The notes under the pieces are model-generated. The model was not told where the DNA came from. It saw only the letters and a program-made list of their open reading frames with translations, and searched no databases. The position numbers were made by a program, and so were the translations under genes. Below are positions 1 to 64,000 of a stretch of DNA of 64,000 nt, one piece after another; positions within the stretch are counted from its first letter, which is position 1; the number at the start of each line of letters is the position of its first letter. The stretch lies in assembly GCF_932526225.1 (NCBI RefSeq), contig NC_064047.1, positions 1,753,027 through 1,817,026 of the forward strand. Reading direction: 5' to 3'. This DNA comes from Nematostella vectensis. Taxonomy: Eukaryota.

Positions 1-1719
1 AAGGGCGAATAAAAGCTTTTAAACGAATATATTTACGTATGTAGTGGTTTTCAAAAACCCGTGAAATACTATTTAGTTTATTTAGTGCTAATACACTGTG
101 ATATCTTTGTTCTCTTTTGTTCTGGCTTGACTATTACACTTTAACAAGTACATTTTGTTGCACGGGATTTTGAATACCACTCAGAGTGGTATTTTGTTTT
201 GAAAACATGTTAATGGCAATTAATCATTAATGACAATTAATCAACCTTTACCTATTCCTCTCATTTATCGGCGTTGTAAAGTTCGTAGAGATATTAACTT
301 ATTTGGCGGCGTTAAATGGCTAAAGATTGTTTGGGTAATGTGATGAGTGGTAGGGAAGATTTTCTAGAGTACTAACTCTCATGAATTGAAAGCATTGACA
401 AGAAATTAACGACGGCTCACACCGACACAGGCCTCGCAAAACGAGCATGACTGACATTGGATGCAGCTCGGATCATTAAATCTGCATATTCTAATCACTA
501 GAGACAAAAAACTTGAAATATGTCACGACTTGCAAAAGAAAATCGCAAAATAATGACCTTTAGCTAGTTAGGAGTTGGTTGAATAACCCCCTGTGGTTCA
601 AAAAAGAATGTTTGATAAATAAAGAGATTATTAAAGCGAACTTATGTTCAGAAGTAATTCTGTAAGAATATAATCATCATAATCAGCGAGCTTAGCAAAC
701 TTTTGGCGTTCAGTCTTCATTTCACGAAAAATAAGACGCAATAGAATGGGAATGAGAATAAGAAACGCTTTATCTTGAACTATAATTGTCTTATTTGGAG
801 CATTTCAAGGCAACACCCCCGCTATGAACAACAAAGAATCTAGCTGACACGTTAGCCAAAAGGTGAAGACGCAAAACTTATCCAAACACAAAATTACAAG
901 AAATACTGGTCACCCCTTACCTTACGGGCAAGCTCTGCTGTCATTCCGTATCCCTTTGGTCTCGATGCCATGGTGTACAAGTACGAGTTTTTCTCACAAC
1001 AGAACACGAAATCCCTCAACAGGCAACTGGGTGGTTAAATATTGAAAGTGACAACAATTTGACATTGTTTGCCAGTATCCGGAACGGGCTTCTGATTGGA
1101 TGGAATTTATTATTTCACGCATCTAACTAAATTTTTAACAGGCGATCACGTCATCAAAGGATGCTTGGTATTTCTGCTGTGAGAATCTTCTGGTCGGTTT
1201 TGATCGTTGTAGATAATGCATCTGAAACGAAAACCGCAAGAGTCTCTGATTTCCTTCCGTCTCGCTATTGTCCTTTTTAACTTGATAACCTTTGTGTGAG
1301 AGTTCGTCGGTTTGTATTACAACCGCAGTAAAATTGCTATATTATCCTATCATGAGTACAATCAGCTAAGGTTTTCAATCTTTCTTCGATCTATTAGTGT
1401 TTATTCAGAGGCCTTTGCAGGGCTTCCGACACGCAGCGAAGAAAAAAGGAAATTATCTTTCTTGGTAAAAGTTATAAATAATATTAAAGTCATAACATTA
1501 TAGTATCATCACAGGCGGACCAGGATTAGAATCAGTCCCTCGTGACCCTTCAGGAAAATAAAATATAATTTGAAGTTGTGTCTTGTCTGTTTTCTCAATA
1601 AAGCTAGTTACAGTACTATATTAGCCTCGTGTGTTGTTCTTAAGGGGAAATGTGGCACAGAAAGGGGTTTAGCAAAACGGGGGACTGATTCTAATCCTGG
1701 TCCGCCTGTGGTATCATTA

Positions 1720-2108
1720 TACAGGCCCGTACCCAGGATTTTTCTTTGGGTGGGTGCAAAATCCGAAAAAGTGGACATTATTTTCCGTGGGGGTGGGGGG
1801 GGGGGGGGAGGAGGAGGGGAGTTCCCTGATAAAAATCTTACCAGCCCCCCAAAAAACAAAAAGGGATTGTTTTATGTTTTTGCACTCCACGGGACATTTA
1901 TTGTCGAATTTGGCTGCAAAAAAGTCTGACTTGAATTGATGACATACCGAAGTGACCTCGCTTATGCTTTATAGTTTTGTTTACAAATAGCACGTCTCTT
2001 GACAACCGAAAGTGGACTTTCGGCCGTTGTGGGGGGGGGGGGGGGGGGGGGAGGGGTGCGTTCGCACCCCCTGCACCCCCCTCCCCCTGGGTACAGGCCT
2101 GTAAAAAT
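1720..2108. mobile_element. MITE family C (palindromic; TIR acaggcccgtacccagg; internal poly-G/poly-C tracts), full copy
   Basis: acaggcccgtacccaggat .. cctgggtacaggcctgt, with long internal inverted symmetry. Confidence 0.8.
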
Positions 2109-3039
2109 ACTGGATCCAATGAAATATTTTCGATTTGATATACCTCACCATTACCTTGGCAAACTAGTTCTCTCTAAGCTAAAACTAAAACAGATACAAA
2201 AACAAGAAAAGTTAAGAAAACACACAACGAAAAACATACTCCTAACGTATCAGTCTCCATTATTTTTTACACTCAATACACTCATTGTGTATTGTTTTAT
2301 GTATCTTCAGGGAGAAACTCCCTTTCTCGACTGTTCTTCCTCAAGACACATGAAACAAAACACAATGACGTTCAATGCAGTAGCAGGCGGTGGGGCACGT
2401 GCCCCCAAAGGCCCTGGTGTTTATTTGACCTTTATTCTATGATAAAAAAAAATACTAAATCCGTTCTCTTCTGTGAACTAACCCCGGCTTGCAATTAACA
2501 ACATTAGAATGGTAAACCTTTGGTTTTACTAAAAATATGCACCCCCAGTGTGCTCTTGCCTTCATTTAGCTGTTTGGTTTGAAGCATTTTATCCGGAAAA
2601 TGAAAAAAACGAAGACTCGCGATATGTCAAAAGCTTTGTCGTTTTATTTTCATAAACAGAAATGTATATTGTATTTCCTTATTAAAAATATCTGACATGA
2701 GGCTTGGGCTGTCTGTGCGTGACAAATCATCTTGCAAGACGATGTGATGGCAAACGCACGTGACAATTTAAGAATGCACAGACTGGCTTATCATAGTATT
2801 TCATTCGATTTTTAGATCTTCTTGCTTTATACATCGCACTTTTACTTTATGTTTATCCCTGGATAGATTGGAGCCCATTTGACAAAAAAATAGCGTGTTA
2901 TGACCAGGAAGTGACCAGGGCGCGCAACATTCTTCACCTGGTAGGTCCTACAATCTAGAGGAACCCACGTTATACCACGTAATTTTGATTTATATCACAG
3001 GCAGCTTGTGTGGTTATGTGTGTGTTAATGTACGTGTGC

Positions 3040-3900
3040 CTTGTCGTTGCTCGTGTAAGATGCAAGTTAACAGAGAGCTGGCGCGCATCAAACGAGTCGA
3101 GACGAGCATCAAAACGCGTTTACATGAACAACATTACGCACGTGAACGCAAAGTTTATAACACGAACATCAAGGTGCACAAGAACACTAAAAGCCAAACA
3201 CGAACATTAACAACTCAGAAACGGATGTTAACACGCACACAATCATCAAGCTAGTCTGCTATTTAGCATGTTTATGGTTGTGCTCAAGTTAGCACGCACA
3301 CGAATAAGAACTGGCATTTACATGAGCTTCAAAAAACACATTAACACTCACACAAACGCGAGTTAACACGCAAAGGATTTAGCAAGCACAAGAATATTAA
3401 TAAAACACACAAATATCTACACAAAGACGCAAGATAACACTCACACAAACGCGAAGAAACTAGCAAGCAGACATCAACACGTGTCTTCGTGTGCGTGTTA
3501 TTCTCCGTGTTAATTTACGTCCGTGAGTGCGTTAACTCGTGTTCGTGTGCGTTTAATCTCCGTGTTAACTTGTCTTCGTGTGCGTGTTTCCGTGTTAATT
3601 TACGTCCGTGAGTGTGTTAACTCGTGTTCGTGTGCGTTTTAATCTCCGTGTTAACTTGTCTTCGTGTGCTTGTTATTCTCCGTGTTATTTTACGTCCGTG
3701 AGTGCTTTAACTCGTGTTCATGTTCGTTTTAATCTCCGTGATAACTTGTGTTCGTGTGCGTGCTAACTTGTCTTTGTGTGCGTGTTAATCTTCGTGTTAA
3801 CTTACGTCCGCTAGCGTGCTAACTCGTGTTCGTGTGCGCGTTATCTCGCGTTCGTGTGCGCGTTTAATCGCGTTTGTGTGATATTGTTACCTGTTCGTGC
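3040..3900. repeat. Palindromic satellite: about 118-bp gtgttaac/cgtgtgcg-rich units x about 3.5 (3481-3900), abutting an inverted, more degenerate copy of related sequence (3040-3480)
   Basis: cacgaacacgagttaac.. motifs upstream are reverse complements of gttaactcgtgttcgtg.. motifs downstream. The symmetry centre is about 3480. Confidence 0.7.
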
Positions 3901-5199
3901 TGGTGAGTGTGTTATTTGTTTTGACATCCACGAGACACGCTTAGCATTATCGATAGCCGTTTTATTAAAATCACTGTAAACGCAATCAAGCTCCTTAATC
4001 ATTTCGTATTCCTCGCGACCACTGTTTTATCTGCGCTAATGGCAGCAATATTCCCCCCAATATTGCCCCCATCAGGCTTATGGTCATCTGATGAGCCTCG
4101 GCGGAAACTCCTGGCCACACGTCGCTTGAACCGTGCCCATGTCGACATCCTATGCATGGTCTGAATATAGAAATAGAAATAAAAAGGCAAAATGTTTACA
4201 GGAAAGAGATAAAGGTTTATTAGCGAGATTAAAAGTGACTAAAGCAGATTAGAAATAGAAAGAAGAGGAAAAAAGGTTTTCAGGAGGGGTAGAAATAAAA
4301 ATGTTTACTGGATGTCCAATAGAGTGATTAAATATGGTTATACCAGATTAGGTTTCATGGTATGGTCATTATATGGTTTGAATTTTTTGTACCGGTGTTT
4401 CCCACAGGTTCAGAGCCAAAACCGTGTCCGAAGCTCATTTTTTTTTCAATAAAGGTTGATTCTTACTTGGCCGTAAGCGCATAAGAAAATACTTGTTTTT
4501 CTTGCGCTTGCGCCTGACGATTGTCACTTGTATTGCGCTTCCGTTTGCGCTAACGATTGCGCCATAGTGAGAACCAACCTTAAACCTTGTGGTATAGATT
4601 TGAATTTTGTATTTTAGTTTTCACCGTCATGTCAAAACTTGAAAATTTTGGGATATGGCAAGAGATCTAGATATTTAACAAACCAGAAGAAAGAACAGCC
4701 TGATTTTACTCCAAGGCACACTTGTCCACGCCGTTGTTGTTTCTCTATACTCTCTGGGTGTCATAACATGAGATCAGCCCATAATTGCATGAATATCAGC
4801 AACGAGCTCTGGACTATGACTTACAATAATATGCTGAAGCGTATCAAGCTTGACCAGGAGATCAGAGATAAGTCTGTAAACAAATGATATTACAAAGTAG
4901 TTTATAGGTGCACTATAAACTATTGGTCATACTTTTAGAAAAATCCTTACTCGTCTTTTGTGGAGATTTCTTGCTTTTTCTCGTCTATTTCTTGGGCCTA
5001 GATTTGCAGCACAATAAAATAAATTTATTAATTTAATTCTGTATTATTCATACATGTAAGACGGCCATTAATATAATAATAGCAACAATAAATGTAATGA
5101 CCCGTCACCCATAAATCCAATAACAACAACCAGCTTTGCTTAAGTCAATTCACTTCTTTTCTTGGTATATCTTAACATTTTAATTCGTTTCCATGGGCG

Positions 5200-5345
5200 T
5201 AGCCAGAAAAGTGTCCAGAGCCCCCCCCCCCCTTCTCTCTAGCAGCTCGAATACAGTAAAAATAAGTTAGATTAATTGACATACACGGGAAAATGCCTTA
5301 CCCTTGTAAGTCTTTTGGGCCCCCTCCTGTTAAAATCCTGGCTAC
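5200..5345. mobile_element. MITE family D (TIR gggcgtagccag .. ctggctacgccc; internal C/G homopolymer)
   Basis: Terminal inverted repeats. The right end ..aaaatcctggctacgcccctg is shared with the 62790-62945 copy. Confidence 0.7.
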
Positions 5346-5879
5346 GCCCCTGGTTTCCCAGTATTCAATTTAAACGACAAAAAAAAGTTGAAAACAAGGG
5401 CGCTTTCTTTGACTTGGTTATTACAAGAAGTACATACATGTTCCGACTTTAGCTTCACCAGTTCCATCTCGTGCCCAGAAATGATTCTAAATATGGAACA
5501 AGAAAATTGAAAAATGAGATGTGTAAGTGCAAGAACGATCTACACATCCACAGGTATCCCAAGCTCACAGTGCGCGCTCATAAACTGGGAGCTTGGGATA
5601 CCTGTGCATCTACAAATAGGAAAAAAAGGCAGGTCTCAATAACATATTGGTAGCCTGCGTTGTGGTGTATGGATTATCGATCAAAAAAATCCTGCTGTAA
5701 CTTACTGATTAAGAGCTTGGATTTCTTCGCGCAGGTTTGCAATATCCTTGGCGTAATCCAACTATACGAAAAAAATGCAAATATCAGTTCATTTATGGTA
5801 CCCCTGGGTCGTATCCTCGAGCATGCGTGGGACTGGGTACGAGTATGATACAGCTCTAAAATCTCCAAATTTTTCTAGG

Positions 5880-6085
5880 TAGTCGATCTTCACACAGGAA
5901 ATTCTGCGGGCTGTCACGCCAGAGAGCAGCGAAAATTTTAAATATTTCAGTGAAAATAAGCCCTTTAAAAAGCTTTCTGTCTGATTCTCAAGCGCTAAAA
6001 AAGTTGCTTTTTATTGTTATTTTGCCGCAAAAAGCCGGAGCGGGGTGAGTTTGCCACCAAAAAAGTCACGTGATCTCTAAGTGCA
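5880..6085. repeat. Dispersed repeat family F (..gtcacgccagagagc..gaaaata..aagcgct..ttttgccgc.aaaagccggagcg..gtttgcc.cc.aaaaagtca.gtgat..). The other copies are at 36490-36700 and 44515-44770.
   Basis: Three collinear copies aligned by eye. Confidence 0.7.
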
Positions 6086-6479
6086 AGTCGCCTATTTGTT
6101 ATTCTTACGTTGCGGGGGGATTGGGTCAAGTTGATAAGCGAACAGCATGCGAACAGCACTCACACTAGTTTCTTTGAAAGCTAGGAGCTCCTCGTCACAT
6201 TTCGATAATGCTCTACGGGGAAACGAAAACAACACACGATCAAATAAAGTATGGTTTGTTTCACGCCTCTGTCAAAAACATGTCGACATGTTTCGAGCAT
6301 TGTACGTCGCCTTGTTTTTCCAAAGCTGTTCTGTATACTTTTTAGTCATACCACTCAGTAATGGATAGTCGTATGGATAATATTATTAATGACGAAATAA
6401 ACGCAACCAACAATGCATTTAATTAAAAAAAAAAAAAAAATTCGTGTACAGGATTGAAGTCCTTTCCCTCTTTCAAACT

Positions 6480-6670
6480 GTTGATAATGTGATCATGATA
6501 TGTCATTGTGGAGATGTCATGGTGATGATGACATGGTGATGTTGACATGGTGATGATGACATGGTGATGATGACATGGTTATGATGTCATGGTGATGATG
6601 ACATGATGATGATGACATGGTGATGTTGACATGGTGATGATGACATGATGATGATGATATGGTTATGATG
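6480..6670. repeat. 18-bp tandem repeat (gatgacatggtgatgatg) x about 10
   Basis: Direct inspection. Confidence 0.9.
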
Positions 6671-8713
6671 ACTAATGATATTGTGATGACAAGTCTTTCC
6701 CATTCAAATCTTACTCATTTTTATCCTGTAATTCGTCTTTAAGGTCGGCGAGCTCGTCTGAAGTTTCCATCTAAAACAAAAACAAAATGATTGTTGGCGA
6801 TTGGATTTATAGTGGAAACGATATGTGTCAGATCATGATGTTGCTGGGATAATGATAATTGTCGATGGTGTCGGTAATAATGTTAATAATGGAGAGCTTG
6901 AGCAAGTCAATGCAAACGGCATTAGGAACGGCCCGCGCGCTCACGAATATTTCAAAACGAACATTGAAGTCCGTGACCGCGCACGTTGAACGTGAAAATA
7001 GGGCTAATGCAGTTCTAAATTTGCCGTTACAATAGTCTGCTTAGCTGCTCTTGTGTCGCGCACGCCTTCCCAAAAATTCCCTTTTGCAGCAAATCGGGAG
7101 CGGGCGCGCCATTGTAATGATATGACTCACGTTAACTCTCTTCAAATTTTGCAATTCTTCTTTGAATCTGGATAGAGTCCTACGAGAAACAAATCAATTG
7201 CAGCCAATTAGGACGCTTGGGTTTGACTGAATAGTTTAAGGATTTTTACCTTAGTAGTGTCCGTTATGTAGAAGGTGCGACTGTTTATGTTTATGTTTCG
7301 TTTGTTTTAAATGTACTTCTTGTGGGCAGATTTATGACTCATACCTTTCAAAAGCTTCGATGTTGTCAGCCTATAAGATAAATAAAACATTAAGAAAAAA
7401 AAATAAAAGAATTCCGCATTACATGAGCAAGCCATAGGTCAGAGGTGTGAAAATTAGTTTTAGTTACTTAGGTATAGATAGAGCTATTAGAATAAAACAC
7501 TTACATGCGTCCGTAACAGGGTTCTTTTCTCGTTTTCTAGACTGAAAAACAAACGAAAATCAGCTGTTAAGCAGTATTAATTGAGTCTTCAAGAAATGTT
7601 TTTAGGAGAGATATCTTTGGAGAAAAAGGTTGAAAGAAACCTGAAATTTTAGAAGTAATCTTAAAAACTATGCCGCCTTCCATTGGTTTCGCTTTTGTGA
7701 TAACGGATGGCCGCTAGAGGCAAGCATTTTATTAATTAAAAATGTAACTGAGACAGATTTTTTCATCAAACAATGGGTAAGTAAAAACAGCAGCAAATGC
7801 ACATACGGGAGCGTTCCCAGGATTGGCCAGGGGGGGGGGGGTATGAAGTCTTAGTTATCATACGGAAAATCATAGTATTTGAAGATTCCTTAATAAGAAA
7901 TGTCCCCCCTGTGTACGCGCCTGATATATTCACATAGAATTTGACATCCGGGAAAGAGATAGGAAATATACTCACGCCATGATTCTTCTGTGAGATTCAT
8001 CCTTTGATAAAAAGAAAGGAGAAACTATTTAGAAATTTATACATGTTATTAGCATTTTATAATCAATTGAGTCTTTTGCGCACTTTGTGTTTCTTGAACT
8101 GTCTCTCCGTGTACGAGAGGTGGCCTTCCAGCTTGGAAATCTAAAAGAGAAGATATTTTTAAAACCTTTGGGCTGTTCATATTAATTACTAATGTATTCC
8201 TGGTCACCACGCTCACCTGTATTACCGTAAATGATCTAATAAACGCCCGGGGTGTTTACAAACTACAACAATATAACAATCGCAGGTGCAGTTGGGTTCT
8301 AATCTCAGTCAGGATCAAGTTAAATTATAGCCTGCGTCGTGGAAAGCGTTTCTTGACATTGAGCAAGTCTCAATCAGTAGAAACCAAGCTCAGATTAAGC
8401 AAGAAGGCAATTGAATTTGATTTACATTACCGCAATCCCTATGTATTTAAACAATAACCAATTATCATATAGGGCATCATCATGATTCCTTACTTTTATA
8501 TTGCTATAGTATACTTAATACTGTTTCTCTATCATACGATCATACTGTATTGCCATGGTAGTAACGTTTTACTTACATATCTCCCCGTGTCCCCTAGATG
8601 CCCTAGAACATAAAAGAAATGATCACATCACTTACACTCAGGCAAACCGTTTTTGAGATGTTGTAAGAGACTAAACATATTTCTTATTGCAACCAATGAT
8701 AACTTGATTGCAT

Positions 8714-9100
8714 ACAAGGGCACACAACGACCCCCCCCCCCCTTCACGAAACACGTTAAAATAGCATATTTCGTTGTTTGAATATGTTCTGCTGCAGAAT
8801 ATATCCATTTTAATAGTTGCTGGGACCATTTTTTTCTTTTCCAGCCAGCATTGGTTAGGAAGTTTAGACATGAATAATTGCTCGTATAACCGGTGGGGAC
8901 GATTTTTTCCCCTAAGCAACCGCTCCGCCCCCAAAATATTCCCAGCACAACTAGTTCGGCCCCACAAATTGGCCAGCAGAACAGCCATTGGGATGATTAT
9001 TTTCCCAGCAACTGATGGGTCTAACATCTTCCCAGCCAGCAAAAAAACCCGGATGCGGAACAAATATTAGGAGGAACAGATTCCCGCTGTGCCCTTGTGC
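8714..9100. mobile_element. Interspersed element family E (about 390 bp; termini caagggcacacaa .. gctgtgcccttg)
   Basis: About 250 bp is homologous to 57672-57950 (..gacgattttttccc..ccaaaat..cccagca..ctagttcg..cacaaatt.gccagcagaac..). Confidence 0.75.
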
Positions 9101-11699
9101 ATACTTACTTGCCATCATCAAAAAAATCCTCCGTCTTAAATGTGAATCTTCTGTTACGGTAATCGATGTGTTCTAATTTGTAAATCCATTATTGACGCGA
9201 AATACACGTCACGATACGCAAGAGCAAGCGCGCACAAATTCTAGAACACTATCAACGTTAGGGGGGGGGGGGGGGGGGTATTTCCTTACAAGATCGTATG
9301 TCTCGCCGAGTAGCGTGTTGAGTGCTGAAAAACGCAAGACTAGTTTCAGTACCGCGCGGTTAAACCAGCCTTTTTGTTTTGAAATAGTGGCGCTTACCTG
9401 CGAACTGTCACGTTTTGGCGATTTTAATGCTGTACAGTTAGTCAAAACAGCGACCGAAGTCAGCCTTTCACTCGAACGATTCAACACTGAGATTTTGTTT
9501 GTTTTCGCCAGAACAAGCGCATGCGCATACGTTATTCGGCACTGTCCTGCTTCTACGCATAGAATTTTGCTTTTCGAGGATGTGCGCAGAGCGCATCTCT
9601 CCATAGCGGGACGTCGATATACACCTATAATAAATAAGGTTGCACTTGAGAACCCATGTGTCGTAACCCGCGTTGGTTCATGGGTAGCGTATAAACGGGT
9701 GATCCTTGTATCTGAAAGCTCTTCATAACACTCATAATCATATGTAAGTTTGAAATAGGCTAAAACAATGCAACCGGTGAGGCAAGGCGATGATTTTTGT
9801 GATGGTTATGCAAGAATCGCGCCATAGATAGCGAGAGCATTGTTAGCTTCACTCGTACCCAGTTCTCCAGGGCAACGAGAGAAGGGAACGGCCCACCTGC
9901 CTAGGCCTATCGCTCGGGTCGTACCGCTAGCCTCTCAGCTTGGCTTAGGCCGCTGACCAATTATTCTTTTCATGCCTTATTTGAACTGAGTATGATAAGG
10001 AGTGTTATCAAATAGAATACAATGGGCACTAAGGTGCAGGATTGCGGATTATCAAAATATCATGATTGTTTATCATTCATTTGATAATTGATAATTTGAT
10101 ATTTCAATGATTTTTTGGTGATAATAGTATGATATTGTCTTGAAAAAATTGTAAGTGAAATATCAATGTGAAATATCAAAATGTCTTTATCAATTGGATT
10201 ATGGTAGTTGACCCCCAAAAAAGGAATCTCAAATCTATTATCACTATCATTAATAAGAGAAGCAGGTAGATTGAAAAATCTAAATATCACTCTCAATAAA
10301 TAGAAATTAGCAGGATACAGTGATATTCCAAAATAGCAAGTTATCATGGTATCAATATCATTTTATTATTATTATTATTATTATTATCAATGTTGAACAA
10401 AATAACACAAACAGTAAGCGAATGATATATCATGATAATATCTTTTTTTTTTTATTATCTTGACCAACAACACACTAAGATTGATAGCATGATATATCAT
10501 GATAATATGATTTTTGTTTGTTTATCTTAACCAATGGCACCTTAAGAGTGTTAAATTGGAAAACGTATCATTTTTCTTTCGGCGATTTCCGTGTGCTTTG
10601 GATAATAAAAAAAGCTTCGTTTTGTGGTGCGTATTAGTTTACGCGAGGACAAAACGGAGAAAGAAAGGCGCGTTTTGAAATTCATCCTGGTAGTGTTTTT
10701 TTTAACTTTACTGTTCACATCATTCTTCGTCTTCTTATTTCTTTTTCAAGATCTCTGTTGAAGTTGTTGTTGACAAACCAAAATAAAATGCTACGCTTGT
10801 ATTGGGTCATTTTTCTAGTGACCTCAAAGTAATTGTTCAGACGACGACGAAAGACCTGTTCGCAGGTCTCAGTGTCTCAGGTCTCAGTGTTGACACCTCG
10901 AATCTTTGAAAATTAAGGGAAAGTTGGGTGGAATTTACACTTGGGGTTGTCTGGGGGCATACACACACTTTCTTTGTGGTCCGAAACATGGAAAATATCG
11001 ACCAAAAACTTCACTTGTTGGAGCAGGAGTTTCGCACCTGCACTCCCATTCTTTGCCTTATTTCGGAGGTACGGTACTAAGCCACAGGCCCTGTCATATC
11101 CCAGGTATTTCAAATGGGTGATATCACTGACATCCCTGAAAAAGGTGCGTAAAATGAAAAGAAAAACCTGTGTAAATGATTCACAAGTATACATTTCCGT
11201 CAAATCCACTAAAATACCGCGAGGACGAATAAGCGCAAGCATACCAGCAGTGGATTCGAAAAAAAGCGTCTTGCGTTTTTGCGTGTACATCCCACTAATG
11301 GATCAGCCACTTCTTCAGGTAGTAGCCCCACTTCGCATTTATCAAAGGTAAATTCTGGTGGTACTGGTAATTCTTCCACCTCTTGACTCTTACTGATATG
11401 CGCAGCACAAAACTTAAAAGGCATTTGATTTTTACCACTCGGGAGGATAGGATTGGTGCAACTTTGGAAAACAGGTGGAAGGTCTTTAAGCAATTTTACT
11501 TTGATTGACGGTAAAGCACATTTAGATCTTTTGAGGTATTCGTTGCGCCATCAATGGTAACATAGCCCACAGAGCAACCAGGGGTCTTGCATCTATGTTG
11601 CTGTACCCACTTATTCTAGTTCAGAATTGTATAATAGTAATATCAAATCTTATTTTGGAATGTTTTCATATATAATATTAGCTTCGTTCTACTTATGTT

Positions 11700-12070
11700 T
11701 GACACTCAAATAAGAAAAAAATGTAACTATCATTAAATATTCTGATAATATCATGATATATCACTATATTATGGGCCTTAGAAGAAATTGTACCTCATTA
11801 AATATTCTGATAACATCATGATATATCACTATGTCATGGGCTTAGAAGAAATTGTACCTCATTAAATATTTTGATAATATCATGATATATCACTATATCA
11901 TGGGCCTTAGAAGAAATTGTGCCTCATTAAATATTCTGATAACATCATGATATATCACTATGTCATGGGCTTAGAAGAAATTGTACCTCATTAAATATTC
12001 TGATAATATCATGATATATCACTATATCATGGGCCTTAGAAGAAATTGTGCCTCATTAAATATTCTGATA
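11700..12070. repeat. About 62-bp AT-rich tandem repeat x about 6 (..cattaaatattctgataatatcatgatatatcactat..)
   Basis: Direct inspection. Confidence 0.9.
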
Positions 12071-12841
12071 ATATCATGATACACAAATGCTTATATGATA
12101 AAAACCCTTTGAAGAATATCAAAATATCAACCCCTATCAGACTCTTGATAAATCATGATATTTAGGGCCTTAAATACAAGAAACATGTAAGAATTATCAT
12201 GATATATCACATTTAATGATTAGTCTTGATAATAGTGATATACACAATCTTGATCCCTCTCTCGCAATGTGAATGTTTATAAAAATGTAAACAAGCATTC
12301 TACAGCCTTTGAAACCTGAAATTTTTTTAACGCTTTTTTTCCTTATTTACTTGATACCCATGTAGCACTGCGGGCTACAAAACACAGATTCTCCGAGTGC
12401 AACCTTATTTGAAATAGGTTTTATCAGGATGTTTTCCTGGTTGTATATATATTTTTGTTATCCTGTTTGTTATCCTTCCGATACACACCCCAACTTTGAG
12501 AATATGATAAATAAAATTCTTTTGTAACGTATCTAGCAGTCCAAAACTAAGTGTGTTTTTTCCCTTGGGTAAGCAAAAAAAAAAAAAAAAGAAAAGAAAT
12601 TAATGAATATAAACCCGCTATGAAATAAAATACTATTTTTTTTTAGCTACCCTTATTCGTGGGTATCCTGTGGACAAGACACTGTTTCCTAACCGGACTT
12701 CCTGTGGTGACTGTGAATTCTAAAAATAGACATCTTCACAGGAAGCGAAACCTAGATCTGCGGAGTAAAGCAAACTGGCTTCTCTCTAGCAGTCTCAAAC
12801 ACTGGTTTTGTTCACATGTTCCTATCTTAAAGGGCATAACG

Positions 12842-12979
12842 ATGTCTGTTATCTTCTCTGGTCTCCTATTTGTACTGGATTCCTCCGGATTGCCTGGTTT
12901 CTCATTCAAACAGAAGCAAGAACTTCGCTCGAAGATCACTTCAAATGGCGGAACAATATCCTACATTTTGACCAAGAAG
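12842..12979 (+). CDS. PARP4: PARP4-like exon 1, carrying the start ATG and the BRCT-region N-terminus
   Basis: First in-frame ATG. MSVIFSGLLFVLDSSGLPGFSFKQKQELRSKITSNGGTISYILTKK resembles the PARP4 N-terminus (..KKKLQTDIKENGGKFSFSLNPQ). Donor aag|gttaga is weak. Confidence 0.7.
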
Positions 12980-13585
12980 GTTAGAATATCGCGCCCGAAT
13001 CCACAATTCTCCTTTCCTGTTGACTACGCAGTTTGCAAATAACTCTTTTATGCAGTTTCTTCTCTTTTTCTTTCATATATATTAATTTATTCGAGACATT
13101 AAAAACAAAAAGAAAGTGTTATTTTGAAACAGTTTCTTAAACTTTTCAGTTTGTTGTTGTTGCTGAATATTTAAAGTCAAAATTGGGAAGTAAAGAATTT
13201 AAGCCAATGGTTCTGCAATGGATATAGACAACCTATAAAATATATAAATAATCCTAACAAAAGTTACATGGTGGGTGGGTGGGTGGGGGGAATGGCTAAC
13301 GGGTATAGGGGTGATTTGTCCTTTGCGTATACTAAACTATACACACATGCATTTCCTTTTCCTTTTCCAACACTTGCTGGGGATGGGGTCCAGTGCGGGC
13401 ATCCAGGCTGGCTAGTGCATCTCATCATATAAGAGTTTTAATAAGAAGTGCATCCGAGCCGAAATCCACAAATTTCCCTTCTTCCATGTTTCCAAAAACT
13501 CCTAAGTCCACCATTCTCTCCTTATTCTCACATTTCCACATACCCAATCTATTTAAACCTAAAAAAAAATATCTGCCTTGTCTAG

Positions 13586-13790
13586 ACTGATTATGTGCTG
13601 ACTTCTGATGGAGAAAGGACCTTGTCTTCATACAAGGGAAGAACTGCAGCCAAGCTTGGGGTCCCTGTGGTTCACATAGACTTTATTGACAGCTGTCTAT
13701 CATCAGGACAACTCTCCGCCCCAGACCCCACTTACATTCTGTCAGAGACACCAGAATCCAAGCAGTTTAGCTCAGGCAAGATTGTCACAG
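13586..13790 (+). CDS. PARP4: PARP4-like exon 2 (BRCT)
   Basis: Acceptor tctag|. TDYVLTSDGERTL..GVPVVHIDFIDSCLSSGQL is BRCT-like. Donor |gtacac. Phase is consistent. Confidence 0.7.
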
Positions 13791-13827
13791 GTACACTAGG
13801 ATTGATATACATGATTTTAGTACATAC

Positions 13828-14340
13828 ACAGGGCTTAAGGAATTACGCGGAAAAAACTCAAAATTAAGCTGGATTCTTTGCTAAATTAGTGCTAAATTAC
13901 GCGGAAAATCAATCATTACGCGCTAAATTACACGGAATATCAAATGTTACGCCCAAACTACATTTTGTACCGAAGGAAAGCACGAAATAACTTGAAAAAG
14001 GTTTATTTTTTTGCGCGAAAATATCTAAGGTGAGTTCATTGGCTCCTAGCCACCAGCCAATTAAAAAAGGTATTTTATTATTAGTCCTAGGCCTTCACGG
14101 TTTAGCAAAGAACGCCTAGTCATTTTATTTGTTTTCGAAAATTCAGTTCGAAATATCGCATTCTTACGAATAATATTTGCCTTTTTTTTACGAGAAACAG
14201 AGGTGAGAACCCTAAAAGAACACATCAGCTGTGCACTTAAATGTTTTGTCTTTCAAAATTTAGCTAAATTACGCGGATTACGCGGAGAAAGCCAAATTAC
14301 GCGCTTCTGCACAAGCGCATAATTCCAGAAGCCCTGCATA
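13828..14340 (+). mobile_element. MITE family B (about 460-510 bp; TIR cagggcttctg-like; internal ttacgcgg motifs), copy in PARP4-like intron 2
   Basis: Starts cagggcttaagg.. and ends ..ccagaagccctg. Confidence 0.8.
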
Positions 14341-14858
14341 CAGTACAGTTAAGAAATATTTTTGTATAACTAGTATTTTTAAAGTGCAAACATAATGTGA
14401 AAGCTGGACATGATCAGATGCCTTGCCTTTGCTTGTCAGTAATATACCTGACAGGCCAGTCCATATACATTCCATTCATAAGTTTAAGTCAGTGAGATAT
14501 AGTAATATAACGATCAGTAAAATATAATGAGGCAGATTGATATTGCAGAATTCTAAAACATTTTCTGTGGGACATTTGGGTTGCACTTAGCTGGCTTCTA
14601 TTTGCAGCTTTCTGATTGGATATTCCTGCATGAATCGGATCTGTGTTAATTCAAACAAGGACAATGATAGCTAAAGACAATGGCATAAAAAAAGAAGTGT
14701 TTGTTTGATGATCAATTCCAAATTTGTTGCCATCACTGTCCACGTTGTTGTCTTTGTAGTAGATCCACCAATCAGAATGCAGCATTTGATGACACACCAC
14801 TATAAATTTTTATTTGATTTTCCTAATATGAAATTATTTTTGCTTGCATATTTTACAG

Positions 14859-14937
14859 CTCCAAAACAAGGTGGATGTTTTAACAAAAAGGTCTCCAGTT
14901 CTGTCCAAGTTCTTCAAGCAGATCTAAGCAAAATAAG
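14859..14937 (+). CDS. PARP4: PARP4-like exon 3
   Basis: Acceptor ttttacag|, donor aag|gtactc; phase 1 to 2. Confidence 0.6.
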
Positions 14938-15033
14938 GTACTCAAAACACAAACATTTCAATCTTTTCATCAAAATCATTATGTATTCTTTGCTTCAATC
15001 TATAATCTAATGTCTGTTCTCTGTCTTTGTTAG

Positions 15034-15112
15034 GTTCTTCCCTTACAAAGGCTCTAAAGGCCCAAGTTACGATGAGAAAAGTTATGAAATTGCAAAGCAT
15101 GTGCTGTATCAG
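15034..15112 (+). CDS. PARP4: PARP4-like exon 4
   Basis: RFFPYKGSKGPSYDEKSYEIAKHVLYQ resembles PARP4 ..DFEVAKYNTLEK. Bounded by ttag| and |gtaaat. Confidence 0.65.
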
Positions 15113-15368
15113 GTAAATAGTGTGTGGTGCGTTCAAGACAGATGATGGTGATCACAGTGAAAGATTATTTCTGAGAGATGTGATTCAGAAGTTTTAGGAT
15201 GCCCTTATTGTTTTTATGTGCAATTGAATACTTTAGCTTCAGCAGTCCAATGCATTTTATGTTGAAAAATTGGTTCTGAAAAGGATAAAGTGCAGCTTTA
15301 CCCTAACCCATTCCTCCTATCTCTTTCTGGAAAAAAATAATATTTTTTGATTCATGCTTATCTCATAG

Positions 15369-15497
15369 AGAAGGGCAGATGCAGGAGAGGTTCTTGTTTT
15401 CTCTGCCATTGAGCTTCATGTCATTCCTCCAAGCACTTGCTTTGATGGACATCACTACAGGGTGTTCCACCACCATGGGAATTTTAAGGCACTTAAG
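15369..15497 (+). CDS. PARP4: PARP4-like exon 5
   Basis: ..DAGEVLVFSAIELHV.. resembles PARP4 ..GGQEAVVVELQC... Bounded by tcatag| and |gtattc. Confidence 0.6.
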
Positions 15498-15946
15498 GTA
15501 TTCAGACCAAATATGTAGCTATGCAGGCTGATGCAGGATTTATCAGTCCAGAAGATGTTGCCATCATATAGATAATGAAATTTTCCATTATTTTATACGT
15601 TATATTATGTGATATTTGTTATACAATAACACATGGATTTTCAGAGTGTAACTTATTTGGAATAGTATATAATACAAAAGAATAATAATTATAAACAGCT
15701 TTTGGCCTTTACCATGCCCTAAATTAATGGTGGCTGAATAATTACCGTTCAAAATAGAGAGAGACAGCTTGTCATTCTGATCAATGTTTCGCCTTTATAT
15801 TACCATTGTTAGAACATGAATAGCAGGGTTTTTTTGGCGGGAGATTCCTCTATCAATAAACTGTATCCAATCACTTCTTAAAACACATTCTAGATAAAAC
15901 ATCCTATGCACATACAGTATTATTATAAAAAGGTTTTATTTACTAG

Positions 15947-16117
15947 GAAGGAAATGATGCTGAGCAATGCACAAAAGAGTGTAGTTACCATGGAAGCAGT
16001 GAGGAGGCATTGGGGACGTACATAGCGCTGTGTGCGAAGGTAACACAACCCCCTCACAACTTAACATGCTGCTGGAAGACCCTCTCATCCAAGATAGGCT
16101 CCGATAAGATGAAGGAG
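15947..16117 (+). CDS. PARP4: PARP4-like exon 6
   Basis: The frame stays open across an internal gtaaca. ..KVTQPPHNL.. resembles HFTPEATQL. Donor gag|gttagt. Confidence 0.5.
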
Positions 16118-16509
16118 GTTAGTGCAGTACATGTATACTCATTTGATGCACCTTTGAAGGGGCAGTTCACCCAACCCTAAATGCATTGTTGGGGTGGCCG
16201 TTATTTTTAAGTATTTTAATAATTTATTAAAAAATAAAGCTCTAAAGTATTGTCAGTAAAAACGATAAGTGGCAAATGATCAATCTAAAATGGACCACTG
16301 TTTGTACCTATAATAATAAATTAACAAGTACATACTCAGAATACCTGTTAGTTTTGTATTGTAATGTATTGTAATGTGATAATGGGAGCTTAAATGACTT
16401 TACATGCTATGATTTAGTGGTAAAACTGACATCTGGCTCACGTCCATATCTTGTGTACCTCATCTGGATGCTTTATCATTAAAATGAACATATGTACCAA
16501 TTAATCCAG

Positions 16510-16689
16510 GAATCAATGGACACCCGCTCATCAGGGGAAGGAGAATCTGTCAGCCAAGAGGTGGCGAGCCTTGTGGACTACCTGTGGACAGAAGCGATTG
16601 GTTGCTTAAATAGCACATTGTCTGTGCCTTTAGAATCCATAAAGCTGCAAAAAGTACAAGAAGCTGAGGCAATATTGATGTCATTGAAG
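16510..16689 (+). CDS. PARP4: PARP4-like exon 7
   Basis: SQEVASLVDYLWTEAIGCLNSTL..AEAILMSLK resembles PARP4 SQEVSDLVEMIWAEALGHLEHML..AEGILLLVK. Confidence 0.85.
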
Positions 16690-16946
16690 GTACATACATG
16701 TAGGGCATAACACACTAAGCCACCCATGCTTCCACAAGGGTCTTGAGTGCGGGTCATTGGGGTCTTGTCATTGAATTGGTTATGTTGGTGGTGATGAAAA
16801 CGATAATAATGGTGGTGGTGGTATTAAGATGATTATGATGTGTTGTTGGTTATATTAATAAGAAGGAGGATAATAATATACAACCTGATCAAATTACAAT
16901 GATTGTTTTATAACTACAATGATATATCTTATGTGTTTCCAAACAG

Positions 16947-17087
16947 GAAGAATTTGACAATACACAAAACAAGGAGAAGATTTCAAAACTTTGGGAAGAG
17001 TTTGATTCACTTATTCCTCATCAAATTAAAATCAAGGACTCAACAGTTAATAAGGGGTTGATTGCAGAGAAGCAAAATCTTTGTCAG
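16947..17087 (+). CDS. PARP4: PARP4-like exon 8
   Basis: ..EEFDSLIPHQ..KGLIAEKQNLCQ resembles ..TEFYRLIPHK..LGLLAKKADLCQ. Bounded by cag| and |gtgagt. Confidence 0.85.
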
Positions 17088-17419
17088 GTGAGTATAAAGG
17101 CTTGTTCCATAAAAGTAAAAGCCAATTCAGATCATCCAGGTGGAATTCCCCCTCCTCAACCGTATTAATTGTAATAGATTGTAATAGATAGATTGTAATT
17201 GATTGTAATAGATATATATGGCATACATAGTATATATACCCTAATTTTTTTTTTACGAAAAAATCTACCCGACCTTCACGACACAGCTTTTAAAAGATGA
17301 TTGCTATCTCAAGCTTTCTCTGCAAGGTTAATCTTCCAATAATAGAAAAAAAAAACAATGACAAATGTTTGGCGGACTGGGACTCTTTAATGTGCAGGAT
17401 AATATTTTGTTGGTTCCAG

Positions 17420-17580
17420 CTAATTAGAGATATGGTAACAATCAGCGAAGCCACCAACATGTCAACGGTGAGCAGCCACTTGGCCAAGTACAAGGCTCTT
17501 AGATGCCACATAGAGGCTCTGCACCCTGAAGAGGCAGAATACAAGGCGATCAAGGAGCTTGCAATAGAAGAACAGACAGG
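17420..17580 (+). CDS. PARP4: PARP4-like exon 9
   Basis: LIRDMVTISEATNMS..LAKYKALRCHIEAL resembles LIRDMVNVCETNLS..LAKYRALRCKIEHV. Confidence 0.9.
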
Positions 17581-17877
17581 GTAAGCAGAGATTATCACAC
17601 TAGCAGCAATATGATTAGTTGCACATTCTAGAACAACAACAGAATAGGCTTATCCACGACAAGAAACAGGAACTTATCCAGCAGCAACAACAGGCCTATT
17701 TACACATCGAGCGGATCATTTTCTCCTAGCTCACAGAGTGGTATTTAATTTTCCTTCATTAGAGCAGAACAACAGATGCATTTCATATTTTCAAACATCC
17801 ACCTTAGCTGTATAAAATGTAGAAGAGTTCATCTATATTTAAGATTGTTTCAAACTTTCTATTTTACTTGTTTCCAG

Positions 17878-17986
17878 CTCAAATGATATCATAGTGTTAA
17901 ATGTATTCTCGCTGCACCGCCCCGTGGAGGACATCAATTACAGGCATGGCCTCGGCAGACAAAAGCTACTATTCCATGCTTCTAGG
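17878..17986 (+). CDS. PARP4: PARP4-like exon 10, the start of the PARP catalytic fold (His of the H-Y-E triad)
   Basis: ..GRQKLLFHASR resembles ..NVRPLLHGSP. Donor agg|gtaagt. The 3' end of this exon plus its donor is the seed of the downstream 61-bp minisatellite. Confidence 0.85.
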
Positions 17987-20420
17987 GTAAGTCATTCTAT
18001 AAAGACATTACCTCGGCAGACAAAAGCTACTATTCCATGCTTCTAGGGTAAGTCATTCTATAAAGACATAACCTCGGCAGACAAAAGCTACTATTCCATG
18101 CTTTTAGGGTAAGTCATTCTAAAGACATTACCTCGGCAGACAAAAGCTACCATTCCATGCTTCTAGGGTAAGTCATTCTATAAAGACATTACCTCACCGG
18201 ACAAAAACTACTATTTCATGCTTTTAGGGTAAGTCATTCTATAAGACATTACCTCGGCAGACAAAAACTACTATTCCATGCTTCTAGGGTAAGTAATTCT
18301 ATAAAGACATTACCTCGGCAGACAAAAACTACTATTCCATGCTTCTAGGGTAAGTCATTCTATAAAGACATTACCTCACCGGACAAAGGCTACTATTCCA
18401 TGCTTTTAGGGTAAGTAATTCTATAAAGACATTACCTCGGCAGACAAAAGCTATTATTCCATGCTTCTAGGGTAAGTCATTCTATAAAGACATTACCTCG
18501 GCAGACAAAAACTACTATTCCATGCTTCTAGGGTAAGTCATTCTATAAAGACATTACCTCACCGGACAAAAACTACTATTTCATGCTTTTAGGGTAAGTC
18601 ATTCTATAAAGACATTACCTCACCGGACAAAGGCTACTATTCCATGCTTCTAGGGTAAGTCATTCTATAAAGACATTACCTCACCGGACAAAGGCTACTA
18701 TTCCATGCTTCTAGGGTAAGTCATTCTATAAAGACATTACCTCGGCAGACAAAAGCTACTATTCCATGCTTCTAGGGTAAGTCATTCTATAAAGACATTA
18801 CCTCGGCAGACAAAGGCTACTATTCCATGCTTCTAGGGTAAGTCATTCTATAAAGACATTACCTCGGCAGACAAAAGCTACTATTCCATGCTTTTAGGGT
18901 AAGTCATTCTATAAAGACATTACCTCACCGGACAAAGGCTACTATTCCATGCTTCTAGGGTAAGTCATTCTATAAAGACATTACCTCGGCAGACAAAAAC
19001 TACCATTCCATGCTTCTAGGGTAAGTCATTCTATAAAGACATTACCTCGGCAGACAAAAGCTACCATTCCATGCTTCTAGGGTAAGTCATTCTATAAAGA
19101 CATTACCTCAGCAGACAAAAGCTATTATTCCATGCTTCTAGGGTAAGTCATTCTATAAAGACATTACCTCGGCAGACAAAGGCTACTATTCCATGCTTCT
19201 AGGGTAAGTCATTCTATAAAGACATTACCTCGGCAGACAAAAGCTACCATTCCATGCTTCTAGGGTAAGTCATTCTATAAAGACATTACCTCGGCAGACA
19301 AAGGCTACTATTCCATGCTTCTAGGGTAAGTCATTCTATAAAGACATTACCTCGGCAGACAAAAGCTACTATTCCATGCTTTTAGGGTAAGTCATTCTAT
19401 AAAGACATTACCTCACCGGACAAAGGCTACTATTCCATGCTTCTAGGGTAAGTCATTCTATAAAGACATTACCTCGGCAGACAAAAACTACCATTCCATG
19501 CTTCTAGGGTAAGTCATTCTATAAAGACATTACCTCGGCAGACAAAAGCTACCATTCCATGCTTCTAGGGTAAGTCATTCTATAAAGACATTACCTCGGC
19601 AGACAAAAGCTATTATTCCATGCTTCTAGGGTAAGTCATTCTATAAAGACATTACCTCGGCAGACAAAAACTACTATTCCATGCTTCTAGGGTAAGTCAT
19701 TCTATAAAGACATTACCTCACCGGACAAAGGCTACTATTCCATGCTTCTAGGGTAAGTCATTCTATAAAGACATTACCTTTGCAGACAAAGGCTACTATT
19801 CCATGCTTCTAGGGTAAGTCATTCTATAAAGGCATTACCTCGGCAGACAAAGGCTACTATTCCATGCTTCTAGGGTAAGTCATTCTATAAAGACATTACC
19901 TCGGCAGACAAAAGCTACTATTCCATGCTTTTAGGGTAAGTCATTCTATAAAGACATTACCTCACCGGACAACGCTACTATTCCATGCTTTTAGGGTAAG
20001 TCATTCTATAAAGACATTACCTCGGCAGACAAAAGCTACTATTCCATGCTTCTAGGGTAAGTCATTCTATAAAGACATTACCTCACCGGACAAAAACTAC
20101 TATTTCTTGTTTTTGGGGTAAGTCATTCTATAAAGACATTACCTCGGCAGACAAAAACTACTATTCCATGCTTCTAGGGTAAGTCATTCTATAAAGACAT
20201 TACCTCGGCAGAAAAAAAAAACTACTATTCCATGCTTCTAGGGTAAGTCATTCTATAAAGACATTACCTCGGCAGACAAAAGCTACTATTTCATGCTTCT
20301 AGGGTAAGTCATTCGATAAATATATAACCTAGGCGGACAAAAGCTACTATTCCATTCGTTTTAGGGTAAATCATTCTATAAAGACATTGCCTATAGGCGG
20401 ACAAAATCTACTATTCCATT
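17950..20420. repeat. Minisatellite of about 61 bp x about 40 copies, derived from the exon 10 3' end plus its splice donor
   Basis: Unit cctcggcagacaaaagctactattccatgcttctagg|gtaagtcattctataaagacattac is identical to the last 37 nt of exon 10 plus 24 nt of intron. Every copy carries an agg|gtaagt donor. Confidence 0.95.
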
Positions 20421-20619
20421 CTTGTAGGGCAATTTATTTTTTACAAACATGGTTACAAACTAGGTTTTCTTCGCCTCTAAGGGTAAGGGGTTTTTTGTTC
20501 TTTTTCCGGCTTGAAATAAAAGAAAGACAATGATATCGTGAGGACTTTTGATGAAAGTATAGTCGACAAAGAGACAATAAGCTATTAAGTCTAACTATTT
20601 CTGTTTTGTTGTATCGCAG

Positions 20620-20648
20620 GTCAGGAATTTTGTTGGAATACTCTCGAG
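20620..20648 (+). CDS. PARP4: PARP4-like exon 11 (29-bp micro-exon)
   Basis: VRNFVGILS resembles VQNIVGILCRG. Bounded by cgcag| and |gtaaat. It restores the phase between exons 10 and 12. Confidence 0.75.
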
Positions 20649-21337
20649 GTAAATCCATTTAATATATGTTCCACTTAATCTCCTCCACAGGAATCTCGAG
20701 TGTTTTTTTGGACTTTTCCGTACTTTTATGAATTCGGGTTCCTGTGGTACTATTCATGTAAGATATTGGACTGAGGGCTAGTTGAACCGGAACCAGGCCC
20801 CCGCTCTTTCTTGATCACGCCACACGAAGCCCAAAATCGATAAAAGCCTGAGTCCCTGTCAGCCGCAATTTGTCATCTTCACGAAATACGAAGAACGAGA
20901 AACGGTCCACTTCTGACTGCTCTTCTGTTATATTTTCGATTTGAGTTTGTAAAAAAAGTATAAAATTATGTTTGTGAGTGACTACTATAAGATTTCCTCA
21001 TCATCATCTGTTTTCCAATAGGGAATAAACACGATAACAAAGGTATGGCTAACCGCGCTGTGTCAAAGCCAAGGAAAACTAATAAAATCTGATACTAGAT
21101 TATAATTTGATGTACTGGCAACGGAGAGAATATTTCGATGCAATGAAGCTAAATAGAAAAAAAAATTAATTAAACGTTTGTGAGAATTAGTAAAAACGAT
21201 AAATTGAAAATTGCACATACTGGGTTCCAGGGTTCATCTGGTCCATCTGGAAAATTCCTTCCTATTCCTTCGAATTGTCTGCTCTCTTTCCGTGTGCATG
21301 TCTCGTATGTAAAACTAAAAGTGTAGCATTCTTTCAG

Positions 21338-21436
21338 GGGTTTACTTCTCCCTACGATTGTCGTCGACGATTTTGGGGGCCAGCGGTCTGATGCAGGGAT
21401 GTTGGGCCACGGTATCTATTTTGCTGACAGAGCCAG
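21338..21436 (+). CDS. PARP4: PARP4-like exon 12 (catalytic; Tyr of the triad)
   Basis: GLLLPTIVVDDFGGQRSDAGMLGHGIYFADRA resembles GLLLPKVVEDRGVQRTDVGNLGSGIYFSDSLS. Confidence 0.9.
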
Positions 21437-21499
21437 GTAAGACCAGCATGCACTTCGCTTCCAGTTGTGCTAGGTAGTGATCACGTGTTTGTTTTTCAG

Positions 21500-21581
21500 C
21501 ACAAGTGCTAAATACTCGTCCCCAGGCATGCTCGGATCCCGTTTTATGCTGGTCAATAAAGTGGCGTTGGGCAAATCCAAG
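21500..21581 (+). CDS. PARP4: PARP4-like exon 13 (catalytic)
   Basis: TSAKYSSPG..VNKVALGKSK resembles TSIKYSHPG..ICDVALGKCMD. Confidence 0.85.
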
Positions 21582-21639
21582 GTAATACAGGGAGCTTCTG
21601 CAACGACGACGGCGAAGAGAACGTGATTAAGGAAACGCC

Positions 21640-22095
21640 TTTATCAGGGCTTCTGCAATTACGCGCTTGTGCGGAAGCGCGTAATTTGGCTTTTTCCGCG
21701 TAATCCGCGCAATGCACCAATTTCCACGTAATCCCGCCTAATTTGGCTAAATTTTGAAAGACAAAGCATTTAATTGCACAGGTAATGTGTTCTTTTAGGG
21801 TTCTTACCTCTATTTCTCGTAAAAAAAGAGAGATATCCTTCGTAAGAGTGCTACCGCGAAGGCCTAGGACTAATAATAAAATACCTTTTTTAATTGGCTG
21901 GTGGCTAGGAGCCAATGAAAATTTAGCGCGTAATTCAGTAAAGAATCCCGCAAAATTTTGATTTTTAAAGAAAAATGTATTGCAAAATCCCGCCTAATTT
22001 AGCGCGTAATGATTGATTTTCCGCGTAATTTAGCAAAGAATCCCGCGTTATTGTGAGTTTTTTTCCGCGTATTTCCAGAAGCCCTGCTTTATGCT
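21640..22095 (-). mobile_element. MITE family B, second copy, in inverted orientation, in PARP4-like intron 13
   Basis: This copy is the reverse complement of 13828-14340 over about 450 bp (for example ..aattggctggtggctaggagccaatgaa..). Confidence 0.85.
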
Positions 22096-22479
22096 TAGCG
22101 CTTAATGCTAGTTAACTCGTTTTTATAGTTCCGAGAGTAGAAAAAAGCCTAGTGAAGCCGGACAGATTTGCTACTATCTGCAGTTGTCTTATATCTTTTT
22201 TTCAAGAGTCGCATAATCTGAACCTCTCTTCCTCAAAAGTTTTAGAAAAATTCTTAAAGAACCCTAGTCAGCCAGATCTTTGTTATTGTTTTCATACAAA
22301 ATTGGGAGATTTAAGTGATGTTACGAAATCCGAAAGTAGCCATTTAAAAACAACGTTTTCTACATTTAATAAACTCCGATAAAAGTGATGACCAAATTTG
22401 CGAATGACAAAGACTATTTGTAAAATTTTCTCGCGGTTAGCTCATAGTCTAAAGTGATGCCATTTTATTGTTCCTGTAG

Positions 22480-22578
22480 GAATATCGTAAGTTTACTAAA
22501 GATCTGACGCGACCGCCTGACGGGTATAATAGCGTCATAGGTGTCAAGGCGACCGAGACGCAGCCATCAGACTTCAAG
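22480..22578 (+). CDS. PARP4: PARP4-like exon 14 (catalytic)
   Basis: ..TRPPDGYNSVIGVKATE..SDFK resembles ..TEAPPGYDSVHGVSQTA..TDFE. The exon end plus donor is duplicated downstream. Confidence 0.85.
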
Positions 22579-22589
22579 GTAACGCCTCA

Positions 22590-23150
22590 CTACTACACAG
22601 TAGGTCACGGTAGACTATGTCACGACATGATATGTCACGGTAGGATATAGGTTATGTTACATTATGGTGTAGGGATCAAGGCGACCAAACCATCAGCCTT
22701 CAAGGTGACGCCTTACTAGTAGGTCACGGTAGAATATGACACGTAACAAACGGCGGGTTAAAGGTATCAAAGCGACCAAACCATCAGCCTTCAAGGTGAC
22801 GCCTTATTAGTAGGTCACGGTAGAATATGACACGTAACAAACGGCGGGTTAAAGGTATCAAAGCGACCGAACCATCAGACTTCAATTTGATGCCTTACTA
22901 CATACTAGGTCACGCTAGAACATATGTCACGACACAATATGTCACGGTACAACATATGTAACGACACGATATGTCACGGTAGTACATATGTAACGACACG
23001 ATATGTCACGGTATAACTTATGTAACGACACGATATGTCACGGTAGAACATATGTAACGACACGATATGTCACGGTAGAACATATGTAACGACACGATAT
23101 GTCACGGTAGAACATATGTAACGACACGATATGTCACGGTGAGGTCATAG
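22590..23150. repeat. Compound tandem repeats in PARP4-like intron 14: about 95-bp units that re-copy the exon 14 end and its donor (..caaggcgaccaaaccatcagccttcaag|gtgacgcc), and a 33-bp unit (gtaacgacacgatatgtcacggtagaacatat) x 6
   Basis: Direct inspection. The first unit overlaps exon 14's last 30 nt. Confidence 0.85.
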
Positions 23151-23261
23151 GCATCAACGATACTGTTTCCATGAGGTTTTGCAGCCAGTGCGTCACCATA
23201 GCTAGACCCTTGTACTTTAATAATTTATCATAAAAGGCTAATTAATTTTTTGTTGTTGTAG

Positions 23262-23349
23262 GATGACGAATTTGTTGTTTACGACACCAAGCAGCAGCAG
23301 ATGAGGTATGTCATCTTCACCCGTCAAATACTTATTCGGGATGACTGTG
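23262..23349 (+). CDS. PARP4: PARP4-like exon 15 (catalytic Glu). The alternative donor is at 23385.
   Basis: DDEFVVYDTKQQQMRYVIF resembles DDEFVVYKTNQVKMKYIIKF. A 36-bp in-frame tandem duplication carries a second gtagag donor. Confidence 0.75.
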
Positions 23350-23488
23350 GTAGAGAGCCTCAAATACTTATTCGGGATGACTGTGGTAGAGGGCTGATCG
23401 AGTCGCACTGAAACTGAGGATAAACATTTTTTATGCATCACACCTTCTCTAGCCCCTTCTATTTTTTGCGCTTTGTTTACATGGTGCT

Positions 23489-23935
<447 letters not shown>

Positions 23936-24287
23936 TCTGTCTACGCGGATGTTTAACGCAATGTTCGTTTATTTAAATGGAAATAAATTACAGTAAAATG
24001 TGTTTAATATTTGTGACTTTCGTCAGATATCTTGTGGAATTTGCTCTACCGGAAGATAACATAATCGCCCGCGATAATGTGTCCGTTGACAGCGGATTTG
24101 TTGAAGAGCCGCTCGATAATGAAGGTTAGACAGCAAATATGTGTTGTTAAAGTAAAAGTTATAAAAACAATCATAATAAGATGTTATATATAATCTAAAA
24201 TAATAATCTAATCATAATAAAATCCAAAAAAAACCTTTTTTTTCGTAGTTTATCGCTTTATCAGTAATGAAGTTTTTTTCTATGCAG

Positions 24288-24433
24288 ATGAGATAGAAGT
24301 TGATCTGTCTGACGTGATGTCCATCCCAGATCCCTTACTGAAGGTTGAGGCTGGGTTGAAAGGGACTGCTGACAAGCCTGTTCCACTCAAAGCGGTCCAT
24401 ATTCGCGCCAAGCTTCTTGACCTCGCAGCACAG
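24288..24433 (+). CDS. PARP4: PARP4-like exon 16
   Basis: ..KPVPLKAVHIRAKLLDLAAQ resembles ..NLVPLEDVHIKGRIIDTVAQ. Donor cag|gtaatg. Confidence 0.8.
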
Positions 24434-24804
24434 GTAATGTTGTTGTGACTTCTGCTCAGGTAACCCATTCATTAGAGGTTTTTTAGCACACAGGTAACCC
24501 ACTCACCATAGGTGGCTCAATCGTGACCACCCCCACAGGTAACCCAGGATTACTTACAGTTATCCAATCGTGGCTACCACACAGGAAATCCACTCAGCAT
24601 GGACAATTCATAATGAATACCGCTCGTTCCCTCGTCCTGCTTTCGGGTTCCCGTCTGCATTCTTTCGTCGCGCCTTCCGGTTTCCGTCGGCATTAATTCG
24701 TAACGCTTTTCAGTTTTTAGCGGTGCAACCCGTAGTAATGAGTATCAAATAAATCAGCTTGAAGAAGTCGTATGTTAGATAACGACAGATCTGTGTGTTT
24801 CCAG

Positions 24805-24889
24805 GTTGTAGTGATGCAGGTGTATTGTAACAACAGCGACGTACCGATTGAAGCCAAGTACGTCTTCCCTCTAGATGATATGGCGGCGG
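24805..24889 (+). CDS. PARP4: PARP4-like exon 17 (VIT)
   Basis: VVVMQVYCNNSDVPIEAKYVFPLDDMAA resembles VIVFQTYTNKSHVPIEAKYIFPLDDKAA. Confidence 0.95.
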
Positions 24890-25302
24890 GTAAGGCGGCA
24901 CCTGAGTTTGAGTATTCCTCGATCCGAACAAACTTAAAAATAGCTTGTGTGAATCATGAGCCTCGGAAGTGTGGAATTGGCTTTCGATCACATCCTTTTT
25001 TTGTCTGTTTATTTTATCTACCAGCCCAATTCAGCCGATTAAAATGTGCATAAAAAAATTCATATCCTCACTTGGTTGCTTTATCTAACGGAAAAAGCCA
25101 TCAGGGTCAAATCCTTCGTTAAAATTCTGATTGACGGGGTATAGCACAGCGATTATGATGATGGACGGCTTTAACAATATTTGACTAAACGTTTCTTAAT
25201 CCATGGTTTGTTATTAGCCGATGGAATTGGATACGATATATATAGTTGGGTAGCGCAGAATAGGAACCTCTTCTCCCTTTGATGTAATTTCATACATCGC
25301 AG

Positions 25303-25436
25303 TTTGCGGATTTGAGGCCTTCATCAATGGTAAACACATCATTGGTGAGGTAAAAGAAAAAGAACAAGCACGCAAAGAGTACCGGGAAGCAATCAGCGCA
25401 GGGCATGGGGCCTATCTCATGGACGAGGAGACACCA
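25303..25436 (+). CDS. PARP4: PARP4-like exon 18 (VIT)
   Basis: VCGFEAFINGKHIIGEVKEKEQARKEYREAISAGHGAYLMDEETP is near-identical to the PARP4 VIT domain. Confidence 0.95.
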
Positions 25437-25926
25437 GTAAGTATACGCATGCGCGACCTGCATAGAGCAGCTTTGCCATGATTGTAATTCCTAAATGTAT
25501 TCTAAAATCACAAATGTATAAGACAAAACCGATAGCTTTGCTTTCTTTTTTTGTCCCTAGCTTGCTTCACATATAATTTTAACCTGTTACTCTTAAAAAA
25601 TATCATATTTTATGTTGATTCATAAGTTATGTTGATATATTTAAAGATATTGTAAGGGTAGCATTACTAAAGCATATATTAGTTTATCGTATTCTAATAC
25701 AACTTTATATATTGCTTGTTAAATGTTTTGCATATAACTGACATTTTTTGAGGAAGTACACACGTTATGACACCTTTCTTGTACTTATACAAGAAATAAG
25801 TCTCGAGATCTCGAAAGTCTCGAAACTTAAGTCTCGAAAATGTTTTGACAGCATCCCATGATCAGCTGAAATTCAAAGTTTAAAATGATGGCTTGCTGCA
25901 AGTTAGATTATTTATTTCCTTTACAG

Positions 25927-26132
25927 GACGTGTTCACCGTGAACGTAGGTAACCTACCCCCAGCTGCAAGCGTGCTCATTAAGATCACCTATGTTGCCGA
26001 ACTCACCGTGGAGGGAGAACTCATCTGCTTTCGGTTACCAGGAAGCGTGGCGCCATGGCAGCGCACGCAAGCGCATGATGACGTCACTCAAACAGATGTG
26101 GATACTATTTGTGTTGATGAGGAGAATCAAAG
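25927..26132 (+). CDS. PARP4: PARP4-like exon 19 (VIT)
   Basis: DVFTVNVGNLPPAASVLIKITYVAEL.. resembles DVFTVSVGNLPPKAKVLIKITYITEL... Donor aag|gttaag. It is followed by the 4.65-kb satellite intron. Confidence 0.9.
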
Positions 26133-26139
26133 GTTAAGT

Positions 26140-29100
26140 TTCTATATATATCCTATTTACATGTACATCAATTGCGCCCCTTTCACATGTACATCCTGTA
26201 TACCCCTTTTACATGTACATCCTGTATACCCCTTACACATGCACATCCTGTATACCCCTTACACATGTACATCCTGTGTACCCCTTACACATATACATCC
26301 TGTATACCCCTTACACATGTACATTCTGTGTACCCCTTACACATGTACATACTGTGTACCCCTTACACATGTACATCCTGTGTACCCCTTACACATATAC
26401 ATCCTGTATACCCCTTACACATTTACATTCTGTGCACCCCTTACACATATACATTCTGTATACCCCTTTCACGGGTACATCCTGTGTACCCCTTACACAT
26501 GTACATCATGTGTACCCCTTACACATGTACATCCTGTGTACCCCTTACACATGTGCCTCATGTGTACCCCTTTCACATGTACATCCTGTATACCCCTTAC
26601 ACATGTACATCCTGTGTACCCCTTTCACATATACATCATGTATACCACTTTCACGGGTACATCCTGTGTACCCCTTTCACATGTACATTCTGTATACCCC
26701 TTTCACGGGTACATCCTGTGTACCCCTTACACATGTCCCTCATGTGTACCCCTTTCACATGTACATCATGTGTATTCCTTACACATGTGCATCCTGTGTA
26801 CCCCTTTCACATGTACATCCTGTATACCCCTTACACATGTACATCCTGTGTACCACTTTCACATATACATCATGTATACCACTTTCACGGGTACATCCTG
26901 TGTACCCCTTTCACATGTACATCCTGTATACCCCTTTCACGGGTACATCCTGTGTACCCCTTACACATGTCCCTCATGTGTACCCCTTTCACATGTACAT
27001 CATGTGTATTCCTTACACATGTGCATCCTGTGTACCCCTCTCACATGTACATCATGTGTACCCCTTACACATGTACATCATGTGTACCCCTTACACATGT
27101 ACATCCTGTGTACCCCTTTCACATGTACATCCTGTGTACCCCTCTCACATGTACATCCGGTGTACCCCTTACACATGTACATCCTGTGTACCACTTACAC
27201 ATGTACATCATGTGTACCCCTTACACATGTACATCCTGTGTACCACTTTCACATGTACATCATGTGTACCCCTTACACATGTACATCATGTGTACCCCTT
27301 TCACATGTACATGCTGTCTACCCCTTACACATGTACATCCTGTCTACCCCTCTCACATGTACATCATGTGTATTCCTTACACATGTACATCCTGTGTACC
27401 GCTTTCACATGTACATCCTGTGTACCCCTTACACATGTACATCATGTGTACCCCTTACACCTGTACATCCTGTGTACCCCTTACACATGTACATCCTGTG
27501 TACCCCTTACACATGTACATCCTGTGTACCCCTTTCACATGTACATCCTGTGTACCCCTTACACATGTACATCCTGTGTACCCCTTTAACATGTACATCA
27601 TGTGTACCCCTTTAACATGTACATCTTGTGTACCCCTTACACATGGATATCATGTGTACCCCTTTCACATGTACATCCTGTGTACCCCTTACACATGTAC
27701 ATCATGTGTTCCCTTCACATGTACATCCTGTGTACCCCTTACACATGTACATCATGTGTACCCCATCACATGTACATCCTGTGTTCTCCTTACACATGGA
27801 CGTCATGTGTACCCTTTCACATGTACATCCTGTGTTCTCCTTACACATGGACGTCATGTATACCCTTTCACATGTACAACCGGTGTTCCTGTTACACATG
27901 TGCATCCTGTGTACCCCTTTCACATGTTCATCCCGTGTACCCCCTTACACATGTACATACTGTGTATCCCTTACACATGTACATCCTGTGTACCACTTTC
28001 ACATGTACATCATGTGTACCCCTTACACATGTACATCATGTGTACCCCTTTCACATGTACATGCTGTCTACCCCTTACACATGTACATCCTGTCTACCCC
28101 TCTCACATGTACATCATGTGTACCCCTTACACATGTACATCCTGTGTACCGCTTTCACATGTACATCCTGTGTTCCCCTTACACATGTACATCATGTGTA
28201 CCCCTTACACATGTACATCCTGTATACCCCTTTTACATGTACATCCTGTGTACCACTTACACATGTACATCATGTGTACCCCATCACATGTACATCCTGT
28301 GTACCCCTTACACATATACATCCTGTATACCCCTTACACATGTACATTCTGTGTACCCCTTACACATGTACATACTGTGTACCCCTTACACATGTACATC
28401 CTGTATACCCCTTACACATGTACATTCTGTGTACCCCTTACACATATACATCCTGTATACCCCTTACACATTTACATTCTGTGCACCCCTTACACATATA
28501 CATTCTGTATACCCCTTTCACGGGTACATCCTGTGTACCCCTTACACATGTACATCATGTGTACCCCTTACACATGTACATCCTGTGTACCCCTTACACA
28601 TGTGCCTCATGTGTACCCCTTTCACATGTACATCCTGTATACCCCTTACACATGTACATCCTGTGTACCCCTTTCACATATACATCATGTATACCACTTT
28701 CACGGGTACATCCTGTGTACCCCTTTCACATGTACATTCTGTATACCCCTTTCACGGGTACATCCTGTGTACCCCTTACACATGTCCCTCATGTGTACCC
28801 CTTTCACATGTACATCATGTGTATTCCTTACACATGTGCATCCTGTGTACCCCTTTCACATGTACATCCTGTATACCCCTTACACATGTACATCCTGTGT
28901 ACCACTTTCACATATACATCATGTATACCACTTTCACGGGTACATCCTGTGTACCCCTTTCACATGTACATCCTGTATACCCCTTTCACGGGTACATCCT
29001 GTGTACCCCTTACACATGTCCCTCATGTGTACCCCTTTCACATGTACATCATGTGTATTCCTTACACATGTGCATCCTGTGTACCCCTCTCACATGTACA

Positions 29101-30800
29101 TCATGTGTACCCCTTACACATGTACATCATGTGTACCCCTTACACATGTACATCCTGTGTACCCCTTTCACATGTACATCCTGTGTACCCCTCTCACATG
29201 TACATCCGGTGTACCCCTTACACATGTACATCCTGTGTACCACTTACACATGTACATCATGTGTACCCCCTACACATGTACATCCTGTGTACCACTTTCA
29301 CATGTACATCATGTGTACCCCTTACACATGTACATCATGTGTACCCCTTTCACATGTACATGCTGTCTACCCCTTACACATGTACATCCTGTCTACCCCT
29401 CTCACATGTACATCATGTGTATTCCTTACACATGTACATCCTGTGTACCGCTTTCACATGTACATCCTGTGTACCCCTTACACATGTACATCATGTGTAC
29501 CCCTTACACCTGTACATCCTGTGTACCCCTTACACATGTACATCCTGTGTACCCCTTACACATGTACATCCTGTGTACCCCTTTCACATGTACATCCTGT
29601 GTACCCCTTACACATGTACATCCTGTGTACCCCTTTAACATGTACATCATGTGTACCCCTTTAACATGTACATCCTGTGTACCCCTTACACATGGATATC
29701 ATGTGTACCCCTTTCACATGTACATCCTGTGTACCCCTTACACATGTACATCATGTGTTCCCTTCACATGTACATCCTGTGTACCCCTTACACATGTACA
29801 TCATGTGTACCCCATCACATGTACATCCTGTGTTCTCCTTACACATGGACGTCATGTGTACCCTTTCACATGTACATCCTGTGTTCTCCTTACACATGGA
29901 CGTCATGTATACCCTTTCACATGTACAACCGGTGTTCCTGTTACACATGTGCATCCTGTGTACCCCTTTCACATGTTCATCCCGTGTACCCCCTTACACA
30001 TGTACATACTGTGTATCCCTTACACATGTACATCCTGTGTACCACTTTCACATGTACATCATGTGTACCCCTTACACATGTACATCATGTGTACCCCTTT
30101 CACATGTACATGCTGTCTACCCCTTACACATGTACATCCTGTCTACCCCTCTCACATGTACATCATGTGTACCCCTTACACATGTACATCCTGTGTACCG
30201 CTTTCACATGTACATCCTGTGTTCCCCTTACACATGTACATCATGTGTACCCCTTACACATGTACATCCTGTGTACCCCTTACACATGTACATCCTGTGT
30301 ACCCCTTACACATGTACATCCTGTGTACCCCTTTCACATGTACATCCTGTGTACCCCTTACACATGTACATCCTGTGTACCCCTTTAACATGTACATCAT
30401 GTGTACCCCTTTAACATGTACATCCTGTGTACCCCTTACACATGGATATCATGTGTACCCCTTTCACATGTACATCCTGTGTACCCCTTACACATGTACA
30501 TCATGTGTTCCCTTCACATGTACATCCTTTGTACCCCTTACACATGTACATCATGTGTACCCCATCACATGTACATCCTGTGTTCTCCTTACACATGGAC
30601 GTCATGTATACCCTTTCACATGTACATCCTGTGTTCTCCTTACACATGGACGTCATGTATACCCTTTCACATGTACAACCGGTGTTCCTGTTACACATGT
30701 GCATCCTGTGTACCCCTTTCACATGTTCATCCCGTGTACCCCCTTACACATGTACATACTGTGTATCCCTTACAAAATGTAAATCCGATGTACCCCCATC
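26140..30800. repeat. 26-bp satellite (consensus ccccttacacatgtacatcctgtgta), about 178 copies, organised in a 2049-bp higher-order repeat, inside PARP4-like intron 19
   Basis: Identical ORF segments recur at offsets of 2049 bp (27702/29751; 27602/29651), and a third copy of the 27702/29751 segment begins 750 bp after the second (29751/30501). The 26-bp unit has variants ..tttcac.., ..catgtg.. and ..cgggtac... Confidence 0.95.
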
Positions 30801-30853
30801 CTGTAAAATGAATGTATGAATGATTGAATGTATGAATGATTGTTTCTTTGTAG

Positions 30854-30935
30854 CAACACCTCAGTTCAGGTCTCTGTTGAAATGCCATTTGAGATCCGTG
30901 CTATTCTTTGCCCTGGACACGATGTCAAGGTCAAG
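30854..30935 (+). CDS. PARP4: PARP4-like exon 20
   Basis: SNTSVQVSVEMPFEIRAIL..KVK resembles ..SFSLTMSIEMPYVIEFI... Confidence 0.8.
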
Positions 30936-31291
30936 GTAAGTTCCGGTAACGAGGGGGCGAGGATCGTTGCTTGTAACATCTGGCCGTCAGGGGAAGAGAC
31001 GGGGTTGCATGTTCAAGATGTCCGATTGTCAAGCACAGGGTGTTATGCGTACGGAGAAGCCTAAAGGGTGGAGGGTGGGGCTAAGGTCAAGGTTAAGCAG
31101 CACCAAAATAACATGACGAGCAGACGTAAAAACTATATACTCAGACGTAAAAACTATAAACTCAATATGCGCTATGCTAGTAGCTGGGAATTAGGGAGTG
31201 TGGAATTCAGACATTTGGCTGTTTGGGCCATGTAGAGGGCTCATGTAGTATTTTTACTTGTCTGCTATTTAATGTGCATTTTCGTTTCTAG

Positions 31292-31429
31292 CGAACCTCA
31301 ACAAAGGCTGTCGTAGAGATGGCGCCTGGAGGAACCCTCGGAAGCGGATTCCAGCTTCAAATCCAATTGGCCGAAATTCATGTACCCCGGATGTGGGTGG
31401 AGCGACATGATACCGAGGCTGATAGCCAG
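31292..31429 (+). CDS. PARP4: PARP4-like exon 21
   Basis: ..EIHVPRMWVERHDTEADSQ resembles ..AAYLPRMWVEKHPEKESEA. Confidence 0.85.
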
Positions 31430-31737
31430 GTTTGATTGCCACCTGCCTACTTTTTTGCGATTATCATTATCTACTGCAAATATGTTGTAAGCTGCAAAGC
31501 AGTACTTGTGAATACAGCAAGCTCAACCCTAGTAATTTTTCTGAATGTCACTGGAACGTAAACAAAAATGAAAGTCAAAGAAAACGCAGTTGCTTGATTG
31601 CCGTGTTTGTGTTTAACCGATTTTGTGCATGTATTTCTCTTGCCCTCGCGTGTACGTCCAAGTCATAACCAAGCTCAAAGCCTGGTACTTCAAGCCCTTA
31701 GCTTGGTTCTTCACCTTATGTGTTATTTCTATTGTAG

Positions 31738-31830
31738 GCGTGTATGTTAGCCTTCTACCCTGAGTTCGAGTCTGGGCCACCGCACCATGTCGAGGTCATC
31801 TTCGTCCTTGACGCGTCATGCTCTATGAAG
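31738..31830 (+). CDS. PARP4: PARP4-like exon 22 (vWA start, MIDAS motif)
   Basis: ..HVEVIFVLDASCSMK carries a DxSxS motif. Confidence 0.85.
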
Positions 31831-32082
31831 GTAAAAGCTAGTCCTTGGCCTTAATAGAATGGCAAAAAGAGTTAAAGATGTCTAAGTTATTTGACAAGGT
31901 GAATGTGGTTGAGTGCAGTCGGATCATGGACAGGGAAGAACATGGGCTTATTTTACTACTCGCGCGCTGTCAAACTTGCACATTGTTTTTTTTTTTTTCA
32001 AATTGAGAGTCAAATTGAGATTGAGTGCAATAAAGTTTTTTGACAAAATGTGTCTTTGCTTACCACGTCTACTGCTTGCTAG

Positions 32083-32176
32083 GGAAAAGCCCTCCAAGAA
32101 GCCAAGAAACTGACCCTGATGTGCCTGAGTCTTATGGAGGAAGAATGGGCGTTTAACATCGTTGTGTTTGGAAGCA
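32083..32176 (+). CDS. PARP4: PARP4-like exon 23 (vWA)
   Basis: GKALQEAKKLTLMCLSL..FNIVVFGS resembles ..AKQIALHALSL..VNIIQFGT. Confidence 0.85.
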
Positions 32177-32184
32177 GTGAGTGG

Positions 32185-32422
32185 AGCAGTGCTCAACTAT
32201 TAAAGCCACATTGTCACCAGTTTACTTCCGGAGGTCCGTCGGAAACCTCAACCGTTAAAAGACAAAAGAATCTATTAGAATCCGCGCTATAAAACGGGCC
32301 ATCCGCTCTAAACTATCAGTCAAATCCTTTTAAATATTGAAATATTTTCCGCAGTTTCCGTTAAAAATCATCAGAGATAGTTACGTAATTGACCGGAAGT
32401 AAACTGGTAACAAGGCGGCTTT
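32185..32422. mobile_element. MITE family A (about 240-250 bp; 27-bp TIR aagccgcattgtcaccagtttacttccgg; TA target-site duplication, Tc1/mariner-Stowaway-like), copy 1
   Basis: The TIRs are present at both ends and are flanked by TA. Confidence 0.85.
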
Positions 32423-32706
32423 AATAACGGGAATAATGGGAAGGATATCGTGCATAAGGCCTTAGTACATTACTTTTAAATTTATTTGTTGTGTGTCTCT
32501 TTATCTTATTTGCTCTTTTCTCGTGGTTTTAGACTGCATTTAGTTGGTTGGTTTAGTTGCATTTAGTTGGTCTGTCCGTTATATATCTTACTCTTATTCA
32601 GTAGTAGCACGTGAAAGGGAGGAATGCAAAGGGAGGCACAAGGCACTCCAACAAAACCAAAAGCGATCCAAACTTATTAGAACTCTGTCCCTTACATTTC
32701 TTTTAG

Positions 32707-32780
32707 ACTACAGCGAGCTTTTTACCCAGAGTCAGAAGAAGGACAAAGAGACAGTCGCTAGAGCTGCCAAGTTCGTCAAG
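32707..32780 (+). CDS. PARP4: PARP4-like exon 24 (vWA)
   Basis: NYSELFTQS.. resembles GYKELFSYP... The phase is consistent. Confidence 0.75.
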
Positions 32781-33270
32781 GTGCAAACAGGATATCCTAA
32801 TATTGTTTTTTTCTGTGCTTTGAGATGATCCTCTTAACAAATGGGATCTGGGGAGAATGACCTGGGACTTCATACTTCCGGACTCTTTCCAAAAGAAACT
32901 TTGTCAAATGTCAAGAACTAGGCTTTCGCAATATATTTATGAGAGATTAAGTCGTGTCATAACGAAAAATGCAGTCTGGATAATTTTGAAGCTCTTCGGT
33001 TCGAGTAAAAACGATACTTAACGATATTTAACTTTATATTATGGCGATTTTAATATAGATTTACTCAGGTATGGAGAGGTGCGTCAGAAAAAATGTTAAC
33101 TTAGCTAAAAATGAGGCTTCAAGTTTTCACTCAGCTGTGATTCAAGGTAAACATCGTACGACTCTAGCCTAGTCCCAGGCGATGACTAGGCTTCGGGCGT
33201 CTGTTTACCACAGGAGTCCCAATGAAATACGCCTCTTACTGGACTAATACGCCCCCGTTTTGCTCCACAG

Positions 33271-33467
33271 TCCGTCAAAGCTGTCAAGGGAAGTACCGAC
33301 CTCTGGCGCGTACTGCGCTCGCTGTACCTGCTCCGATGCAACTCAACCGCTGACTACCCGAGTAATGTGTTCCTCTTCACCGACGGTCACGTGACAGAGG
33401 AGAGCACGACACTGGCGTATATCCGGGATATTAGGTTGCGCACGCGCGTGTTCACGTTCGGTGTCGG
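33271..33467 (+). CDS. PARP4: PARP4-like exon 25 (vWA)
   Basis: ..GSTDLWRVLRSLYLL..NVFLFTDGHVTEESTTL..TRVFTFGVG resembles ..GNTDFWKTLRYLSLL..NILLVSDGHLQDESLTL..TRLFACGIG. Confidence 0.9.
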
Positions 33468-33474
33468 GTAAGAT

Positions 33475-34045
33475 GGCAATGTCACCAGTTTACTTCCGGC
33501 GATTACGTAACAGTCTCAGATGATTTTTTACGGAAACGCGAAAAAACGCGGATGGCCTGTTGAATGTCCTGTCAATCCCTAGTATCAATTAACAAACTAT
33601 TTTGTCGATATTTAACAGAATTTATGGAGAAGATTACGAATATCGACGTCTTTTTGCCCGTTTCGGCCTAAAAGTGGACATTTTGGCGATTACAATTTTA
33701 CTTCCGGTCGAATATACGGCGGAAGTAAATTCACCCTATAGGTTTTAACACTAATTTGATGGTTTTTCCGTTTAAATAAAACGATCTTCATAGATTTCAA
33801 AGGCTACGAAAAATATATCATCGAAACAATTGATCTCTTCGACATATTATCACTGCAAAAAATCTTGGATGCAAATATTCTCAAACTTAGTTTGTTTTGA
33901 GTATAAGTCTAGGTCACTTTTTCACGTACTCTACGCCAGATTTTCTATTATATCCGGATAATAGTGCGGATTATAATAGGTTATTTTGTCTTTTGTCGGT
34001 TGAGGTTTCAATCGGCCCTCCAGAAGTAAACTGGTGACAATGCGG
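33475..34045. mobile_element. MITE family A copy 2, about 570 bp, with extra internal sequence (composite or nested)
   Basis: Outer TIRs caatgtcaccagtttacttccgg .. ccagaagtaaactggtgacaatgcggc. An internal partial TIR pair lies at about 33700-33740. Confidence 0.7.
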
Positions 34046-34125
34046 CTACAATTTCTGTTTTTGATAGTCAACAAATGTACGTTTTAGCAAACTGTTGGAT
34101 TGTTTGATCACGTGATTTGTTTTAG

Positions 34126-34225
34126 ACCCACATGCAATCGGCACTTCTTGCGTTCTATGGCCCGCGTGGGGGCTGGGGCCTATGAGCTGTTTGACTCTAA
34201 AGTCAAGTCAAAGTGGGAGCGAAAG
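34126..34225 (+). CDS. PARP4: PARP4-like exon 26
   Basis: PTCNRHFLRSMARVGAGAYELF.. resembles STANRHVLRILSQCGAGVFEYF... Confidence 0.85.
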
Positions 34226-34312
34226 GTATGATGGTCGTACATATTTGGTAACGAACCGCGAGTTTTCTCGCTGTTTTTGTTGGTGTTGGTGAGTTGACTG
34301 ATTGTGTTTTAG

Positions 34313-34408
34313 GTGGAATCGCAACTCTCTAAAGCAAGGCAGCCAGTTTTGACGTCAGTGAAGGTTGCCTGGCAACAACATGACAGCTATGCTAAGCCAC
34401 CAGTGCAG
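34313..34408 (+). CDS. PARP4: PARP4-like exon 27
   Basis: ..SVKVAWQQHDSYAKPPVQ resembles ..SVSVKWQQLNPDVPEALQ. Confidence 0.8.
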
Positions 34409-34535
34409 GTAAAAAATAAAAATAATAAACAATCACGATTTTTTTATGTTTTTCTATACTCGGATCAAAGCTGGTATATCCGCTGCCAAGGCATTAATCC
34501 CTGCTATTTAAATTGTCAATCTCTTTTTCACTTAG

Positions 34536-34610
34536 GCTCCACATGATATTGTGTCGCTTTTCAACGGTTCAAGACAAGTAGTCTACGGACTCGTCGACAA
34601 CTGTACTCAG
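34536..34610 (+). CDS. PARP4: PARP4-like exon 28
   Basis: ..VVYGLVDNCTQ resembles ..LVYGFIPHCTQ. Confidence 0.8.
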
Positions 34611-34937
34611 GTGCGTTGCTAGGTGATGATGACAATTGTATCCAAGTGCGTTGCTAGGTGATGATTGGAAGTTGCTAACTTCTCTATGAAAATTTGAGGC
34701 AGTACAGAAGAACGGACATCCGGGGTTACCATGAATCGCCATGAAAAATATCCTAGCAGTTTTATTGCTAGATATTTAATTGCGCAGATTATATAAGAAT
34801 GGCAGATTAAATAGCCTTTGTACCATCGCTTGTGTACTACTTACTTATTGTGAACTCCCTTACAATGCTTCAACGCTATTTTTGTTGTTTGCTCTATAAT
34901 AAGAGTTACCAGCTGGTTTAAAGTTCCTCTCTTTCAG

Positions 34938-35018
34938 GCGTCTTTGACAGCAGAAGTTGACGGTAGGGTAGTATCGACAATGGTGTCCACTTCCGAACTC
35001 AGCATCACAACCGGCAAG
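34938..35018 (+). CDS. PARP4: PARP4-like exon 29
   Basis: ..VVSTMVSTSELSITTGK resembles ..FRTMVSTTELQKTTGT. Confidence 0.85.
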
Positions 35019-35154
35019 GTACATTACTGATTGATGTACTCAGAATTGGTTGCTAACGATGGCCCTGGTGAATATCGGTTTAATAGGGGCTACGGGCACA
35101 AGTTTGACCTTTGATGAACTGTTATGTGCAGTTACGTTTTAATTATAAAACAAG

Positions 35155-35465
35155 CACAGGCCCGTAACCAGGATTTTATATGGGGGGTAGGGTGCGAAAT
35201 CCGAAAAAGTAAATTGAGAAAGAACAAAAAAGTTTTTTTTATGCCTTTGCAGTATCTCCACAGGACGTTTATTGTCGGATTTGGCCAAAAAAAAGTATTT
35301 TATGGATTGATGACATACCAGAATGATCTATAGCTTTATAGTTTTGTCTACAAATAGCACGTCTATTGAGAACAAAAGAGGGACTCTCGGTCGTTGTGGG
35401 GGGTGGGGGTGCTCGCACCTCCTGCACACACCCCTCCCCCCTCTGGGTACGGGCCTGAAGCATGT
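35155..35465. mobile_element. MITE family C, copy in PARP4-like intron 29
   Basis: acaggcccgtaaccagg .. ctgggtacgggcctg. The internal sequence (tttatagttttgtctacaaatagcacgtct..) is shared with the 1720 copy. Confidence 0.85.
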
Positions 35466-35794
35466 CATTATGACTCATAAGTATGACTTCTCTCCGCACA
35501 TTCACGACTGCCGCCTATTCTGAGAAGGGCCAAAAACATATACCATATACCAAGTACTATGACAAGCAATTCAATCTCCATATGAGGTGGAAGCCAAATG
35601 CTAAACTACAATTTCAGCACAACTAGTGAAATTTTGAACACCTTTGTGTGTGGTATGTCTTCTGACAAATCAGACGCGAAATTTCAGACACTGAGACTTG
35701 TTGAAACATGTTTCCGGAGTTCACGGTTTTGTTGTTCACGCTGTAAAAGTGGATTTGAAAGATGTGGAATAATACCTGTTTCTTTTATCCCCAG

Positions 35795-35875
35795 GTTCTC
35801 CACCAGTTGACAGCGCGAGCGATAATTCGCGATTGGGAAGAGGGAAGCCTGGACCCGAACCACACCAAGCATGAG
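35795..35875 (+). CDS. PARP4: PARP4-like exon 30
   Basis: VLHQLTARAIIRDWEEGSL resembles MIHKLAARALIRDYEDGIL. Confidence 0.85.
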
Positions 35876-36756
35876 GTATAACACATGTAATGGAATCATT
35901 CCAATAGAAAATTGGAGATTGTTGGCGATCTATTTGAAAGAATCGATAATGAAACTTTAGCAGGCAGATTTTTCATCAATTTTTAAGAAATAATAGTAAA
36001 AAAATCGGAGAAAGTTCTCATTATTTTTTTCTAGATATAGATCATAGAATTGACCAATATTGCAGGGGCGGCGGAAGGGGAGGGGCAGGGAGGACGCCAG
36101 AGCGGATGCTTTTTTATATATGAACTTTTTTTTAAACCAAGCGGTACATATGTAACCGACAACAAATTTGTTTAACAGTTTAAAATCCCGCGCATAAAAA
36201 CCTAGGTTATCCCCTGCGTTCTTATAAACAGCGCTTAAGAATTTGAAACCACCACCCACCCCTCTCCCCATGCAGCCACCAGCCACCCCTCCCCCTGAAA
36301 CGACTACCCACCCCTCCCCCCAACTTCCCCCCCCCCCCCACCCCCCACTTATGGGACCACTCCGCCGCCCCTGTATTGTCAGGGAGTTTTGTGACCAATT
36401 CATTATTAAGAATAGATAATGAATCTAAGAAAGCTCTCGACTTATTATAATTGTCGTGAAGTGATAAATAAAACTTGCATCAAGACATCTCCTAACATTT
36501 TGAGTGGTAAACTCGCGCCAAAATAAACACAGAAATGTTTCCGACCGTCACACCAGAGAGCGATAAAAATGACCTTTTTCAATGAAAATACCCTTCATGC
36601 TGATTCATAAGCGCTGAGTAAGTTATTTTGCCGCCAAAAGCCGGAGCGCGCGCAAGTTTGCCGCCCAAAAAGTCATGTGATTTCTTAGTGAAAGTTTTCT
36701 TTGTCACTTCATGACAATTAGAATAAAACAACTGAAAATCCATGTTACGTTTGTAG

Positions 36757-36858
36757 ATGGCAAAGAGAGACATGAAGGATTTCATCATTTCTCTCAGCAA
36801 GCGCTTCTCCATCGTATCTCAGTTTACAAGTTTTGTGGCAATCGAACACAGAAAAAAG
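36757..36858 (+). CDS. PARP4: PARP4-like exon 31
   Basis: ..IISLSKRFSIVSQFTSFVAIEHR resembles ..IIKLSKENSLITQFTSFVAVEKR. Confidence 0.9.
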
Positions 36859-37657
36859 GTATGCCGAATATGGTGTGTGTGTGTGTGTGTGGGGGGGGGG
36901 GGGGGGTGGGACGGTTGTTCTATGTTCCCCATTGACAGTCCAAATATATACTGTAGAAGCCTTAACCGCAAAGGATATTCTCAAATTGCAGTCGCCCTGG
37001 CTTGAGTCGTCCTTAACCTTTTTAGAAAATAGGCGTCGTGGGGGCCTGATTAAGTTCGGGTTGTTGCGGATGCCGGAGATCAAAATTGTACGTTTAGGGT
37101 AATAGGTACAAACCAGAACCCTCGGTTGACTTTACGATTAGAGGAAGATAGGGTTGTGGGGTGATTAAGTGGGTCTATCAGCTGCCATTCTGTCATCCTA
37201 GAAGAAAATCAAATGTAAGAAAGCAAAATGTTTCATGGTTGGTTTGGAAAAATATTGTGATGTTTTCCATCAAATTTAGTAAAAGAAGTGTAACACTTCG
37301 TTCATTATTTTGTTGCCAATATTAAGCCCTTGTCAGCCACACCTTTGTTATTGGTTTCTCCTAATATGGGAAGTAATCATGAAAAGGAATCTCAAAATAA
37401 TCAGCCAAATATAAAATCTTATTGTTTATTTACTGCACTTAATGGAAAATATTGCAAGAGCTTCCCCAATGTAACCGATGGAAATGGATGCTCTCTTGCG
37501 CTTGGTAATTTGCTAGAATGACAGAACGGCGGCTGACAGATGCTCCTCAATGGAACAGGTGTGTCTGTTTATGGCTCTGAACAAGCTGAACAACGACGTG
37601 ACGTTGCAAGGATCGAACCTGTCCCTTAGTTTTTGCGATTCAATTTTCTTTTCTCAG

Positions 37658-37792
37658 GATGAAAAGTTTGACGCTAGTCTGGGGCCGAGTATCGATGAAC
37701 TGGTGTCACATGAGGACGTTGACGTCATTCCATACGTCAGCTGGGAGGAGCCTGAGTCACGTGATGTGGGCAAACCTGAATCATCATCCAAG
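37658..37792 (+). CDS. PARP4: PARP4-like exon 32
   Basis: ..ELVSHEDVDVIPYVSWEEPE.. resembles ..ELIAKEDVDFLPYMSWQGEPQ... Confidence 0.85.
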
Positions 37793-38548
37793 GTTTGCAA
37801 TGTGTTTTTCTAGTGTGAAAACGATTGGCATAATGTTTTGTATAATACTTGGAAGTAAAGTATCTGGCGTTTTGTGGTTGTGACTCTATAAGCACGAGAA
37901 GCTCGCGATGACAGGTTAGTACAAAAAAACTAATAAATAACCAAAAAATTATAAACAAGCATGCAAACGACCCATTTAACATGGACTTTTTGCGGTGGTT
38001 TTTATCGTAAGATATTCCGGTTTTTTTTCGTTTCTTTTCTTTGAAACCTTCATTAGAAGACAAACCTCTATGAATTTATTACTGTAAGTATGTTCTTGGT
38101 GTCGGCATTCCTAGTAAAGTGTTCGATTTGTCGACGTAGATTCCACAAGCTTGTTCCACACAGGCATATGATAACCGTCTCTTGGCTCCTGCTGTACAAA
38201 AATGAAAGCTTCACTAGACAGACAAAATCCGGCTGCCAGTCTGGCAAACAGTAAGACATCAGCTGTCACTCATAAATATGGCCCAAGATTGAACAGCTCC
38301 AACCTTAGAAAATGTAATGCCCACTGGTTTTCAAATTTTGTATTTGTCAAGTATGTAAACTATATGATACATTACCTGTAATCTAGCCCCCTCCACAGGC
38401 GTTTTTAGCGACACCTGCCTTAAAACGCCTGCGAGGGAGGCTACCTGTAATCCAGCAGAAATCTGCAAAAGGATAAAATCTACTAAAGAAACAATACATC
38501 GAATGCTAAAAATGGCATCTGTTATCATTGAATTACTGTTCCGCTTAG

Positions 38549-38692
38549 TCGACAGGTGACCGCGTGGCCGGACTTGTCTCAGAGGCCCGGGTACTAGAGC
38601 GCTTCTCGGTGCTTCAGGCTGAGACGCTATACAAGCGAGCCTGCGATACTGCCTTATCAGCGGAAAGCCCTGACAACCGGGCGACATACAAG
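38549..38692 (+). CDS. PARP4: PARP4-like exon 33
   Basis: Bounded by ttag| and |gtaacc; phase 0/0. Resemblance to the PARP4 region ..GLGVLPAFTSNLERGGV.. is loose. Confidence 0.55.
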
Positions 38693-38984
38693 GTAACCCA
38701 GTTTCTCTCCGTCGTAACTCATGTTGCAATCGTCTTTACTAAATAACCAAAAATGTACTACTGCGAAACAGACTCGAAAATCGATTCAGAAAAGCTACCG
38801 GAAAAACTACACGAAGCGATTGGCCAAAAATAGGGAGACTGGGGCGAGACCGTTTTTTACACAACTAAGCTCGGCTATTCCAGCTCGGCTGTTTCGCCTT
38901 TCACGCAACTAGCGCCTGTTGGGTAGGCTAGAAATGTGCGAAATCATAAGTTAGGAAGTAATAAAATGAATGTCAGAGGAAGGC

Positions 38985-39185
38985 ATCTCTAAGCACCCCC
39001 TGCACCCCCGAACGCACCCCCCACACACACACACAACGGTCCATTTTGGTTCTCAATAGACGTGCTATTTGTAGACAAAACTCAAAATCATAAGCTAGAT
39101 CACTATGTAACTATGTAGCCAGATCCGACAATAAACGTCCCATGGAGATACTGCAAAGGCATAAAAATCCCTTTTTTGTTCTTTC
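38985..39185. repeat. MITE family C truncated copy, reverse orientation
   Basis: Contains caatagacgtgctatttgtagacaaaactc, the reverse complement of the family C core. Confidence 0.7.
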
Positions 39186-39503
39186 GGAGGTGGTTAGATT
39201 TTTATCAGTAGGAGGTAAATTTATTTTACAATATAATCAGACGCACAAAGACTCACAAAAATCTTCAAAAGAGATGGAGCGTTAGGTAATTGGAAGAAGA
39301 AGAAGAAGAATCGTACCCTGTCAAATCTGATAGTTATTGACTTAGCCTTCTAAACTAGACGCCATATTGAAAATGACCTAGAAAACTTGGGGACGAGGAT
39401 GTGGTTACCAGGTCCTTCTGGGTAATTTCAAGATGGCGCTATTAAATTACACGTAATTCCAACGTCAAATCCCTGACCGAGACTTTTCAATGGTTTACCT
39501 CAG

Positions 39504-39597
39504 GCCTTCCTATCGCTGGCCCAGTTCTACGTTGACGTGCATGGCGACCTCCAGAAGGCAGAGGCACTTACGATGATGCTGCATGGGGCTCTAGGTG
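39504..39597 (+). CDS. PARP4: PARP4-like exon 34
   Basis: Bounded by cag| and |gtacgt; phase-consistent; open frame. Confidence 0.5.
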
Positions 39598-39959
39598 GTA
39601 CGTCATCGTCTTTTTGTCAGGATTTGCTTCGCCAAGTCCTCGTGTCCGTTTACTTACTTTCTGTTTGTTGCTTATTTTGTGTTATAATTATCAGGGCTGT
39701 AACGGACATCGAAAAACTGTGGGGGGGGGGGGGGGGGGGAGGGGGCACAATACATGAAATGAAGAAAGCTGGAGGGGCACAAGAAAAAAAAAGGGGATAC
39801 TGTCCCCCCTCTGGCCCCTGGCCCCCGGTCGCTAGGGCAATGATTTTATTAGTGTGAAGGAATTCTCCAAATGAATAACTAAAAATAAAAATCAGGATGT
39901 TAAGGTATAGCCGGATACATTACCGGTGAGGGGGAAGGGATGGAGGGTGGGCGGGGAAC

Positions 39960-41707
39960 GTAAATGAACACTTTTCCTTTATTTCTGTTAGGGGTCGAAC
40001 ACTATGAATGAACACTTTTCCTTTATTTCTGTTAGGGATCGAACACTATGAATGAACACTTTTCCTTTATTTCTGTTAGGGATCGAACACTATGAATGAA
40101 CACTTTTCCTTTATTTCTATTAGGGATCGAACACTATGAATGAACACTTTTCCTTTATTTCTGTTAGGGATCGAACACTATGAATGAACACTTTTCCTTT
40201 ATTTCTGTTAGGAATCGAACACTATGAATGAACACTTTTCCTTTATTTCTGTTAGGAATCGCACACTATGAATGAACACTTTTCCTTTATTTCTGTTAGG
40301 GATCGAACATTATGAATGAACACTTTTCCTTTATTTCTGTTAGGGATCGCACACTATGAATGAACACTTTTCCTTTATTTCTATTAGGGATCGAACACTA
40401 TGAATGAACGCTTTTCCTTTATTTCTGTTAGGGATCGAACACTATGAATGAACACTTTTCCTTTATTTCTGTTAGGAATCGCACACTATGAATGAACACT
40501 TTTCCTTTATTTCTGTTAGGAATCGCACACTATGAATGAACACTTTTCCTTTATTTCTGTTAGGGATCGAACATTATGAATGAACACTTTTCCTTTATTT
40601 CTGTTAGGGATCGAACACTATGAATGAACACTTTTCCTTTATTTCTGTTAGGGATCGAACACTATGAATGAACACTTCTCCTTTATTTCTATTAGGGATC
40701 GAACACTATGAATGAACACTTTTCCTTTATTTCTGTTAGAGATCGCACACTATGAATGAACACTTTTCCTTTATTTCTATTAGGGATCGAACACTATGAA
40801 TGAACACTTTTCCTTTATTTCTGTTAGGAATCGCACACTATGAATGAACACTTTTCCTTTATTTCTGTTAGGAATCGCACACTATGAATGAACACTTTTC
40901 CTTTATTTCTGTTAGGGATCGAACATTATGAATGAACACTTTTCCTTTATTTCTGTTAGGGATCGAACACTATGAATGAACACTTTTTCTTTATTTCTGT
41001 TAGGGATCGAACACTATGAATGAACACTTCTCCTTTATTTCTATTAGGGATCGAACACTATGAATGAACACTTTTCCTTTATTTCTGTTAGGGATCGAAC
41101 CCTATGAATGAACACTTTTCCTTTATTTCTGTTAGGGATCGAACACTATGAATGAACACTTTTCCTTTATTTCTGTTAGGGATCGAACACTATAAATGAA
41201 CACTTTTCCTTTATTTCTGTTAGGGATCGCACACTATGAATGAGCACTTTTCCTTTATTTCTGTTAGGGATCGAACACTATGAATGAACACTTTTCCTTT
41301 ATTTCTATTAGGGATCGAACACTATGAATGAACACTTTTCCTTTATTTCTGTTAGGAATCGCACACTATGAATGAACACTTTTCCTTTATTTCTATTAGG
41401 GATCGAACACTATGAATGAACACTTTTCCTTTATTTCTGTTAGGAATCGCACACTATGAATGAACACTTTTCCTTTATTTCTGTTAGGGATCGAACACTA
41501 TGAATGAACACTTTTCCTTTATTTCTGTTAGGGATCGCACACTATGAATGAACACTTTTCCTTTATTTCTGTTAGGGATCGAACACTATGAATGAACACT
41601 TTTCCTTTATTTCTGTTAGGGATCGAACACTATGAATGAACACTTTTCCTTTATTTCTGTTAGGGATCGAACACTATGAATGAACACTTTTCCTTTATTT
41701 CTGTTAG
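39960..41707. repeat. Minisatellite of about 44 bp x about 40 copies, derived from the exon 35 acceptor (polypyrimidine tract, AG, and the first exon bases)
   Basis: Unit tgaatgaacacttttcctttatttctgttag|ggatcgaacacta. The true junction reads ..tttctgttag|gtatcgaacacgatg. Confidence 0.9.
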
Positions 41708-41798
41708 GTATCGAACACGATGTCTCCTCGCGATCCAACTTTGACGATCTGCTTGAGCATTTGCGACAGGACAGTTCGTATAGCGACGAAGTGGGGAG
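41708..41798 (+). CDS. PARP4: PARP4-like exon 35. Its acceptor and first about 12 bp seed the upstream 44-bp minisatellite.
   Basis: Bounded by ctgttag| and ag|gtaggg. Only one frame is open (IEHDVSSRSNFDDLLEHLRQDSSYSDEVG), and it is the phase-compatible one. Confidence 0.5.
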
Positions 41799-42618
41799 GT
41801 AGGGAATGGCTGGGTAATCGCCGTGCATTGATGGACATTTTTTTAAACATCCATTGTAGGTAACACTTAATGACTTTATTTTCGTTATTAATGAGACTGT
41901 TGTTGTTTCGTGTCGGTCACATTACTTTAGTATGCCCTCATTATGCAGTTTTTGGCGTCATGTTTTTCACTTGACGCCTTCCAGATCACTGAACTAGTTG
42001 TGTCCTTAGATCGATGATATATTTTCGCCAATTATATTGTATATTAACCGTCTATACTGTTATTGCTCAATAAACTAAACCAGCTGGATGGCTATCATCC
42101 TACATGTTGTCTATCTTATTTCATAATATAGACAATAAATATTTTCTATTCGGCTGAACGCAGTGAAAGAGAATAGAATTGAGCTTAAAGGGGCAGTGTA
42201 CTAGTAGAGCTTTGCAAACGTTCTTCGGCCCGGACACACTGGATTCCAGTCGAATTGTAATATTGACTTATGGTGCATGTGGGAAACTCAAATTCAGAAA
42301 AAAAGACCACAAACTGTCAATAAACACAGTTTTCAATAAAATTTTACATATTATTTTAAGAAGGCATTGGCAACTTAAAGTTCAGCTGTTTGTAGACAAT
42401 TAAAAGCCTGCAAGAAACGCTGACTCAAGACTTGCGTAATACCATGACGCTGCCCCTTTAACTGAACGCGTAGAATCTAAAATAAGGGGAGAAGTGGTAT
42501 TTGTTGATTATAAAACAATTAAAAATTAGGAAGCGAAGTGCGGAAAAAGCGAAGCTTTTCAATCATCCGCATTTTAAATAAAAACTTCCTAAATGCATTT
42601 GTATTTTTTATTTCACAG

Positions 42619-42998
42619 GCTGGTTGCTGAATTTAACCCAATGAAGGATATAAACAAATCCAAACGAAAAGTCATAGCTTCTCTTTTTCCAAATGTCGAT
42701 TATCCATGGAGCCAAACTGTAGTTAATAAACTGTTTGAAGCGTGCCGTTCTGAATCCAGCACGGAGACTGGTTCAACAGCTAGTTCGACGTCCAGTTCCG
42801 AAAGCAGTTCGGAAGAAGAACTGTCAGATAACTCGGAAGATTCCGACTGGGGTAGCGACGAGTTTTACGAAGACAATATAGACGATGAAGTTTACCAAGA
42901 TGCCGTCGGCGAGGAAGAAGAAGAGGAGGGCGAAGATGATGTGTATGGCATGTGCCTTGAAGAAGCCGAGGAAGTAGAAAGATCAGAGGCACCAACGC
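42619..42998 (+). CDS. PARP4: PARP4-like exon 36 (Ser/acidic-rich)
   Basis: Bounded by cacag| and |gtaagt. Open frame of 126 codons ending in an acidic tract (SSSESSSEEELSDNSEDSDW..EEEEEEGEDD), comparable to the acidic region of the PARP4 tail. Confidence 0.6.
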
Positions 42999-43289
42999 GT
43001 AAGTCATGAGTGAAACTTTTATGATTTATTTACTTGGTACATCTGTTTTATAAATAAATGCAGACTCGCGCATGGTCACATACAGGAGATATAATACTTT
43101 GGCACCCGAAGCGTCGCTTGGTTTACTAGACACTTGCACCTAACACTTCGGTACCAAAGCGGTGACTAGAATCGCTTGGTTTACTAGACACTAGCCCCAA
43201 CACCCCGGCACTCATTCAGCTCTACAGCTTTACAGTTACAGTTGTCGATGCTTGCTTTTATCTCGTAACTGTTTTTATATTATTTTTTA

Positions 43290-43393
43290 GCACTTGTTAT
43301 CGATGTTGGCTCCCACATGTGGAAGGTTGGGTTCGCAGGTGACGACGCGCCTAAGGGTGTGTTCCCGCCAATTGTCGGCCGACCTCGCCACCA
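43290..43393 (+). CDS. Actin-derived cassette exon A, spliced in-frame into the PARP4-like gene
   Basis: [34 protein letters not shown] matches actin residues about 8-41 ([35 protein letters not shown]). It ends at the conserved actin 41/42 intron position. Bounded by ttttag| and cag|gtaaac. Phase 1 in, phase 0 out. Confidence 0.6.
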
Positions 43394-43401
43394 GGTAAAC
43401 T

Positions 43402-43405
<4 letters not shown>

Positions 43406-43484
<79 letters not shown>
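43406..43484. repeat. (TA)n microsatellite, about 40 units, in the intron after actin-like exon A
   Basis: Direct inspection. Confidence 0.98.
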
Positions 43485-43487
<3 letters not shown>

Positions 43488-43734
43488 TATTTCTACACCA
43501 TTGCAGCTATCATGGCTGAATTACAAGTGAGAGGTCGTCACACAGAAACTAACAATAGCGCACAGTCACAAAATCTCTAAACCTACAAGTTTTAGCTTGC
43601 GGTCCTATTATTTTCTCATTTCCTGATCTCAAATTATATCCATGTTGGACAGTTGTCATGTTATTAACCACAGATTTTAAGGGTTCAACAGTTTTAGCTC
43701 TTGCCATAAATTTATCACGAATCTTATCACGTGG

Positions 43735-43850
43735 ACCATCATGTACCAAGCACGTGACCTATCACGTGAACCATCGTGTGCCAAGCACGTGACCTATCAC
43801 GTGGACCATCATGTGCCAAGCACGTGACCTATCACGACTTGCCTCGTTAA
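43735..43850. repeat. 36-bp tandem repeat x 3 carrying six CACGTG palindromic E-box motifs
   Basis: cacgtgacctatcacgtggaccatcatgtgccaag repeated. CACGTG occurs at about 43742, 43764, 43778, 43800, 43814 and 43836. Confidence 0.85.
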
Positions 43851-44178
43851 AAACTCTCTATAACCCTGTTTACATTTTTATAAGGAAATTACATACCATG
43901 TTCGGAAGTCCATTTTAACCTTTCCCCCTGACTTTGACTATCGACCTAGAACTGTGTTAAACGATAGTTTTAGCGTAAAATATAAAAGATTATACCCATG
44001 GAGCCAAACTAGTTGATAACCTGTTTGAAGCGTGCAGTTTTGTCTAGTTCCGAAAGCAGCCCCTAAGAAGAAGATTAGGAGGACTATTCTGACTGGGATA
44101 GCGAAAAAAAAAGAAAGAATAGGAAACTGTTTTTAGATCTAGAACTGTATTCATGCGTGTGCTGTCCTTTGCCTGCAG

Positions 44179-44371
44179 GGCGTGATGGTAGGAATGGGGC
44201 AAAAGGACTCTTATGTGGGTTGGGAGGCACATTCCAAGCGTGGTATTCTTTCTCTCTCTACCCCCCAAAAACGTGAAGCTCGCCCCACTCCTCCCTTGCA
44301 AGATCGCCCCCCTCCTCCCTTGCAAGATCGGCCGCCGCCTGCGATGGAAGGAAGGGCTTTGACGAAGGACC
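44179..44371 (+). CDS. Actin-derived cassette exon B: actin residues about 42-65, then a divergent Pro-rich stretch
   Basis: [26 protein letters not shown] matches actin [26 protein letters not shown], followed by [32 protein letters not shown]... Bounded by ctgcag| and c|gtaagt. Exons A plus B total 297 bp, a multiple of three. Confidence 0.55.
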
Positions 44372-44924
44372 GTAAGTGCAAAAGTGATCCATGATCTGTC
44401 TGCTTTTTTTTTTTGGCTTATTCTTGGGGAAGCTTATTTGCAGGCGTTCCTCAGTGATCGCTTATAGATGCTGGGCCCTATAGCATACTCTTTGTCTCAT
44501 GTATAATGGACATCTAGCACTAAGAAATCGCGTGACTCTTTAGCTGGCAAATTCACGCCAAAATAAGCGCAGAAATGTCTGCGCTCGTCACGCCAGATAG
44601 CGCACAGAAATAAAATCTTCCAATGAAAATGAGCTCTTTCTGACTGATTTGTAAGCGCTGAAATGAGTATACTCAAACAGCTGTGTTCTTTAATAAGTTA
44701 AGTAGGCCACTTGCGCTAAGAAATCGGGTGACTTTTTTGTAGAAAACTCGCGCATTTATTGTTTTTTAGCCGGAAAATGACAAAACAAAAAGCGGCTTAT
44801 TCTACTTATAATTGCTCCAAGCAGAGTATAAGCCACTTTTTCAAGTTCTAGGTTTGCACTTCGCCTGTCATATGGATGACAATAGTTCACGCATCCCCAT
44901 GGTGGATGCGTAGTGATACAAACC

Positions 44925-45875
44925 CCAAATTGTAATTCATAGATCCGACGCGCGCACGAATATCCAATCAGTAAGCAGCAAATAGAAGCCAGCGAAGTGC
45001 AACCAAAATGTCCCACAAAAGTCCCACAAATTGTACAACATGTCGGATGAGGTCAGTGAGTCCTGCCCGGAGTTATTTTAAATACAGACGTTTATAGGGG
45101 TTTTCCTGCGACTTGGAAAATTAAACACAGTAACCTAAGATGATGGAAACTTGTCTTGTTGTCCAAGCTTGGTGAAAATCTTGTGAGAATGAAGCATAGA
45201 AATATATAACTACGAGTTTGGTTGTTGAATGGAAACGGCACGAATCCAGCTTAAAATACGAAAAATTGGAAATTATAAGATAAAGCGGTGCTCTCTACGG
45301 TAGGTACTAAGTGTTTATGTGTTTTCAAAGCTATTTTTGTCGACTTGCAGTGAATTATGTGCTGGGAAAATCATAAGAGAAAGCCGAATTCGCTGTTTAC
45401 GACCGACTTCTAACTACAAGTTTTATTGGCAAACGTCAAGATTTACAGTAAAAATACAAACGACAGTCTCATTCTTATATGTAATTGAAATGAACTAGGT
45501 ATAATATCAAACACAAGTTTAATGGTAGGACTAACACTGCTCTTGTAAGTGGTTTGTTTGCTTTTTGTTTTTCGTTTCTTCGTAGAAAGTAAATTTTACG
45601 TGTTTTTCTACAATTGAGTCCCAACTCTACACTAAAAGCGGCCGAGCAAAAAAAACAGGGCTAGCACTCTCTACGCTGACCGGAAAATGCTTATTTGCTT
45701 GTCCAGATTCGCAGAAAAATATCTCAAACCAATCTTTTTCGGGGTCGATTGCCGACTTTTTGTGGGACATTTGTGGGACCACATGGCTGTTATTGCACCA
45801 TCTCTTTCCTGATTGGCTATTCGTGCGCGCGTGATTGACATGTCGGATCTATGAATTTTAATAAACGCAGCTGCT
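44925..45875. mobile_element. Foldback-type element with about 120-bp terminal inverted repeats (..catagatccgacgcgcgcacgaatatccaatcag.. and ..ctgattggctattcgtgcgcgcgtgattgacatgtcggatctatg..)
   Basis: Long inverted termini. The internal region of about 700 bp has no convincing ORF. Confidence 0.65.
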
Positions 45876-46369
45876 CAATAAAGCTTAAAAACAAACGATA
45901 AGCCCAGGTGTAGGTTCCGTGCGCGCGCTAGCTCTCGCCACTACGTCTTTGTCTTGGTCGTCATTAAAAAAAAAACTAGCGAAAAAAAACAAATAGGGTA
46001 TTGAATTTTGCGATATTAAAGTTCGTAGGAATAGGATTTCGCGGGGCCTAAATGTCGAGAAATTGAAGAAACCAATAAGGTATTTTAATTAAATTGTTCG
46101 CAATAGCTTCTCGGTTGTACGTAATCCTCATCAGTGTGGCTCATTCCTTTGGCTTAAAATTAGCCACAGTAGCTAAGGCCCTCAAGATCATATCACACAC
46201 AGAGTTGGTGGCATAGAAAAGCGGTCATTAACTAAAACTTATGATTTATTGGACTGAGTGACATTTTAAAGGGTGTTTGAAACACTGGATGTTACTGTAA
46301 AACCATCGCAACAAGGTCTTGACGGCGTGTAGTCACTAAATTGCTATGTTTCTTGTCGACCCCTTTCAG

Positions 46370-46885
46370 GAGTTATCTGGCCTATCGAAGAGGCACCATT
46401 AGACCACACAGCATCAATTGACCTGGAGGAGCAGGAAGACTTGTACGTAGATATGGACAAAGGGGAAGTCTTGGATGACGACGGATTGTTTGAGGCGATG
46501 TGCAATAATGCCCAAAAGGCGGCATCTTTGGCCATGGGCAAGCGTCGCCAAGATGTGGACCAGCTGACGTTGGACAGTTACGATGATATACATGAAGTCC
46601 TGCCTAGTAACACCCAAGTCGCAGCAACTTTGGACACCGACGACATGTATGTAGATATGAAAAACCGTGCTACAAGTTCTGCTTTGAAGGAGAGGGCCGT
46701 TAGCTATGATATCCAAGATAGCTTGTGTGAGGTTGCTGAAGATGCTGTTAAGGAGGAAGAAGCCGAACGTCCAATCGCAATCTTTGGCTTAGACTCGTGT
46801 ATCGCACGCGTGTCATCATCTGAGGAAAAGAGTTCGTTGTATGACGAGATTCCATCCCCACCAAATAGGCCATTCAAAAAAAAAG
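46370..46885 (+). CDS. PARP4: PARP4-like exon 39 (acidic). The donor is uncertain: gtaggt at 46886, with an alternative near 46903.
   Basis: Bounded by ctttcag|. Phase-compatible with both exon 36 and cassette exon B. Open frame of 171 codons, acidic. Confidence 0.5.
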
Positions 46886-47281
46886 GTAGGTCTAATGAAA
46901 AGGTCTGATAACAAAATTCAACAAAGTTTTATTTTTGTGATGTTTCTCTGTGTAACCTTTAAATACAACTTTTGCACCAGAATACACCATTTTTCTAATG
47001 GATTTGTTTAACCTTTACATAATTTTTACACCAGGATACATTTAATTTTTTTGGATGGATCCATTTAACCCTTTGAGTAATATGTACAACAAAACCTACC
47101 AAAGATTCCTTTACTAATGGATCTATCTTATAAACATTTACGCAATATCTAAGAACATTTAGTAAGGAAAAACATTTATAACATTATAGCTGGTCTACGC
47201 AAAACCGAGCAAAGTTTTGTTTACAGCTCTATGCCATTAATTGTACCTTTGGAATTCTTATTGTTGGACTTGTTATTTATA

Positions 47282-47545
47282 AACAAAAGGCGCGTCTAGT
47301 AAGCGGGGACCCGATCTGACATTTGATGACACCAACTCAGCATCCATATCCATATGTCCTTGGGGACCAAGGGCGAGCCGTAGACCGGAAGCGGGAGTAC
47401 GCGCGACGACGAAAGAAAGAGGGGTAAAAGACGTCTGTATAATGTATGGAACGGCACTATATAGTTATTTGGGAACTCGATTCATCTGAGTAGGTGTCAT
47501 CAAATATCAGGTAACGTCTTCGCTTACTAGACGCGCCTTTTCGCT
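47282..47545. mobile_element. MITE with a 20-bp perfect TIR aaaggcgcgtctagtaagcg .. cgcttactagacgcgccttt
   Basis: Direct inspection. Confidence 0.8.
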
Positions 47546-47870
47546 CTTACAGTTCATTACTGAAGAAATAATTTGAAGTAAAATTCTATAATAGGTTGAC
47601 TGTTGTTCACTCAATCACTTAAATCCAACCACAAGATCTACAATAAACAAGAACACCAACTACATTGTCTACGTAATCAACACCGGGTTTTTTTCGATTT
47701 TTTTTTTAACTTGACATGAAAAGGTTTTAATTGCTATTTATAATTTGAATTCGTATGTACCAGGTGAAAGTTTTTAAACGACCACTAAGCCCTTGACCTA
47801 AAGCCAATTCCAGATCCTTTTTTGTTCCTGTTTCCGAAGTTCTCATGTGACACTTCAACACTTCCCCCAG

Positions 47871-49312
47871 CCCCTCTTACGGATATACTCAGTGCTAATA
47901 CCGGACTCCTCCCATTCGCAGTCGCCAACATACCGTCACCCAAACCGCGGCCACCTAGGGCCTCTAAGATAGCCGCACCACCGGCTCCATCCCTACAAGC
48001 TGTCTGTATCGACCTCCCGGAACCTCCCCTGAAGGCTGGGGACTCACCGTTGAAAAGATCTGTAAAAGCACCACTACCACCTCCTCCACCTCAACAAGCT
48101 TCCCGGATCGACTACCGGGCTTCATATGGAGCCGCACCACCGGCTCCATCCCTACAAGCTGTCTGTATCGACCTCCCGGAACCTCCCCTGAAGGCTGGGG
48201 ACTCACCGTTGAAAAGATCTGTAAAAAAACCACTACCACCTCCTCCACCTCAACAAGCTGCCCGGATCGACTACCGGGCTTCATATGGCGCTCCACCTCT
48301 TCCTCCGAAGAGAGGTGGAGGCCCACCTCTTCCTCCGAAGAGAGTCGCCAACATACCGTCACCCAAACCGCGGCCACCTAGGGCCTCTAAGATAGCCGCA
48401 CCACTGGCTCCATCCCTACAAGCTGTCTGTATCGACCTCCCGGAACCTCCCCTGAAGGCTGGGGACTCACCGTTGAAAAGATCTGTAAAAGCACCACTAC
48501 CACCTCCTCCACCTCAACAAGCTTCCCGGATCGACTACCGGGCTTCATATGGAGCCGCACCACCGGCTCCATCCCTACAAGCTGTCTGTATCGACCTCCC
48601 GGAACCTCCCCTGAAGGCTGGGGACTCACCGTTGAAAAGATCTGTAAAAAAACCACTACCACCTCCTCCACCTCAACAAGCTGCCCGGATCAACTACCGG
48701 GCTTCATATGGCGCTCCACCTCTTCCTCCGAAGAGAGGTGGAGGCCCACCTCTTCCTCCGAAGAGAGGTGGAGGCCCACCTCTCTTCGGTGCCATGGCTT
48801 TGAGGACAGGTGCCCCCTCAAAGGCATCGAAACCAAGTTTTGGTGGAAGAGGTCAACCACAGGTGTTCGCAACATCTGCTAGTGAAATCCTTCACCCGAG
48901 GCTAGCCCGAACTCCATCTGAACTCGCGCCCAAAGGAGTCCCATCACAGACTAATGATGAAGCTCCAGTTTTTATGTCCCGACTACAACTGTTGGAAAGT
49001 ATTCGCGCGAAGAAAAAGACCAAGGAGACCGACAGAGAAGATATTATGAAACAGGATGACTCAGGTGAGGCCGATATTTTACGCAGAGAAGCCCACCAAC
49101 ATAGCATGGAAACAGAGCTAGAAGCTGATAGGAATGAGGCTGAAATGGGTGTTCGTCCGGTACCACGAAAGCGTGGTAAGAGGATGCTGGAAAAGAAGGC
49201 GGCGGAGCAGAAAAAGGAGGCGATGGAAGAGCCCTCGGAATCGTTGCAGAACAGAATGCGGAAATGGATGACCGCTGACAAGTTGTTGGAGCTGTTTGCG
49301 TCTCAGCATAAC
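47871..49312 (+). CDS. PARP4: PARP4-like exon 40: Pro-rich, with an internal 423-bp in-frame tandem duplication and a WH2-like stretch
   Basis: Acceptor cccccag| (alternative at 47921, same phase). Open frame of 480 codons. The 141-aa unit VANIPSPKPRPP..PPLPPKRGGGPPLPPKR occurs twice (47921-48343 and 48344-48766). Donor aac|gtaagt. The PARP4 tail is likewise Pro-rich. Confidence 0.65.
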
Positions 49313-49820
49313 GTAAGTAAGAGAAATGAAGGAGACGGCGGGGGTTTTAAAGCACGCATAGATCAGTGTTGTTTTATAGGGACCTTAAGCAAGAACGACG
49401 ACGGTGGCAAGGACAACGAGATCTAAAAAGATGTGTTAGCGCTTGGTGATCAATTCCAATTTAATTGCAATGCAATAAGCAAAACATGCGATAAAAAGAT
49501 AATAAAAATAAACTAAGACATTATTTTTACTGTAGCGAACGTAGTCAGAGGAGTTGACAGTGCAAATGTGCGCGTCCCCAATTTACCGTGAAAGTTGGAG
49601 TTTTCACGACATGGTTTGGTCTAAAACTAATGTAAAACTAATGCATCAGACAGAACGCATTTTCACAAGCTGCTATTTAATTCTGTATCCAATTCCATTG
49701 TTTTCTGCCTTCGTCAATTATTACTAGAAATGAAAAATAGATTATGCAGTATCAACTTGCCAGTGGCTTTAACCCACCAAAAAAAATATTCGACTTAGTG
49801 ACTTTGTGATCTGCTTGCAG

Positions 49821-49917
49821 GATGGCTATTGGAGTGAGAAAGAACTGGAGGTCGCCTTTAGGATAGACTGCTCGTTCTTGTCAAGGCTTCTTGTGAATGC
49901 TGGTGCACAAAGTCTAG
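49821..49917 (+). CDS. PARP4: PARP4-like exon 41 (C-terminal MVP-binding-like)
   Basis: ..LLELFASQHN|DGYWSEKELEVAF..AGAQSLG resembles PARP4 ..WTELLSLQTEDGFWKLTPELGLIL..KGIQSLGV. Confidence 0.8.
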
Positions 49918-50045
49918 GTGAGAGGGGCACGCATGATAAAAACACGGAAAAACATGAAAAAAACATCAACGATGAATATGATGATGATGATGGTCGTGCT
50001 GCTGCTGTTGATGATGATGATTGCGATTGCGATGATGATGATGGT

Positions 50046-50240
50046 GGTGGTGACGTGATGGTGATGGTGGTGGTGATGATGATGGTGATGGTGATGGTGA
50101 TGGTGATGGTGATGGTGATGGTGATGGTGATGGTGATGGTGATGGTGATGGTGATGGTGATGGTGATGGTGATGGTGATGGTGATGGTGATGGTGATGGT
50201 GATGGTGATGGTGATGGTGATGGTGATGGTGATGGTGGTG
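50046..50240. repeat. (GTGATG)n hexamer microsatellite, flanked by (GATGAT)/(GACGAC) tracts, in the intron after exon 41
   Basis: Direct inspection. Because the period is a multiple of three, it produces artefactual poly-VM / poly-IT ORFs on both strands. Confidence 0.95.
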
Positions 50241-50576
50241 GTGGCGGCGGCGGCGAGGACGACGACGACGACGACGAAAGCGAAGATGACGACGATGATG
50301 ACGATGATGATGATGATAATCATAATTTTACGGTGATGGCAGTGACTAGGGCTCTAATATATAAGAATATATTAGAGCCCTAGGTATCACCTCACCCTCC
50401 AGAATACACAGTAAAATGTAGATATATTCTAAGACTATCTATGACAATGCCAATTACATATAGTGTAAGTGTGTCAGCTTTGCTTGGGTCGAAAATGTCG
50501 ACGGCCGGCGATGCTTTGTATCATTAGGATTAAGTTAAACCCCTACAAACCCTTCAACCAAACTTTCGCCTTACAG

Positions 50577-50842
50577 GTGACGAAGCGTTCGAAACAATCC
50601 TTAAGATGCTGACAACCATTATCACACTGGCCATCCTCAAGACTTACCTACCTGATCAGTTCCCAGTTTCTCTTGTCCAAGGCGTATCGAGTGAGGGCCT
50701 TGTGACTAGTGAATGGAGAAACCAAGTCGGGAGGGCGCTATCATGGCTAAGAAAGATGGACCGAAAGATGCCGTCCGTTTGCTCCCGTCTAGAGCTTGGG
50801 CCTGACTGGGACGTTGTGGCAAAGGGTATAATTGATGACAAG
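50577..50842 (+). CDS. PARP4: PARP4-like exon 42 (C-terminal)
   Basis: ..KMPSVCSRLELGPDWDVVAKGII resembles PARP4 ..QYPSICPRLELGNDWDSATKQLLG. Donor aag|gtacat. Read-through would add KVHLMIGVR* (stop at 50867), so either a short read-through tail or a further 3' exon is possible. Confidence 0.8.
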
Positions 50843-50945
50843 GTACATTTGATGATAGGGGTGCGCTGAGGAGCCTGGAACATTGAGCGCCCCGCAGGCT
50901 CAAATTCCATAAACAACAACCAAACATTTAACCAAGCGTTTATTA

Positions 50946-51197
50946 AAGCCGCATTGTCACCAGTTTACTTCCGGTCGATTACGTAACAATTTCCGATGAT
51001 TTTTAACGGAAAACGCGAAAAATATTTCAAAATATTTAAACCAGTGTGTCTATTGGAAGTTTCTTTGAGAATGTGATTTATAATTTTAGAGCGGATGGCC
51101 TGTTAAATATCTCGGATTCTAATAGATCCTTTTGTCCTTTAACCGTTGAGGTTTTCGTCGGACCTCCGGAAGTAAATTGGTGACAATGCGGCTTTAG
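50946..51197. mobile_element. MITE family A copy 3
   Basis: Bounded by TA|aagccgcattgtcacc..ggtgacaatgcggctt|TA. Confidence 0.85.
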
Positions 51198-54063
51198 GTG
51201 CGTCCATAATTTCACGTAAACTTGATATCAAAGAGTATATAATAATAAAGTAATAGATAAAGACTATTTGCGTTAAGACTTGTCCCTAAACAGTGTGGCC
51301 ATCTTACGAAAATCTCAAAATGAAAGAGTTTGTGTTTAGGCCACGTCAAATGCAAGACAAATAGCCTTTCTTTTTTATCTTGCTGTCCTCCGTTGTATTG
51401 CGACCCGCGTTTTCAAAACACGATTTGTTTTGGTTTTCTGTTCCGTCAGTAAAACCATTTTGATCCAATCAGAGTCTTGCTTTGTGCACTTCCCTGGATA
51501 TCTTCTGGGCGACAGTAAAAGAATTAACAAAAAAAGGAGAAATAAACTTTGTTTACATTACATTGTTTACCACATAGTTTTAATGATTAACTATGATTTT
51601 TTACTGACGGAACTATGATCAACACACCATGTCATTGTCATTCATCTTTGTTACTTAAAAAAAAAAGATAATACTAAAATAATCACAGCAAACAATATTT
51701 TTTACTCTTGTTATTTTGCGTCTGTCAACTTTTTATTGGATTTTCGCGATTAAATCTCAAAACTGCGATTTTGATCATTCTGTCACGCAACTCCCGTCAC
51801 GTGACTAATATTTAGAGACAAGTAACTCATCGGCGTCTATTTGAGCAAATGACGAATGTGCGCTAATGAGAGGAAATGCCAACTGAACACTTCAAATCGG
51901 AATCTTCAGGACCGTTTACTTTCTTTGCCAAAACGACTTATCAATATTTACACACGTTTTCTTTATAAGAACGTAAAATTTTCAGCTTTGGCTAGGCCTT
52001 GTTTTAGAGCATTCTAAGGCTGAAAATGTTCTTGAATTTTAGTTTTTTATTTAGGTATTCGAAAATAAAAAAAAATGAATTATTACAAGAGAATAACACA
52101 AATTTTCTAGAGTAATAAGTAGAAAAGTTGTTATTATGAACACGATTGATTCTGCGTTTCAGAACGCATCACACAGAGTCTAGAGCTTCGTTTGTTACTA
52201 TGCGCTATAATTTCCAACATTTGCCTTTTCGTAATAAGAAATGTTTTCATCTTGGTAAATTGAATTAAGAGCATCTGTCTTTTCCGCTGAGTAACTATTA
52301 ACACATTTTCTTGCGCAAAGGAAATTCATTTTAAGATCCACCTGGAAGGTTAGATATAAAAAGAAGAATAAGAAACAGAGAAAGCCAAAAGAGAAAAAAG
52401 GACAGAGATACTCGGAGATGACAGAGAGGCAAAGATAGGGAACAAGATGTGAGGCCACATAGGGGACGAATGTTTAATAAAGCAAGAGTGGAGGCAAACC
52501 CTCGTTGCCAATCCCCCGACAATTCTTTAATCTCACATGGACCGAATGGAGGAATTCTAATCAACAAACTACATAACGGCATCCGTGAATCTAAAGCTTT
52601 CAATTAATTCTACTATAGACGACTAATGGATAAATGTCATTCCGTCAGAACAGTGCGTCTAAATAGTATGATTCATCGCTTGATTTGCCAAAGGCTTCCG
52701 TCAGATCCCGTCGGACTTTGTTCCCCCAGGTCCAGTTTCCTGTCATCCGCATTTCAGACTTCTTGTAGAGCAGAAAGCGAATGTCTGTGACGCTTGAAAA
52801 ATACCGCTCTTCGATGCCTGTGTTCACGCGCACAAATAAATATCTATCCAGGTTATCTAGTTTGAGTTTTCATCTAACAATGGTACCTTTATAAGCGGCT
52901 TGTAACCGTTTAAAATACGTTTAGCAACGAGCAAGAGAGCAAGCTTTAGCTGAGCATGTTAAAAATATCAAGCAAAAGTATGCTTGATTAGAATTTAGCA
53001 AGCGATAAACACTATTTACTTTCTTAATCAGAATGAATGATTCCATTGTCGATGTTTCTTTATCATTGTCAAAATCAAATATCTATCTTTTTCACTAAGC
53101 TTTAAAGATGGAGATGCAGCATAAAAAATACAAAATATTGAAAAAAAAATTGAAAATGTTGCTTAAAGGGGAACGCTACTTTTGACGCTAAACCAACCCC
53201 AGTCTTCCCTGCGTGATCTCGCTTTTAAATTTTAGCTTTGCTTTACTTACAGAGACCAGCTTGTTCTGTGTTAGAATAAAAAAAGATGTAAAGTGTCCGT
53301 ATTCAAAGGATGTTCAGTCGAGACGAATTACCGCATCAGTGTAAAAAATACGAATACCGCCACCACGGTGATGGGATACTTTCCTTCGACCCACAGTCTC
53401 CCAGACATAAAACATGGAAACCCGGAAGAATGTTTTTTTTTTGTAGTTACCAAGTTAGACAAAAAATATCAGATATTGACCCATAATTTCTTTCAACGGT
53501 TTGGTGAAATAAATACTGATCGGGTATCACAAAGGAAACACGGTTTGTGTAGAAATCGCTTCATTTCTTGTTAATGGGAAATAAAACGTTTGGCATGAAG
53601 TTTTTCTTTTTGGTCGCTCTTACGTAACGGTCGCCACTGCGGCCTAGAGGTGAAAATCCGCGTATTCGTTAGGGAAATTGATCTTCCTAGCAACAGGAAT
53701 AGCCTAAAAGCGAAAATGAATCGAAAACGCGTTAACGTGATTGAGACCTGTTTTGTTTCCCATCGTAGTTTTTAGGCAAAGGATGTTGTGCGAGGGATTG
53801 AAATACACGTTTAGTTACTCCAAAGGAAAAACTAACTGACTCATCGCTAGAATTATAATAATTACGCTTCGTCACGTGGTCCAAAGCCAAAGGAAGTTGT
53901 AAGGCTGCTTATATGTTAGCGACAGCGGTGACCTTAGGCCAGTACACACAGGATGTTCAGCGAGAGAAGTATAGGAGAACCGTCACAAAACCTCCGTCCA
54001 TAAGTACAGGAATGTGATCTTTACGTGTAGAACTCTCTTTAAGAGAGCTTTCATGTTGTTTTA

Positions 54064-54954
54064 ATGGCAAATGCTGGGGCAGGATCGACTAACACGAAAT
54101 CTGCTCAACCAAGCGAGGAACGGGAACTTGTGCTAAAACTACTCAACGAGAAACGGACGTTACTAGGCAAGCTACACGAGGAAAGGAAAGAAACTCTGCG
54201 ATGGAGGAGTGAGTGTTTGCAACTACGGGAAGAAATTCAAGGATTGAAAACTGTTAAATTGCGGACAGGACTTGAGGACTTGTCTGTAGAGTCAGAAAAT
54301 GTTCCGAATGAATCCGAGGATAATGCGAGTGTAGCGCGCGCTTTGCATAAAAAAATCTCAATTCTGCAGTCAAAAATCCAAGAGTTAAGAAAACAAAATG
54401 AGACTTTGGCAAGTCAGAAAAAAGTTTTGGAGAATGAGGTATTCAGACTTGCTAATTCTCTTAGTAGAATCGACCCGACATTAGAGACAGAGTTACTAAA
54501 GGAGCAGTTACTCGTATATGAAGAAGACTTTAAGAAGGAAAAAACTGACAAAGTTAACGCAGAGCAAAAGATATCAAGCTTGCAAGAGGAGATCCGTGAA
54601 TCACAAGAATTAATTTCTAGTTTGACTACAGAGGTAGACATGTATAAGAGAGCATACGAGCGGGAGAAAGAGGAAAAAGAAATTTTGCTAGTCAGTAATA
54701 GCGCGGATAGAAATTCATGTTTAGAACTTCCGCTTTGCACGGGGCCAAGAAGTCAGCCGCATCGTACCAGAACTTTACCTAAGCCTACACTTCAAGTTGT
54801 GTACCCAGTAAGCGATATACAAGAACAACGAGATGATCTTAGACGAAGACAGCAGAGAGCAGGAGTGTATTCAAGAAACGCTCCAAATTCACCCACGAAT
54901 CTGTCGAGTTTTTATAAAGATGCCCTCGAGTCGGACTGTTTTTGGAGCTCGTAA
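54064..54954 (+). CDS. Intronless 296-aa coiled-coil protein with a UBAN (ABIN/TNIP, NEMO, optineurin-type) ubiquitin-binding motif
   Basis: ATG-initiated uninterrupted ORF with heptad-rich sequence. LKEQLLVYEEDFKKEKTDKVNAEQKISSLQEEI fits the UBAN/AHD2 core QLxVYxEDFxxERxDRE of ABIN-1/-2 and is related to the NEMO/optineurin DFxxER motif. Confidence 0.6.
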   Translation: MANAGAGSTNTKSAQPSEERELVLKLLNEKRTLLGKLHEERKETLRWRSECLQLREEIQGLKTVKLRTGLEDLSVESENVPNESEDNASVARALHKKISILQSKIQELRKQNETLASQKKVLENEVFRLANSLSRIDPTLETELLKEQLLVYEEDFKKEKTDKVNAEQKISSLQEEIRESQELISSLTTEVDMYKRAYEREKEEKEILLVSNSADRNSCLELPLCTGPRSQPHRTRTLPKPTLQVVYPVSDIQEQRDDLRRRQQRAGVYSRNAPNSPTNLSSFYKDALESDCFWSS

Positions 54955-57196
54955 GAGGCAGGAAGTTAAAGAGCTATTACCTGATTCACGGTAAAAAAAA
55001 AACTTGGTTGTTTTTCAATTAGTATAAAGGGGAGATATCTGGCGATTTATTAGTTGGGGCTGTTATGAGAGTCAAGGTCTCCGACTGTCAATTCGTGGAA
55101 TATTTTGTGCAAGTCTGACTTCCGTCTTGTAGAAACGTAGTATAATGGACTCTTTTTTCTCAGTAAAATGAGATAAGCAGCAAAAATAGCATTACAAGCC
55201 ACGGGCTCTGGCGCTATGGATTATTTTAACGCTCAAGCCCAATATTCAATTTCCTTTGTCGCGCAGTAATTAATGTAATTTTGTACAGTTCCACAGAGCC
55301 AAATATATATTTGTACATACATTTTTTTCAACGAATAATGACAAAGTTATTAAGGCCAAAAATGTCACAAGAAATCCATAGGTTTTACTTTGCTTACGTC
55401 GTTTCTATTGTATAAACTCACTCTATATCAATAAATTATAATTTTAATATCAAACTCTGTATCTGCTTTTATTATAAACTTTATGTAAATAATGAATCCT
55501 GTATTTTGAATCAAATTCTCCTGGTTTTGAAAAATAATGGAATAATTCGATGTGGTGGTTGCTCTCGACACGGGGAATGGTGCTTTTTGTTACCGGAAGT
55601 ATTTGTCAAAGGTTTGATTGACGTGAGTTTCCTGTCTGTTGTGCTTGACCGTGGTGTGTCACGCCATGTATCGTGCCGTGTCACGCCATACGCCAAAAAG
55701 CGCCGGTTGTTAAGGGATTGTATGAATCAATTCGAATTACTAAATATACCTTTTATAGTCGTAATAGGGTACTAATAACGAAAAGCAGTTGAAATTAATA
55801 TACCACTAATAACAAAAAAGTAAAAAATAGTTATAAAAATATAAATAATCTTATTTTTAGCGATCTTTGAACTTTATATAATTGAGCGTGTCATAAATAT
55901 CTTAATTTAGGGTTGGTGTTTAAAGAATGTCTTTGAACGGATCCTGTGCTTTTGTTTACATTTGAAAATACAACAGTCTATTTAAAAAAATTGGAATAAC
56001 TAAGCAAATGATTATTTTTTTCATCGAAAGCGGCTTAGCTGCTCGCTTGAATGAGCGAAATTCGTAGAAAAACTAGCCAGCAACCCAACAGGCTGCGAAA
56101 AAAATCGAGCAATAAAAAAATAAGTCACCTCTTTGCCATCAGATATCAAATGGTTCGTCCCTTATCCCGAATGCCTGTCACTTCGAAATGAATCAATGCA
56201 AAAGGCAACTGATGTGAAAGGATAAAAAACCATTGTAGCACCCTTGAAATGGGATTCAGAAAACAGACACATTTTGAGCCCCATTAGGAAAGTTCAAATT
56301 ATAGATATTACACCTTCCCTTTTGTATGCCATGTGATAATCAGCAGACGTAGGAAGAGGGGGAGCTTGTGGGGGATGGGATTGGGATAGGAGGGGGCGTG
56401 TAGACCACACCCATCCGGGCTCTAATCACACTTTCGTGGAAACTGATCTTGGCCTGTCACGTACGGCTGCTTGGCCGGGTCGAAGAATTCCATACCAGAC
56501 CACCTTTTCGTTGAGATGGGGTTGAAATTGACAAGCAAGGAAGTCTGATGTGAGACAATGTTGTTATGTGACAAGCCTTCCTGTGCAGATCCATTTGTGC
56601 CGCTCGATGTAGAGCAAGTGAAACGAGCAGTATAATAAGCTCTGTGCCGGAGGGTAACTTGGCTTTGGCCTTTTAAACTCTAGTGTATTAGCGTAGCGAG
56701 TAAAAGAAAGACATATGAATACATTCCCGTTATAGTCCTTTCCCATGAAAACTCAGTTTGCCAAGTATAATGGTTGGCACTTTTATTGGAAGGCTGTTAT
56801 TTTGAAGCTCCTATTTTGGATGTCCTATTTGTATCCAACCTCAGAACAACACGCTGCACAAAATGCTGTCTGCTTTCTTTCAAGCAGAGGAAATCAAATC
56901 TGCTATGCATCAAATGTGGTTATTGATACCACAAAATTCGGCTCATTGATTTGCTCGCGAAAGATTACCAACAAGTTCCGTTGCGTCTGCATATTACTCG
57001 CTGACAGACAACAAACCGGCCGAACCGCAACCTCCTGATAAGGGCAAGCTACTGAGCCAACTGTTAGCATTGCTTAAAAGCGCTTTCACCGGCTTTTATG
57101 TAGTAAGGGCGTGTTGTATAGCTCCTGCGCTATGCTATAAGACGCCGCAAATTGTTTAACCGCAAGTTGGATAATGAAAAATCTACAAGGGCAGGC

Positions 57197-57343
57197 GTAC
57201 CCAGGATTTGTTGGGGGGGGGGGGGGGGGGGGGGAAGGTGGGTGTTTATGCAGTAATAGTAATGGAAATGAATAATTTAACGACCCTTCAATATACAATG
57301 ACCCCCTTCTTTGCGGCAACTGCGCAACCCCCAGGGTACGCGC
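57197..57343. repeat. Short G-tract element related to family C/D (TIR-like gcgtacccagg .. ccagggtacgcg)
   Basis: Direct inspection. 20-nt G-run. Confidence 0.5.
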
Positions 57344-57671
57344 GTGAATAAGTAATGAGACCATGGTGAAAACGATACGTTGCTTCTGCCCCATAGTCGA
57401 TCTTATATAGCCTACACAACCTTCATGTGTTGAATTGTGCCGTGGTTTTCATTTGCGGTCGTCACTAACACTAGAGTTAGTTGACATTGAAGCGCTCTAT
57501 TGCACTGGATCGTTGAAAGCCATGACCTCTCTTTTTGTCATAGCCCTGTTTCAAATTACCCGTGGTGCCCTCTGATGCTCGATATCCTCGATAAGGACGA
57601 ATAGTTCAATGACAGCCAACACTATCAGAAAATGACAACGCACATACCAGGGATTAATTTTCTGGAGCTTA

Positions 57672-57950
57672 GATAATAAAATGCAAGGGCACACAATGAA
57701 CCCCGCCCTATCGAGTGGTTAGGCATTTATAAGTACATGAATAATTGCCCGTATAACCGATCGGGACGATTTTTTCCCAAGCATCCGCTCCCAGCGCCCC
57801 CAAAATTATTCTCAGCACCACTAGTTCGACTCCACAAATTTGCCAGCAGAACCATTCGGGACGATTATTTTCCAACCGAGGGTTCTAACACTTTCCCAGC
57901 CAGCAAAAAACGGGTTGCGGAACAGCTCCGTTTTGTTCCCTGCAAAACTT
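57672..57950. repeat. Element family E, second copy; the right terminus is degenerate
   Basis: Homology to 8714-9100. Confidence 0.7.
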
Positions 57951-58695
57951 TGATATTTGTAAAGCGGTTGCATTTATGCGGACTATTCTCTATATGACTG
58001 TTTACTATGAGGCTAAGACAACCATGCATCATTATTCTGATCACTGATGGCCTACACGCGCGGCAGGCTCTTATTTTGTTGGTGCCCTGTGGGTTGAGCC
58101 CACAGGGAGTGTAGCCTTGGGCGAGGCTACCGAGACCCATGGAAATCGTAAAGGAACACAGAGAAAAAATAATGACAAATTTGATAGTGGAAACTAAAAA
58201 TGAAAAGACATTCAGTGTATCATCCTGTTTTCTATGGCTAGACCTCGCACTCACGCTTTCTGGCACGAAAATATCGACAAGTTCCGCTGAACCTGTTTAA
58301 AATTCCTGTTTGCTTTATACCAGCCCCCAAAACTGTATCTATTTCCTCCTATCACAGCTGTCTTTCCCCTCCCAACCATTCCCCCAATAAATGCTGATCT
58401 TCAAGAAGAAATCCATTGTGCTTGTTTAGATTTTCCAAGATTTTGAATTCTCCGGCACACTTCACAGAAACGCCGTGTGCTTTCATGATGCTTGCGAAGT
58501 CTAGCCATGAAAAACATCTTGTAATACCGCTAATAGAATCTTGTTGTTCCCAAAGGTCCTGAAAAGAAGGGGGGTGGGGGGGTGGGTGGGATCTGCATTT
58601 AAAACTGTTAGGTAAAATACCGTTTTTAAAATGAAGCACTCAATTCTTGCGGGTAATGTTATCAGGTAATCACTTGACGGTTCCAATTCTTAATT

Positions 58696-59796
58696 TTGCC
58701 ATATTCTGATGTTCATGCTAGGCTAATCGTAGACGGAGAGCTAACTCGTGCATTTGAATACAACTGTGGTGTCAAGCAAGGATGTAAGTTAGCACCAACT
58801 CTATTCGGCATCTATGCTGCTGTCCTGCTCTGGTTGGCCTTTAATAAAATTGAACACACCTGCAGCATCAAGATAAGATTCCGATTTGATGGTAATCTCT
58901 TCGATCTTCGCAGGCTCAAAGCAAAAACAAAAGTCCTTACGGAATTCATCAGAGAGGCACAGTACGCTGACGATATCGCCTTATTTAGCGATACCCCAGA
59001 GGGTCTGCAGTCTTTACTTACATCGTACAATGAACTTGCTAAGAGAATGGGGATGCGCATTAACACTAAAACGACGGAGACTATGTGTATTGGTAATACT
59101 GCCGACTTTTATGTTGATGGCATTAAGCTGGTCAATGTTACTCACTTTAAATACCTTGGTAGTATCCTGTCAAGTGACTGCTCAATGAGAGCGGAGCTCA
59201 CATCTCGTATACAAGCTGTATCATGTGCTTACGGTCGCCTTCGAAAGAGAGTTTTCGACTCACGTGATCTCACCGTACCAACCAAGATCGCTGTTTATAA
59301 TCAATGTCTAATGCCTCTCTTATTGTACGGTAGTGAGACATGGACTGTATATCAGCATGAAGTTAGAGAACTTCGTACTCTGCAACAACGCCATTTACGC
59401 CTAATCCTCAAGATCAAGTGGGATGACTATATAAGCAATGAAGACGTCCTCCGTCGTGCAAACGTAGATGATATTGAAACAAAATTAGCTAGAAATCGTC
59501 TCCGCTGGCTTGGTCACCTCTGCCGAATGGACGATGACAGAGTGCCTAAGCAGCTGTTATTTTCGGAGCTAGAACACGGGTCTCGCCCAGTTGGTCGTCC
59601 TAAACTAAGATTCAAGGACATTTTGAAAAAAGACCTCAAAATTGGATGCGTCCTTGAAGCGTGGAACTATCATGTACATAATAGAAAGGAATGGAGGGCG
59701 ATCACAAATAACATCTGCACGTCATACGACAAAAGAAGATATGAAACCTATTTAAAACAAAGGGAAGCTCGCCGTAAAAGGGCGGAGAACAGTTAA
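58696..59796 (+). CDS. LINE ORF2 fragment (C-terminal half of the reverse transcriptase, plus C-terminal region)
   Basis: GVKQGCKLAPTLFGIY (RT motif), YADDIALF (catalytic YxDD box), ..RLRWLGHLCRM..GRPKLRFKDIL.. C-terminal motif typical of RTE/CR1/L2-type LINEs. 366 codons without a stop. Confidence 0.85.
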   Translation: MPYSDVHARLIVDGELTRAFEYNCGVKQGCKLAPTLFGIYAAVLLWLAFNKIEHTCSIKIRFRFDGNLFDLRRLKAKTKVLTEFIREAQYADDIALFSDTPEGLQSLLTSYNELAKRMGMRINTKTTETMCIGNTADFYVDGIKLVNVTHFKYLGSILSSDCSMRAELTSRIQAVSCAYGRLRKRVFDSRDLTVPTKIAVYNQCLMPLLLYGSETWTVYQHEVRELRTLQQRHLRLILKIKWDDYISNEDVLRRANVDDIETKLARNRLRWLGHLCRMDDDRVPKQLLFSELEHGSRPVGRPKLRFKDILKKDLKIGCVLEAWNYHVHNRKEWRAITNNICTSYDKRRYETYLKQREARRKRAENS

Positions 59797-59844
59797 ATAC
59801 AAACTGTGCTATACCCGTTCGCGGGTGCAGGCGCTTATATATAT
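58701..59844 (+). mobile_element. 5'-truncated non-LTR (LINE) retrotransposon insertion flanked by a 34-bp perfect target-site duplication
   Basis: Identical 34-mer taatcacttgacggttccaattcttaattttgcc at 58667-58700 and 59845-59878. The insert begins inside the RT domain and ends in a (TA)n tail. Confidence 0.8.
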
Positions 59845-61298
59845 AATCACTTGACGGTTCCAATTCTTAATTTTGCCTTTTGTCATAAAATTTGACAAAT
59901 CACTTCGGTGGAACTCTGTCGTTGGAGTTATTTTAAGATAAGGGATTGTTTGAGAGTGAAGACAGGTGAAGACGGTTTGGTTTTGGCTGATCTGACGAAG
60001 TCAACAGGAATTTAAACCCACAAGGACAGCTTAGCGGAACTCGGTTCGTGCCAGACAGCATGGGTAAGATCCTGCCTTGAAACAGGATCCGAAAGATCGA
60101 GTTTCTTTCTTTTATTTGAAAGCAAAATATCCTCAAATAAATGTGTAGAATCTATGTATAAAATTAAAAAGGGTATTGGACATTCATACAACACCTATCG
60201 ATGATGAAACTTTGCACGTACGGAACATAGGAACCGTCTTTCCTATTCTCTGAGAGGTCTTACACGTTATATAAACGTACACGGCCGCTAATTGATTGTG
60301 TGCTGCCATGGGCTTTGTTTGCAGCGCAGTCTTGTAACGGTCGATGCCATCGATTATGATGCTAAGAAGTCATACGGTTATAACTTTATTTTTAAAAGCA
60401 TTCTGAAAGTATATACACACTATTTCCATACACTGGAGGGTACGATTTTCCAATTAGCGACAGGTAATATTTAAGAAGACGCGACGTGTGCCTCAAAACT
60501 AAACAAGGAATACTTTGTTCGGTTTTTACTATCTGAAACTACTAAAACTACCATCTGTGACTATCTGAACCCTTCTAATACAACACTGTTAATACAACTG
60601 TGACCCATTGAACCTCTAACAAAAGTTGTTTGGCCGTAGTTTTCGGATAAAAGCGCAACTATTCTTCGAACTTTGTACAGTAATGGCGTGAAGACAAAGA
60701 GACGCATCAATAGTTAAGTTTGCAAGGTAGGTTTTTGGTCAAATCTTCGTGTGCTATAAGCTGCAGTATTGATAACGTGCTACTGTGACTTTACGACAAA
60801 AAAAAAAACAAGTAAAAATTGTTTAAATCAGACCAAAAATTAATCCTTGTTACAGTTAAAACGGCCCTTATTCCCCTTGCGCAAGTGTTGTAGAAAGAAC
60901 AGACCTAAAGAATTTATAGTTTCACTGTTCTATATCATACAATGGTGGTATTATTTGCTAGTTGGCCCCTGAATAGTCTTTGGCGAGCACTAGCTTACGA
61001 GCACCCCGTTTTTAGTTGTTCAATAAATCGCAGCGGGCACATCGAAAAATGCGATGCGATCACGGCGGAAATAATTGCGCGAGTATGCGAGCATTAGCCG
61101 AAAACTGCGAAATTTCGGGGGCCCTAGTTGTCGATCTTACACTTCCCGATTATATTGGGACTCCTGTGGCTAGTCTCCAGACTACTTGAATAACCGCGGC
61201 CAAAGATTGGAACGCCTGACGAGAATTGTATTTACCCGCAAAAGAATTAGAGAAAGTCCAACACTTTAAAGAGAGAAGATTCTATAAACAACGCCAAA

Positions 61299-61507
61299 AT
61301 GTCGTACTATTCGGGTGGGGGAGGTTATTCCCCTGCTAAAGTGAACTATTTACCCAACATTGACCCTAATTTATTGGCGACTGTGCGAGACGAAATGTTA
61401 CGAAAAGAAGAAGAGCAAAAACGCGAACACCAAAGAAGAGAGGTAGAGCAGAGGAAAGTGACCGAGTACCTTACACAGCTACAGGCGCTAGTCAGGAGTA
61501 TTCCCAG
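61299..61507 (+). CDS. DGCR6: DGCR6-like exon 1 (ATG start)
   Basis: ..RKVTEYLTQLQALVRSIP resembles DGCR6 ..ERHYQLLSALQSLVKELP. Donor cccag|gtaata. Confidence 0.7.
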
Positions 61508-62009
61508 GTAATACGGCATGAACAGAGCTAACAAAGGAACTTTGGTCAAATTAAATGTAAGCGTTTTTATAGCTTCATTCTAACGCGCGCTTTGACGGAC
61601 TATTTTCCTTTGAATAACAAATGGCTGTAAGTGGTATACCACATCATTGATCTAAATAGTTCGCCAGAGAAATATTGTCAGTAAAACACTACTGTCAATA
61701 GAAAATTGCATTTTGAACTTTAGAAACCATAAACACAAAGCCATTTGGTGTTAAACCATGAATAAATTTTGTCAAACATGTACTAAAATATCGAGTAGTG
61801 TTATAGAAGTACTGTACCTGTTGAAAAAAAAAATGTCACAGTAATACCCCTAAAACTGAAAAGAAAGAACCATAAGACGTTCGTGTAGCTACTACAGCAA
61901 GTATTTACAACTGTAATGTTATCATAGGTTATTTCTTAGTATAATCATATATAAAAAGTATTGATAAATGGTATAAGACTCACAAGGATTAAAAAAAAAG
62001 AAAAAATCC

Positions 62010-62095
62010 GTTGGGAGGACTTGAACCCATGACCTTATACAACCTACGGACTCTGATCGCAGACCTGAACCTCTAAGCCACAAAGCCTGCACCAG
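62010..62095 (-). pseudogene. tRNA-like fragment, probably a SINE or tRNA pseudogene remnant
   Basis: The minus strand reads ..tggcttagaggttcaggtctgcgatcag..gggttcaagtcctcccaacgg, with a canonical T-loop GGTTCAAGTCC. I could not fold a complete cloverleaf; the acceptor strands do not pair. Confidence 0.25.
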
Positions 62096-62587
62096 AAAAT
62101 GTGGATACTACAATATTATTACATAGTGCTTGTATTGAACTGTTCAAAAAGACACGCCGAGCATGTCAAATTCCAGTTACTTTTCTCTTTTACAAAGATA
62201 AAATGCAGCTACAATTGATCACATTACTGTTGTACAATATGTATTTTGCATAATAATCTAAAAAATGCAAAATCATCAATCGATAAGTAGATTTGCGGGG
62301 GCATGTTTTTGTACGAAACAATATGTTTGAACCTACAGAGAACCTCAATAAAGCAACTTGATTTAATGTAAAAAATAATCGGATACGGGCGAAAAAATGT
62401 AACGATCATATCCCCAAGTGTATCTGAGGTCAAATTTTCCCAGCAAACCCCGTGACCAAACTTACTTTTTTGGGTGACGTGATGACATAGTAGCTACTTG
62501 CACATGCGCAGTAGCTACAAAAATGAATAAAAGTATAGGCTAGTGCAAGATGTCAGATGTACAATGTTCATCCTCTTTTCTTCACAG

Positions 62588-62748
62588 TAAATACAAGGGC
62601 AAATTCACATATGATGTTTTGGCAGATGTAGCAACCTCATTGCTAGATGGGACTGTTTTTGAGATTGTCAAGGGTTTGGAAGATATTCAACAACTGACAG
62701 AAAGAAATCTACTTAACAAAAGAATGAAAGTTATTAATTCACATAAAG
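62588..62748 (+). CDS. DGCR6: DGCR6-like exon 2
   Basis: ..[41 protein letters not shown] resembles DGCR6 ..[38 protein letters not shown]. Bounded by cacag| and g|gtacat. Phase-consistent. Confidence 0.9.
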
Positions 62749-62789
62749 GTACATGTGAGACATTAATAATCATAGAATGACCAGGAGCG

Positions 62790-62945
62790 TATCAATGACC
62801 AGGGGGGTGGCCCAGGGGGCCTGGGCTCCCCCTTTCTAGCCAATAAATATATTAAGTCTTTGTTGTTATGCCTCAGTTGGAAAAGAATGTTCTTTAGAAA
62901 TCACTTTGCTCCCCCCCCCCCCCAAGCAAAAATCCTGGCTACGCC
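62790..62945. repeat. MITE family D, second copy (right end identical to the 5330 copy)
   Basis: ..caaaaatcctggctacgcccctg. Confidence 0.65.
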
Positions 62946-63202
62946 CCTGTCAACACTGTTTATGAGATGCTGTGGTAGGGTTTAAACAAAATCAATCCCA
63001 ATCTTTATTCTTTTTTAAATATATTAAGAACCTTATTCTTCTTTGGAGGGTGACTAAAATGGTAAATTTTAATCCTAGCAGGTTCTGTAAACTGACCAGC
63101 AAAACACATTAGCACATGGTGGGAACCTCTTGTTCCACATAAAGAATAAACATACTTTATCTCATAGTGCAAATTCCATGACATTCCTAATGATTTTTTT
63201 AG

Positions 63203-63309
63203 TGCAAAGAATGGAGCAGGCCAAGAAACACAAGGAAGAGATAGAGAAGAACCAACACCGCCCACACCACATTCCTATAGTGGAGAAGACAAATGAGGAA
63301 GACAAGGAG
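63203..63309 (+). CDS. DGCR6: DGCR6-like exon 3
   Basis: ..KKHKEEIEKNQHRPHHIPIVEK.. resembles DGCR6 ..RQKHQEAQQACRPHNLPVVQA... Bounded by ttttag| and gag|gtacag. Confidence 0.8.
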
Positions 63310-63341
63310 GTACAGTGTTATGATACAGTTATACTACTTAA

Positions 63342-63592
63342 AGCCGCATTGTCACCAGTTTACTTCCGGAGGTCCGACAGAAACCTCAACCGTTAAAAGA
63401 CAAAAGAATCTACTAGAATCCGAGATATTTAACAGGCCATCCGCTCTAAATTATCAATCACATCCTTAAAGAAACTTCCAATACCCACTACTTTCCATAT
63501 TTTGAAATATTTTTCGCTTCTTCCGTTAAAAATCATCGGAAATTGTTACGTAATCCACCGGAAGTAAACTGGTGACAATGCGGCTTTAAGCA
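63342..63592. mobile_element. MITE family A copy 4, inserted 32 bp downstream of DGCR6-like exon 3
   Basis: Bounded by TA|aagccgcattg..caatgcggctt|TA. Its internal sequence is collinear with copy 1. Confidence 0.85.
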
Positions 63593-63639
63593 TCACTACT
63601 AGTTTTAAAAGCCATTATAAGGCTAGGTAGGGCGAATCA

Positions 63640-64000
63640 GGGTACAGTACAAGAAACACAAGGAAGAGATAGAGAAGAACCAACACCGCCCACACCACAT
63701 TCCTATAGTGCAGAAGACAAATGAGGAAGACAAGGAAGAGATAGAGAAGAACCAACACCGCCCACACCACATTCCTATAGTGGAGAAGACAAATGAGGAA
63801 GACAAGGAAGAGATAGAGAAGAACCAACACCGCCCACACCACATTCCTATAGTGGAGAAGACAAATGAGGAAGACAAGGAAGAGATAGAGAAGAACCAAC
63901 ACCGCCCACACCACATTCCTATAGTGGAGAAGACAAATGAGGAAGACAAGGAAGAGATAGAGAAGAACCAACACCGCCCACACCACATTCCTATAGTGCA
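63640..64000. repeat. 72-bp tandem array (at least 5 copies, running to the window end) that copies part of DGCR6-like exon 3 in frame (EEIEKNQHRPHHIPIVEKTNEEDK)n
   Basis: The array unit equals bp about 63232-63303 of exon 3. The period is 72, a multiple of three. The array is separated from the exon by a MITE insertion. Confidence 0.9.

What the first reader, a model, noticed from the sequence alone, without database searches (positions are those of the whole stretch)
12842..50842. Complete PARP4 (vault PARP) orthologue of 38 kb and about 42 exons with a conserved catalytic triad
Hand reconstruction gives an uninterrupted reading frame across 42 exons, every junction phase-compatible. The domain order is BRCT, PARP, VIT, vWA, acidic/Pro-rich tail, then an MVP-binding-like C-terminus. 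The H-Y-E residues are retained (LLFHASR, GIYFAD, DDEFVVY), although the glycine of the usual H-G-S motif is replaced by alanine. The C-terminal ..CSRLELGPDWD.. matches the region of human PARP4 that binds the major vault protein, implying that vault particles exist in this organism.
Basis: partly seen in the sequence, partly recalled or inferred. Interest (0 to 1): 0.5.

Follow-up and report, generated by a model that had tools for sequence, protein, structure and literature searches.

The report
Sea anemone PARP4 (vault PARP) gene

Summary
Window 12842-50869 (+) holds a 43-exon gene with 42 GT-AG introns. Its 7,065-nt CDS translates without interruption into 2,354 aa. That translation is identical to RefSeq XP_048577466.1, 'protein mono-ADP-ribosyltransferase PARP4 isoform X1 [Nematostella vectensis]'.

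The domain order is BRCT, PARP helical plus catalytic (H461/Y501/E570), VIT, vWA, a long linker, then a C-terminal region. The C-terminal region aligns to human PARP4 residues 1583-1704, inside the MVP-interaction (MINT) domain. Human PARP4 is by far the best solved-structure match (E 1e-257, against 1e-17 for PARP1 and 6e-14 for ITIH1). The rival readings (VWA5A/ITIH) are therefore excluded. The gene is already known.

- The 'acidic/Pro-rich tail' contains a diverged 14-3-3-like segment and a 65-residue actin N-terminal (D-loop) fragment. The actin fragment is also present in PARP4 of Hydra, bivalves and a flatworm. Such appended domains were noted in the literature in 2014.
- The catalytic-His exon end plus its donor is multiplied about 40 times by a 61-bp intronic minisatellite.
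- A 44-bp minisatellite multiplies the acceptor of exon 36 about 40 times.

That vaults exist in this animal is a reasonable inference but was not tested here.

The parts
12842..12979 (+). Exon 1 (aa 1-46): start codon, first half of BRCT
   Evidence: Homologues begin here (M-x-V-F). Pfam BRCT 4-84. Identical to RefSeq X1.
13586..13790 (+). Exon 2 (aa 47-115): second half of BRCT
   Evidence: Donor score 8.0..
14859..14937 (+). Exon 3 (aa 115-141)
   Evidence: Found ab initio as the phase-compatible bridge between exons 2 and 4. Confirmed by identity to RefSeq.
15034..15112 (+). Exon 4 (aa 141-167)
   Evidence: aligns to the vertebrate '...EVAKYS...' motif..
15369..15497 (+). Exon 5
15947..16117 (+). 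Exon 6
16510..16689 (+). Exon 7: start of the PARP helical (regulatory) domain
   Evidence: Pfam PARP_reg 305-388 at 23 bits. Aligns to human PARP4 from residue 256.
16947..17087 (+). Exon 8: helical domain
17420..17580 (+). Exon 9: helical domain / start of catalytic domain
17878..17986 (+). Exon 10 (aa 428-464): catalytic His461 (LLFHASR). Its last 28 nt plus the donor form the first unit of the 61-bp array.
17950..20429 (+). 61-bp minisatellite, about 40.6 copies at 92% match. The unit is the last 28 nt of exon 10 plus the first 33 nt of intron 10. It supplies 40 donors, nearly all AGG|GTAAGT: the genuine one at 17986 and 39 decoys inside intron 10.
   Evidence: TRF, sequence, per-copy table. 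Any decoy donor gives a premature stop.
20620..20648 (+). Exon 11 (29 nt, VRNFVGILS)
21338..21436 (+). Exon 12: catalytic Tyr501 (GIYFAD)
21500..21581 (+). Exon 13: catalytic domain
22480..22578 (+). Exon 14: catalytic domain
23262..23305 (+). Exon 15: catalytic Glu570 (DDEFVVY)
24027..24124 (+). Exon 16: end of the PARP domain
24288..24433 (+). Exon 17: start of VIT
   Evidence: Pfam VIT 648-758.
24805..24889 (+). Exon 18: VIT
   Evidence: Used by 12 of 12 homologues..
25303..25436 (+). Exon 19: VIT
   Evidence: Used by 12 of 12 homologues..
25927..26132 (+). Exon 20: end of VIT
30854..30935 (+). Exon 21
31292..31429 (+). Exon 22
31738..31830 (+). Exon 23: start of vWA (MIDAS-region motif DASCS)
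   Evidence: Pfam VWA 897-1051.
32083..32176 (+). Exon 24: vWA
32707..32780 (+). Exon 25: vWA
33271..33467 (+). Exon 26: vWA
34126..34225 (+). Exon 27: end of vWA
34313..34408 (+). Exon 28: conserved post-vWA region
34536..34610 (+). Exon 29
34938..35018 (+). Exon 30
35795..35875 (+). Exon 31
36757..36858 (+). Exon 32
37658..37792 (+). Exon 33 (…EDVDVIPYVSWEE…). This is the last block that aligns with human PARP4, to about residue 1216.
38549..38692 (+). Exon 34: diverged 14-3-3-like segment, first part
   Evidence: Aligns to Acropora P0002 and JGI P0126. Profile A1 hits only 14-3-3 structures. hhalign 88.7%..
39504..39597 (+). Exon 35: 14-3-3-like segment, second part
39963..41722 (+). 44-bp minisatellite, 40 copies at 96% match. 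The unit is the last 29 nt of intron 35 (polypyrimidine tract plus AG) and the first 15 nt of exon 36. It supplies 40 acceptors at exactly 44-nt spacing: 39 decoys and the genuine one at 41708.
   Evidence: TRF, sequences, per-copy analysis (acceptor scores 8.9-11.9; any decoy gives a premature stop).
41708..41798 (+). Exon 36 (aa 1334-1364)
   Evidence: Ab initio (acceptor 11.9, donor 7.5). Confirmed by RefSeq identity.
42619..42998 (+). Exon 37: Ser/Asp/Glu-rich acidic stretch
43291..43394 (+). Exon 38: actin-like fragment part 1 (actin residues ~7-41). It ends at the position of the classical actin intron at codon 41/42.
   Evidence: tblastn with ACTB: 77% identity, E 2e-12. Pfam Actin. Splice scores 7.8/9.6 and phase-compatible..
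44179..44371 (+). Exon 39: actin-like fragment part 2 (actin residues ~42-70, [14 protein letters not shown]…) followed by a Pro-rich stretch
   Evidence: tblastn 83% identity..
46370..46885 (+). Exon 40: acidic region. This is the last exon shared by all five RefSeq isoforms.
47288..47489 (+). Alternative exon used by RefSeq isoforms X2 (read-through to a stop) and X3 (donor at 47423). Its products lack the MINT region.
   Evidence: The acceptor coordinate is approximate (+/- 1 nt).
47922..49312 (+). Exon 41 (aa 1762-2225): Pro-rich, with an in-frame 423-bp x2 duplication, then a Lys/Glu-rich stretch
   Evidence: My own model placed the acceptor 51 nt too far upstream, at 47871.
49821..49917 (+). 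Exon 42: start of the MINT-like (MVP-interaction) region (DGYW…AQSLG)
50577..50869 (+). Exon 43: remainder of the MINT-like region (…CSRLELGPDWD…) and the stop codon TGA at 50867-50869
   Evidence: human 1583-1704, E 9e-9.. ATTAAA at 50942.

Best explanation
This is the single-copy PARP4 (vault PARP) gene of the starlet sea anemone Nematostella vectensis. It has 43 coding exons over 38.0 kb and encodes a 2,354-aa protein.

Shown here:
- The gene is intact. It has a canonical BRCT domain and a PARP helical plus catalytic domain with the NAD+-binding/catalytic triad H461-Y501-E570.
- These are followed by VIT and vWA domains and a conserved post-vWA block.
- A linker of about 1,000 residues follows, then a C-terminal helical region homologous to the human MINT domain.

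Inferred from the human enzyme (Kickhoefer 1999; Lodwick 2025, PMC12280208):
- The protein uses NAD+ to ADP-ribosylate itself and nearby proteins.
- Its C-terminal MINT region docks onto repeats 3-5 of the major vault protein, inside the vault cage.
- The long flexible linker lets the catalytic half reach the lumen or cargo.

The linker is composite. It holds a diverged remnant of a 14-3-3 domain (helices G-I), acidic stretches, an actin fragment limited to residues ~7-70 (strand-loop plus D-loop), and a recently duplicated Pro-rich block.

RefSeq also predicts shorter isoforms (X2-X5) that end after exon 40 and would not be tethered to vaults.

Two intronic minisatellites arose by tandem duplication across an exon-intron and an intron-exon junction. 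The annotated mRNA uses the exon-proximal copy of each, which is the only copy that keeps the frame open.
For: - Exact identity of the 43-exon translation to XP_048577466.1, named PARP4 isoform X1 of N. vectensis.
- An independent rebuild from homologues and ab initio matched the first 1,761 residues before the RefSeq protein was known to me.
- Pfam domains in PARP4 order.
- Human PARP4 is the top solved-structure hit at E 1.3e-257, with PARP4 catalytic-domain crystal structures at E 3e-73. PARP1 scores 1e-17 and ITIH1 6e-14.
- The triad columns align with human PARP4.
- The C-terminus aligns to human 1583-1704 at E 9e-9. The MVP-contact residues S1614 and R1689 are conserved.
- All 42 introns are GT-AG with good site scores.
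- No competing gene on the minus strand and no Rfam hit.
Against: - The third mapped MVP-contact residue, K1618 (which forms a salt bridge to MVP D214 in human), aligns with an acidic residue here. Binding geometry may therefore differ.
- The PARP_reg match is below Pfam's cut-off (23 bits against 26.8).
- Thirty-nine equally strong decoy donors and 39 decoy acceptors lie in introns 10 and 35. They could lower the yield of correctly spliced mRNA.
- Four of the five RefSeq isoforms lack the MINT region.
- I saw no transcript or protein data directly. RefSeq XP_ records are model predictions.
- Presence of MVP in this genome was not tested.
- Human PARP4 is reported to be a mono-ADP-ribosyltransferase despite H-Y-E (my own knowledge), so the triad does not by itself predict polymer synthesis.
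Confidence: 0.95

Rival explanations
1. It is a different VIT-vWA protein (VWA5A- or ITIH-like), and the PARP/BRCT similarity is spurious.
For: ITIH1 and ITIH4 do match the vWA region (E 6e-14 and 1.5e-13).
Against: Those matches cover only aa ~843-1101. BRCT, PARP_reg, PARP and the MINT-like C-terminus are all present and in frame. Human PARP4 scores 861 bits against 54 bits for ITIH1. RefSeq names the gene PARP4.
Confidence: 0.01
2. Two adjacent genes have been joined. One is a PARP4 that really ends after exon 40, as in isoforms X2-X5. The other is a separate downstream gene encoding the Pro-rich/MINT-like protein.
For: Four of five RefSeq isoforms terminate around 47.3-48.0 kb. My PWM scored the exon-41 acceptor weakly. 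No homologue spans this junction in my alignments.
Against: The downstream part is homologous to the C-terminus of human PARP4 itself, so the fused order is the ancestral one. Exon 40 to exon 41 is phase-compatible and used in RefSeq X1. X3 and X4 reach exon 41 sequence in a shifted frame and stop at once, as by-products of the same splice region would. No start codon or promoter evidence exists for an independent downstream gene.
Confidence: 0.04
3. The actin-like exons are a nested fragment of an actin pseudogene lying in a PARP4 intron. They are not part of the protein.
For: Only actin residues ~7-70 are present and no further actin exons exist in the window. The intron sits at the classical actin codon 41/42 position, as expected for a DNA-level copy of an actin gene.
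Against: Both exons have good splice sites and are phase-compatible with their neighbours. They are included in all five RefSeq isoforms. The same fragment occurs at the same place in PARP4 of Hydra, Mytilus, Magallana, Saccostrea and Macrostomum, with [19 protein letters not shown] invariant or nearly so. That degree of conservation is incompatible with a decaying pseudogene.
Confidence: 0.02
4. The gene copy in this assembly is functionally disabled, or strongly down-tuned, by the two junction-spanning minisatellites, despite its intact reading frame.
For: There are 39 decoy donors identical to the real one and 39 decoy acceptors of equal strength. Use of any of them gives a premature stop.
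Against: The full frame is intact over 7 kb and the conserved residues are retained. Both arrays lie on the intron side of the genuine site, so exon definition would select the exon-proximal copy. RefSeq models use exactly those sites.
Confidence: 0.05

Closest known systems
Human PARP4 / vPARP (UniProt Q9UKK3; PDB 9bw6, 9bw7, 11jf, 8sx1, 8swy)
   Same: The domain order is the same: BRCT, PARP helical plus catalytic with H-Y-E, VIT, vWA, a long linker and a C-terminal MINT domain. The alignment is continuous from human 256 to 1215 (E 1e-257) and from 1583 to 1704 (E 9e-9). MVP-contact residues S1614 and R1689 are conserved.
   Different: The sea anemone protein is 630 residues longer (2,354 against 1,724 aa), all of it in the linker. 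The linker carries an actin D-loop fragment and a 14-3-3-like remnant, and no counterpart aligned in the human chain in the searches run here. It has H-A-S instead of H-G-S. The K1618 position is acidic.
'Third type' PARP4-like proteins with an appended 14-3-3 domain, and in some an actin domain (Perina et al. 2014, DNA Repair 23:4, PMC4245714)
   Same: VIT and vWA are followed by a 14-3-3-derived segment and, further downstream, an actin-derived segment. The arrangement is the same as in lancelet, sea urchin, Capsaspora and amoebae according to that paper. Here I also found it in Hydra, bivalves and Macrostomum.
   Different: In Nematostella the 14-3-3 part is too diverged to reach Pfam's threshold on its own and is recognisable only through a family profile. 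The actin part is not a domain but a 65-residue fragment. The paper did not list Nematostella, for which only a 930-aa partial model existed, and it did not describe the fragmentary nature of the insert.
Cytoplasmic actin (e.g. human ACTB)
   Same: Residues ~7-70 are 79% identical. The DNase-I-binding loop and its flanks ([20 protein letters not shown]) are identical, and the intron lies at codon 41/42.
   Different: There is no actin fold: subdomains 3 and 4 and most of 1 and 2 are missing. The phosphate-binding DNGSG loop is altered to DVGSH. It cannot be an actin.
ITIH / VWA5A family (VIT-vWA proteins)
   Same: They share the VIT-vWA module (E ~1e-13 over the vWA part).
   Different: They have no BRCT, no PARP domain and no MINT region. 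They are secreted or otherwise unrelated in context.

Membership tests
PARP4 (clade 5 / vault PARP) | [quoted passage not shown] | tested here: met
   Pfam PARP 413-587, E 2.6e-28. H461, Y501 and E570 align with the human PARP4 columns. PARP4 catalytic-domain crystal chains 8sx1 and 8swy score E 3e-73 and 2e-48.
PARP4 (clade 5 / vault PARP) | N-terminal BRCT domain | tested here: met
   Pfam BRCT 4-84, E 1.3e-8, and BRCT_2 4-90. Aligns to human residues 5-86.
PARP4 (clade 5 / vault PARP) | VIT followed by vWA, downstream of the catalytic domain | tested here: met
   VIT 648-758, E 1.3e-37. VWA_3 897-1051, E 1.1e-20.
PARP4 (clade 5 / vault PARP) | C-terminal MVP-interaction (MINT) domain | tested here: met
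   The last ~120 aa align to human 1583-1704 within MINT 1562-1724, E 9e-9. S1614 and R1689 are conserved; K1618 is not. This is homology only.
PARP4 (clade 5 / vault PARP) | Closest relative is PARP4 rather than another PARP or another VIT-vWA protein | tested here: met
   861 bits to human PARP4, against 64 bits to PARP1 and 54 bits to ITIH1. The top database hits are all named PARP4. The organism's own RefSeq record is named PARP4.
PARP4 (clade 5 / vault PARP) | Physical association with vault particles / binding to MVP | not testable with these tools
   Needs co-purification or binding assays.
PARP4 (clade 5 / vault PARP) | ADP-ribosyltransferase activity | not testable with these tools
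   Only the conservation of catalytic residues is shown.
Actin | Complete actin fold (~375 aa, four subdomains, nucleotide-binding loops) | tested here: not met
   The Pfam Actin match covers profile positions 5-65 of 410 only. No other actin exons exist in the window. The DNGSG loop is changed.
14-3-3 | Nine-helix 14-3-3 domain recognised by Pfam PF00244 | tested here: not met
   No Pfam or PDB hit for the window's segment alone. Only a four-sequence profile of PARP4 linkers reaches 14-3-3 helices G-H (E 3e-4; hhalign 88.7%). It is a diverged remnant, not a member.

The most novel reading that the evidence does not exclude
The short host-protein fragments kept in the PARP4 linker may be functional 'bait' or mimic modules rather than evolutionary debris. 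The fragments are the actin D-loop segment (here and in Hydra, bivalves and a flatworm), the 14-3-3 helices, and a VAMP SNARE motif in lungfish and oyster PARP4.

Two versions are possible:
- They are integrated decoys for pathogen effectors that cleave or modify actin, 14-3-3 or VAMP. An attack would then cut or mark the tether between the catalytic half of PARP4 and the vault-bound MINT domain.
- The D-loop mimic docks PARP4, and with it vaults, onto the barbed-end cleft of actin.

Separately, the two junction-spanning minisatellites could act as copy-number-variable splice-site decoys that tune PARP4 output.
Probability: 0.07. Interest if true: 0.75.

Novelty: already known. Interest (0 to 1): 0.2.

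Why it matters
As stated, the finding adds nothing new. The gene is annotated in RefSeq, and the presence of PARP4 in non-bilaterian animals has been in the literature since 2010-2014. Its value is as a positive control: a reader working from raw sequence reconstructed a 43-exon gene almost perfectly.

Two side observations may deserve a short follow-up.

First, an actin fragment confined to the D-loop region has been conserved inside PARP4 since at least the cnidarian-bilaterian ancestor. This hints at an unexplored link between vault PARP and actin or actin-targeting factors.

Second, this gene offers a natural experiment in splice-site choice. It has 40 identical tandem donors and 40 near-identical tandem acceptors, and only the exon-proximal copy of each gives a productive mRNA.

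Tried and rejected
1. Packing all open + strand segments into pseudo-proteins for Pfam was too bulky and was abandoned.
2. The first version of my spliced aligner had a float32 rounding bug that gave nonsense tracebacks. It was fixed.
3. I first joined exon 2 to exon 4 through a weak donor at 13740 (GTCAGA, score -5.5). I rejected this after the ab initio chain found exon 3 at 14859-14937, which RefSeq later confirmed.
4. A 22-nt filler exon (37893-37914) and many tiny exons proposed by the chainer at low penalties were rejected. They had weak sites and P0126 supported a direct 37792->38549 junction.
5. My exon-41 acceptor (47871) was wrong by 51 nt; the true site is 47922. The optional exon 47341-47423 turned out to be part of an alternative exon of isoforms X2 and X3.
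6. A possible splice at 50842 (donor score 9.0) is not used in RefSeq X1, which reads through to the TGA.
7. Single-sequence searches of the 14-3-3-like segment against Pfam and the PDB were negative. Only a family profile gave a signal.
8. The word-indexed homologue search with the tail found only 2 proteins, and the one with the vWA-C region only 11. The exhaustive representative search was what identified the organism.
9. Literature searches for MVP in Nematostella gave nothing usable.
10. The Rfam scan of the window gave no hits.
11. Minus-strand ORFs within the gene gave no Pfam hits.

Full report
**Observation**

The window is AT-rich eukaryotic DNA (about 40% GC). GIYFAD is at 21411-21428, DDEFVVY at 23262-23282 and CSRLELGPDWD at 50780-50812. 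LLFHASR occurs not once but about 25 times between 17966 and 20303, in all three frames. This is because the 3' end of that exon lies in a 61-bp tandem array.

**Gene model**

No eukaryotic gene finder was available, so I wrote two tools:
- a protein-to-genome spliced aligner (GT/GC-AG introns, all phases);
- an exon chainer using splice PWMs and codon log-odds trained on the confident exons.

Homologues came from a database search with a rough PARP-VIT concatenation. The best hits were all annotated PARP4: Desmophyllum and Acropora at 61% identity, vertebrates at 45-48%, with E from 1e-130 to 1e-210. Thirteen homologues agreed on the exons from 16.5 to 37.8 kb. Acropora and two metagenomic PARP4 fragments supported exons at 38.5 and 39.5 kb. 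The remaining tail came from the ab initio chain and the N-terminal bridge exon 14859-14937. The result was a 43-exon open frame.

**Independent validation and identity**

An exhaustive HMMER search of 1.84 billion representative proteins returned one 100%-identical protein. It is XP_032219397.2, 'protein mono-ADP-ribosyltransferase PARP4 isoform X2 [Nematostella vectensis]'. Its cluster also contains isoforms X1 and X3-X5.

My model matched the first 1,761 residues of all isoforms exactly. These are exons 1-40 and include the exons found only ab initio. It matched X1 everywhere except the exon-41 acceptor, which is 47922, not 47871.

With that correction, the 43 exons (12842-50869) give 42 GT-AG introns and a 7,065-nt CDS. 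The translation is identical to XP_048577466.1, 2,354 aa. Its end coordinate, 50842, falls 27 nt before the stop codon, at a donor-like site that RefSeq does not use.

**What the protein is**

Pfam on X1 gives these matches:

| Family | Residues | E-value | Note |
|---|---|---|---|
| BRCT | 4-84 | 1.3e-8 | |
| PARP_reg | 305-388 | 7.5e-5 | 23 bits, below the cut-off |
| PARP | 413-587 | 2.6e-28 | |
| VIT | 648-758 | 1.3e-37 | |
| VWA_3 | 897-1051 | 1.1e-20 | |
| Actin | 1490-1555 | 7.5e-12 | profile positions 5-65 only |

Against all PDB sequences, the N-terminal 1,202 residues hit human PARP4 at E 1.3e-257 (query 235-1198 against human 256-1215). PARP4 catalytic-domain crystal structures score 3e-73. 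PARP1 scores only 8e-17 and ITIH1 6e-14.

The triad aligns with human PARP4:
- H461, LLFHASR against LLHGSP;
- Y501, GIYFAD against GIYFSD;
- E570, DDEFVVY in both.

The Gly-to-Ala change is real relative to human. Other PARP4s read HST, HAS, HAT or HSS, so this position is simply variable in the family.

**C-terminus**

The last two exons align to human PARP4 residues 1583-1704 (E 9e-9). These chains come from the vault-PARP4 cryo-EM entries 9bw6 and 9bw7. Lodwick et al. 2025 (PMC12280208) define the MVP-interaction (MINT) domain as residues 1562-1724. They name S1614, K1618 and R1689 among the contact residues.

In my alignment S1614 (AQSLG) and R1689 (CSRLELG) are conserved. K1618 aligns with an acidic residue.

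That vaults exist in Nematostella is a reasonable inference: PARP4 distribution tracks vault distribution (PMC2964712 and PMC4245714).

**The linker is more than 'acidic/Pro-rich'**

*Actin fragment.* Exons 38-39 encode [34 protein letters not shown]|[26 protein letters not shown].
- It is 77-83% identical to actin residues 7-70.
- The intron lies at the classical actin codon 41/42 position (my own knowledge of actin gene structure).
- No other actin exons exist in the window.
- The exons are phase-compatible with good splice sites and are present in all five RefSeq isoforms.
- The same fragment sits at the same relative place in PARP4 of Hydra vulgaris, Mytilus edulis, Magallana gigas, Saccostrea cucullata and Macrostomum lignano, and in several environmental sequences.
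- Across these, VGRPRH is invariant and [12 protein letters not shown] nearly so. The nucleotide-binding DNGSG loop is not conserved, and homology ends near residue 70.

*14-3-3-like segment.* Exons 34-35, and possibly 36, are homologous to a linker segment in other PARP4s.
- In one of these (P0126) the segment passes Pfam's 14-3-3 threshold (E 1.6e-8).
- A four-sequence profile hits only 14-3-3 proteins in the PDB (top 60 hits, E 3e-4 to 7e-3, helices G-H). hhalign gives 88.7% probability.
- The Nematostella segment alone gives no hit.
- Sixteen PARP4-family representatives carry 14-3-3 segments, including lancelet and a dictyostelid. Three carry a VAMP SNARE motif, including lungfish and oyster.

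Perina et al. 2014 (PMC4245714) already reported PARP4-like proteins with appended 14-3-3 and, in some, actin domains. So this too is known in outline. The fragmentary, D-loop-centred nature of the actin insert and its presence in cnidarians, molluscs and flatworms are refinements. What the fragments do is unknown. Candidate functions are given in the most-novel-reading (the section on the most novel reading) section of this report and are speculative.

**Junction-spanning minisatellites**

*61-bp array.* Intron 10 begins with a 61-bp array of about 40 copies (17950-20429). Its unit is the last 28 nt of exon 10 plus the first 33 nt of the intron. The genuine donor at 17986 is therefore followed by 39 more donors, almost all the identical AGG|GTAAGT.

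*44-bp array.* Intron 35 ends with a 44-bp array of 40 copies (39963-41722). Its unit is the polypyrimidine tract and AG plus the first 15 nt of exon 36. This gives 39 decoy acceptors at exact 44-nt spacing upstream of the genuine one at 41708.

Using any decoy introduces a premature stop. Both arrays lie on the intron side, so selection of the exon-proximal site by exon definition gives the productive mRNA. Those are the sites RefSeq uses.

A rough estimate (my arithmetic, not a tool result) asks how often two of the four large intronic arrays of this gene would overlap a splice junction by chance. The answer is about p = 0.08. That is suggestive, not significant. I found no reason to think the arrays are assembly artefacts, since their copies differ in a structured way.

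**Surroundings**

There is no gene on the minus strand inside the locus and no Rfam family. The flanks carry:
- a KDZ-transposase fragment;
- a reverse-transcriptase fragment;
- a coiled-coil ORF;
- a DGCR6-like gene.

**Verdict**

The gene is already annotated and is an ordinary orthologue. Interest is low for the finding as stated, with two modest curiosities attached: the conserved actin D-loop insert and the splice-site minisatellites.

Noticed in passing
window 17950-20429: A 61-bp minisatellite (~40 copies) whose unit spans the exon 10 / intron 10 junction. It gives 40 tandem donors, nearly all AGG|GTAAGT, and only the first yields an open frame. It also explains why LLFHASR appears ~25 times in three frames.
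   Followed up: yes
window 39963-41722: A 44-bp minisatellite (40 copies, exact spacing) whose unit spans the intron 35 / exon 36 junction. It gives 40 tandem polypyrimidine-AG acceptors, and only the last yields an open frame.
   Followed up: yes
window 43291-43394 and 44179-44371: Two exons encode an actin fragment (residues ~7-70, D-loop region) inside PARP4. It is conserved in PARP4 of Hydra, bivalves and a flatworm. The intron lies at actin codon 41/42.
   Followed up: yes
window 38549-39597 (and perhaps 41708-41798): A diverged remnant of 14-3-3 helices G-I in the PARP4 linker. It is recognisable only through a profile of related PARP4 linkers.
   Followed up: partly
proteins P0154 (Protopterus annectens PARP4, aa 1334-1373), P0067 (Saccostrea) and P0158: Some PARP4 linkers contain a synaptobrevin/VAMP SNARE-motif fragment. 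The lungfish one is 67% identical to VAMP2 residues 39-78. None is present in the Nematostella window.
   Followed up: partly
window 26159-30796: A 26-bp x 179 minisatellite (4.6 kb) that starts 27 nt after the exon 20 donor. It makes intron 20 the longest intron (4,721 bp). It is open in all three + frames and so mimics a huge ORF.
   Followed up: no
window 23499-23932: A (CTCTCTGT)x54 microsatellite in intron 15.
   Followed up: no
window 47920-48767: A 99%-identical in-frame 423-bp x2 duplication, with nested 159-bp units, in the Pro-rich exon 41. The repeat starts within 2 nt of the exon 41 acceptor. It indicates a very recent expansion of the coding sequence.
   Followed up: partly
window 47288-47489 and 47919-47972: RefSeq isoforms X2-X5 end here through a read-through exon or frame-shifted use of exon 41. 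They lack the MVP-interaction region. They are either vault-independent forms or unproductive splice variants.
   Followed up: partly
window 49978-50317: A (GATGGT)n/(GAT)n microsatellite in intron 42. It reads as a long poly-Asp/Gly or poly-Met/Val ORF but is not coding in the RefSeq model.
   Followed up: no
window 11730-12081: A 65-bp x 5.4 (129-bp x 2.7) tandem repeat about 760 bp upstream of the PARP4 start codon, in the presumed promoter or 5' region.
   Followed up: no
window 10913-11290 (-), 58696-59796 (+): Transposon remnants: a Kyakuja-Dileera-Zisupton transposase fragment (E 2e-5) upstream and a reverse-transcriptase fragment (RVT_1, E 4e-12) downstream.
   Followed up: partly
window 61251-64000 (+): A DGCR6-like gene (exon 62544-62777, Pfam DGCR6 E 7e-17). 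A 72-bp x 4.7, 99%-identical, coding-looking repeat lies at 63658-63998 and runs off the window end.
   Followed up: partly
window 54064-54954 (+): A 296-aa coiled-coil ORF with weak similarity to the NEMO CC2-LZ domain (E 0.002, below the cut-off). It is possibly an exon of the next gene downstream.
   Followed up: no
window ~32200-32290, ~50930-50990, ~63280-63390 (+): A short dispersed repeat. Its translation reads ...KPHCHQFTSGGPSETSTVKRQKNLLES / ...SPVYFRRS..., and it recurs in at least three places. It is probably a SINE- or MITE-like element. G-runs (GGGGGGGG...) also recur in several introns.
   Followed up: no

Follow-up and report, generated by a model that had tools for sequence, protein, structure and literature searches.

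How did the splice donor of one exon in a PARP4 (vault PARP)-like gene come to be followed by about 40 near-identical donors, and what would such a series mean for the transcript? To answer this, we analyzed the window, i.e., the whole 64,000-nucleotide stretch of DNA to which all positions below refer. With a probability that we put at roughly 70%, the array is an ordinary intronic minisatellite spanning an exon-intron junction, which was seeded by a tandem duplication of that junction, grew by expansion of several units at a time, and probably leaves the first donor as the one in use. The gene that hosts this 61-bp array encodes BRCT, PARP catalytic, VIT and vWA regions, in this order. Its spliced peptide matched the Pfam PARP family (E=1e-26), and the matches in the protein database were PARP/VIT proteins (PARP, VIT_2 and VIT); a near-identical protein was absent from that database, the best match reaching 45% over the full length and 66% over a part. 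Using the 2006-aa ORF L005 as a tblastn query, collinear exons were mapped at 12842-37747 and, by our reading of the translated sequence, would extend from a BRCT-like start through VIT and vWA. Judged by its sequence, exon 10 (we keep the exon numbering of an earlier, sequence-only reading of the locus) is genuine, as reading frame, splice sites and homology agree; its product, (G)SNDIIVLNVFSLHRPVEDINYRHGLGRQKLLFHASR, includes the catalytic His. Intron 10 separates this exon from a microexon, exon 11.

Features of the PARP4-like locus, with positions in the window
Feature	Positions	Strand	Details or basis
Exon 10, PARP4-like gene	17878-17986	+	Acceptor ttccag|, donor AGG|GTAAGT, open frame, Pfam, homologs
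61-bp minisatellite, units 1-41	17950-20453	+	Tandem Repeats Finder, unit table, donor counts, unit-type string
Intron 10	17987-20619	+	2633 nt; about 94% 61-bp array, then decayed tail
Degenerate unit 42 (ACAAACTAGGTTTTCTTCGCCTCTAAGG|GTAAGG...)	20454-20505 (about)	+	Local alignment to unit
Decayed copy of whole microexon 11 (GTGAGGACTTTTGATGAAAGTATAGTCGAC vs GTCAGGAATTTTGTTGGAATACTCTCGAG)	20538-20567	+	21/29 identity, one gap
Last 58 nt of intron 10: exon-10-end-like stretch (TCGACAAAGAGACAATAAGCTATTA..CTAACTATTTC), CTAAC, pyrimidine tract, acceptor CAG|	20562-20619	+	
Microexon 11, 29 nt, VRNFVGILS(R)	20620-20648	+	Donor GAG|GTAAAT
Exon 14 end and donor, followed by three more junction-segment copies with a period of about 91	22544-22900	+	Two copies keep AAG|GTGACG, one has lost it
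Nested 32-bp x 7 array	22909-23140		After the exon 14 junction copies
35-bp x 2 duplication over the exon 29 donor	34596-34665	+	ACTCAG|GTGCGT; second copy CCAA|GTGCGT; not listed in the sequence-only reading
44-bp x 40 array, last exon	39963-41722	+	Unit of 29 nt intron (pyrimidine tract and TAG) and 15 nt last exon

Tandem Repeats Finder delimited the array at 17950-20429, with a period of 61, 40.6 copies, 92% matches and a score of 4171, and when it was split at the donor motif, 41 units resulted, spaced 59-64 nt apart (mostly 61). Unit 1 (17950-18010) is identical to the array consensus: it comprises the last 37 nt of exon 10 (CCTCGG...TTCTAGG, coding ..GLGRQKLLFHASR) and 24 nt of intron (GTAAGTCATTCTATAAAGACATTA), the latter being GTAAGT plus 18 further intron bases, which is exactly the composition that the sequence-only reading had assigned to the unit. 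The same reading had placed some 40 consensus donors after the authentic donor, and these too are there, GGTAAGT being kept in 39 of the 41 units; as donor decamer, 36 units have AGGGTAAGTC, two have AGGGTAAGTA, and one each has GGGGTAAGTC and AGGGTAAATC, while one unit has lost it. Its description of the minisatellite needs two small corrections, namely that the exon ends at 17986 and that an extra, degenerate copy follows unit 41. This copy lies roughly in array phase, with a local alignment score of 11 that, taken alone, has a p of about 0.08; across units 39-41, decay already grows toward the 3′ edge. The array shows an 8-unit higher-order repeat, a mark of past exchange: the string of unit types contains ...LMKNOPLO|LMKNOIGK..., and identity between shifted copies peaks at a shift of 8 units (0.960, vs 0.941-0.957 at other shifts). 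Among 35 units, 73 differences fall in the exon-derived 37 nt and 22 in the intron-derived 24 nt, so that the exon-derived part is about twice as variable, which a neutral model alone does not predict. This excess is driven by a few block variants.

From this anatomy we infer the origin of the array. A tandem duplication reaching from 37 nt inside exon 10 to 24 nt inside the intron would have become fixed in the lineage to which this genome belongs, and unequal exchange or replication slippage, often of several units at once, would then have brought the copy number to about 42. The unit that adjoins the exon would have stayed intact because it is coding, and the far 3′ copies, taking little part in exchange, would have decayed. 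Since three other junction-spanning duplications are present in the same gene, such events appear simply to happen here. A transposon or introner origin was rejected: the unit is local exon sequence, neither a terminal-repeat nor a target-site signature or other sign of a transposon was detected, and the window contains no second copy of the intron's tail.

Junction-spanning minisatellites are a described class in several human genes, and the PARP4-like array is one more member. The closest parallel is found in intron 7 of human F7, where a 37-bp unit is repeated 5-9 times and the first monomer lies over the exon 7-intron 7 boundary (Borensztajn et al. 2006, PMC1557585). Experiments on F7 showed that the identical downstream pseudo-sites are functional but silent, the most upstream donor being chosen in the 5′ to 3′ direction, and also that pseudo-sites perfectly matching the consensus can compete (PMC1557585). 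A first monomer over the exon-intron boundary was likewise described for IFI6 (6-16) intron 2, CBS intron 13, LMNB2 and PDGF (PDGFA) intron 4; the IFI6 minisatellite carries 25 pseudo-donor sites, making up to 26 donors, and splicing of IFI6 and CBS also employs the second and third sites (PMC1557585). As in F7, the first unit of the PARP4-like array holds the exon end and the donor, identical pseudo-donors follow the authentic one, and the array lies wholly on the intron side. However, each F7 monomer includes 4 nt of exon, its donor (UGG|gugggu) is weak and the copies number 5-9, whereas the PARP4-like unit contains 37 nt of exon with a near-consensus donor and occurs about 40 times; moreover, donor usage was measured in F7, while here it is inferred by analogy. 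With IFI6, CBS, LMNB2 and PDGF the array has in common many reiterated donors derived from a junction-spanning minisatellite, but in the PARP4-like gene every extension carries a stop codon.

The latter point bears directly on splicing. [quoted passage not shown] In our model, the productive mRNA would join donor 1 to the acceptor at 20619, and transcripts spliced from downstream donors would end prematurely and likely be removed by nonsense-mediated decay. The array would have no function of its own, its side effect being about 39 extra consensus donors (AGG|GTAAGT), each after exon sequence. The first donor is probably used almost exclusively, given that in F7 intron 7 the most upstream site is picked 5′ to 3′; the longer exon produced at each step (170, 231, ... 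nt) should further disfavour distal sites. Pairing with U1 is equal across the donors (7 Watson-Crick pairs, by our own count). As all donors are equally strong, and pseudo-sites that match the consensus perfectly can compete in F7, leakage to donor 2 or beyond is possible.

Several other ways in which the array might act were considered and set aside. No RNA structure was found that would set the donors apart: a hairpin between the donor and UUACC, which might have masked the downstream sites, is predicted in every unit, the first included, and the fold is unremarkable against shuffled sequences (z=0.46). Coding potential is lacking, as each unit has a stop in two of the three frames and no frame stays open across units. 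Recursive (ratchet-point) splice sites, known from long introns of Drosophila and vertebrates, have the form (Y)nAG|GTAAGT. Each unit of the array similarly joins a pyrimidine tract and TAG to GTAAGT, but it reads TTCTAG-G-GTAAGT rather than AG|GTAAGT, and because the additional G that separates AG from GT would insert 1 nt at each step and break the frame, this reading was rejected. A likeness by eye between the unit boundary (CATTACCTCGGCAG) and the 5′ end of U1 snRNA was judged coincidental, since most of that boundary is conserved coding sequence.

Two alternatives challenge the view of the array as a real but ordinary minisatellite. It could be genuine while owing its length or arrangement to mis-assembled repetitive reads: 2.5 kb of 61-bp units is hard to assemble from short reads, and three arrays in the window have about 40 or about 179 copies. 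Yet collapse and duplication errors usually yield identical copies, whereas these units differ at defined positions, follow an ordered higher-order pattern and decay gradually at one edge, and the flanks are unique and the exon frame is intact; we therefore regard an artefact as very improbable. Alternatively, the array could be functional, either as a set of tunable decoy donors that feed nonsense-mediated decay, with copy number setting PARP4 dosage, or as a cluster of U1 sites with a protective or regulatory effect on the transcript. Such a role would suit the lower variation of the donor hexamer and the 24 intron-derived bases compared with the exon-derived part, the presence of the frame-shifted TAG in every unit but unit 36, and the occurrence of a second 40-copy array of splice sites in the same gene. 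Uniformity is, however, what recent homogenisation predicts, the homologous introns of three relatives (contigs L007, L009 and L010, discussed below) have no such array, neither a structural signal nor, anywhere in the window, an Rfam match was obtained, and the extra donors of F7, the best-studied precedent, are silent (PMC1557585). A function thus seems improbable to us.

The 3′ tail of intron 10 is less simply explained. A donor-side duplication alone accounts neither for the copy of microexon 11 within it nor for the exon-10-like stretch at the acceptor. The former lies inside intron 10, 82 nt upstream of the real exon, and stands out against shuffled sequences (p<0.0005); in a window-wide scan, microexon 11 reached a score of at least 11 in 26 of 12,792 windows, self-matches included, which we take to represent just a few separate loci in 128 kb. 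This 21/29 copy lies in the tail and not at the 5′ end of the intron. The last 58 nt, which include a branch-point-like CTAAC at 20591-20595, aligned globally to the last 37 nt of exon 10 with a score higher than that of any of 2000 shuffles (p=0.004 against genomic windows), and the match between the intron's end and the end of its upstream exon was the highest among 28 introns (all-vs-all P=0.0066). The end of exon 10 is itself 3′-splice-site-like, which inflates its similarity to real intron ends. Moreover, the tail (20454-20619) scored 18 against a periodic template made of the exon 10 end and the exon 11 start, vs 8 against the array consensus, and no null reached that value (0/600 genomic windows, maximum 11; 0/1000 shuffled exon 11 parts; 0/1000 shuffled exon 10 parts), these homologies being judged by permissive alignments with empirical nulls. 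An nhmmer search of the tail with the unit profile gave no match, and flank homology around the microexon 11 copy was not significant in either register.

The age of the intron frames any account of this tail. At the exon 10/11 site, an intron is absent from a bivalve (Solemya), a frog (Nanorana), L002, L004 and eight ORF fragments, and the flanking introns 9 and 11 are common to some homologs without intron 10. An initial view of the intron as unique to this lineage was nevertheless dropped, as a metagenome scan revealed an intron at the identical position and phase in L007, L009 and L010; the microexon was found in L007-L012, the same 29-nt microexon and acceptor being present in L008 and L012. 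Synonymous sites of L007, L009 and L010 are saturated relative to the PARP4-like gene. The introns of these three contigs hold no junction-derived repeat, so that, on sequence comparison, the array is specific to the present lineage. Conservation of the intron's first 32 nt against these three was not significant.

Against this background, an intron that already existed may have had both its junctions duplicated independently, the donor many times and the acceptor once, with a period of about 82 nt. We give this version nearly even odds. The tail copy does cover the whole 29-nt microexon, an acceptor junction was amplified to 40 copies at the same gene's last exon, and the intron is old; on the other hand, no similarity was detectable between the 52-nt stretches that precede the copy and the real exon (p=0.93), and the exon-10-likeness of the last 58 nt is left unexplained unless it is the last, decayed array unit. 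This version refines the junction-duplication account rather than replacing it. A more radical proposal, following the model of Rogers, is that the intron itself arose when a contiguous exonic stretch of about 61 nt, made up of the final 37 nt of exon 10 and the first 24 nt of exon 11, was duplicated in tandem, the GT at the beginning of a Val codon becoming the donor and the pyrimidine-rich LLFHAS-coding stretch with its AG the acceptor, and the array being a later re-expansion on the selected exon copy. On this proposal, which we consider doubtful, the intron between exon 10 and the microexon would consist wholly of tandem copies of a once-contiguous 61-nt piece of PARP catalytic exon. If true, the minisatellite would be the intron, i.e., a case of intron creation (or re-creation at a proto-splice site), inflated 40-fold, with fossil flank copies at its 3′ end. 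Several features recall introns of this origin: the 3′ end of intron 10 is similar to the exon 10 end, a downstream exon copy lies inside, directly before the exon-10-end-like stretch up to the acceptor, several outgroups have no intron at the site, the tail prefers the two-exon template, and intron 10 ranks first, alone or tied, among 28 introns for both ‘opposite-flank’ measures. The relatives' junction (AAG^GT, in full AAG^GTG) also offers a perfect AG|GT, which makes an ancestral AG|GT possible only. Nonetheless, the present junction, AGG^GTC, has no AG|GT, and exact excision would need a further change. The intron part of the array matches the exon 11 start at just 12/24 positions, joint top of the 28 introns though largely through GT.AG and not significant once this is discounted; the stretch before the microexon 11 copy is not significantly exon-10-like (p=0.33); and the resemblance of the exon 10 end to a 3′ splice region inflates similarity. 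The young array duplicates a junction and not an exon interior, and the anciently diverged L007, L009 and L010 have the same intron and microexon without any of these traces, for which reason the intron looks far older than the recognisable copies. We consider creation of the intron by this route unlikely, and retain duplication and expansion of an existing junction as the origin of the array.

On this account, the locus is an unusually large junction-spanning minisatellite outside mammals, with about 40 equally strong consensus donors, in a gene that has about 40 tandem acceptors at its last exon as well. It offers a natural substrate for the spliceosome's choice among identical sites (5′ to 3′ scanning, proximity, exon definition), and it calls for caution with gene predictors, as exons may be extended or shifted within such arrays.

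The sequence-only reading had counted five independent exon-boundary arrays in the window and proposed a mutational process that prefers splice junctions. Besides the exon 10 donor, the arrays at the exon 14 donor (91 bp x 2.5) and at the last-exon (exon 35) acceptor, with its roughly 40 copies, were confirmed; the last unit of the latter runs directly into the real last exon (start at 41708), and its upstream acceptors would yield a protein ending in GGIEHYE and a stop, instead of GGIEHDVSSRSNFDDLLEHLRQDSSYSDEVGR and a stop. The other two did not hold: the array assigned to exon 3 of a DGCR6-like gene is built from 24 codons of the exon's interior, contains no splice site and lies past a MITE, about 330 nt downstream of that exon, and the 36-bp duplication assigned in frame to the exon 15 donor (23326-23397) is purely intronic. 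Conversely, the duplication at exon 29 and the decayed microexon 11 copy had been missed. Among the 10 arrays with a period of at least 20, four contain a junction, against 0.83-1.55 expected (P 0.004-0.05), where P depends on the overlap required and the expectation derives from the dense junctions of this gene. A junction-preferring process is thereby suggested but not established, and the count is biased, because exon-anchored copies stay recognisable longer; genome-wide proof that duplications favour junctions, or of an intron born from a duplicated exon segment, would raise the importance of the locus. As for the 36-bp duplication, its intronic position follows from the true exon 15 donor, GAG|GTATGT at 23305/23306, and the next exon, which had also been overlooked, is found at 24027-24124 (RYLVEFALPEDN...).

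The 61-bp minisatellite at the exon 10 donor of the PARP4-like gene was recovered by Tandem Repeats Finder as a single array (40.6 copies, 92% matches, score 4171), and splitting it at the donor motif gave 41 units spaced by 59-64 nt, nearly all by 61. The array consensus is identical to unit 1, CCTCGGCAGACAAAAGCTACTATTCCATGCTTCTAGG/GTAAGTCATTCTATAAAGACATTA (the slash marks the exon-intron boundary), the initial 37 nt of which are the end of exon 10. GGTAAGT is present in 39 of the 41 units, with GTAAAT in one and the site lost in another. The array is therefore real, and the sequence-only reading had described its unit, exon end and reiterated donors correctly. Self-identity is maximal at a shift of eight units (488 bp), which, together with the string of unit types (...LMKNOPLO LMKNOIGK...), indicates that multi-unit blocks were duplicated, as in unequal exchange. 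Units 39-41 are increasingly degenerate and are followed by a barely recognisable unit 42, a typical minisatellite edge, while the 5' edge was kept intact because it is coding exon. Differences between units cluster in the exon-derived 37 nt (unit positions 5-8, 15-16, 20-21, 25 and 33, including a block variant GGCA/ACCG), and the donor and 24 intron-derived bases are nearly invariant.

The exon 10 array is a member of an already described class of junction-spanning minisatellites. Borensztajn et al. 2006 (PMC1557585) studied the F7 minisatellite and named further cases, among them CBS intron 13, LMNB2 (100 bp x 10-15) and PDGF intron 4 (81 bp x 16-18). Compared with these, the PARP4-like array is larger, its donor is near-consensus and the genome is non-mammalian. 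In 50 F7 constructs the pseudo-sites proved functional yet silent, since a 5'-to-3' process picks the most upstream site, and pseudo-sites with a perfect consensus match were able to shift splicing (PMC1557585). As the array belongs to the F7-type class, we infer that splicing probably relies almost solely on donor 1, and that transcripts from any leakage would go to nonsense-mediated decay. Read-through of donor 1 gives AGG GTA AGT CAT TCT ATA AAG ACA TTA CCT CGG CAG ACA AAA GCT ACT ATT CCA TGC TTC TAG, so that every downstream donor brings a premature stop in addition to any frameshift. A hidden coding repeat was ruled out, as two of the three frames are stopped in each unit. Each unit also places what looks like a 3' splice site ahead of a 5' splice site (CTACTATTCCATGCTTCTAG-G-GTAAGT), with one additional G between the two that excludes clean recursive splicing. 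The predicted fold of 255 nt (exon plus 2.5 units) was not more stable than shuffled sequences (z=0.46).

A peptide spliced from the exons around the array matched Pfam PARP at E=1e-26 and 31 database proteins, some with PARP+VIT_2+VIT, including one from Solemya velum and one frog 'PARP4-like' protein. Exons collinear with L005, an intronless homolog of 2006 aa, map to 12842-37747, and in our reading they start BRCT-like and continue into VIT and vWA. The L005 single ORF (123-6140) matches the PARP4-like exons and also actin-like exons that lie ~1.2 kb further downstream than the PARP4-like poly(A) signal. This match is a hint of PARP4-actin fusion or read-through in the organism of L005.

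The array makes up ~94% of intron 10. The corresponding LLFHxSxxxNFVGILSR stretch is uninterrupted in Solemya, the frog Nanorana, two further homologs (L002 and L004) and eight ORF fragments, and the phase 2 intron after GILS-R is common to the PARP4-like gene, Solemya and frog. A metagenome scan retrieved contigs with an intron at the exact position and phase of intron 10, namely L007, L009 and L010 (364, 688 and 2422 nt; junction AAG^GTG), and the same 29-nt microexon with its acceptor in L008 and L012. None of the three homologous introns carries a junction-derived repeat, and synonymous sites in these contigs are saturated relative to the PARP4-like gene (third-position identity 8-11 out of 26-27). 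These data indicate that intron 10 is old and confined to some lineages, and that the array is specific to the lineage of the analysed genome. The 2.4-kb intron of L010 has unrelated minisatellites of its own (1384-1704 and 1860-2074; 133 bp x 2.4 and 36 bp x 6); in more than one lineage, intron 10 seems liable to gain tandem repeats.

Roughly three decayed periods make up the final 166 nt of intron 10, and GT occurs in them at 20430, 20483 and 20538. A periodic template of exon-10 end plus exon-11 start describes these nucleotides far better than the array consensus does (18 vs 8), the former score being unmatched in 600 genomic windows and in 1000 shuffles of either template part. One segment matches the whole of microexon 11 at 21/29 (p<0.0005), a decayed copy missed by the sequence-only reading, and between it and the acceptor lie 58 nt that are similar to the 3'-terminal 37 nt of exon 10 (0/2000 shuffles reach the score; p=0.004 vs genomic windows; first among 28 introns; all-vs-all P 0.0066). 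Neither signal occurs in the introns of L007, L009 and L010. Such copies are the signature expected if intron 10 had been created by tandem duplication of a contiguous exon segment, according to the AGGT model (PMC3265369, PMC4974935). However, the old age of the intron speaks against this, as do the absence of AG/GT at the present junction (AGG^GTC) and a match of just 12/24 between exon 11 and the intron part of the array. In addition, no similarity is seen in the flanks of the exon-11 copy in either register, and the end of exon 10 is itself branch-point- and pyrimidine-tract-like. Because of these five points we regard creation by duplication as unlikely, and prefer the reading in which intron 10 pre-existed and both of its junctions were duplicated.

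Exons, repeats and other features in and around the PARP4-like gene
Feature	Position	Size	Details
Exon 10	17878-17986		acceptor ttccag/; encodes (G)SNDIIVLNVFSLHRPVEDINYRHGLGRQKLLFHASR, PARP 'LLFHxS' histidine motif
Exon 10 donor array	17950-20429	period 61	
Intron 10	17987-20619	2633 nt	
Microexon 11 copy	20538-20567		
Microexon 11	20620-20648	29 nt	GTCAGG...CTCGAG/GTAAAT; VRNFVGILS-R; first exon after array
Intron 14 motif	22604-22648		first part of intron
32-bp array	22909-23140	32 bp x 7	GTCACGGTAGAACATATGTAACGACACGATAT
Intronic duplication	23326-23397	36 bp	
PARP domain end exon	24027-24124		encodes (R)YLVEFALPEDNIIARDNVSVDSGFVEEPLDNE
26-bp minisatellite	26159-30796	26 bp x 179	ACATGTACATCCTGTGTACCCCTTAC
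MITE-like copies	63337-63590; 50943-51199; 32196-32424; 33476-34047	~255 bp	36-bp terminal inverted repeats; 79-91% identity
Exon 29 donor duplication	34596-34665	35 bp x 2	ACTCAG/GTGCGT, then CCAA/GTGCGT
Last-exon acceptor array	39963-41722	44 bp x 40	final unit contiguous with real last exon at 41708
Actin-like exons	43293-43394; 44176-44286		Pfam Actin, E=5e-13
Long duplication	47920-48783	423 bp x 2	99% identity; 159-bp subrepeats; G/C-rich stretch
Reverse-transcriptase fragment	58678-59793		retroelement; Pfam RVT_1, E=2.5e-12
DGCR6-like exon 3 array	63658-63998	72 bp x 4.7+	extends past window end; in-frame open, KEEIEKNQHRPHHIPIVEKTNEED repeated

Five exon-boundary arrays had been proposed in the window, and those at the exon 10 donor, the exon 14 donor and the last-exon acceptor hold. 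At exon 14, the last ~35 nt and AAG/GTRACG are repeated three more times with a period of about 91. In the acceptor array, a unit is made up of 15 exon nt preceded by a pyrimidine tract and TAG; use of an upstream acceptor would end the protein in ...GGIEHYE*, with the last 27 residues lost and replaced by YE*, and this isoform, differing in this from the donor-array isoforms, would escape nonsense-mediated decay because the last exon is concerned. The supposed exon 15 donor duplication does not stand: homologs read ...QQRIRYLIEF, and the window counterpart, RYLVEFALPEDN, lies on a separate exon, so the true donor is GAG/GTATGT at 23305/23306 and the 36-bp duplication is intronic. Read-through of this donor yields a misleading 'RYVIFT', and the separate exon, encoding the end of the PARP domain, is apparently missing from the earlier exon numbering. 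Nor is the DGCR6-like array a boundary array, its 72-bp unit (24 codons) being exon-internal and without a splice site, on the far side of a 255-bp MITE-like element. Instead of intron junk, this array may represent an alternative exon or an expanded coding repeat. The duplication across the exon 29 donor, previously overlooked, is the fourth junction-spanning tandem duplication in the PARP4-like gene.

The excess of arrays at junctions was evaluated over the portion of the gene that is well supported (29 exons, 57 junctions; 14.0 kb with arrays collapsed to one unit) by randomly placing ten units with the observed periods. Four of the ten observed arrays contain a junction, against 1.55 expected for any overlap (P=0.05) and 0.83 for at least 10 nt on each side (P=0.004). 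These values come from one gene, and duplications with one selected copy are detectable for longer. The excess is suggestive; junction arrays do exist, and the proposed mutational process that prefers junctions is itself unproven.

Other repeats were also observed. The 26-bp minisatellite, without exon sequence, occupies nearly an entire intron (exon end 26132, next exon start 30854), from 27 nt past the donor to 57 nt short of the acceptor. The 32-bp array directly follows the 91-bp junction repeats and derives from a motif in intron 14; the 91-bp and 32-bp repeats are nested rounds of tandem duplication. Of the four MITE-like copies, two are located in PARP4-like introns, and another separates the exon from its 72-bp array in DGCR6-like intron 3. 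Fragments containing long runs of G or C with similar sequence on either side recur at ~1.8-2.1, 35.3, 39.7 and 57.2 kb.

Follow-up and report, generated by a model that had tools for sequence, protein, structure and literature searches.

A PARP4-like gene of Nematostella vectensis contains an intron occupied almost entirely by tandem copies of a 26-bp unit, and the array repeats itself with a longer period of 2049 bp. This raises the question of whether a centromere-type satellite with higher-order structure has come to lie within a gene, whether the array serves a function there, or whether it is a more ordinary minisatellite. Our analysis of a 64-kb window (the whole stretch of DNA analysed) indicates that this is, in all probability, a locus-specific intronic minisatellite that arose in place and grew by successively larger internal duplications. 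"Locus-specific" describes what appears to hold across the 64-kb window and the metagenome and viral collections searched.

The array-bearing intron

The array and its immediate surroundings comprise the following features:

25927..26132, + strand: exon A, PARP4-like gene (P0010, P0005 and P0001 match in tblastn)
26133..30853, + strand: intron of 4721 bp, phase 2, GT..AG (reading frame continuous from exon A into exon B)
26159..30796, + strand: 26-bp tandem array, 178.8 units, 4638 bp, consensus CCCCTTACACATGTACATCCTGTGTA (TRF)
30797..30853, + strand: 3' non-array intron remnant, consisting of (TGAATGTATGAATGAT)x2.1 and a polypyrimidine tract with the 3' splice site ttgtttctttgtag/
30854..30935, + strand: exon B (SNTSVQVSVEMPFEIRAILCPGHDVKVK)

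The best database matches to the host protein are 53-61% identical and include the bivalve Solemya velum, the sole match that carries a species name. Exon A codes for the last part of the VIT domain and for linker sequence (...DVFTVNVGNLPP...VDEENQ), and is directly followed by the 5' splice site AAG/GTTAAGT. An earlier note on this DNA had placed the array inside the VIT-domain intron; the intronic location is correct, but the Pfam VIT model stops at residue 22 of exon A, ~46 codons upstream of the intron, which sits in the VIT-VWA linker. Non-array sequence amounts to just 83 bp (26 bp at the 5' end of the intron, 57 bp at the 3' end), leaving the array 98% of the intron, and its two flanks are the neighbouring exons, collinear with orthologues. 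The relative L003 has a ~50-bp intron without the repeat at the equivalent position, comparable to the 83-bp remnant here, while L001 and L002 have no intron at this position. The 26-bp repeat is absent from all relatives compared, in which the intron is missing, ~50 bp long or differently placed. We also considered the array as the creator of the intron (intron gain), which is unsupported given the repeat-free intron of L003.

TRF recovers a single array of period 26 with 85% matches, bearing out the ~178 units first described. Within the window, 153 copies fall within three mismatches of CCCCTTACACATGTACATCCTGTGTA (≤3 mismatches; expectation in shuffled sequence, 0), all of them on the + strand and all within the array. 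The 150 in-register units comprise 40 distinct variants with a mean pairwise identity of 88.5%. Degenerate units stand at either end, where the array fades gradually into the intron. The palindromic cores reported previously are present as 144 occurrences of ACATGT and 130 of TGTACA, which combine as the 8-bp palindrome ATGTACAT 125 times. Together with TACACA...TGTGTA, this palindrome makes the unit self-complementary, and predicted hairpin potential exceeds that of shuffled sequences for both single-stranded DNA (fold z = -7.5) and RNA (z = -5.5).

These properties are those of minisatellites (VNTRs), whose units of ~10-100 bp are arranged head-to-tail over ~0.5-30 kb with mixed variants at a single euchromatic locus with unique flanks: the period is 26 bp, the 4638 bp of array run entirely on the + strand with 40 variants among 150 units, and the sole copy in the 64-kb window lies between adjacent exons.

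Nested tandem duplications within the array

Self-identity across all possible shifts peaks at 2049, a distance that 26 does not divide evenly; it corresponds to 79 units, six of them 25 bp and one 27 bp long. We also looked for dimers and other short higher-order periods in the array and found none, identity dropping steadily as the shift increases (26 > 52 > 78 ~ 104). The internal structure instead resolves into three tandem duplications:

26305..28223, + strand: copy 1 of a 2-kb tandem duplication, 99.69% identical to copy 2 over 1919 bp at shift 2049
28354..30272, + strand: copy 2 of the 2-kb tandem duplication, shifted by 2049 from copy 1
28224..28353, + strand: junction between the 2-kb copies
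29271..30774, + strand: two tandem 750-bp (29-unit) repeats, 29271-30024 and 30021-30774, 99.2% identical
26561..27053, + strand: older 234-bp (9-unit) tandem duplication, 98.8% identical

The 2-kb copies differ at 6 of 1919 positions (~0.1-0.3% divergence) and, in the core at 26378-28223, at just 2 of 1846, both T/C. The left end of copy 1 (26262-26396) matches 28285-28419 at a shift of 2023, and the copies thus differ by one unit. The first part of the junction (28224-28284, 61 bp) has no high-identity duplicate, and the remainder (28285-28353) aligns with the start of copy 1 at the same 2023 shift. The 2049-bp register is confined to 26305-30272; the array tail (30273-30774) lies outside it and duplicates the preceding 750 bp, belonging to the second 750-bp repeat. 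In copy 1 this second repeat is truncated (27218-27460 = 27968-28210). The 2049-bp period noticed earlier is therefore real, but the count of two full higher-order repeats plus a partial one is not, as the period spans ~1.94 copies and the tail follows the 750-bp register.

Both smaller duplications are found inside each 2-kb copy, the 234-bp duplication recurring at 28610-29102 through the 2-kb event, and they are therefore older than it. Divergence is graded across the three, from ~1.2% for the 234-bp duplication (3 mismatches in 259) through ~0.8-1.2% for the 750-bp duplication (6/754 and 3/243) to the value given above for the 2049-bp one. Recent unequal crossing-over had been proposed for this array, and three nested tandem duplications with graded divergence do support unequal exchange or slippage.

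The 79 units form an integral multimer of diverged monomers, with multimer copies 99.7% identical as against 88.5% for single units, as in higher-order repeat satellites. Such satellites, however, carry their higher-order period at least three times across an array, compared with 1.94 copies here, and form large, abundant centromeric or pericentromeric arrays, whereas this copy is intronic and has no match in the searched collections. The 2049-bp "higher-order repeat" is a single tandem duplication, the most recent of the three, and not an established, homogenised higher-order repeat.

It is possible that this near-perfect duplication could be an assembly artefact, with the 2-kb segment or the whole array length reflecting false duplication or collapse from repetitive reads, or even two concatenated allelic versions. 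Arrays exceeding read length are commonly mis-sized, and the near-identity of the copies in the core would fit such an error; however, the window contains no Ns or gaps, an indel of one unit distinguishes the copies, 61 bp of non-duplicated sequence lie between them, the correct adjacent exons stand on both flanks, and the older nested duplications with their graded divergence show that the locus truly evolves in this way. We consider an artefact unlikely.

We infer that the minisatellite originated where it now lies, in an intron of the PARP4-like gene that was once short, and would have grown via replication slippage or unequal exchange. The duplicated block would have been 234 bp (9 units) at first, 750 bp (29 units) next and 2049 bp (79 units) last, the final event taking the array to roughly twice its length, from ~2.6 kb to 4.6 kb. 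Hairpins of the self-complementary single strands plausibly favoured misalignment. The locus offers a resolved example of a minisatellite swelling a short intron ~50-fold through nested tandem duplications.

Coding, transposon and satellite-family origins

A long open reading frame crosses the array:

26172..30782, + strand: artefactual 1536-aa ORF (ORF scan)

A frame open over 4.6 kb might point to a protein-coding repeat. Its openness follows from the consensus unit, which has no purine-purine dinucleotides and consequently no stop codons. Coding repeats have a period that is a multiple of three, are exonic and have homologues; the 26-bp period is not such a multiple, the gene is conserved and the intron around the ORF canonical, 400 aa of translated array returned no match among 5.8 billion proteins, and a Pfam search of the ORF identified no family. 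A real coding repeat is effectively refuted, in agreement with the earlier dismissal of this ORF as an artefact. For annotation the array calls for caution, both because it yields a spurious ORF of this length and because its own length is assembly-sensitive.

MITE- and Helitron-type elements are a common source of short arrays in invertebrate genomes, and the window does contain transposable elements, as is evident from a reverse-transcriptase fragment away from the array (58696-59796). The array could accordingly be the internal tandem array of an inserted element of this kind, a MITE or Helitron-type satellite carrier. Against this, non-array sequence in the intron comes to just 26 bp on one side and 57 bp on the other, and the window holds no second copy. 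Terminal inverted repeats, target-site duplications and conserved termini, as expected of a transposon-borne array, are lacking, the search of the array flanks for the first two yielding only an 8-mer inverted match in the degenerate edge unit. Rfam likewise detected no family over the whole 64-kb window. We regard a transposon origin as highly improbable.

The array might instead belong to a satellite family spread through the genome, possibly pericentromeric, with one copy inserted or mis-joined into the intron. Nothing observed points to this directly; the precedent is Tribolium, in which euchromatic intronic copies of heterochromatic satellites are known (PMC5844308). Here, all copies in the window belong to the one array, with none further found. 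The exact 26-mer had 0 matches in metagenome contigs and 0 in viral contigs, and the 21-mer core matched metagenome contigs just 6 times, always singly and in contigs unrelated to one another, some labelled human-gut metagenome, which we judge to be chance. Neither the protein-level search nor a literature search with the unit sequence on both strands uncovered a relative. A mis-join of a pericentromeric satellite in particular is very unlikely given adjacent collinear exons on both sides and gradually degrading edges, and this evidence, taken with the searches above, makes a satellite family as a whole quite unlikely. The array is most probably an ordinary intronic minisatellite, and neither a centromere-type satellite nor a demonstrated functional element.

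The surrounding sequence places this minisatellite in context. Tandem arrays make up 19% of the 64-kb window and 32% of the PARP4-like gene span. Another intron of the gene (17987-20620) is 93% filled by a 2.5-kb array of a 61-bp unit that consists of an exon end and 5' splice site, replicated 38 times, indicating that local tandem amplification is recurrent at this locus. Given the other kb-scale intronic arrays of the gene and the tandem-repeat share of its span, the intronic setting is not unusual for the N. vectensis genome. The earlier note saw higher-order structure in an intronic array as something out of the ordinary, a view supported neither by these proportions nor by precedents in the literature (PMC11118589, PMC2588610, PMC5844308). 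The discovery value of this one array is very little. Several introns of the gene each consist nearly entirely of a different, locally derived tandem array, and a genome-wide look may be worthwhile.

An AG-free array and its possible function

The 4638-bp array contains no AG, and AG occurs in the whole intron only at 26137, within the 5' splice site, and at 30852, in the 3' splice site. Because the sense strand is AG-free, the array offers no internal 3' splice acceptor, and GT contexts within it are weak only. The minisatellite may therefore be tolerated by being transcribed and then spliced out with the intron; it is probably selectively neutral, neutrality being our assumption.

The absence of AG could alternatively reflect constraint. 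In a table of possible versus observed substitutions in the units, AG-creating transversions are seen in 1 of 9 cases and other transversions in 17 of 43 (one-sided Fisher p = 0.10), and AG absence is not significant, being statistically inseparable from chance and shared ancestry. AG is also present in other intronic arrays of the gene. The lone AG-creating change, T12G, is always paired with A11G (CACGGGTACA) such that no AG arises, a pairing that would fit splicing constraint.

More broadly, the array might be a functional cis element modulating host-gene transcription or splicing, whether through length-dependent elongation delay, as a sponge for RNA-binding proteins (C-rich/UG motifs) or as a structure-forming tract (hairpins, GGGG runs). 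In addition to the AG-free intron and the strong predicted self-structure, this possibility draws on two motifs of the unit, CUUAC (branch-point-like, 95 copies) and CCCC (139 copies), on GGGG runs recurring every 26 nt on the template strand, and on a human intronic VNTR associated with expression differences (PMC11118589, PMC13131567). However, relatives do without the repeat, AG depletion is not significant, and further intronic arrays of the same gene have unrelated units, which suggests a general mutational propensity and no specific function. The sequence analyses gave no indication of the regulatory or structural element envisaged at the outset, and we consider a cis element very doubtful. 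The same holds, with equally little expectation, for a length-tunable array under splicing constraint, in which the AG-free 4.7-kb exclusion zone and the CUUAC and C-rich tract in nearly every unit would be maintained. If true, a single distal AG would be forced, intron removal delayed and C-rich/UG-binding proteins sequestered, and array length would tune the output of the PARP4-like gene.

Comparison with known repeat systems

The ordinary minisatellite favoured here shares features with several known systems. Alpha-satellite higher-order repeats are similar in that diverged monomers (88.5% identical in the present array) lie within near-identical multimer copies (~99.7% here) made of an integral number of monomers (79 here), but the Nematostella array has two copies only, loses the period along its length, totals 4.6 kb and is intronic. 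Human CEB1 and CEB25 are unstable minisatellites that form hairpins or G4 structures. The present array resembles them in sequence, through its GC skew, the G-runs of one strand and an internal self-complementarity that might encourage misalignment, although its GGGG runs are 22 nt apart, beyond the canonical G-quadruplex range.

The TCAST families of Tribolium castaneum are euchromatic satellite repeats enriched in introns (PMC5844308) and, like the array described here, reside as tandem repeats in introns, in their case of expressed genes. They differ in being dispersed, abundant genome-wide and mostly single repeats or short arrays, whereas the Nematostella array is apparently locus-specific where checked. 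A human 61-bp VNTR at Xp22.33 has irregular 1.6- and 2.5-kb higher-order repeats (PMC2588610). VNTRs of this type share the minisatellite-sized unit and a kb-scale higher-order period, seen in their case on dot plots, but exceed 10 kb with several higher-order copies, compared with ~1.94 copies of a 2049-bp block here.

A further parallel is the human 30-bp VNTR in intron 3 of CACNA1C (TRACT), which spans 3-30+ kb with many unit variants, has grown by internal tandem duplications that were small at first and later of kb size, and for which population data and expression associations exist (PMC11118589, PMC13131567). It bears no relation to the Nematostella array in unit sequence, host gene or phylum, but both are intronic, kb-scale arrays of a ~30-bp-class unit with many variants and a history of nested growth.

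The 26-bp array and its host intron

Tandem Repeats Finder reported one array at this site, with the consensus ACATGTACATCCTGTGTACCCCTTAC, a rotation of the unit originally described:

26159-30796, + strand: 26-bp array, period 26, 178.8 copies, 85% matches

The array of about 178 units described in the earlier note is therefore real. A search of the 64-kb window for CCCCTTACACATGTACATCCTGTGTA with up to three mismatches returned 153 sites, all on the + strand and within the array (0 in 100 shuffles), and no second 26-bp array or copy was found elsewhere in the window. In a unit-by-unit parse most units measure 26 bp and a few 25 or 27 bp, and they become progressively more degenerate toward both ends. 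The 150 in-register units comprise 40 distinct variants with a mean pairwise identity of 88.5%, and the + strand is pyrimidine-rich (GC skew approximately -0.4 to -0.5).

The array makes up 98.2% of a 4721-bp intron (26133-30853) between exon A (25927-26132) and exon B (30854-30935), across which the reading frame is continuous (...VDEENQ|SNTSVQVSVEMPF...), with splice boundaries AAG|GTTAAGT at exon A and ...tttgtag| before exon B. On sequence grounds the host gene is PARP4-like, as evidenced by the PARP, VIT and VWA domains of its homologues (one named poly [ADP-ribose] polymerase), by the collinearity of its exons, spanning 12851-37765, with the compact relative L001, and by a Pfam VIT match. 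The best homologue in the collections searched is 61% identical to the host protein, and the bivalve Solemya velum is the only species-named homologue among the protein matches. The VIT model stops at residue 22 of exon A, which places the intron in the linker between VIT and VWA; the intronic setting proposed earlier stands, but not its placement inside the VIT domain.

Intron presence and position vary at this site among PARP4-like orthologues (L001 7983-8477, L003 2157-2214, L005 9817-10014 and L004, the Solemya velum locus, 10009-13252, vs window 26133-30853). Two relatives (L001 and L002) are intronless here. In L005 and Solemya velum an intron sits 13 codons further upstream (~195 bp and ~3.2 kb, respectively), and that of Solemya holds a 30-bp repeat unrelated to the 26-bp unit. 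L003 has a repeat-free intron of ~50 bp at the same position, indicating that the array intron is not unique to the window lineage. Its non-array remainder (83 bp) is similar in size to the L003 intron, which fits in-place expansion of the array.

An ORF of 1536 aa (26172..30782) runs across the array, but a coding role was rejected: the period is no multiple of three, the ORF is intronic, the translated array found no homologous protein in the protein search, and the ORF had no Pfam match. The frame is open because the unit lacks purine-purine dinucleotides (AA 15, AG 0, GA 10 and GG 34 of 4637 in the array). The unit had rightly been called stop-free and the ORF artefactual; across the whole array TAG and TGA are absent and TAA occurs seven times. 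The array matched no Rfam family, and neither terminal inverted repeats nor a target duplication were found at it, giving no sign in its sequence of a transposon origin. The exact 26-mer had zero matches in metagenome contigs and in viral contigs, a 21-mer core had six isolated matches in metagenome contigs, presumed to be chance, and the unit was not found in literature searched by its sequence. Combined with the window search, this array is not evidently a dispersed satellite.

Nested duplications and growth of the array

Self-identity of the array peaks at a shift of 2049, above every other shift. The non-integer ratio to the unit (2049/26 = 78.8) is explained by the unit parse, in which the block holds 79 units (72x26 + 6x25 + 27 = 2049). 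In a windowed scan, identity at this shift is ~100% over ~26300-28280 and then falls to background level.

Internal duplications of the array (diagonal scan)
Shift 2049: 26305-28223 = 28354-30272, 1919 bp, 99.69% identity (the 2-kb copies)
Shift 750: 29271-30024 = 30021-30774, 754 bp, 99.2% identity
Shift 750: 27218-27460 = 27968-28210, 243 bp, 98.8% identity
Shift 234: 26561-26819 = 26795-27053, 259 bp, 98.8% identity
Shift 2023: 26262-26396 = 28285-28419, 135 bp, 99.3% identity (1 mismatch)

The core of the first 2-kb copy (26378-28223) differs from the other copy at just two sites, both T/C, and the match at shift 2023 shows that the copies differ by one unit in length. The 234-bp duplication recurs at 28610-29102. 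Both 2-kb copies contain the 234- and 750-bp duplications, whose divergence is higher, so these predate the 2049-bp one. These relationships indicate that the array grew by internal tandem duplications of successively larger size, the last of which, of 2049 bp, would, if the 2-kb duplication is correctly assembled, have enlarged it from ~2.6 kb to 4.6 kb. Such nested, graded duplications support the recent unequal crossing-over suggested in the earlier note. The 2049-bp period it reported is likewise confirmed; calling this a higher-order repeat overstates ~1.94 copies, and the supposed third partial copy is instead a tail in the 750-bp register.

Folding potential and absence of AG

The palindromic cores noted previously were recovered as an 8-bp palindrome, ATGTACAT, present in 125 copies, and the unit also carries the inverted pair TACACA/TGTGTA. 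Five consecutive units fold more stably than shuffles (z = -7.5 as single-stranded DNA, z = -5.5 as RNA). Predicted self-folding plausibly aids slipped misalignment, in that hairpin-prone single strands may favour misalignment of units.

Sense-strand AG is absent from all 4638 bp of the array, which consequently has no internal acceptor; the only AGs of the intron are at its 5' and 3' splice sites. Selection against AG was assessed by comparing observed with possible substitutions in units (one-sided Fisher). Nine single substitutions would create AG, all transversions, of which one (T12G) is seen, compared with 17/43 other transversions (1/9; p = 0.10, with duplicated units non-independent). 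T12G never occurs without A11G (CACGGGTACA; 10 units, e.g. 26463, 26645, 26697, 26879, 26931 and their copies), hence no AG forms. T12G alone would yield the splice-site-like CAG|GT. AGs do occur in the 61-bp array, which lies in a neighbouring intron. As a signature of selection the absence of AG is suggestive, not significant, and we treat it as a compatibility feature rather than proof of constraint; a satellite-derived regulatory element, as once proposed, is unsupported.

Other tandem repeats and comparison with known systems

The window is 19% tandem repeat, a share that rises to 32% across the gene span (12851-37765); these figures do not support the view that an intronic array is unusual here. 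The remaining long arrays show greater homogeneity, and none has a large duplication as sharp.

17950-20429, + strand: 61-bp array, 40.6 copies, 93% of intron 17987-20620 (exon end 17986, next micro-exon 20621-20649)
22671-23140 and 23499-23932: arrays of 91 bp x 2.5, 32 bp x 7.2 and (CTCTCTGT)x54 (99% identity), presumably intronic, between mapped exons of the PARP4-like gene
39963-41722: 44-bp array x 40, 96% unit identity, homogeneous, no higher-order blocks, 3' of 37634-37765, the last PARP4-like exon mapped
3482-3880: complex GT-rich 90/56/22-bp repeat
11730-12081: 65/129-bp repeat x 5.4, 93-97% identity
47822-49426, + strand: 534-aa ORF, GC-rich (56%), no Pfam match
47920-48783: 423-bp x 2 duplication (99%) built of 159-bp sub-repeats, within the 534-aa ORF
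49978-50317: microsatellites, (ATGGTG)x44 hexamers and GAT-rich trimers, with ORFs 49806-50336 (+) and 49826-50323 (-)
58696-59796, + strand: retrotransposon fragment, an ORF matching the reverse-transcriptase domain RVT_1 (E = 4e-12)
63658-63998: 72-bp x 4.7 repeat, 99% identity, AT skew +0.29, continuing past the window end

The two upstream short arrays (3482-3880 and 11730-12081) add to the minisatellite-rich picture of the region. The microsatellites may represent non-coding sequence or a low-complexity coding tract of the His/Asp/Gly type. For the 72-bp repeat, a period divisible by 3 and a purine-rich composition make a coding role possible.

The 61-bp unit spans an exon-intron junction: the final 37 nt of the upstream PARP-catalytic exon (LGRQKLLFHASR) are joined to the 5' splice site and 24 intronic nt. 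This shows that amplification of local sequence at its own site has recurred in this gene. L001 lacks an intron at this site. The array holds 38 intact AGGGTAAGT copies, and use of a downstream 5' splice site copy would insert 61n nt including an in-frame TAG. The mechanism that selects the first 5' splice site is arguably of greater interest than the 26-bp array.

By unit size, array size and its single genic locus, the 26-bp array qualifies as a VNTR-type minisatellite rather than as classical satellite DNA. The original observation was thus largely correct, with its higher-order description overstated. Human VNTRs include irregular kb-scale higher-order repeats (PMC2588610), and euchromatic satellites of Tribolium are enriched in introns (PMC5844308). 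The array shares identity contrast and an integral monomer number with alpha-satellite-type higher-order repeats, but lacks their multi-copy periodicity and heterochromatic setting; its closest documented analogue is the 30-bp VNTR in intron 3 of CACNA1C.

Follow-up and report, generated by a model that had tools for sequence, protein, structure and literature searches.

The PARP4 gene of Nematostella vectensis contains an intron in which the 3' junction is present as 40 tandem copies of a 44-bp unit, the last of which is the authentic splice site. The evidence points with good confidence to a lineage-specific, length-polymorphic minisatellite of the 'mirage' type that arose by tandem duplication of an ancestral PARP4 intron/exon junction and whose upstream copies are probably silent. 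The PARP4 array shows every structural feature of a mirage that was examined; the phenomenon itself is already known.

The window (the whole 64,000-nucleotide stretch of DNA analyzed) carries, on its plus strand, an orthologue of PARP4 (vault PARP), identified by the BRCT, PARP, VIT, and vWA domains encoded in the exons around the array. In an exhaustive search, the 1827-aa protein XP_032219397.2 matched the exon at 42620-42997 (126/126 residues, 100% identity). Its title is protein mono-ADP-ribosyltransferase PARP4 isoform X2 [Nematostella vectensis]. The same cluster holds isoforms X1 and X3-X5, and the five RefSeq isoforms diverge only downstream of ~47 kb. A DGCR6-like neighbor gene, used as a taxonomic probe, matches N. 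vectensis at 100%, on which ground a mollusc and amphioxus were rejected as sources of the window. The exon upstream of the array belongs to a diverged 14-3-3-like segment of PARP4. A donor for this exon at 39594 (CTAG/GTGGTA), in the same phase, was considered and rejected; RefSeq has 39597 (GGTG/GTACGT). The features of the locus are given with a slash at each splice junction.

20623-20649, plus strand: micro-exon of 27 nt, located by mapping XP_032219397.2 onto the window.
39504..39597, plus strand: upstream exon, RefSeq coding exon 35, ending ...CTAGGTG/GTACGT, phase 1.
39598..41707, plus strand: array-bearing intron, 2110 nt long, 1745 nt of which is array.
39930..39957, plus strand: five G-runs of at least three G (GGGGGAAGGGATGGAGGGTGGGCGGGG), ending 5 nt upstream of the array.
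39963..41722, plus strand: 44-bp minisatellite, 40 units, consensus AATGAACACTTTTCCTTTATTTCTGTTAG/GGATCGAACACTATG.
41679..41722, plus strand: unit 40, which holds the authentic 3' splice site (AG at 41706-41707) and runs 15 nt into the exon.
41708..41798, plus strand: 91-nt exon, RefSeq coding exon 36, encoding (G)IEHDVSSRSNFDDLLEHLRQDSSYSDEVG(R), donor GAG/GTAGGG.
42619..42998, plus strand: next exon, 380 nt, acceptor cacag/G, donor ACGC/GTAAGT, XP_032219397.2 residues 1365-1490 at 100% identity.
61-64 kb: DGCR6-like neighbor gene, with N. vectensis DGCR6 on two exons (66/66 and 36/36 residues, 100%).

TRF was used to delimit the 44-bp array at 39963-41722 (period 44, 40.0 copies, 96% matches, 0% indels, score 3240). 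An in-register print resolves exactly 40 head-to-tail units with 0-2 mismatches each, and both flanks have 32-35 mismatches in 44 positions. These results agree with the initial annotation, which had described about 40 tandem polypyrimidine-AG-exon copies at 39960-41800. Each unit joins 29 nt of the intron 3' end (polypyrimidine tract and AG) to 15 nt of exon. A 20-nt core (polypyrimidine tract, AG, and G) at no more than three mismatches is matched 40 times in the window, 40/40 in the array, compared to 0.01 expected from shuffles, and the junction between consecutive units is matched 39 times. The 40 units fall into 15 types with a mean pairwise identity of 96.1%.

The unit had been said to mirror the real acceptor, and unit 40 is the real junction. 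It reads ...TTTCTGTTAG/GTATCGAACACGATG and runs on into unique exon sequence; the other 39 units read ...TTAG/GGATCGAACACTATG. The intronic 29 nt of unit 40 are identical to the array consensus. In the exon part, two bases set unit 40 apart from all 39 upstream units: at exon +2 it has T where they have G (A in eight of them), and at exon +12 it has G where they have T. That unit 40 alone differs at these positions suggests the amplified copy had already diverged at the two exon-derived sites.

The array is not a hidden gene or a structured RNA because it contains no ORF over 34 aa on either strand, has no Rfam match at E up to 1, and as RNA folds worse than its shuffles (z = +2.08). The open stretches near the array gave no relevant Pfam hit. 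The G-run cluster at 39930..39957 is a candidate G-quadruplex and possibly a replication obstacle. A GAACAC...GAACAC microhomology was rejected as the breakpoint, since both of its copies are internal to the unit and the array, at exactly 40.0 units, leaves no overhang.

The exon behind the array was first picked by ranking AG..GT candidates, independently of the RefSeq model. Among the 35 frame-keeping AG..GT segments between the neighboring exons, 41708-41798 is the best: its pyrimidine tract is the strongest (15/17), and its donor is usable; 0/39 upstream array acceptors qualify. The RefSeq protein reads ...AEALTMMLHGALG-GIEHDVSSRSNFDDLLEHLRQDSSYSDEVG-RLVAEFNPMKD... at this point, with GIEHDVSSRSNFDDLLEHLRQDSSYSDEVG between the neighboring-exon peptides in 5/5 PARP4 isoforms, and exact protein-to-window mapping puts GIEHDVSSRSNFDDLLEHLRQDSSYSDEVG at 41708-41798 with its AG at 41706-41707. 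The initial annotation had called this exon number 35, 91 bp long, with a single open frame. The length is correct, the number is not (it is coding exon 36, the 27-nt micro-exon at 20623-20649 having been missed), and the claim of a single open frame fails because frame 2 alone is closed and frame 1 (VSNTMSPRD...) can be read through as well.

A homology search with peptides of the exons earlier numbered 34-36 gave no matches, the word-indexed database apparently yielding just short PARP4 fragments. The two exons upstream of the 91-nt exon (33 and 34 in the earlier numbering) score ~20 bits against a profile of the orthologues' 14-3-3-like segment (conditional E ~3e-8). Appending the 91-nt exon to these two exons changed the score by -0.6 bits, and 174/1000 random peptides did equally well. 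A profile of the orthologues' last 14-3-3-like exon, run against all six-frame pieces, did not rank the 91-nt exon. An alignment by eye of IEHD in this exon to CELD in the orthologues was rejected as unreliable, the profile tests having shown no demonstrable homology. The reality of the 91-nt exon thus rests on the RefSeq models, assumed to be transcript-based (Gnomon), and on phase logic.

The initial annotation also reported a donor array after exon 10, which was confirmed, and a third junction-containing repeat was found at exon 14.

17878..17986, plus strand: exon 10, with the PARP catalytic motif, ending ...GLGRQKLLFHASR; its last 37 nt and donor are monomer 1 of the 61-bp array.
17950-20429, plus strand: donor-side array, 61 bp x 40.6 (TRF).
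22536..22943, plus strand: exon 14 junction repeat, ...CCATCAGACTTCAAG/GTAACG, then three degenerate copies at ~91-bp spacing.

The 61-bp unit takes 37 nt from the exon end, followed by GTAAGT and 18 further intron nt. Exon 10 ends ...CTTCTAGG/GTAAGT and is followed at 61-bp spacing by 39 more GTAAGT and one GTAAAT, with the greatest decay in the most distal units. A downstream copy of the exon 10 donor, if used, meets an in-frame TAG inside the first extra unit. In the exon 14 copies, AAG/GTGACG is kept in two and the GT is lost in one. A 26-bp x 179 array starts ~25 nt past its exon's donor, and the junction is not copied. One array in the neighboring DGCR6 gene is derived from exon sequence.

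The direction of copying was read from related PARP4 loci. Three were recovered, all collinear with the PARP4 of the window. Two are compact genomic loci from ENA assemblies (L001 and L002), and the third (L003) is a cDNA-like JGI contig with 74% identity to the window in the VIT domain. L001 has a phase-1 intron of 55 nt (GAT G/gtttaag...ctgtag/AT GCT) and L002 a phase-1 intron of 60 nt (GAT G/gttgatt...ctgtag/AC GCA), neither with a repeat. Both lie within one codon of the window's ...GGT G/gtacgt...ctgttag/GT ATC, in the same phase. The array-bearing intron, acceptor included, is therefore ancestral; the lineage-specific expansion of the array came later. Since the intron is older than the array, the array was copied from the junction and not the reverse. 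The same exon-to-array direction follows for the 61-bp donor array, which copies the conserved PARP catalytic coding motif LGRQKLLFHASR. The comparison with the orthologous intron that the initial annotation had proposed thus finds no array in L001 or L002, and the exon is present in all five RefSeq isoforms. Its proposal of junction-seeded tandem amplification fits the three junction-containing repeats in PARP4.

An opposite history, in which a satellite or transposable element supplied the array and its last unit then came to serve as the acceptor and opening codons of an exon (exonisation), is highly improbable. Read on the minus strand, the exon-derived part of the unit gives GTGTTCGATCC, a loose match to a tRNA B-box, and another intron has a similar motif at ~37610; a tRNA or SINE origin was rejected because ARAGORN and Rfam were both negative. 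The ancestral position and phase of the intron and the coding origin of the 61-bp donor array argue against exonisation, as does the 44-bp unit itself, which was found nowhere else in the 64-kb window; a metagenome scan for the unit was also negative.

The locus was compared with scaffold DS469525.1 (locus L005) of the 2007 assembly GCA_000209225.1, in which no assembly gap touches the arrays. The flanks, the last unit, and the 91-nt exon are identical in the two assemblies. The internal units are reordered, as the unit maps show (one letter per unit type).

GCA_000209225.1: PBECEBBBBBBBBBBBKILBBO
Window: ABBCBDEFGCHEEFBBIJCEEFBKILBMGNCECEBGBBBO

The array has 22.0 units in GCA_000209225.1, a provisional length since Sanger-era assemblies can collapse arrays, compared to 40.0 in the window. 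Such collapse could account for part of the difference, and its run of 11 identical B units looks suspicious. Under the same caution for the older allele, the 61-bp array has 39.6 copies in GCA_000209225.1 compared to 40.6 in the window, the 26-bp array 70.8 compared to 178.8, and an 8-bp array 32.4 compared to 54.2; the 91-bp and 32-bp repeats are unchanged. A link between the similar copy numbers 40.0, 40.6, and TA x 40.5 was rejected as coincidence, the first two being 22.0 and 39.6 in the other assembly. Multi-unit blocks recur in the 44-bp array (EEFB twice; also KILB) and indicate unequal exchange. The 44-bp array thus varies in length between haplotypes, the older assembly's array being perhaps collapsed, and undergoes concerted evolution from which boundary unit 40 is excluded.

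The original description of mirages is reportedly that of Canestro et al. in NAR in 2002. [quoted passage not shown] They show haplotype copy-number differences and concerted evolution that excludes the boundary units, and splicing is undisturbed, as RT-PCR showed (PMC3087553, PMC3902484). The 44-bp array shares with them the junction-spanning units, the authentic copy at the array edge, the copy-number variation, and the excluded boundary unit. It differs in host (cnidarian rather than cephalochordate), in copy number (40 compared to 3-6 in the globin genes), in its short unit, and in sharing one gene with a donor-side array, each of ~40 copies. Normal splicing was shown by RT-PCR for the lancelet mirages, whereas for the PARP4 array it is deduced from annotation. 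No earlier cnidarian boundary array, including in Nematostella, was found in the literature searched, the coverage of which is incomplete.

Human VNTRs whose first monomer lies across an exon-intron boundary include F7 IVS7 (37 bp x 5-9), IFI6/6-16 (25 pseudo-sites), CBS IVS13, LMNB2, and PDGF (PMC1557585). As in PARP4, a polymorphic minisatellite repeats the authentic splice site identically in the intron. In F7 solely the most upstream 5' site is used, and 5'-to-3' scanning explains the silent pseudo-sites (PMC1557585). The 61-bp array after exon 10 fits the F7 layout exactly, with monomer 1 holding the exon end and GTAAGT. The 44-bp array does not, because it lies at an acceptor and it is the last monomer that crosses the boundary, whereas the VNTRs of PMC1557585 are all donor-side.

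A model of intron gain also begins with a tandem duplication, of an exon segment containing AGGT, that makes extra splice signals beside exon-derived sequence. Such a model is cited in PMC3087553. PARP4 does not fit it, since the orthologues L001 and L002 have the intron. No new intron was formed; the duplicated exon pieces simply lie within an ancestral one.

The recurrence of junctions among these arrays raises the alternative that exon-intron junctions are preferred seeds of tandem duplication through a process coupled to splicing or transcription, for example conflicts of the polymerase or replisome with complexes bound at splice sites, or cDNA made from splicing intermediates. Three of the seven intronic PARP4 arrays of at least 2.5 copies contain a junction, compared to ~1 expected (P ~0.058), the expectation being drawn from ~90 junctions in ~28.7 kb of non-array sequence of one gene under rough assumptions. 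The excess is only suggestive, and survivorship could explain it, since junction-spanning duplications are among the few intragenic ones that leave the mRNA unchanged. A fourth array, the one in DGCR6, is exon-derived, and the 44-bp unit runs from near the likely branch site to exon position +15. Mirages have been called possibly general in cephalochordates, with an unclear mechanism (PMC3087553). The 61-bp donor-side unit has no branch-site logic, and the large 26-bp array adjoins an exon without copying its junction. On balance, preferential seeding at junctions is quite unlikely.

The initial annotation's view of cryptic 3' splice sites 44 bp apart upstream of the real one holds in sequence terms, with 39 extra AG acceptors. 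The array acceptors are TGTTAG in 33 units and TATTAG in 7; in every unit the pyrimidine tract is uninterrupted, and the acceptor AG is the first AG of the unit. AAUGAAC, ~24 nt upstream of the AG, is a plausible candidate branch site. Each 44-bp unit is, as judged from these elements, a self-contained 3' splice-site module predicted to equal the real acceptor in intrinsic strength. The consensus unit has one GT only, in the weak context TCT/GTTAGG, so cryptic acceptors could pair solely with the real donor, giving exons of 91+44k nt. All three plus-strand frames are closed through the array, and splicing to any upstream copy reads G-IEHYE-TGA, with an in-frame stop after six codons.

All 39 cryptic sites are equal to the authentic one and precede it, so 5'-to-3' scanning would favor the wrong sites. 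This acceptor-side geometry makes the silence of the cryptic sites less self-evident than in F7. The authentic acceptor is used in 5/5 RefSeq PARP4 isoforms, and no annotated isoform uses an upstream copy. That the 39 cryptic acceptors are silent is judged from this annotation, which is consistent with undisturbed splicing and is not proof of it.

A functional alternative is that the array regulates splicing, with the 39 decoy modules binding U2AF, SF1, or PTB-type factors. Removal of the intron would be slowed or gated, or transcripts diverted into AS-NMD, and PARP4 output would depend on copy number. The intact pyrimidine tract and AG of every unit, that AG being the first after the likely branch site, would suit such a device, as would the unstructured and hence accessible array RNA and the premature stop that follows cryptic acceptor use. 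A 40-copy donor-side array is present in the same gene, and skipping of the 91-nt exon together with the next 380-nt exon keeps the frame (471 nt). A regulator is nevertheless unlikely. The orthologous introns of 55-60 nt are without an array, unit number and order differ freely between the two assemblies, no annotated PARP4 isoform differs at the array, and similar lancelet and human arrays leave splicing undisturbed (PMC3087553, PMC3902484, PMC1557585). The array is most probably neutral or slightly costly rather than a functional device. A broader proposal joins this regulatory role to preferential seeding. Nematostella junctions, as suspected for those of lancelets, would be preferred amplification seeds through splicing- or transcription-coupled mutation, and the resulting variable decoy arrays would tune PARP4-type hosts through non-productive splicing. 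We regard this proposal as rather improbable.

The preferred origin of the mirage-type array would begin with tandem duplication of a 44-bp segment that straddled the junction, with 15 nt of exon preceded by the AG, the polypyrimidine tract, and a likely branch site. One of the upstream copies, already bearing the two exon-part substitutions, would then have been amplified to tens of copies, probably by replication slippage and unequal exchange. The mRNA would be made only through the copy joined to the rest of the exon, and this edge copy would stand outside the homogenization of the array. What most likely favors the authentic site is its position, closest to the exon body and to the donor 91 nt downstream (exon definition). 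Transcripts from cryptic acceptors would be non-productive (+44n nt, in-frame TGA) and are probably removed by NMD.

Boundary arrays of this kind can mislead gene predictors and short-read aligners and can collapse in assemblies. The F7 intron-7 VNTR is a classic natural model of 5' splice-site choice, and the PARP4 array is its acceptor-side counterpart. It offers a natural experiment on 3' splice-site choice in which only the last of 40 equal modules is annotated as used. N. vectensis is accessible to transgenesis and CRISPR and has abundant RNA-seq. The array extends mirages beyond the cephalochordates, which suggests that minisatellites across exon-intron boundaries are not peculiar to lancelets but form a general class of intragenic duplication that is tolerated.

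The array-bearing intron of PARP4 contains two G-rich tracts.

Window 39720-39745, plus strand: homopolymer of ~21 G, shortly before the 44-bp array
Window 39930-39957, plus strand: cluster of five G-runs ending 5 nt before the first 44-bp unit

The five-run cluster is a possible G-quadruplex, and the G-run sequence is the same in the window and the 2007 assembly. Two other PARP4 repeats differ in length between these assemblies. The (CTCTCTGT)n tract at window 23499-23932 has 54.2 copies compared to 32.4 in the 2007 assembly, and a 26-bp minisatellite that starts about 25 nt past the VIT exon donor has 178.8 copies compared to only 70.8.

Window 26159-30796, plus strand: 26-bp minisatellite (2007 scaffold counterpart, 19408-21246)

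An exon-derived array also lies in the DGCR6-like gene.

Window 63202-63309 and 63645-63998, plus strand: exon and array derived from it

The array copies have 85-90% protein-level identity to the source exon. They are separated from it by ~335 bp of other sequence that includes an apparent inverted-repeat element. Before the first copy stands GGTACAGTA, which resembles the source exon's own donor, GAG|GTACAGTG.

One short element (translation ...CHQFTSGGP.ETSTVKRQKNLLES) is repeated across several introns and is probably a MITE family. The copy at 63335-63590 has the terminal inverted repeats aagccgcattgtcaccagtttacttccgg ... ccggaagtaaactggtgacaatgcggctt. Two ORFs that flank PARP4 are transposable-element remnants.

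Window about 32200-32290, 33440-33560 and 63335-63590: recurrent short intronic element
Window 58678-59793, plus strand: reverse-transcriptase-like ORF, 372 aa
Window 10916-11302, minus strand: transposase-like ORF, 129 aa

The large Pro-rich PARP4 exon used by isoform X1 (2354 aa) only contains an in-frame duplication.

Window 47920-48767, plus strand: 423-bp (141-codon) duplication, 159-bp repeats nested in it

Isoforms X2-X5 use alternative 3' exons at ~47.3-47.9 kb, terminate sooner and are missing the MVP-interaction region (50.5-50.9 kb).

A C-terminal 14-3-3 fragment, immediately upstream of an actin-like part, is clear in the PARP4 of related species (compact genomic loci L001 and L002; cDNA-like contig L003). 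The L003 fragment matches Pfam PF00244 with E = 5e-25 (profile positions 130-223). The N. vectensis segment is strongly diverged, with two exons still matching a profile of the orthologues' segment at ~20 bits; the exon adjoining the 44-bp array has no recognizable 14-3-3 likeness by profile.

Window 38549-39597, plus strand: 14-3-3-like segment
L003 3640-3880, L001 14522-14970, L002 12968-13638: 14-3-3 segment in relatives

In-frame PARP4 exons encode an actin N-terminal segment in N. vectensis and three related species.

Window 43291-43396 and 44179-44373, plus strand: actin-like segment, in-frame exons
L003 about 4080-4270, L001 17899-18119, L002 14562-14822: actin-like segment in relatives

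The segment matches Pfam Actin with E = 7.5e-12 (profile positions 5-65), and its internal intron falls at a Q|G position with 34 and 26 residues on either side. The 2007 annotation made it a separate 64-aa 'Actin' gene; RefSeq XP_048577466.1 includes it. An actin D-loop-like module within a vault PARP seems unusual.

Follow-up and report, generated by a model that had tools for sequence, protein, structure and literature searches.

An ancient actin-derived two-exon cassette in the C-terminal linker of Nematostella vectensis PARP4, a candidate displayed bait

Introduction

Why a gene for a vault PARP should carry two exons that read as actin, how long they have been held there, and what a fragment of actin might do in such a protein are the questions raised by the locus described here. 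What PARP4 and the vault particle do has, to our knowledge, gone without explanation for decades. A preliminary description of this stretch of Nematostella vectensis DNA had interpreted the two exons as a cassette that is, by implication, a recent capture, that can be included or skipped, and that is associated with a neighbouring WH2/thymosin-like segment. Here, the cassette was compared with actins, with PARP4 orthologues from other animals and with the linker in which it is embedded, and the possible roles that follow were weighed.

Results

The PARP4 locus and the cassette exons

The window, that is, the whole stretch of 64 kb that was analysed, is the PARP4 (vault PARP) locus of N. vectensis. 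Residues 1-1364 of RefSeq isoform X1 (XP_048577466.1, P0387) were mapped by tblastn to 12842..41798 on the forward strand, an interval that holds the upstream exons for the BRCT, PARP regulatory and catalytic, VIT, VWA, post-VWA and helical regions. Pfam placed BRCT at residues 4-84, PARP at 413-587, VIT at 648-758 and VWA at 897-1051 of this protein, and recognised PARP_reg also, the order BRCT, PARP catalytic, VIT, vWA being that of PARP4. Catalytic-type motifs are present at residues 460 (FHAS), 499 (GIYFAD) and 568 (DDEFVVYD), which, by comparison with PARP1 motifs rather than by structural alignment, may supply the H-Y-E residues.

The cassette is preceded by exon 36 (42619..42998, forward strand), a Ser-rich and acidic exon (...EEEEEEGEDDVYGMCLEEAEEVERSEAPT) that ends in phase 1 and whose flanking junctions, 41798/42619 and 42998/43291, reproduce XP_048577466.1. 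Its acidic run lies directly before the cassette and resembles the acidic N-terminus of actin; acidic runs precede the cassette in other taxa too. Exon 37 (43291..43394, 104 bp, forward strand), assigned by translation, tblastn and junction match, encodes actin residues 8-41 and is bordered by an AG acceptor at 43289-43290 and a GT donor at 43395. The start at 43290 given in the preliminary description is the G of the acceptor, the true first base being 43291. A phase-0 intron of 784 bp follows at actin codon 41/42 (43395..44178, forward strand, from its splice sites), within which lie a (TA)40 microsatellite and 3.2 copies of a 35-bp repeat. Exon 38 (44179-44371, 193 bp, forward strand; acceptor ...TGCAG/GGC, donor GACC/GTAAGT) is composite: tblastn and residue alignment assign its first part (44179..44265) to actin residues 42-70, including the D-loop, and translation and junctions define a proline-rich tail (44266..44371) that has no actin similarity and exits in phase 1.

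Together, the two exons comprise 104 + 193 = 297 bp of open frame, entered and left in phase 1, and the joins from exon 36 (end 42998) to exon 37 and from exon 38 to exon 39 (start 46370), both in phase 1, reproduce XP_048577466.1 exactly. The junctions match RefSeq isoforms X1-X5, bearing out the preliminary description as to an in-frame, actin-derived cassette of two exons in the C-terminal linker, its length, its open frame and its split at codon 41/42. The same description had proposed that inclusion is optional, and the frame does permit skipping, but the cassette is included in all five annotated isoforms and no skipped form is annotated. Judged by the RefSeq models, the source of transcript support here, exons 37 and 38 of N. 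vectensis PARP4 are coding and constitutively included.

Similarity to actin and loss of the actin fold

When the window was searched by tblastn with beta-actin, residues 7-41 were matched with 77% identity (E=1.7e-12) and residues 41-70 with 83% identity (E=6.8e-10). The Pfam Actin family (PF00022) matched the cassette with 47.9 bits (cutoff 27; E=9.5e-13) over positions 7-65 of its 410-position profile, the match falling at residues 1490-1555 of XP_048577466.1, C-terminal to the VWA domain. Comparison with PDB actins by phmmer gave E=4e-25, and the cassette agrees with ACTB 8-67 at 49 of 60 residues. By these alignments the resemblance to actin is far beyond chance. No second actin-like segment was found by tblastn anywhere in the 64 kb window, which marks the cassette as a piece of actin rather than an actin gene nested in the locus. 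A phmmer search for other hidden homologies in the Nematostella linker returned only actins among the best 60 of 134 PDB matches.

The segment retained, actin residues 8-70, comprises the first beta-hairpin of subdomain 1 together with subdomain 2 and its DNase-I-binding loop (D-loop). The complete four-subdomain fold of some 375 residues is absent, about 85% of it being missing, and nucleotide-binding loop 1 (D11-N12-G13-S14-G15-L16) reads D-V-G-S-H-M in the Nematostella cassette; none of the eight cassettes compared keeps either N12 or G15 of this ATP loop. An AlphaFold2 model built on a 24-sequence alignment had a mean pLDDT of 46.5 and did not predict an autonomous fold, a low-confidence result of this kind being no positive proof of anything. 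With the fold mostly gone, the ATP-loop residues lost and independent folding not predicted, the cassette cannot act as an actin.

Distribution, age and intron history

Homologous cassettes with the same N-terminal boundary were found in PARP4 of Hydra, the sponge Dysidea, the bivalves Mytilus, Magallana and Saccostrea, and the flatworm Macrostomum, in each case at the identical position, with the post-VWA and helical region and then an acidic run coming before it. Independently annotated PARP4 orthologues with the cassette at this position come from at least four phyla, and the cassette is also present in a continuous ORF of 867 aa on a 4.2-kb contig (P0246). The comparison with orthologues proposed in the preliminary description therefore favours a genuine PARP4 element, and the recent capture that it implied is contradicted, the cassette being judged from this sequence record to be older than the sponge/cnidarian split. 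A recent copy of Nematostella actin was considered separately and ruled out by 72% nucleotide identity, 46% third-position identity and a pS of 0.71. The cassette is not universal among animal PARP4 proteins: BLASTP and Pfam did not find it in PARP4 of Sycon, Lytechinus, Branchiostoma or approximately 100 vertebrates, and in Acropora digitifera both the cassette and the C-terminal exons are absent within 10 kb downstream of the PARP4 gene model. The Desmophyllum sequence (L003) ends short of this region.

The preliminary description had derived the cassette from an intron-bearing genomic actin gene, and the evidence on this point is divided. A processed, retrocopy-derived insert would be marked by an intronless copy; the Nematostella cassette is interrupted at codon 41/42 by the 784-bp intron, and a phase-0 intron at the same position is found in the cassette of the sponge Dysidea avara (L006, 25679/25929), which has an additional intron at 18/19. 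Against this, the bivalve cassettes have no intron at 41/42, and neither does the one Nematostella actin gene examined.

Selection and the location of constraint

Comparison of the cassette with a Nematostella actin gene, the dN/dS check that had been suggested for it, gave a saturated pS of 0.71, a pN of 0.15 and a dN/dS of about 0.07. Since synonymous sites are saturated and 49 of 60 residues are nonetheless kept, a neutral fragment is excluded, and selection on the cassette is, by this estimate, purifying. The constraint is centred on the D-loop: in residues 35-55, 17 of 21 positions are invariant across the eight cassettes and identical to actin, as against 5/14 in residues 8-21, 2/13 in residues 22-34 and 1/12 in residues 56-67. 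In the sequences aligned, the cassette appears as a nearly frozen island within an otherwise variable linker.

The linker downstream and the C-terminal domain

Exon 39 (46370..46885, forward strand, from Pfam and junctions) encodes a linker that is acidic and matches no Pfam family, and in which there are two degenerate motifs resembling the ribosomal P-stalk tail, VLDDDGLFEAM (aa 1628) and PIAIFGLDS (aa 1727). A synaptobrevin-like piece in this exon gave a weak match only (E=0.049) and was not taken as real. Exon 40 (47922..49312, forward strand, from junctions and repeat analysis), the largest exon, encodes a proline-rich linker. Within it 423 bp are duplicated in tandem with 99% identity, and 159-bp repeats are nested in the duplication. 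In Nematostella, Hydra, Mytilus and Saccostrea the cassette is succeeded by proline-rich tracts.

The putative WH2 stretch of exon 40, LLESIRAKKKTKET, lies downstream of the poly-proline tracts. Its short helix and succeeding basic patch are like those of WH2/thymosin-beta, but the LKK[TV] motif lacks its Leu, T standing in its place, and Pfam returned no family, WH2 included, at E<=1 for exon 40 or at E<=10 for a 57-aa peptide. It is located approximately 560 residues downstream of the cassette, not adjoining it as had been described, and inspection of the Hydra sequence by eye revealed nothing similar; the WH2/thymosin assignment was accordingly abandoned.

The C-terminal domain comes from the final pair of exons (49821-49917 and 50577-50866, followed by TGA; 49821..50869, forward strand, from junctions and BLASTP). 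By BLASTP this domain shares 32% identity (E=1e-15) with a fish PARP4 C-terminus that carries PF26156, and about 70 vertebrate PARP4 C-termini match it; the Pfam family itself, PARP4_MVP-ID (PF26156), gave no match to the Nematostella C-terminus at E<=10. On these alignments the domain is regarded as a homologue of the region through which vertebrate PARP4 interacts with MVP. The MVP residues that contact PARP4 are conserved only in vertebrates (Lodwick et al. 2025, PMC12280208), so that vault residency of cnidarian PARP4 is an extrapolation from the 32% C-terminal identity. In vertebrates the PARP4 linker reaches into the vault lumen from its C-terminal anchor (PMC12280208). The Nematostella cassette is placed, on the domain assignments given above, in a long, disordered tether between the VIT-VWA body and an MVP-interaction-like domain.

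Fragments of other proteins in PARP4 linkers and in a sister family

Pieces of ubiquitin, the HSP70 substrate-binding domain, 14-3-3 and the VAMP SNARE motif were recognised in PARP4 linkers of other species, with the qualifications that only fragments of conserved families are recognisable, making such an array prone to detection bias, and that some pieces may be gene-model fusions. The ribosomal P-stalk tail motif MGFGLFD was present in 10 of 297 proteins, where shuffling predicts 0.25. In addition, a non-PARP family that has no catalytic domain joins the same cassette to the same C-terminal domain, and often carries the C-terminal actin peptide SGPSIVHRKCF as well. The occurrence of cassette and C-terminal domain without catalysis indicates that the cassette is tied to the anchor and not to catalysis.

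Discussion

The main observation is that near-perfect mimicry of actin over 60 residues has been kept in PARP4 orthologues from sponges to molluscs, amid a fast-evolving and disordered tether. What the mimicry might serve is addressed by a reading to which we give about even chances, namely that the cassette, as a mimic of the actin N-terminal and D-loop surface, is displayed as bait on the PARP4 tether. A protein that recognises the D-loop stretch of actin would bind or modify the cassette in its place and would thereby be tethered to PARP4; the C-terminal domain would anchor the tether in the vault, and the client, whether a protein of the animal itself or an effector from a pathogen, might then be ADP-ribosylated or captured in the vault lumen.

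An extension of the displayed bait, which we put forward tentatively and think will probably not hold, is that the flexible tether of the vault PARP and its sister family displays an evolving series of baits taken from the most conserved hub proteins of the cell, by which pathogen toxins and effectors that target those hubs are trapped or sensed. The pieces assigned to such an array, with the same doubt attaching to the assignment, would be the actin N-terminus and D-loop, the actin C-terminal peptide, ubiquitin, the HSP70 substrate-binding domain, 14-3-3, the VAMP SNARE motif and the P-stalk tail. If true, the array would be an animal counterpart of the integrated decoys of plants and would provide a function for the vault, the Nematostella actin cassette being one ancient element of it. 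Even if the bait reading is wrong, the cassette is a clear case of the ancient capture of a domain fragment at the level of exons, maintained by selection, and the recent, optional, WH2-linked module that had been assumed stands corrected.

Among more specific explanations, an integrated decoy or trap is doubtful. The D-loop of actin is a target of toxins, and the cassette would copy this attacked loop, its binding, cleavage or modification either neutralising the effector or signalling its presence; a need to copy an unchanging target closely would account for the invariance of 17 of 21 residues. VAMP, the P-stalk, ubiquitin, 14-3-3 and actin are classical toxin targets or cofactors (of clostridial neurotoxins, ricin and Shiga toxin, ExoU, ExoS, and ACD and protealysin), and pieces of each, in the form of the SNARE motif and the stalk tail in the first two cases, occur in PARP4 linkers across phyla. 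Support for a decoy is circumstantial throughout: the same proteins are simply among the most conserved and abundant in eukaryotes, which would favour their detection, and the literature searched gave no link of PARP4 or vaults with decoys. We know of no effector that binds PARP4 and of no immune phenotype in cnidarians. On the other side, the vertebrate linker is under recurrent positive selection that has been read as the mark of host-pathogen conflict (Daugherty et al. 2014, PMC4038475).

A part in actin regulation, the view taken in the preliminary description, is unlikely. The D-loop makes a longitudinal contact in F-actin, and the cassette could by this means insert its own D-loop in the barbed-face cleft of actin as occurs in the filament. 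It is similarly unlikely that the cassette forms a module with poly-proline (profilin/EVH1 ligands) and a WH2-like helix that regulates polymerisation, or that tethers PARP4 and vaults to the cytoskeleton. The concentration of conservation in the D-loop and the proline-rich tracts that follow the cassette in all four genera named above are consistent with such a module, and the available passages of Perina et al. (2014, PMC4245714) read the actin domains of PARP4-like proteins as a cytoskeletal link. However, the WH2 component is remote from the cassette, unrecognised by Pfam and without a counterpart seen in the Hydra sequence; the ubiquitin, HSP70, 14-3-3, VAMP and P-stalk pieces, which often lie beside the actin piece, are left unexplained; and, should the tether lie inside the vault lumen, filaments could not reach it.

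An intramolecular role, in which the catalytic domain of PARP4 uses the cassette as a pseudo-substrate or automodifies it, or in which the cassette packs against another part of PARP4, is very unlikely. PARP4 automodifies, and the cassette is held on a flexible tether of the same polypeptide as the catalytic domain, but the non-PARP family has cassette and anchor domain with no catalytic domain to be served. Finally, a relic devoid of function or an artefact of annotation, with an intronic actin pseudogene fragment pulled into gene models by homology hints, is an extremely improbable account of the cassette, for although the segment is short and gene predictors do use protein homology, its open frame, canonical splice sites and matching phases, its equal position in orthologues of at least four phyla and in the 867-aa ORF, and the retention of its residues at synonymous saturation all argue against this.

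Comparison with known systems

The preliminary description considered an actin module on a vault PARP to be undescribed, a view that is overtaken by Perina et al. (2014, PMC4245714), who had already found PARP4-like (clade 5) proteins to carry additional actin, 14-3-3 and ubiquitin domains; given that report, as far as its available passages go, novelty is partial. Those passages present domain cartoons, mainly of amoebae, Capsaspora, Salpingoeca, lancelet and sea urchin, and the proteins drawn in them share with Nematostella PARP4 the form of a VIT-vWA PARP with an extra Pfam match to actin, 14-3-3 or ubiquitin C-terminal to vWA, the match in Nematostella being to actin. The 14-3-3 and ubiquitin families of that survey recur in the animal PARP4 linkers analysed here. 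Relative to the portions of the survey available, the present analysis adds the delimitation of a 60-residue fragment, the D-loop-centred invariance, the presence in sponge, cnidarian and mollusc, and the shared intron; the HSP70, VAMP and P-stalk pieces are not described in those portions.

The vertebrate PARP4 linker, encoded by the largest exon (human exon 30), is disordered and positively selected (Daugherty et al. 2014, PMC4038475). It is like the Nematostella linker in lying between the VIT-vWA body and the MVP-binding C-terminus and in being disordered, proline-rich and variable in length, exon 40 being the Nematostella equivalent. It differs in that it is fast-evolving and has no recognisable homology, whereas the cassette is nearly frozen.

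In the integrated decoys of plant NLRs (RRS1-WRKY, RGA5-HMA) and the tripwire regions of NLRP1 and CARD8, too, a piece copied from a host protein is carried within a larger one and has stayed close to its source; all of these belong to proven immune receptors with known effectors. The homology of the cassette to actin and the invariance of its D-loop give it the same character at the level of sequence, whereas immune function, effector binding and signalling would in its case be putative. The POTE-actin fusion genes of primates, in which a complete and recent actin retrocopy is fused in frame, provide the remaining parallel. Both are in-frame fusions of actin sequence to an unrelated protein, but the PARP4 cassette comprises only residues 8-70, bears an intron, and is, by its distribution, at least as old as the common ancestor of sponges and cnidarians.

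Gene structure and actin similarity of the cassette

The best matches to the VIT domain encoded in the window were coral PARP4 proteins (72-79% identity), and peptides derived from the window, when used in an exhaustive HMMER search, returned P0241 (XP_032219397.2, 'protein mono-ADP-ribosyltransferase PARP4 isoform X2 [Nematostella vectensis]') at E=7.7e-249. The longest isoform, X1 (P0387; 2354 aa), spans positions 12842 to 50866 and contains BRCT, PARP, VIT and VWA domains and, at residues 1490-1555, a match to Pfam Actin. A junction search demanding GT/AG ends and exact reproduction of P0387 placed exon 36 at 42619-42998, exon 37 at 43291-43394 (104 bp; acceptor AG 43289-43290, donor GT 43395), exon 38 at 44179-44371 (193 bp), exon 39 at 46370-46885, exon 40 at 47922-49312, exon 41 at 49821-49917 and exon 42 at 50577-50866, followed by TGA, all on the forward strand. 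P0387 was reproduced exactly, and the exon structure proposed in the preliminary description proved to be the one used by the RefSeq models, of which the cassette exons, 37 and 38, are thus an already known part. The two-exon, actin-derived cassette was likewise borne out in sequence, exon lengths, phases and actin matches, although its start had been set at 43290, one base early.

A tblastn search of the window with beta-actin gave one match per cassette exon (E=1.7e-12 and E=6.8e-10). The Pfam Actin profile matched the cassette at positions 7-65 with 47.9 bits (curated cutoff 27; E=9.5e-13), phmmer comparison with PDB sequences retrieved many actins at E=4e-25, and the cassette agrees with human ACTB 8-67 at 49 of 60 residues. 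Judged by these sequence comparisons, the likeness to actin is beyond chance; the proline-rich tail that follows the actin-derived part of exon 38 is without actin similarity. The beta-actin search revealed no further actin-coding segments elsewhere in the 64 kb, and the cassette is therefore a fragment as opposed to a nested actin gene or pseudogene. The two exons total 297 bp and are phase 1 on entry and on exit, such that the reading frame would survive skipping, as had been suggested previously. However, no skipped isoform is annotated: the cassette is present in all five RefSeq Nematostella PARP4 isoforms, which differ only 3' of exon 39, and on the basis of these models it is a constitutive part of the protein.

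Two large satellites occupy PARP4 introns, one at 26159-30796, after a VIT exon (26-bp unit, ~179 copies, 85% matches, with long spurious ORFs in all frames), and one at 39963-41722 (44-bp unit, 40 copies, 96% matches), while an (ATGGTG)n microsatellite is located at 49978-50243 between the last two exons. Downstream of PARP4, a 303-aa open coiled-coil segment (54043-54951, forward strand), with weak, sub-threshold similarity to NEMO CC2-LZ (18.9 bits; cutoff 35.3), probably represents one exon of the gene that follows. Transposon remnants comprise a reverse-transcriptase ORF at 58678-59793 on the forward strand (RVT_1, 47.4 bits) and a KDZ transposase fragment at 10916-11302 on the reverse strand (25.0 bits, just under cutoff), and the tandem repeat that closes the window (63618-64000) retains an open frame, which encodes EEIEKNQHRPHHIPIVEKTNEEDK units. 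HlyIII-family (PF03006) genes are called on the same strand, in or just past the PARP4 range, in Acropora digitifera (L001 23329-26777) and Desmophyllum pertusum (L003 28880-37546).

Distribution, origin and selective constraint

A segment running from actin residue 8 to about 57/70 was found at the same place in PARP4 of Hydra vulgaris (P0243), the demosponge Dysidea avara (P0405), the molluscs Mytilus edulis (P0242), Magallana gigas (P0244) and Saccostrea cucullata (P0152), and Macrostomum lignano (P0268), and in the PARP4 proteins P0246, P0254 and P0408. All begin at the same actin residue and are preceded by the post-VWA and helical regions and an acidic run. Nematostella is thus not alone in having the cassette. 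PARP4 of Sycon, Lytechinus, Branchiostoma and vertebrates gave no sign of it, nor was it detected within reach of an Acropora PARP4 model.

The Dysidea cassette (locus L006) has phase 0 introns at codons 18/19 and 41/42, the latter being the Nematostella position. P0408 continues into non-actin residues directly after codon 41, and in P0254 codon 18 is followed by a V...Q insert of 19 residues, both apparently reflecting intron read-through; the Saccostrea and Mytilus cassettes are each contained in a single exon. The preliminary description had matched the split to what was presumed, from general knowledge as opposed to Nematostella actin genes, to be a conserved actin intron position, and had proposed descent from a genomic actin gene rather than a retrocopy. 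Given that the 41/42 intron is also found in Dysidea, such an origin is plausible as an ancient event, although P0093 (locus L004), the sole Nematostella actin gene examined, lacks this intron.

Comparison of the cassette with P0093 revealed 72% nucleotide identity (46% at third positions), with pN of 0.15, a saturated pS of 0.71 and dN/dS of ~0.07, estimated from 59 codons against this one paralogue, as opposed to the value near 1 associated with a lack of purifying selection. P0093 (L004 1501-1761) and the cassette (43291-44265) share the less common residues LVID (8-11) and ILSL (64-67) despite saturation at synonymous sites, a resemblance that could be coincidental or a vestige of the parental lineage.

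In an alignment of eight PARP4 cassettes, 17 of the 21 positions at actin residues 35-55 (strand, D-loop, strand) are invariant and all identical to actin, compared with 5/14 at residues 8-21, 2/13 at 22-34 and 1/12 at 56-67. Neither N12 nor G15 of the phosphate-binding loop survives in any of the eight, indicating that what selection maintains is the D-loop surface rather than an ATPase. AlphaFold2, run with 24 aligned sequences, predicted no autonomous fold (mean pLDDT 46.5), a result that is uninformative beyond giving no hint of a stable mini-domain. Together these data show that the PARP4 tether holds an ancient, selectively maintained segment of actin, residues 8-70, with constraint centred on the D-loop, lacking an ATP site or predicted fold.

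The C-terminal domain and other linker pieces

The Nematostella PARP4 C-terminus is 32% identical (E=1e-15) to that of a fish PARP4, which is annotated as an MVP-interaction domain. In human vaults, the PARP4 C-terminus is fixed to the inner wall and disordered regions reach into the lumen (PMC12280208). By inference, cnidarian PARP4 may also reside in vaults, although the MVP residues that contact PARP4 are conserved in vertebrates only (Lodwick et al.; PMC12280208). A second, non-PARP family of eukaryotic origin combines the actin cassette, often with the actin C-terminal peptide SGPSIVHRKCF, with a C-terminal domain homologous to the PARP4 C-terminus (27% identity, E=5e-15), showing that cassette and C-terminal anchor co-occur in two different architectures. 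Members (P0280, P0288, P0292, P0293, P0298, P0302, P0304, P0308, P0313 and P0314) are 600-860 aa in length, carry actin residues 8-70, often the peptide in the form SGPSIVHRK[CV]F and sometimes synaptobrevin or P-stalk pieces, and are encoded on ENA metagenome contigs (43-785 kb), with several paralogues sharing a contig.

In other species, the PARP4 linker, which joins the VIT-VWA body to the C-terminal domain, contains other recognisable protein pieces. These include ubiquitin (Dysidea, Biomphalaria, Sinanodonta, Batillaria, Plakobranchus, Mytilus coruscus and P0246), the HSP70 substrate-binding domain (Magallana, and P0246 at 151.8 bits; a weak, BLASTP-only match in Saccostrea echinata), 14-3-3 (Branchiostoma, P0290 and P0406), the VAMP SNARE motif (Saccostrea, P0290 and the lungfish Protopterus) and the ribosomal P-stalk C-terminal motif [DE]n-MGFGLFD (Saccostrea, Magallana, Batillaria, two teleosts and others). 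The last was present in 10 of 297 proteins, compared with 0.25 expected from shuffles; Nematostella exon 39 (46370-46885) contains only degenerate forms (VLDDDGLFEAM and PIAIFGLDS). Gene-model fusion may account for some of the architectures with several pieces, although P0246 is encoded by a single uninterrupted ORF of 867 aa on a contig of 4.2 kb.

P-stalk mimics are carried by P0152, P0171, P0193, P0204, P0244, P0246, P0293, P0299 and P0308; among these are members of the non-PARP family as well as PARP4 proteins from oysters, from a snail and from two teleosts, in which the mimic is in the linker. In Protopterus annectens PARP4 (P0263 and isoforms), the VAMP-like piece is 67% identical to VAMP2 39-78 and occurs in three of five isoforms (X1-X3, missing from X4 and X5), apparently an optional cassette in a vertebrate. 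In P0306, a 1185-aa VIT-VWA protein of the anaerobic protist Anaeramoeba flamelloides, actin residues 41-371 and a Glu/Lys-rich spacer precede a second, separate stretch of actin (7-48) and a C-terminal end resembling that of PARP4; the actin may be permuted, or the gene model faulty.

Possible function of the cassette

The reading that we favour, with evenly balanced confidence, is that the cassette is a displayed mimic of the actin N-terminal and D-loop surface, i.e. a bait, which would capture a D-loop-recognising client and thereby tether it to PARP4 or the vault. It is rather unlikely that the cassette and other linker pieces are decoys for pathogens. All of the listed pieces are classical toxin targets or cofactors, which fits this explanation, but the support is circumstantial and the list is subject to detection bias. 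The vertebrate selection signal fits also, the equivalent linker exon being disordered and showing recurrent positive selection (PMC4038475).

The idea in the preliminary description of a cytoskeleton-regulating module seems more doubtful still. Perina et al. (2014; PMC4245714) described appended 14-3-3, actin or ubiquitin-related domains on some PARP4-like proteins and took the actin domains as a link to cytoskeletal organisation; the supposition that an actin module had not been described in any vault PARP does not, therefore, hold. A regulatory role leaves the unrelated hub-protein pieces in linkers unexplained, and has lost the support of the WH2/thymosin-like stretch thought to lie beside the cassette, which gave no Pfam match at E<=10 and is ~560 residues away. 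That the cassette is a neutral relic or an artefact of annotation is scarcely credible, since the conservation data contradict it.

The searched literature yielded no account of the fragment nature and D-loop-centred invariance of the insert, its occurrence, with a shared intron, across a range extending from sponges to molluscs, the linker pieces of HSP70, VAMP and P-stalk type, the non-PARP sister family, or a bait or decoy interpretation. The Nematostella linker has itself expanded very recently, by a 423-bp tandem duplication (99% identity, with nested 159-bp repeats) in proline-rich coding sequence of exon 40 (47920-48767), which is reminiscent of vertebrate PARP4, where the largest exon varies in length and evolves fast.
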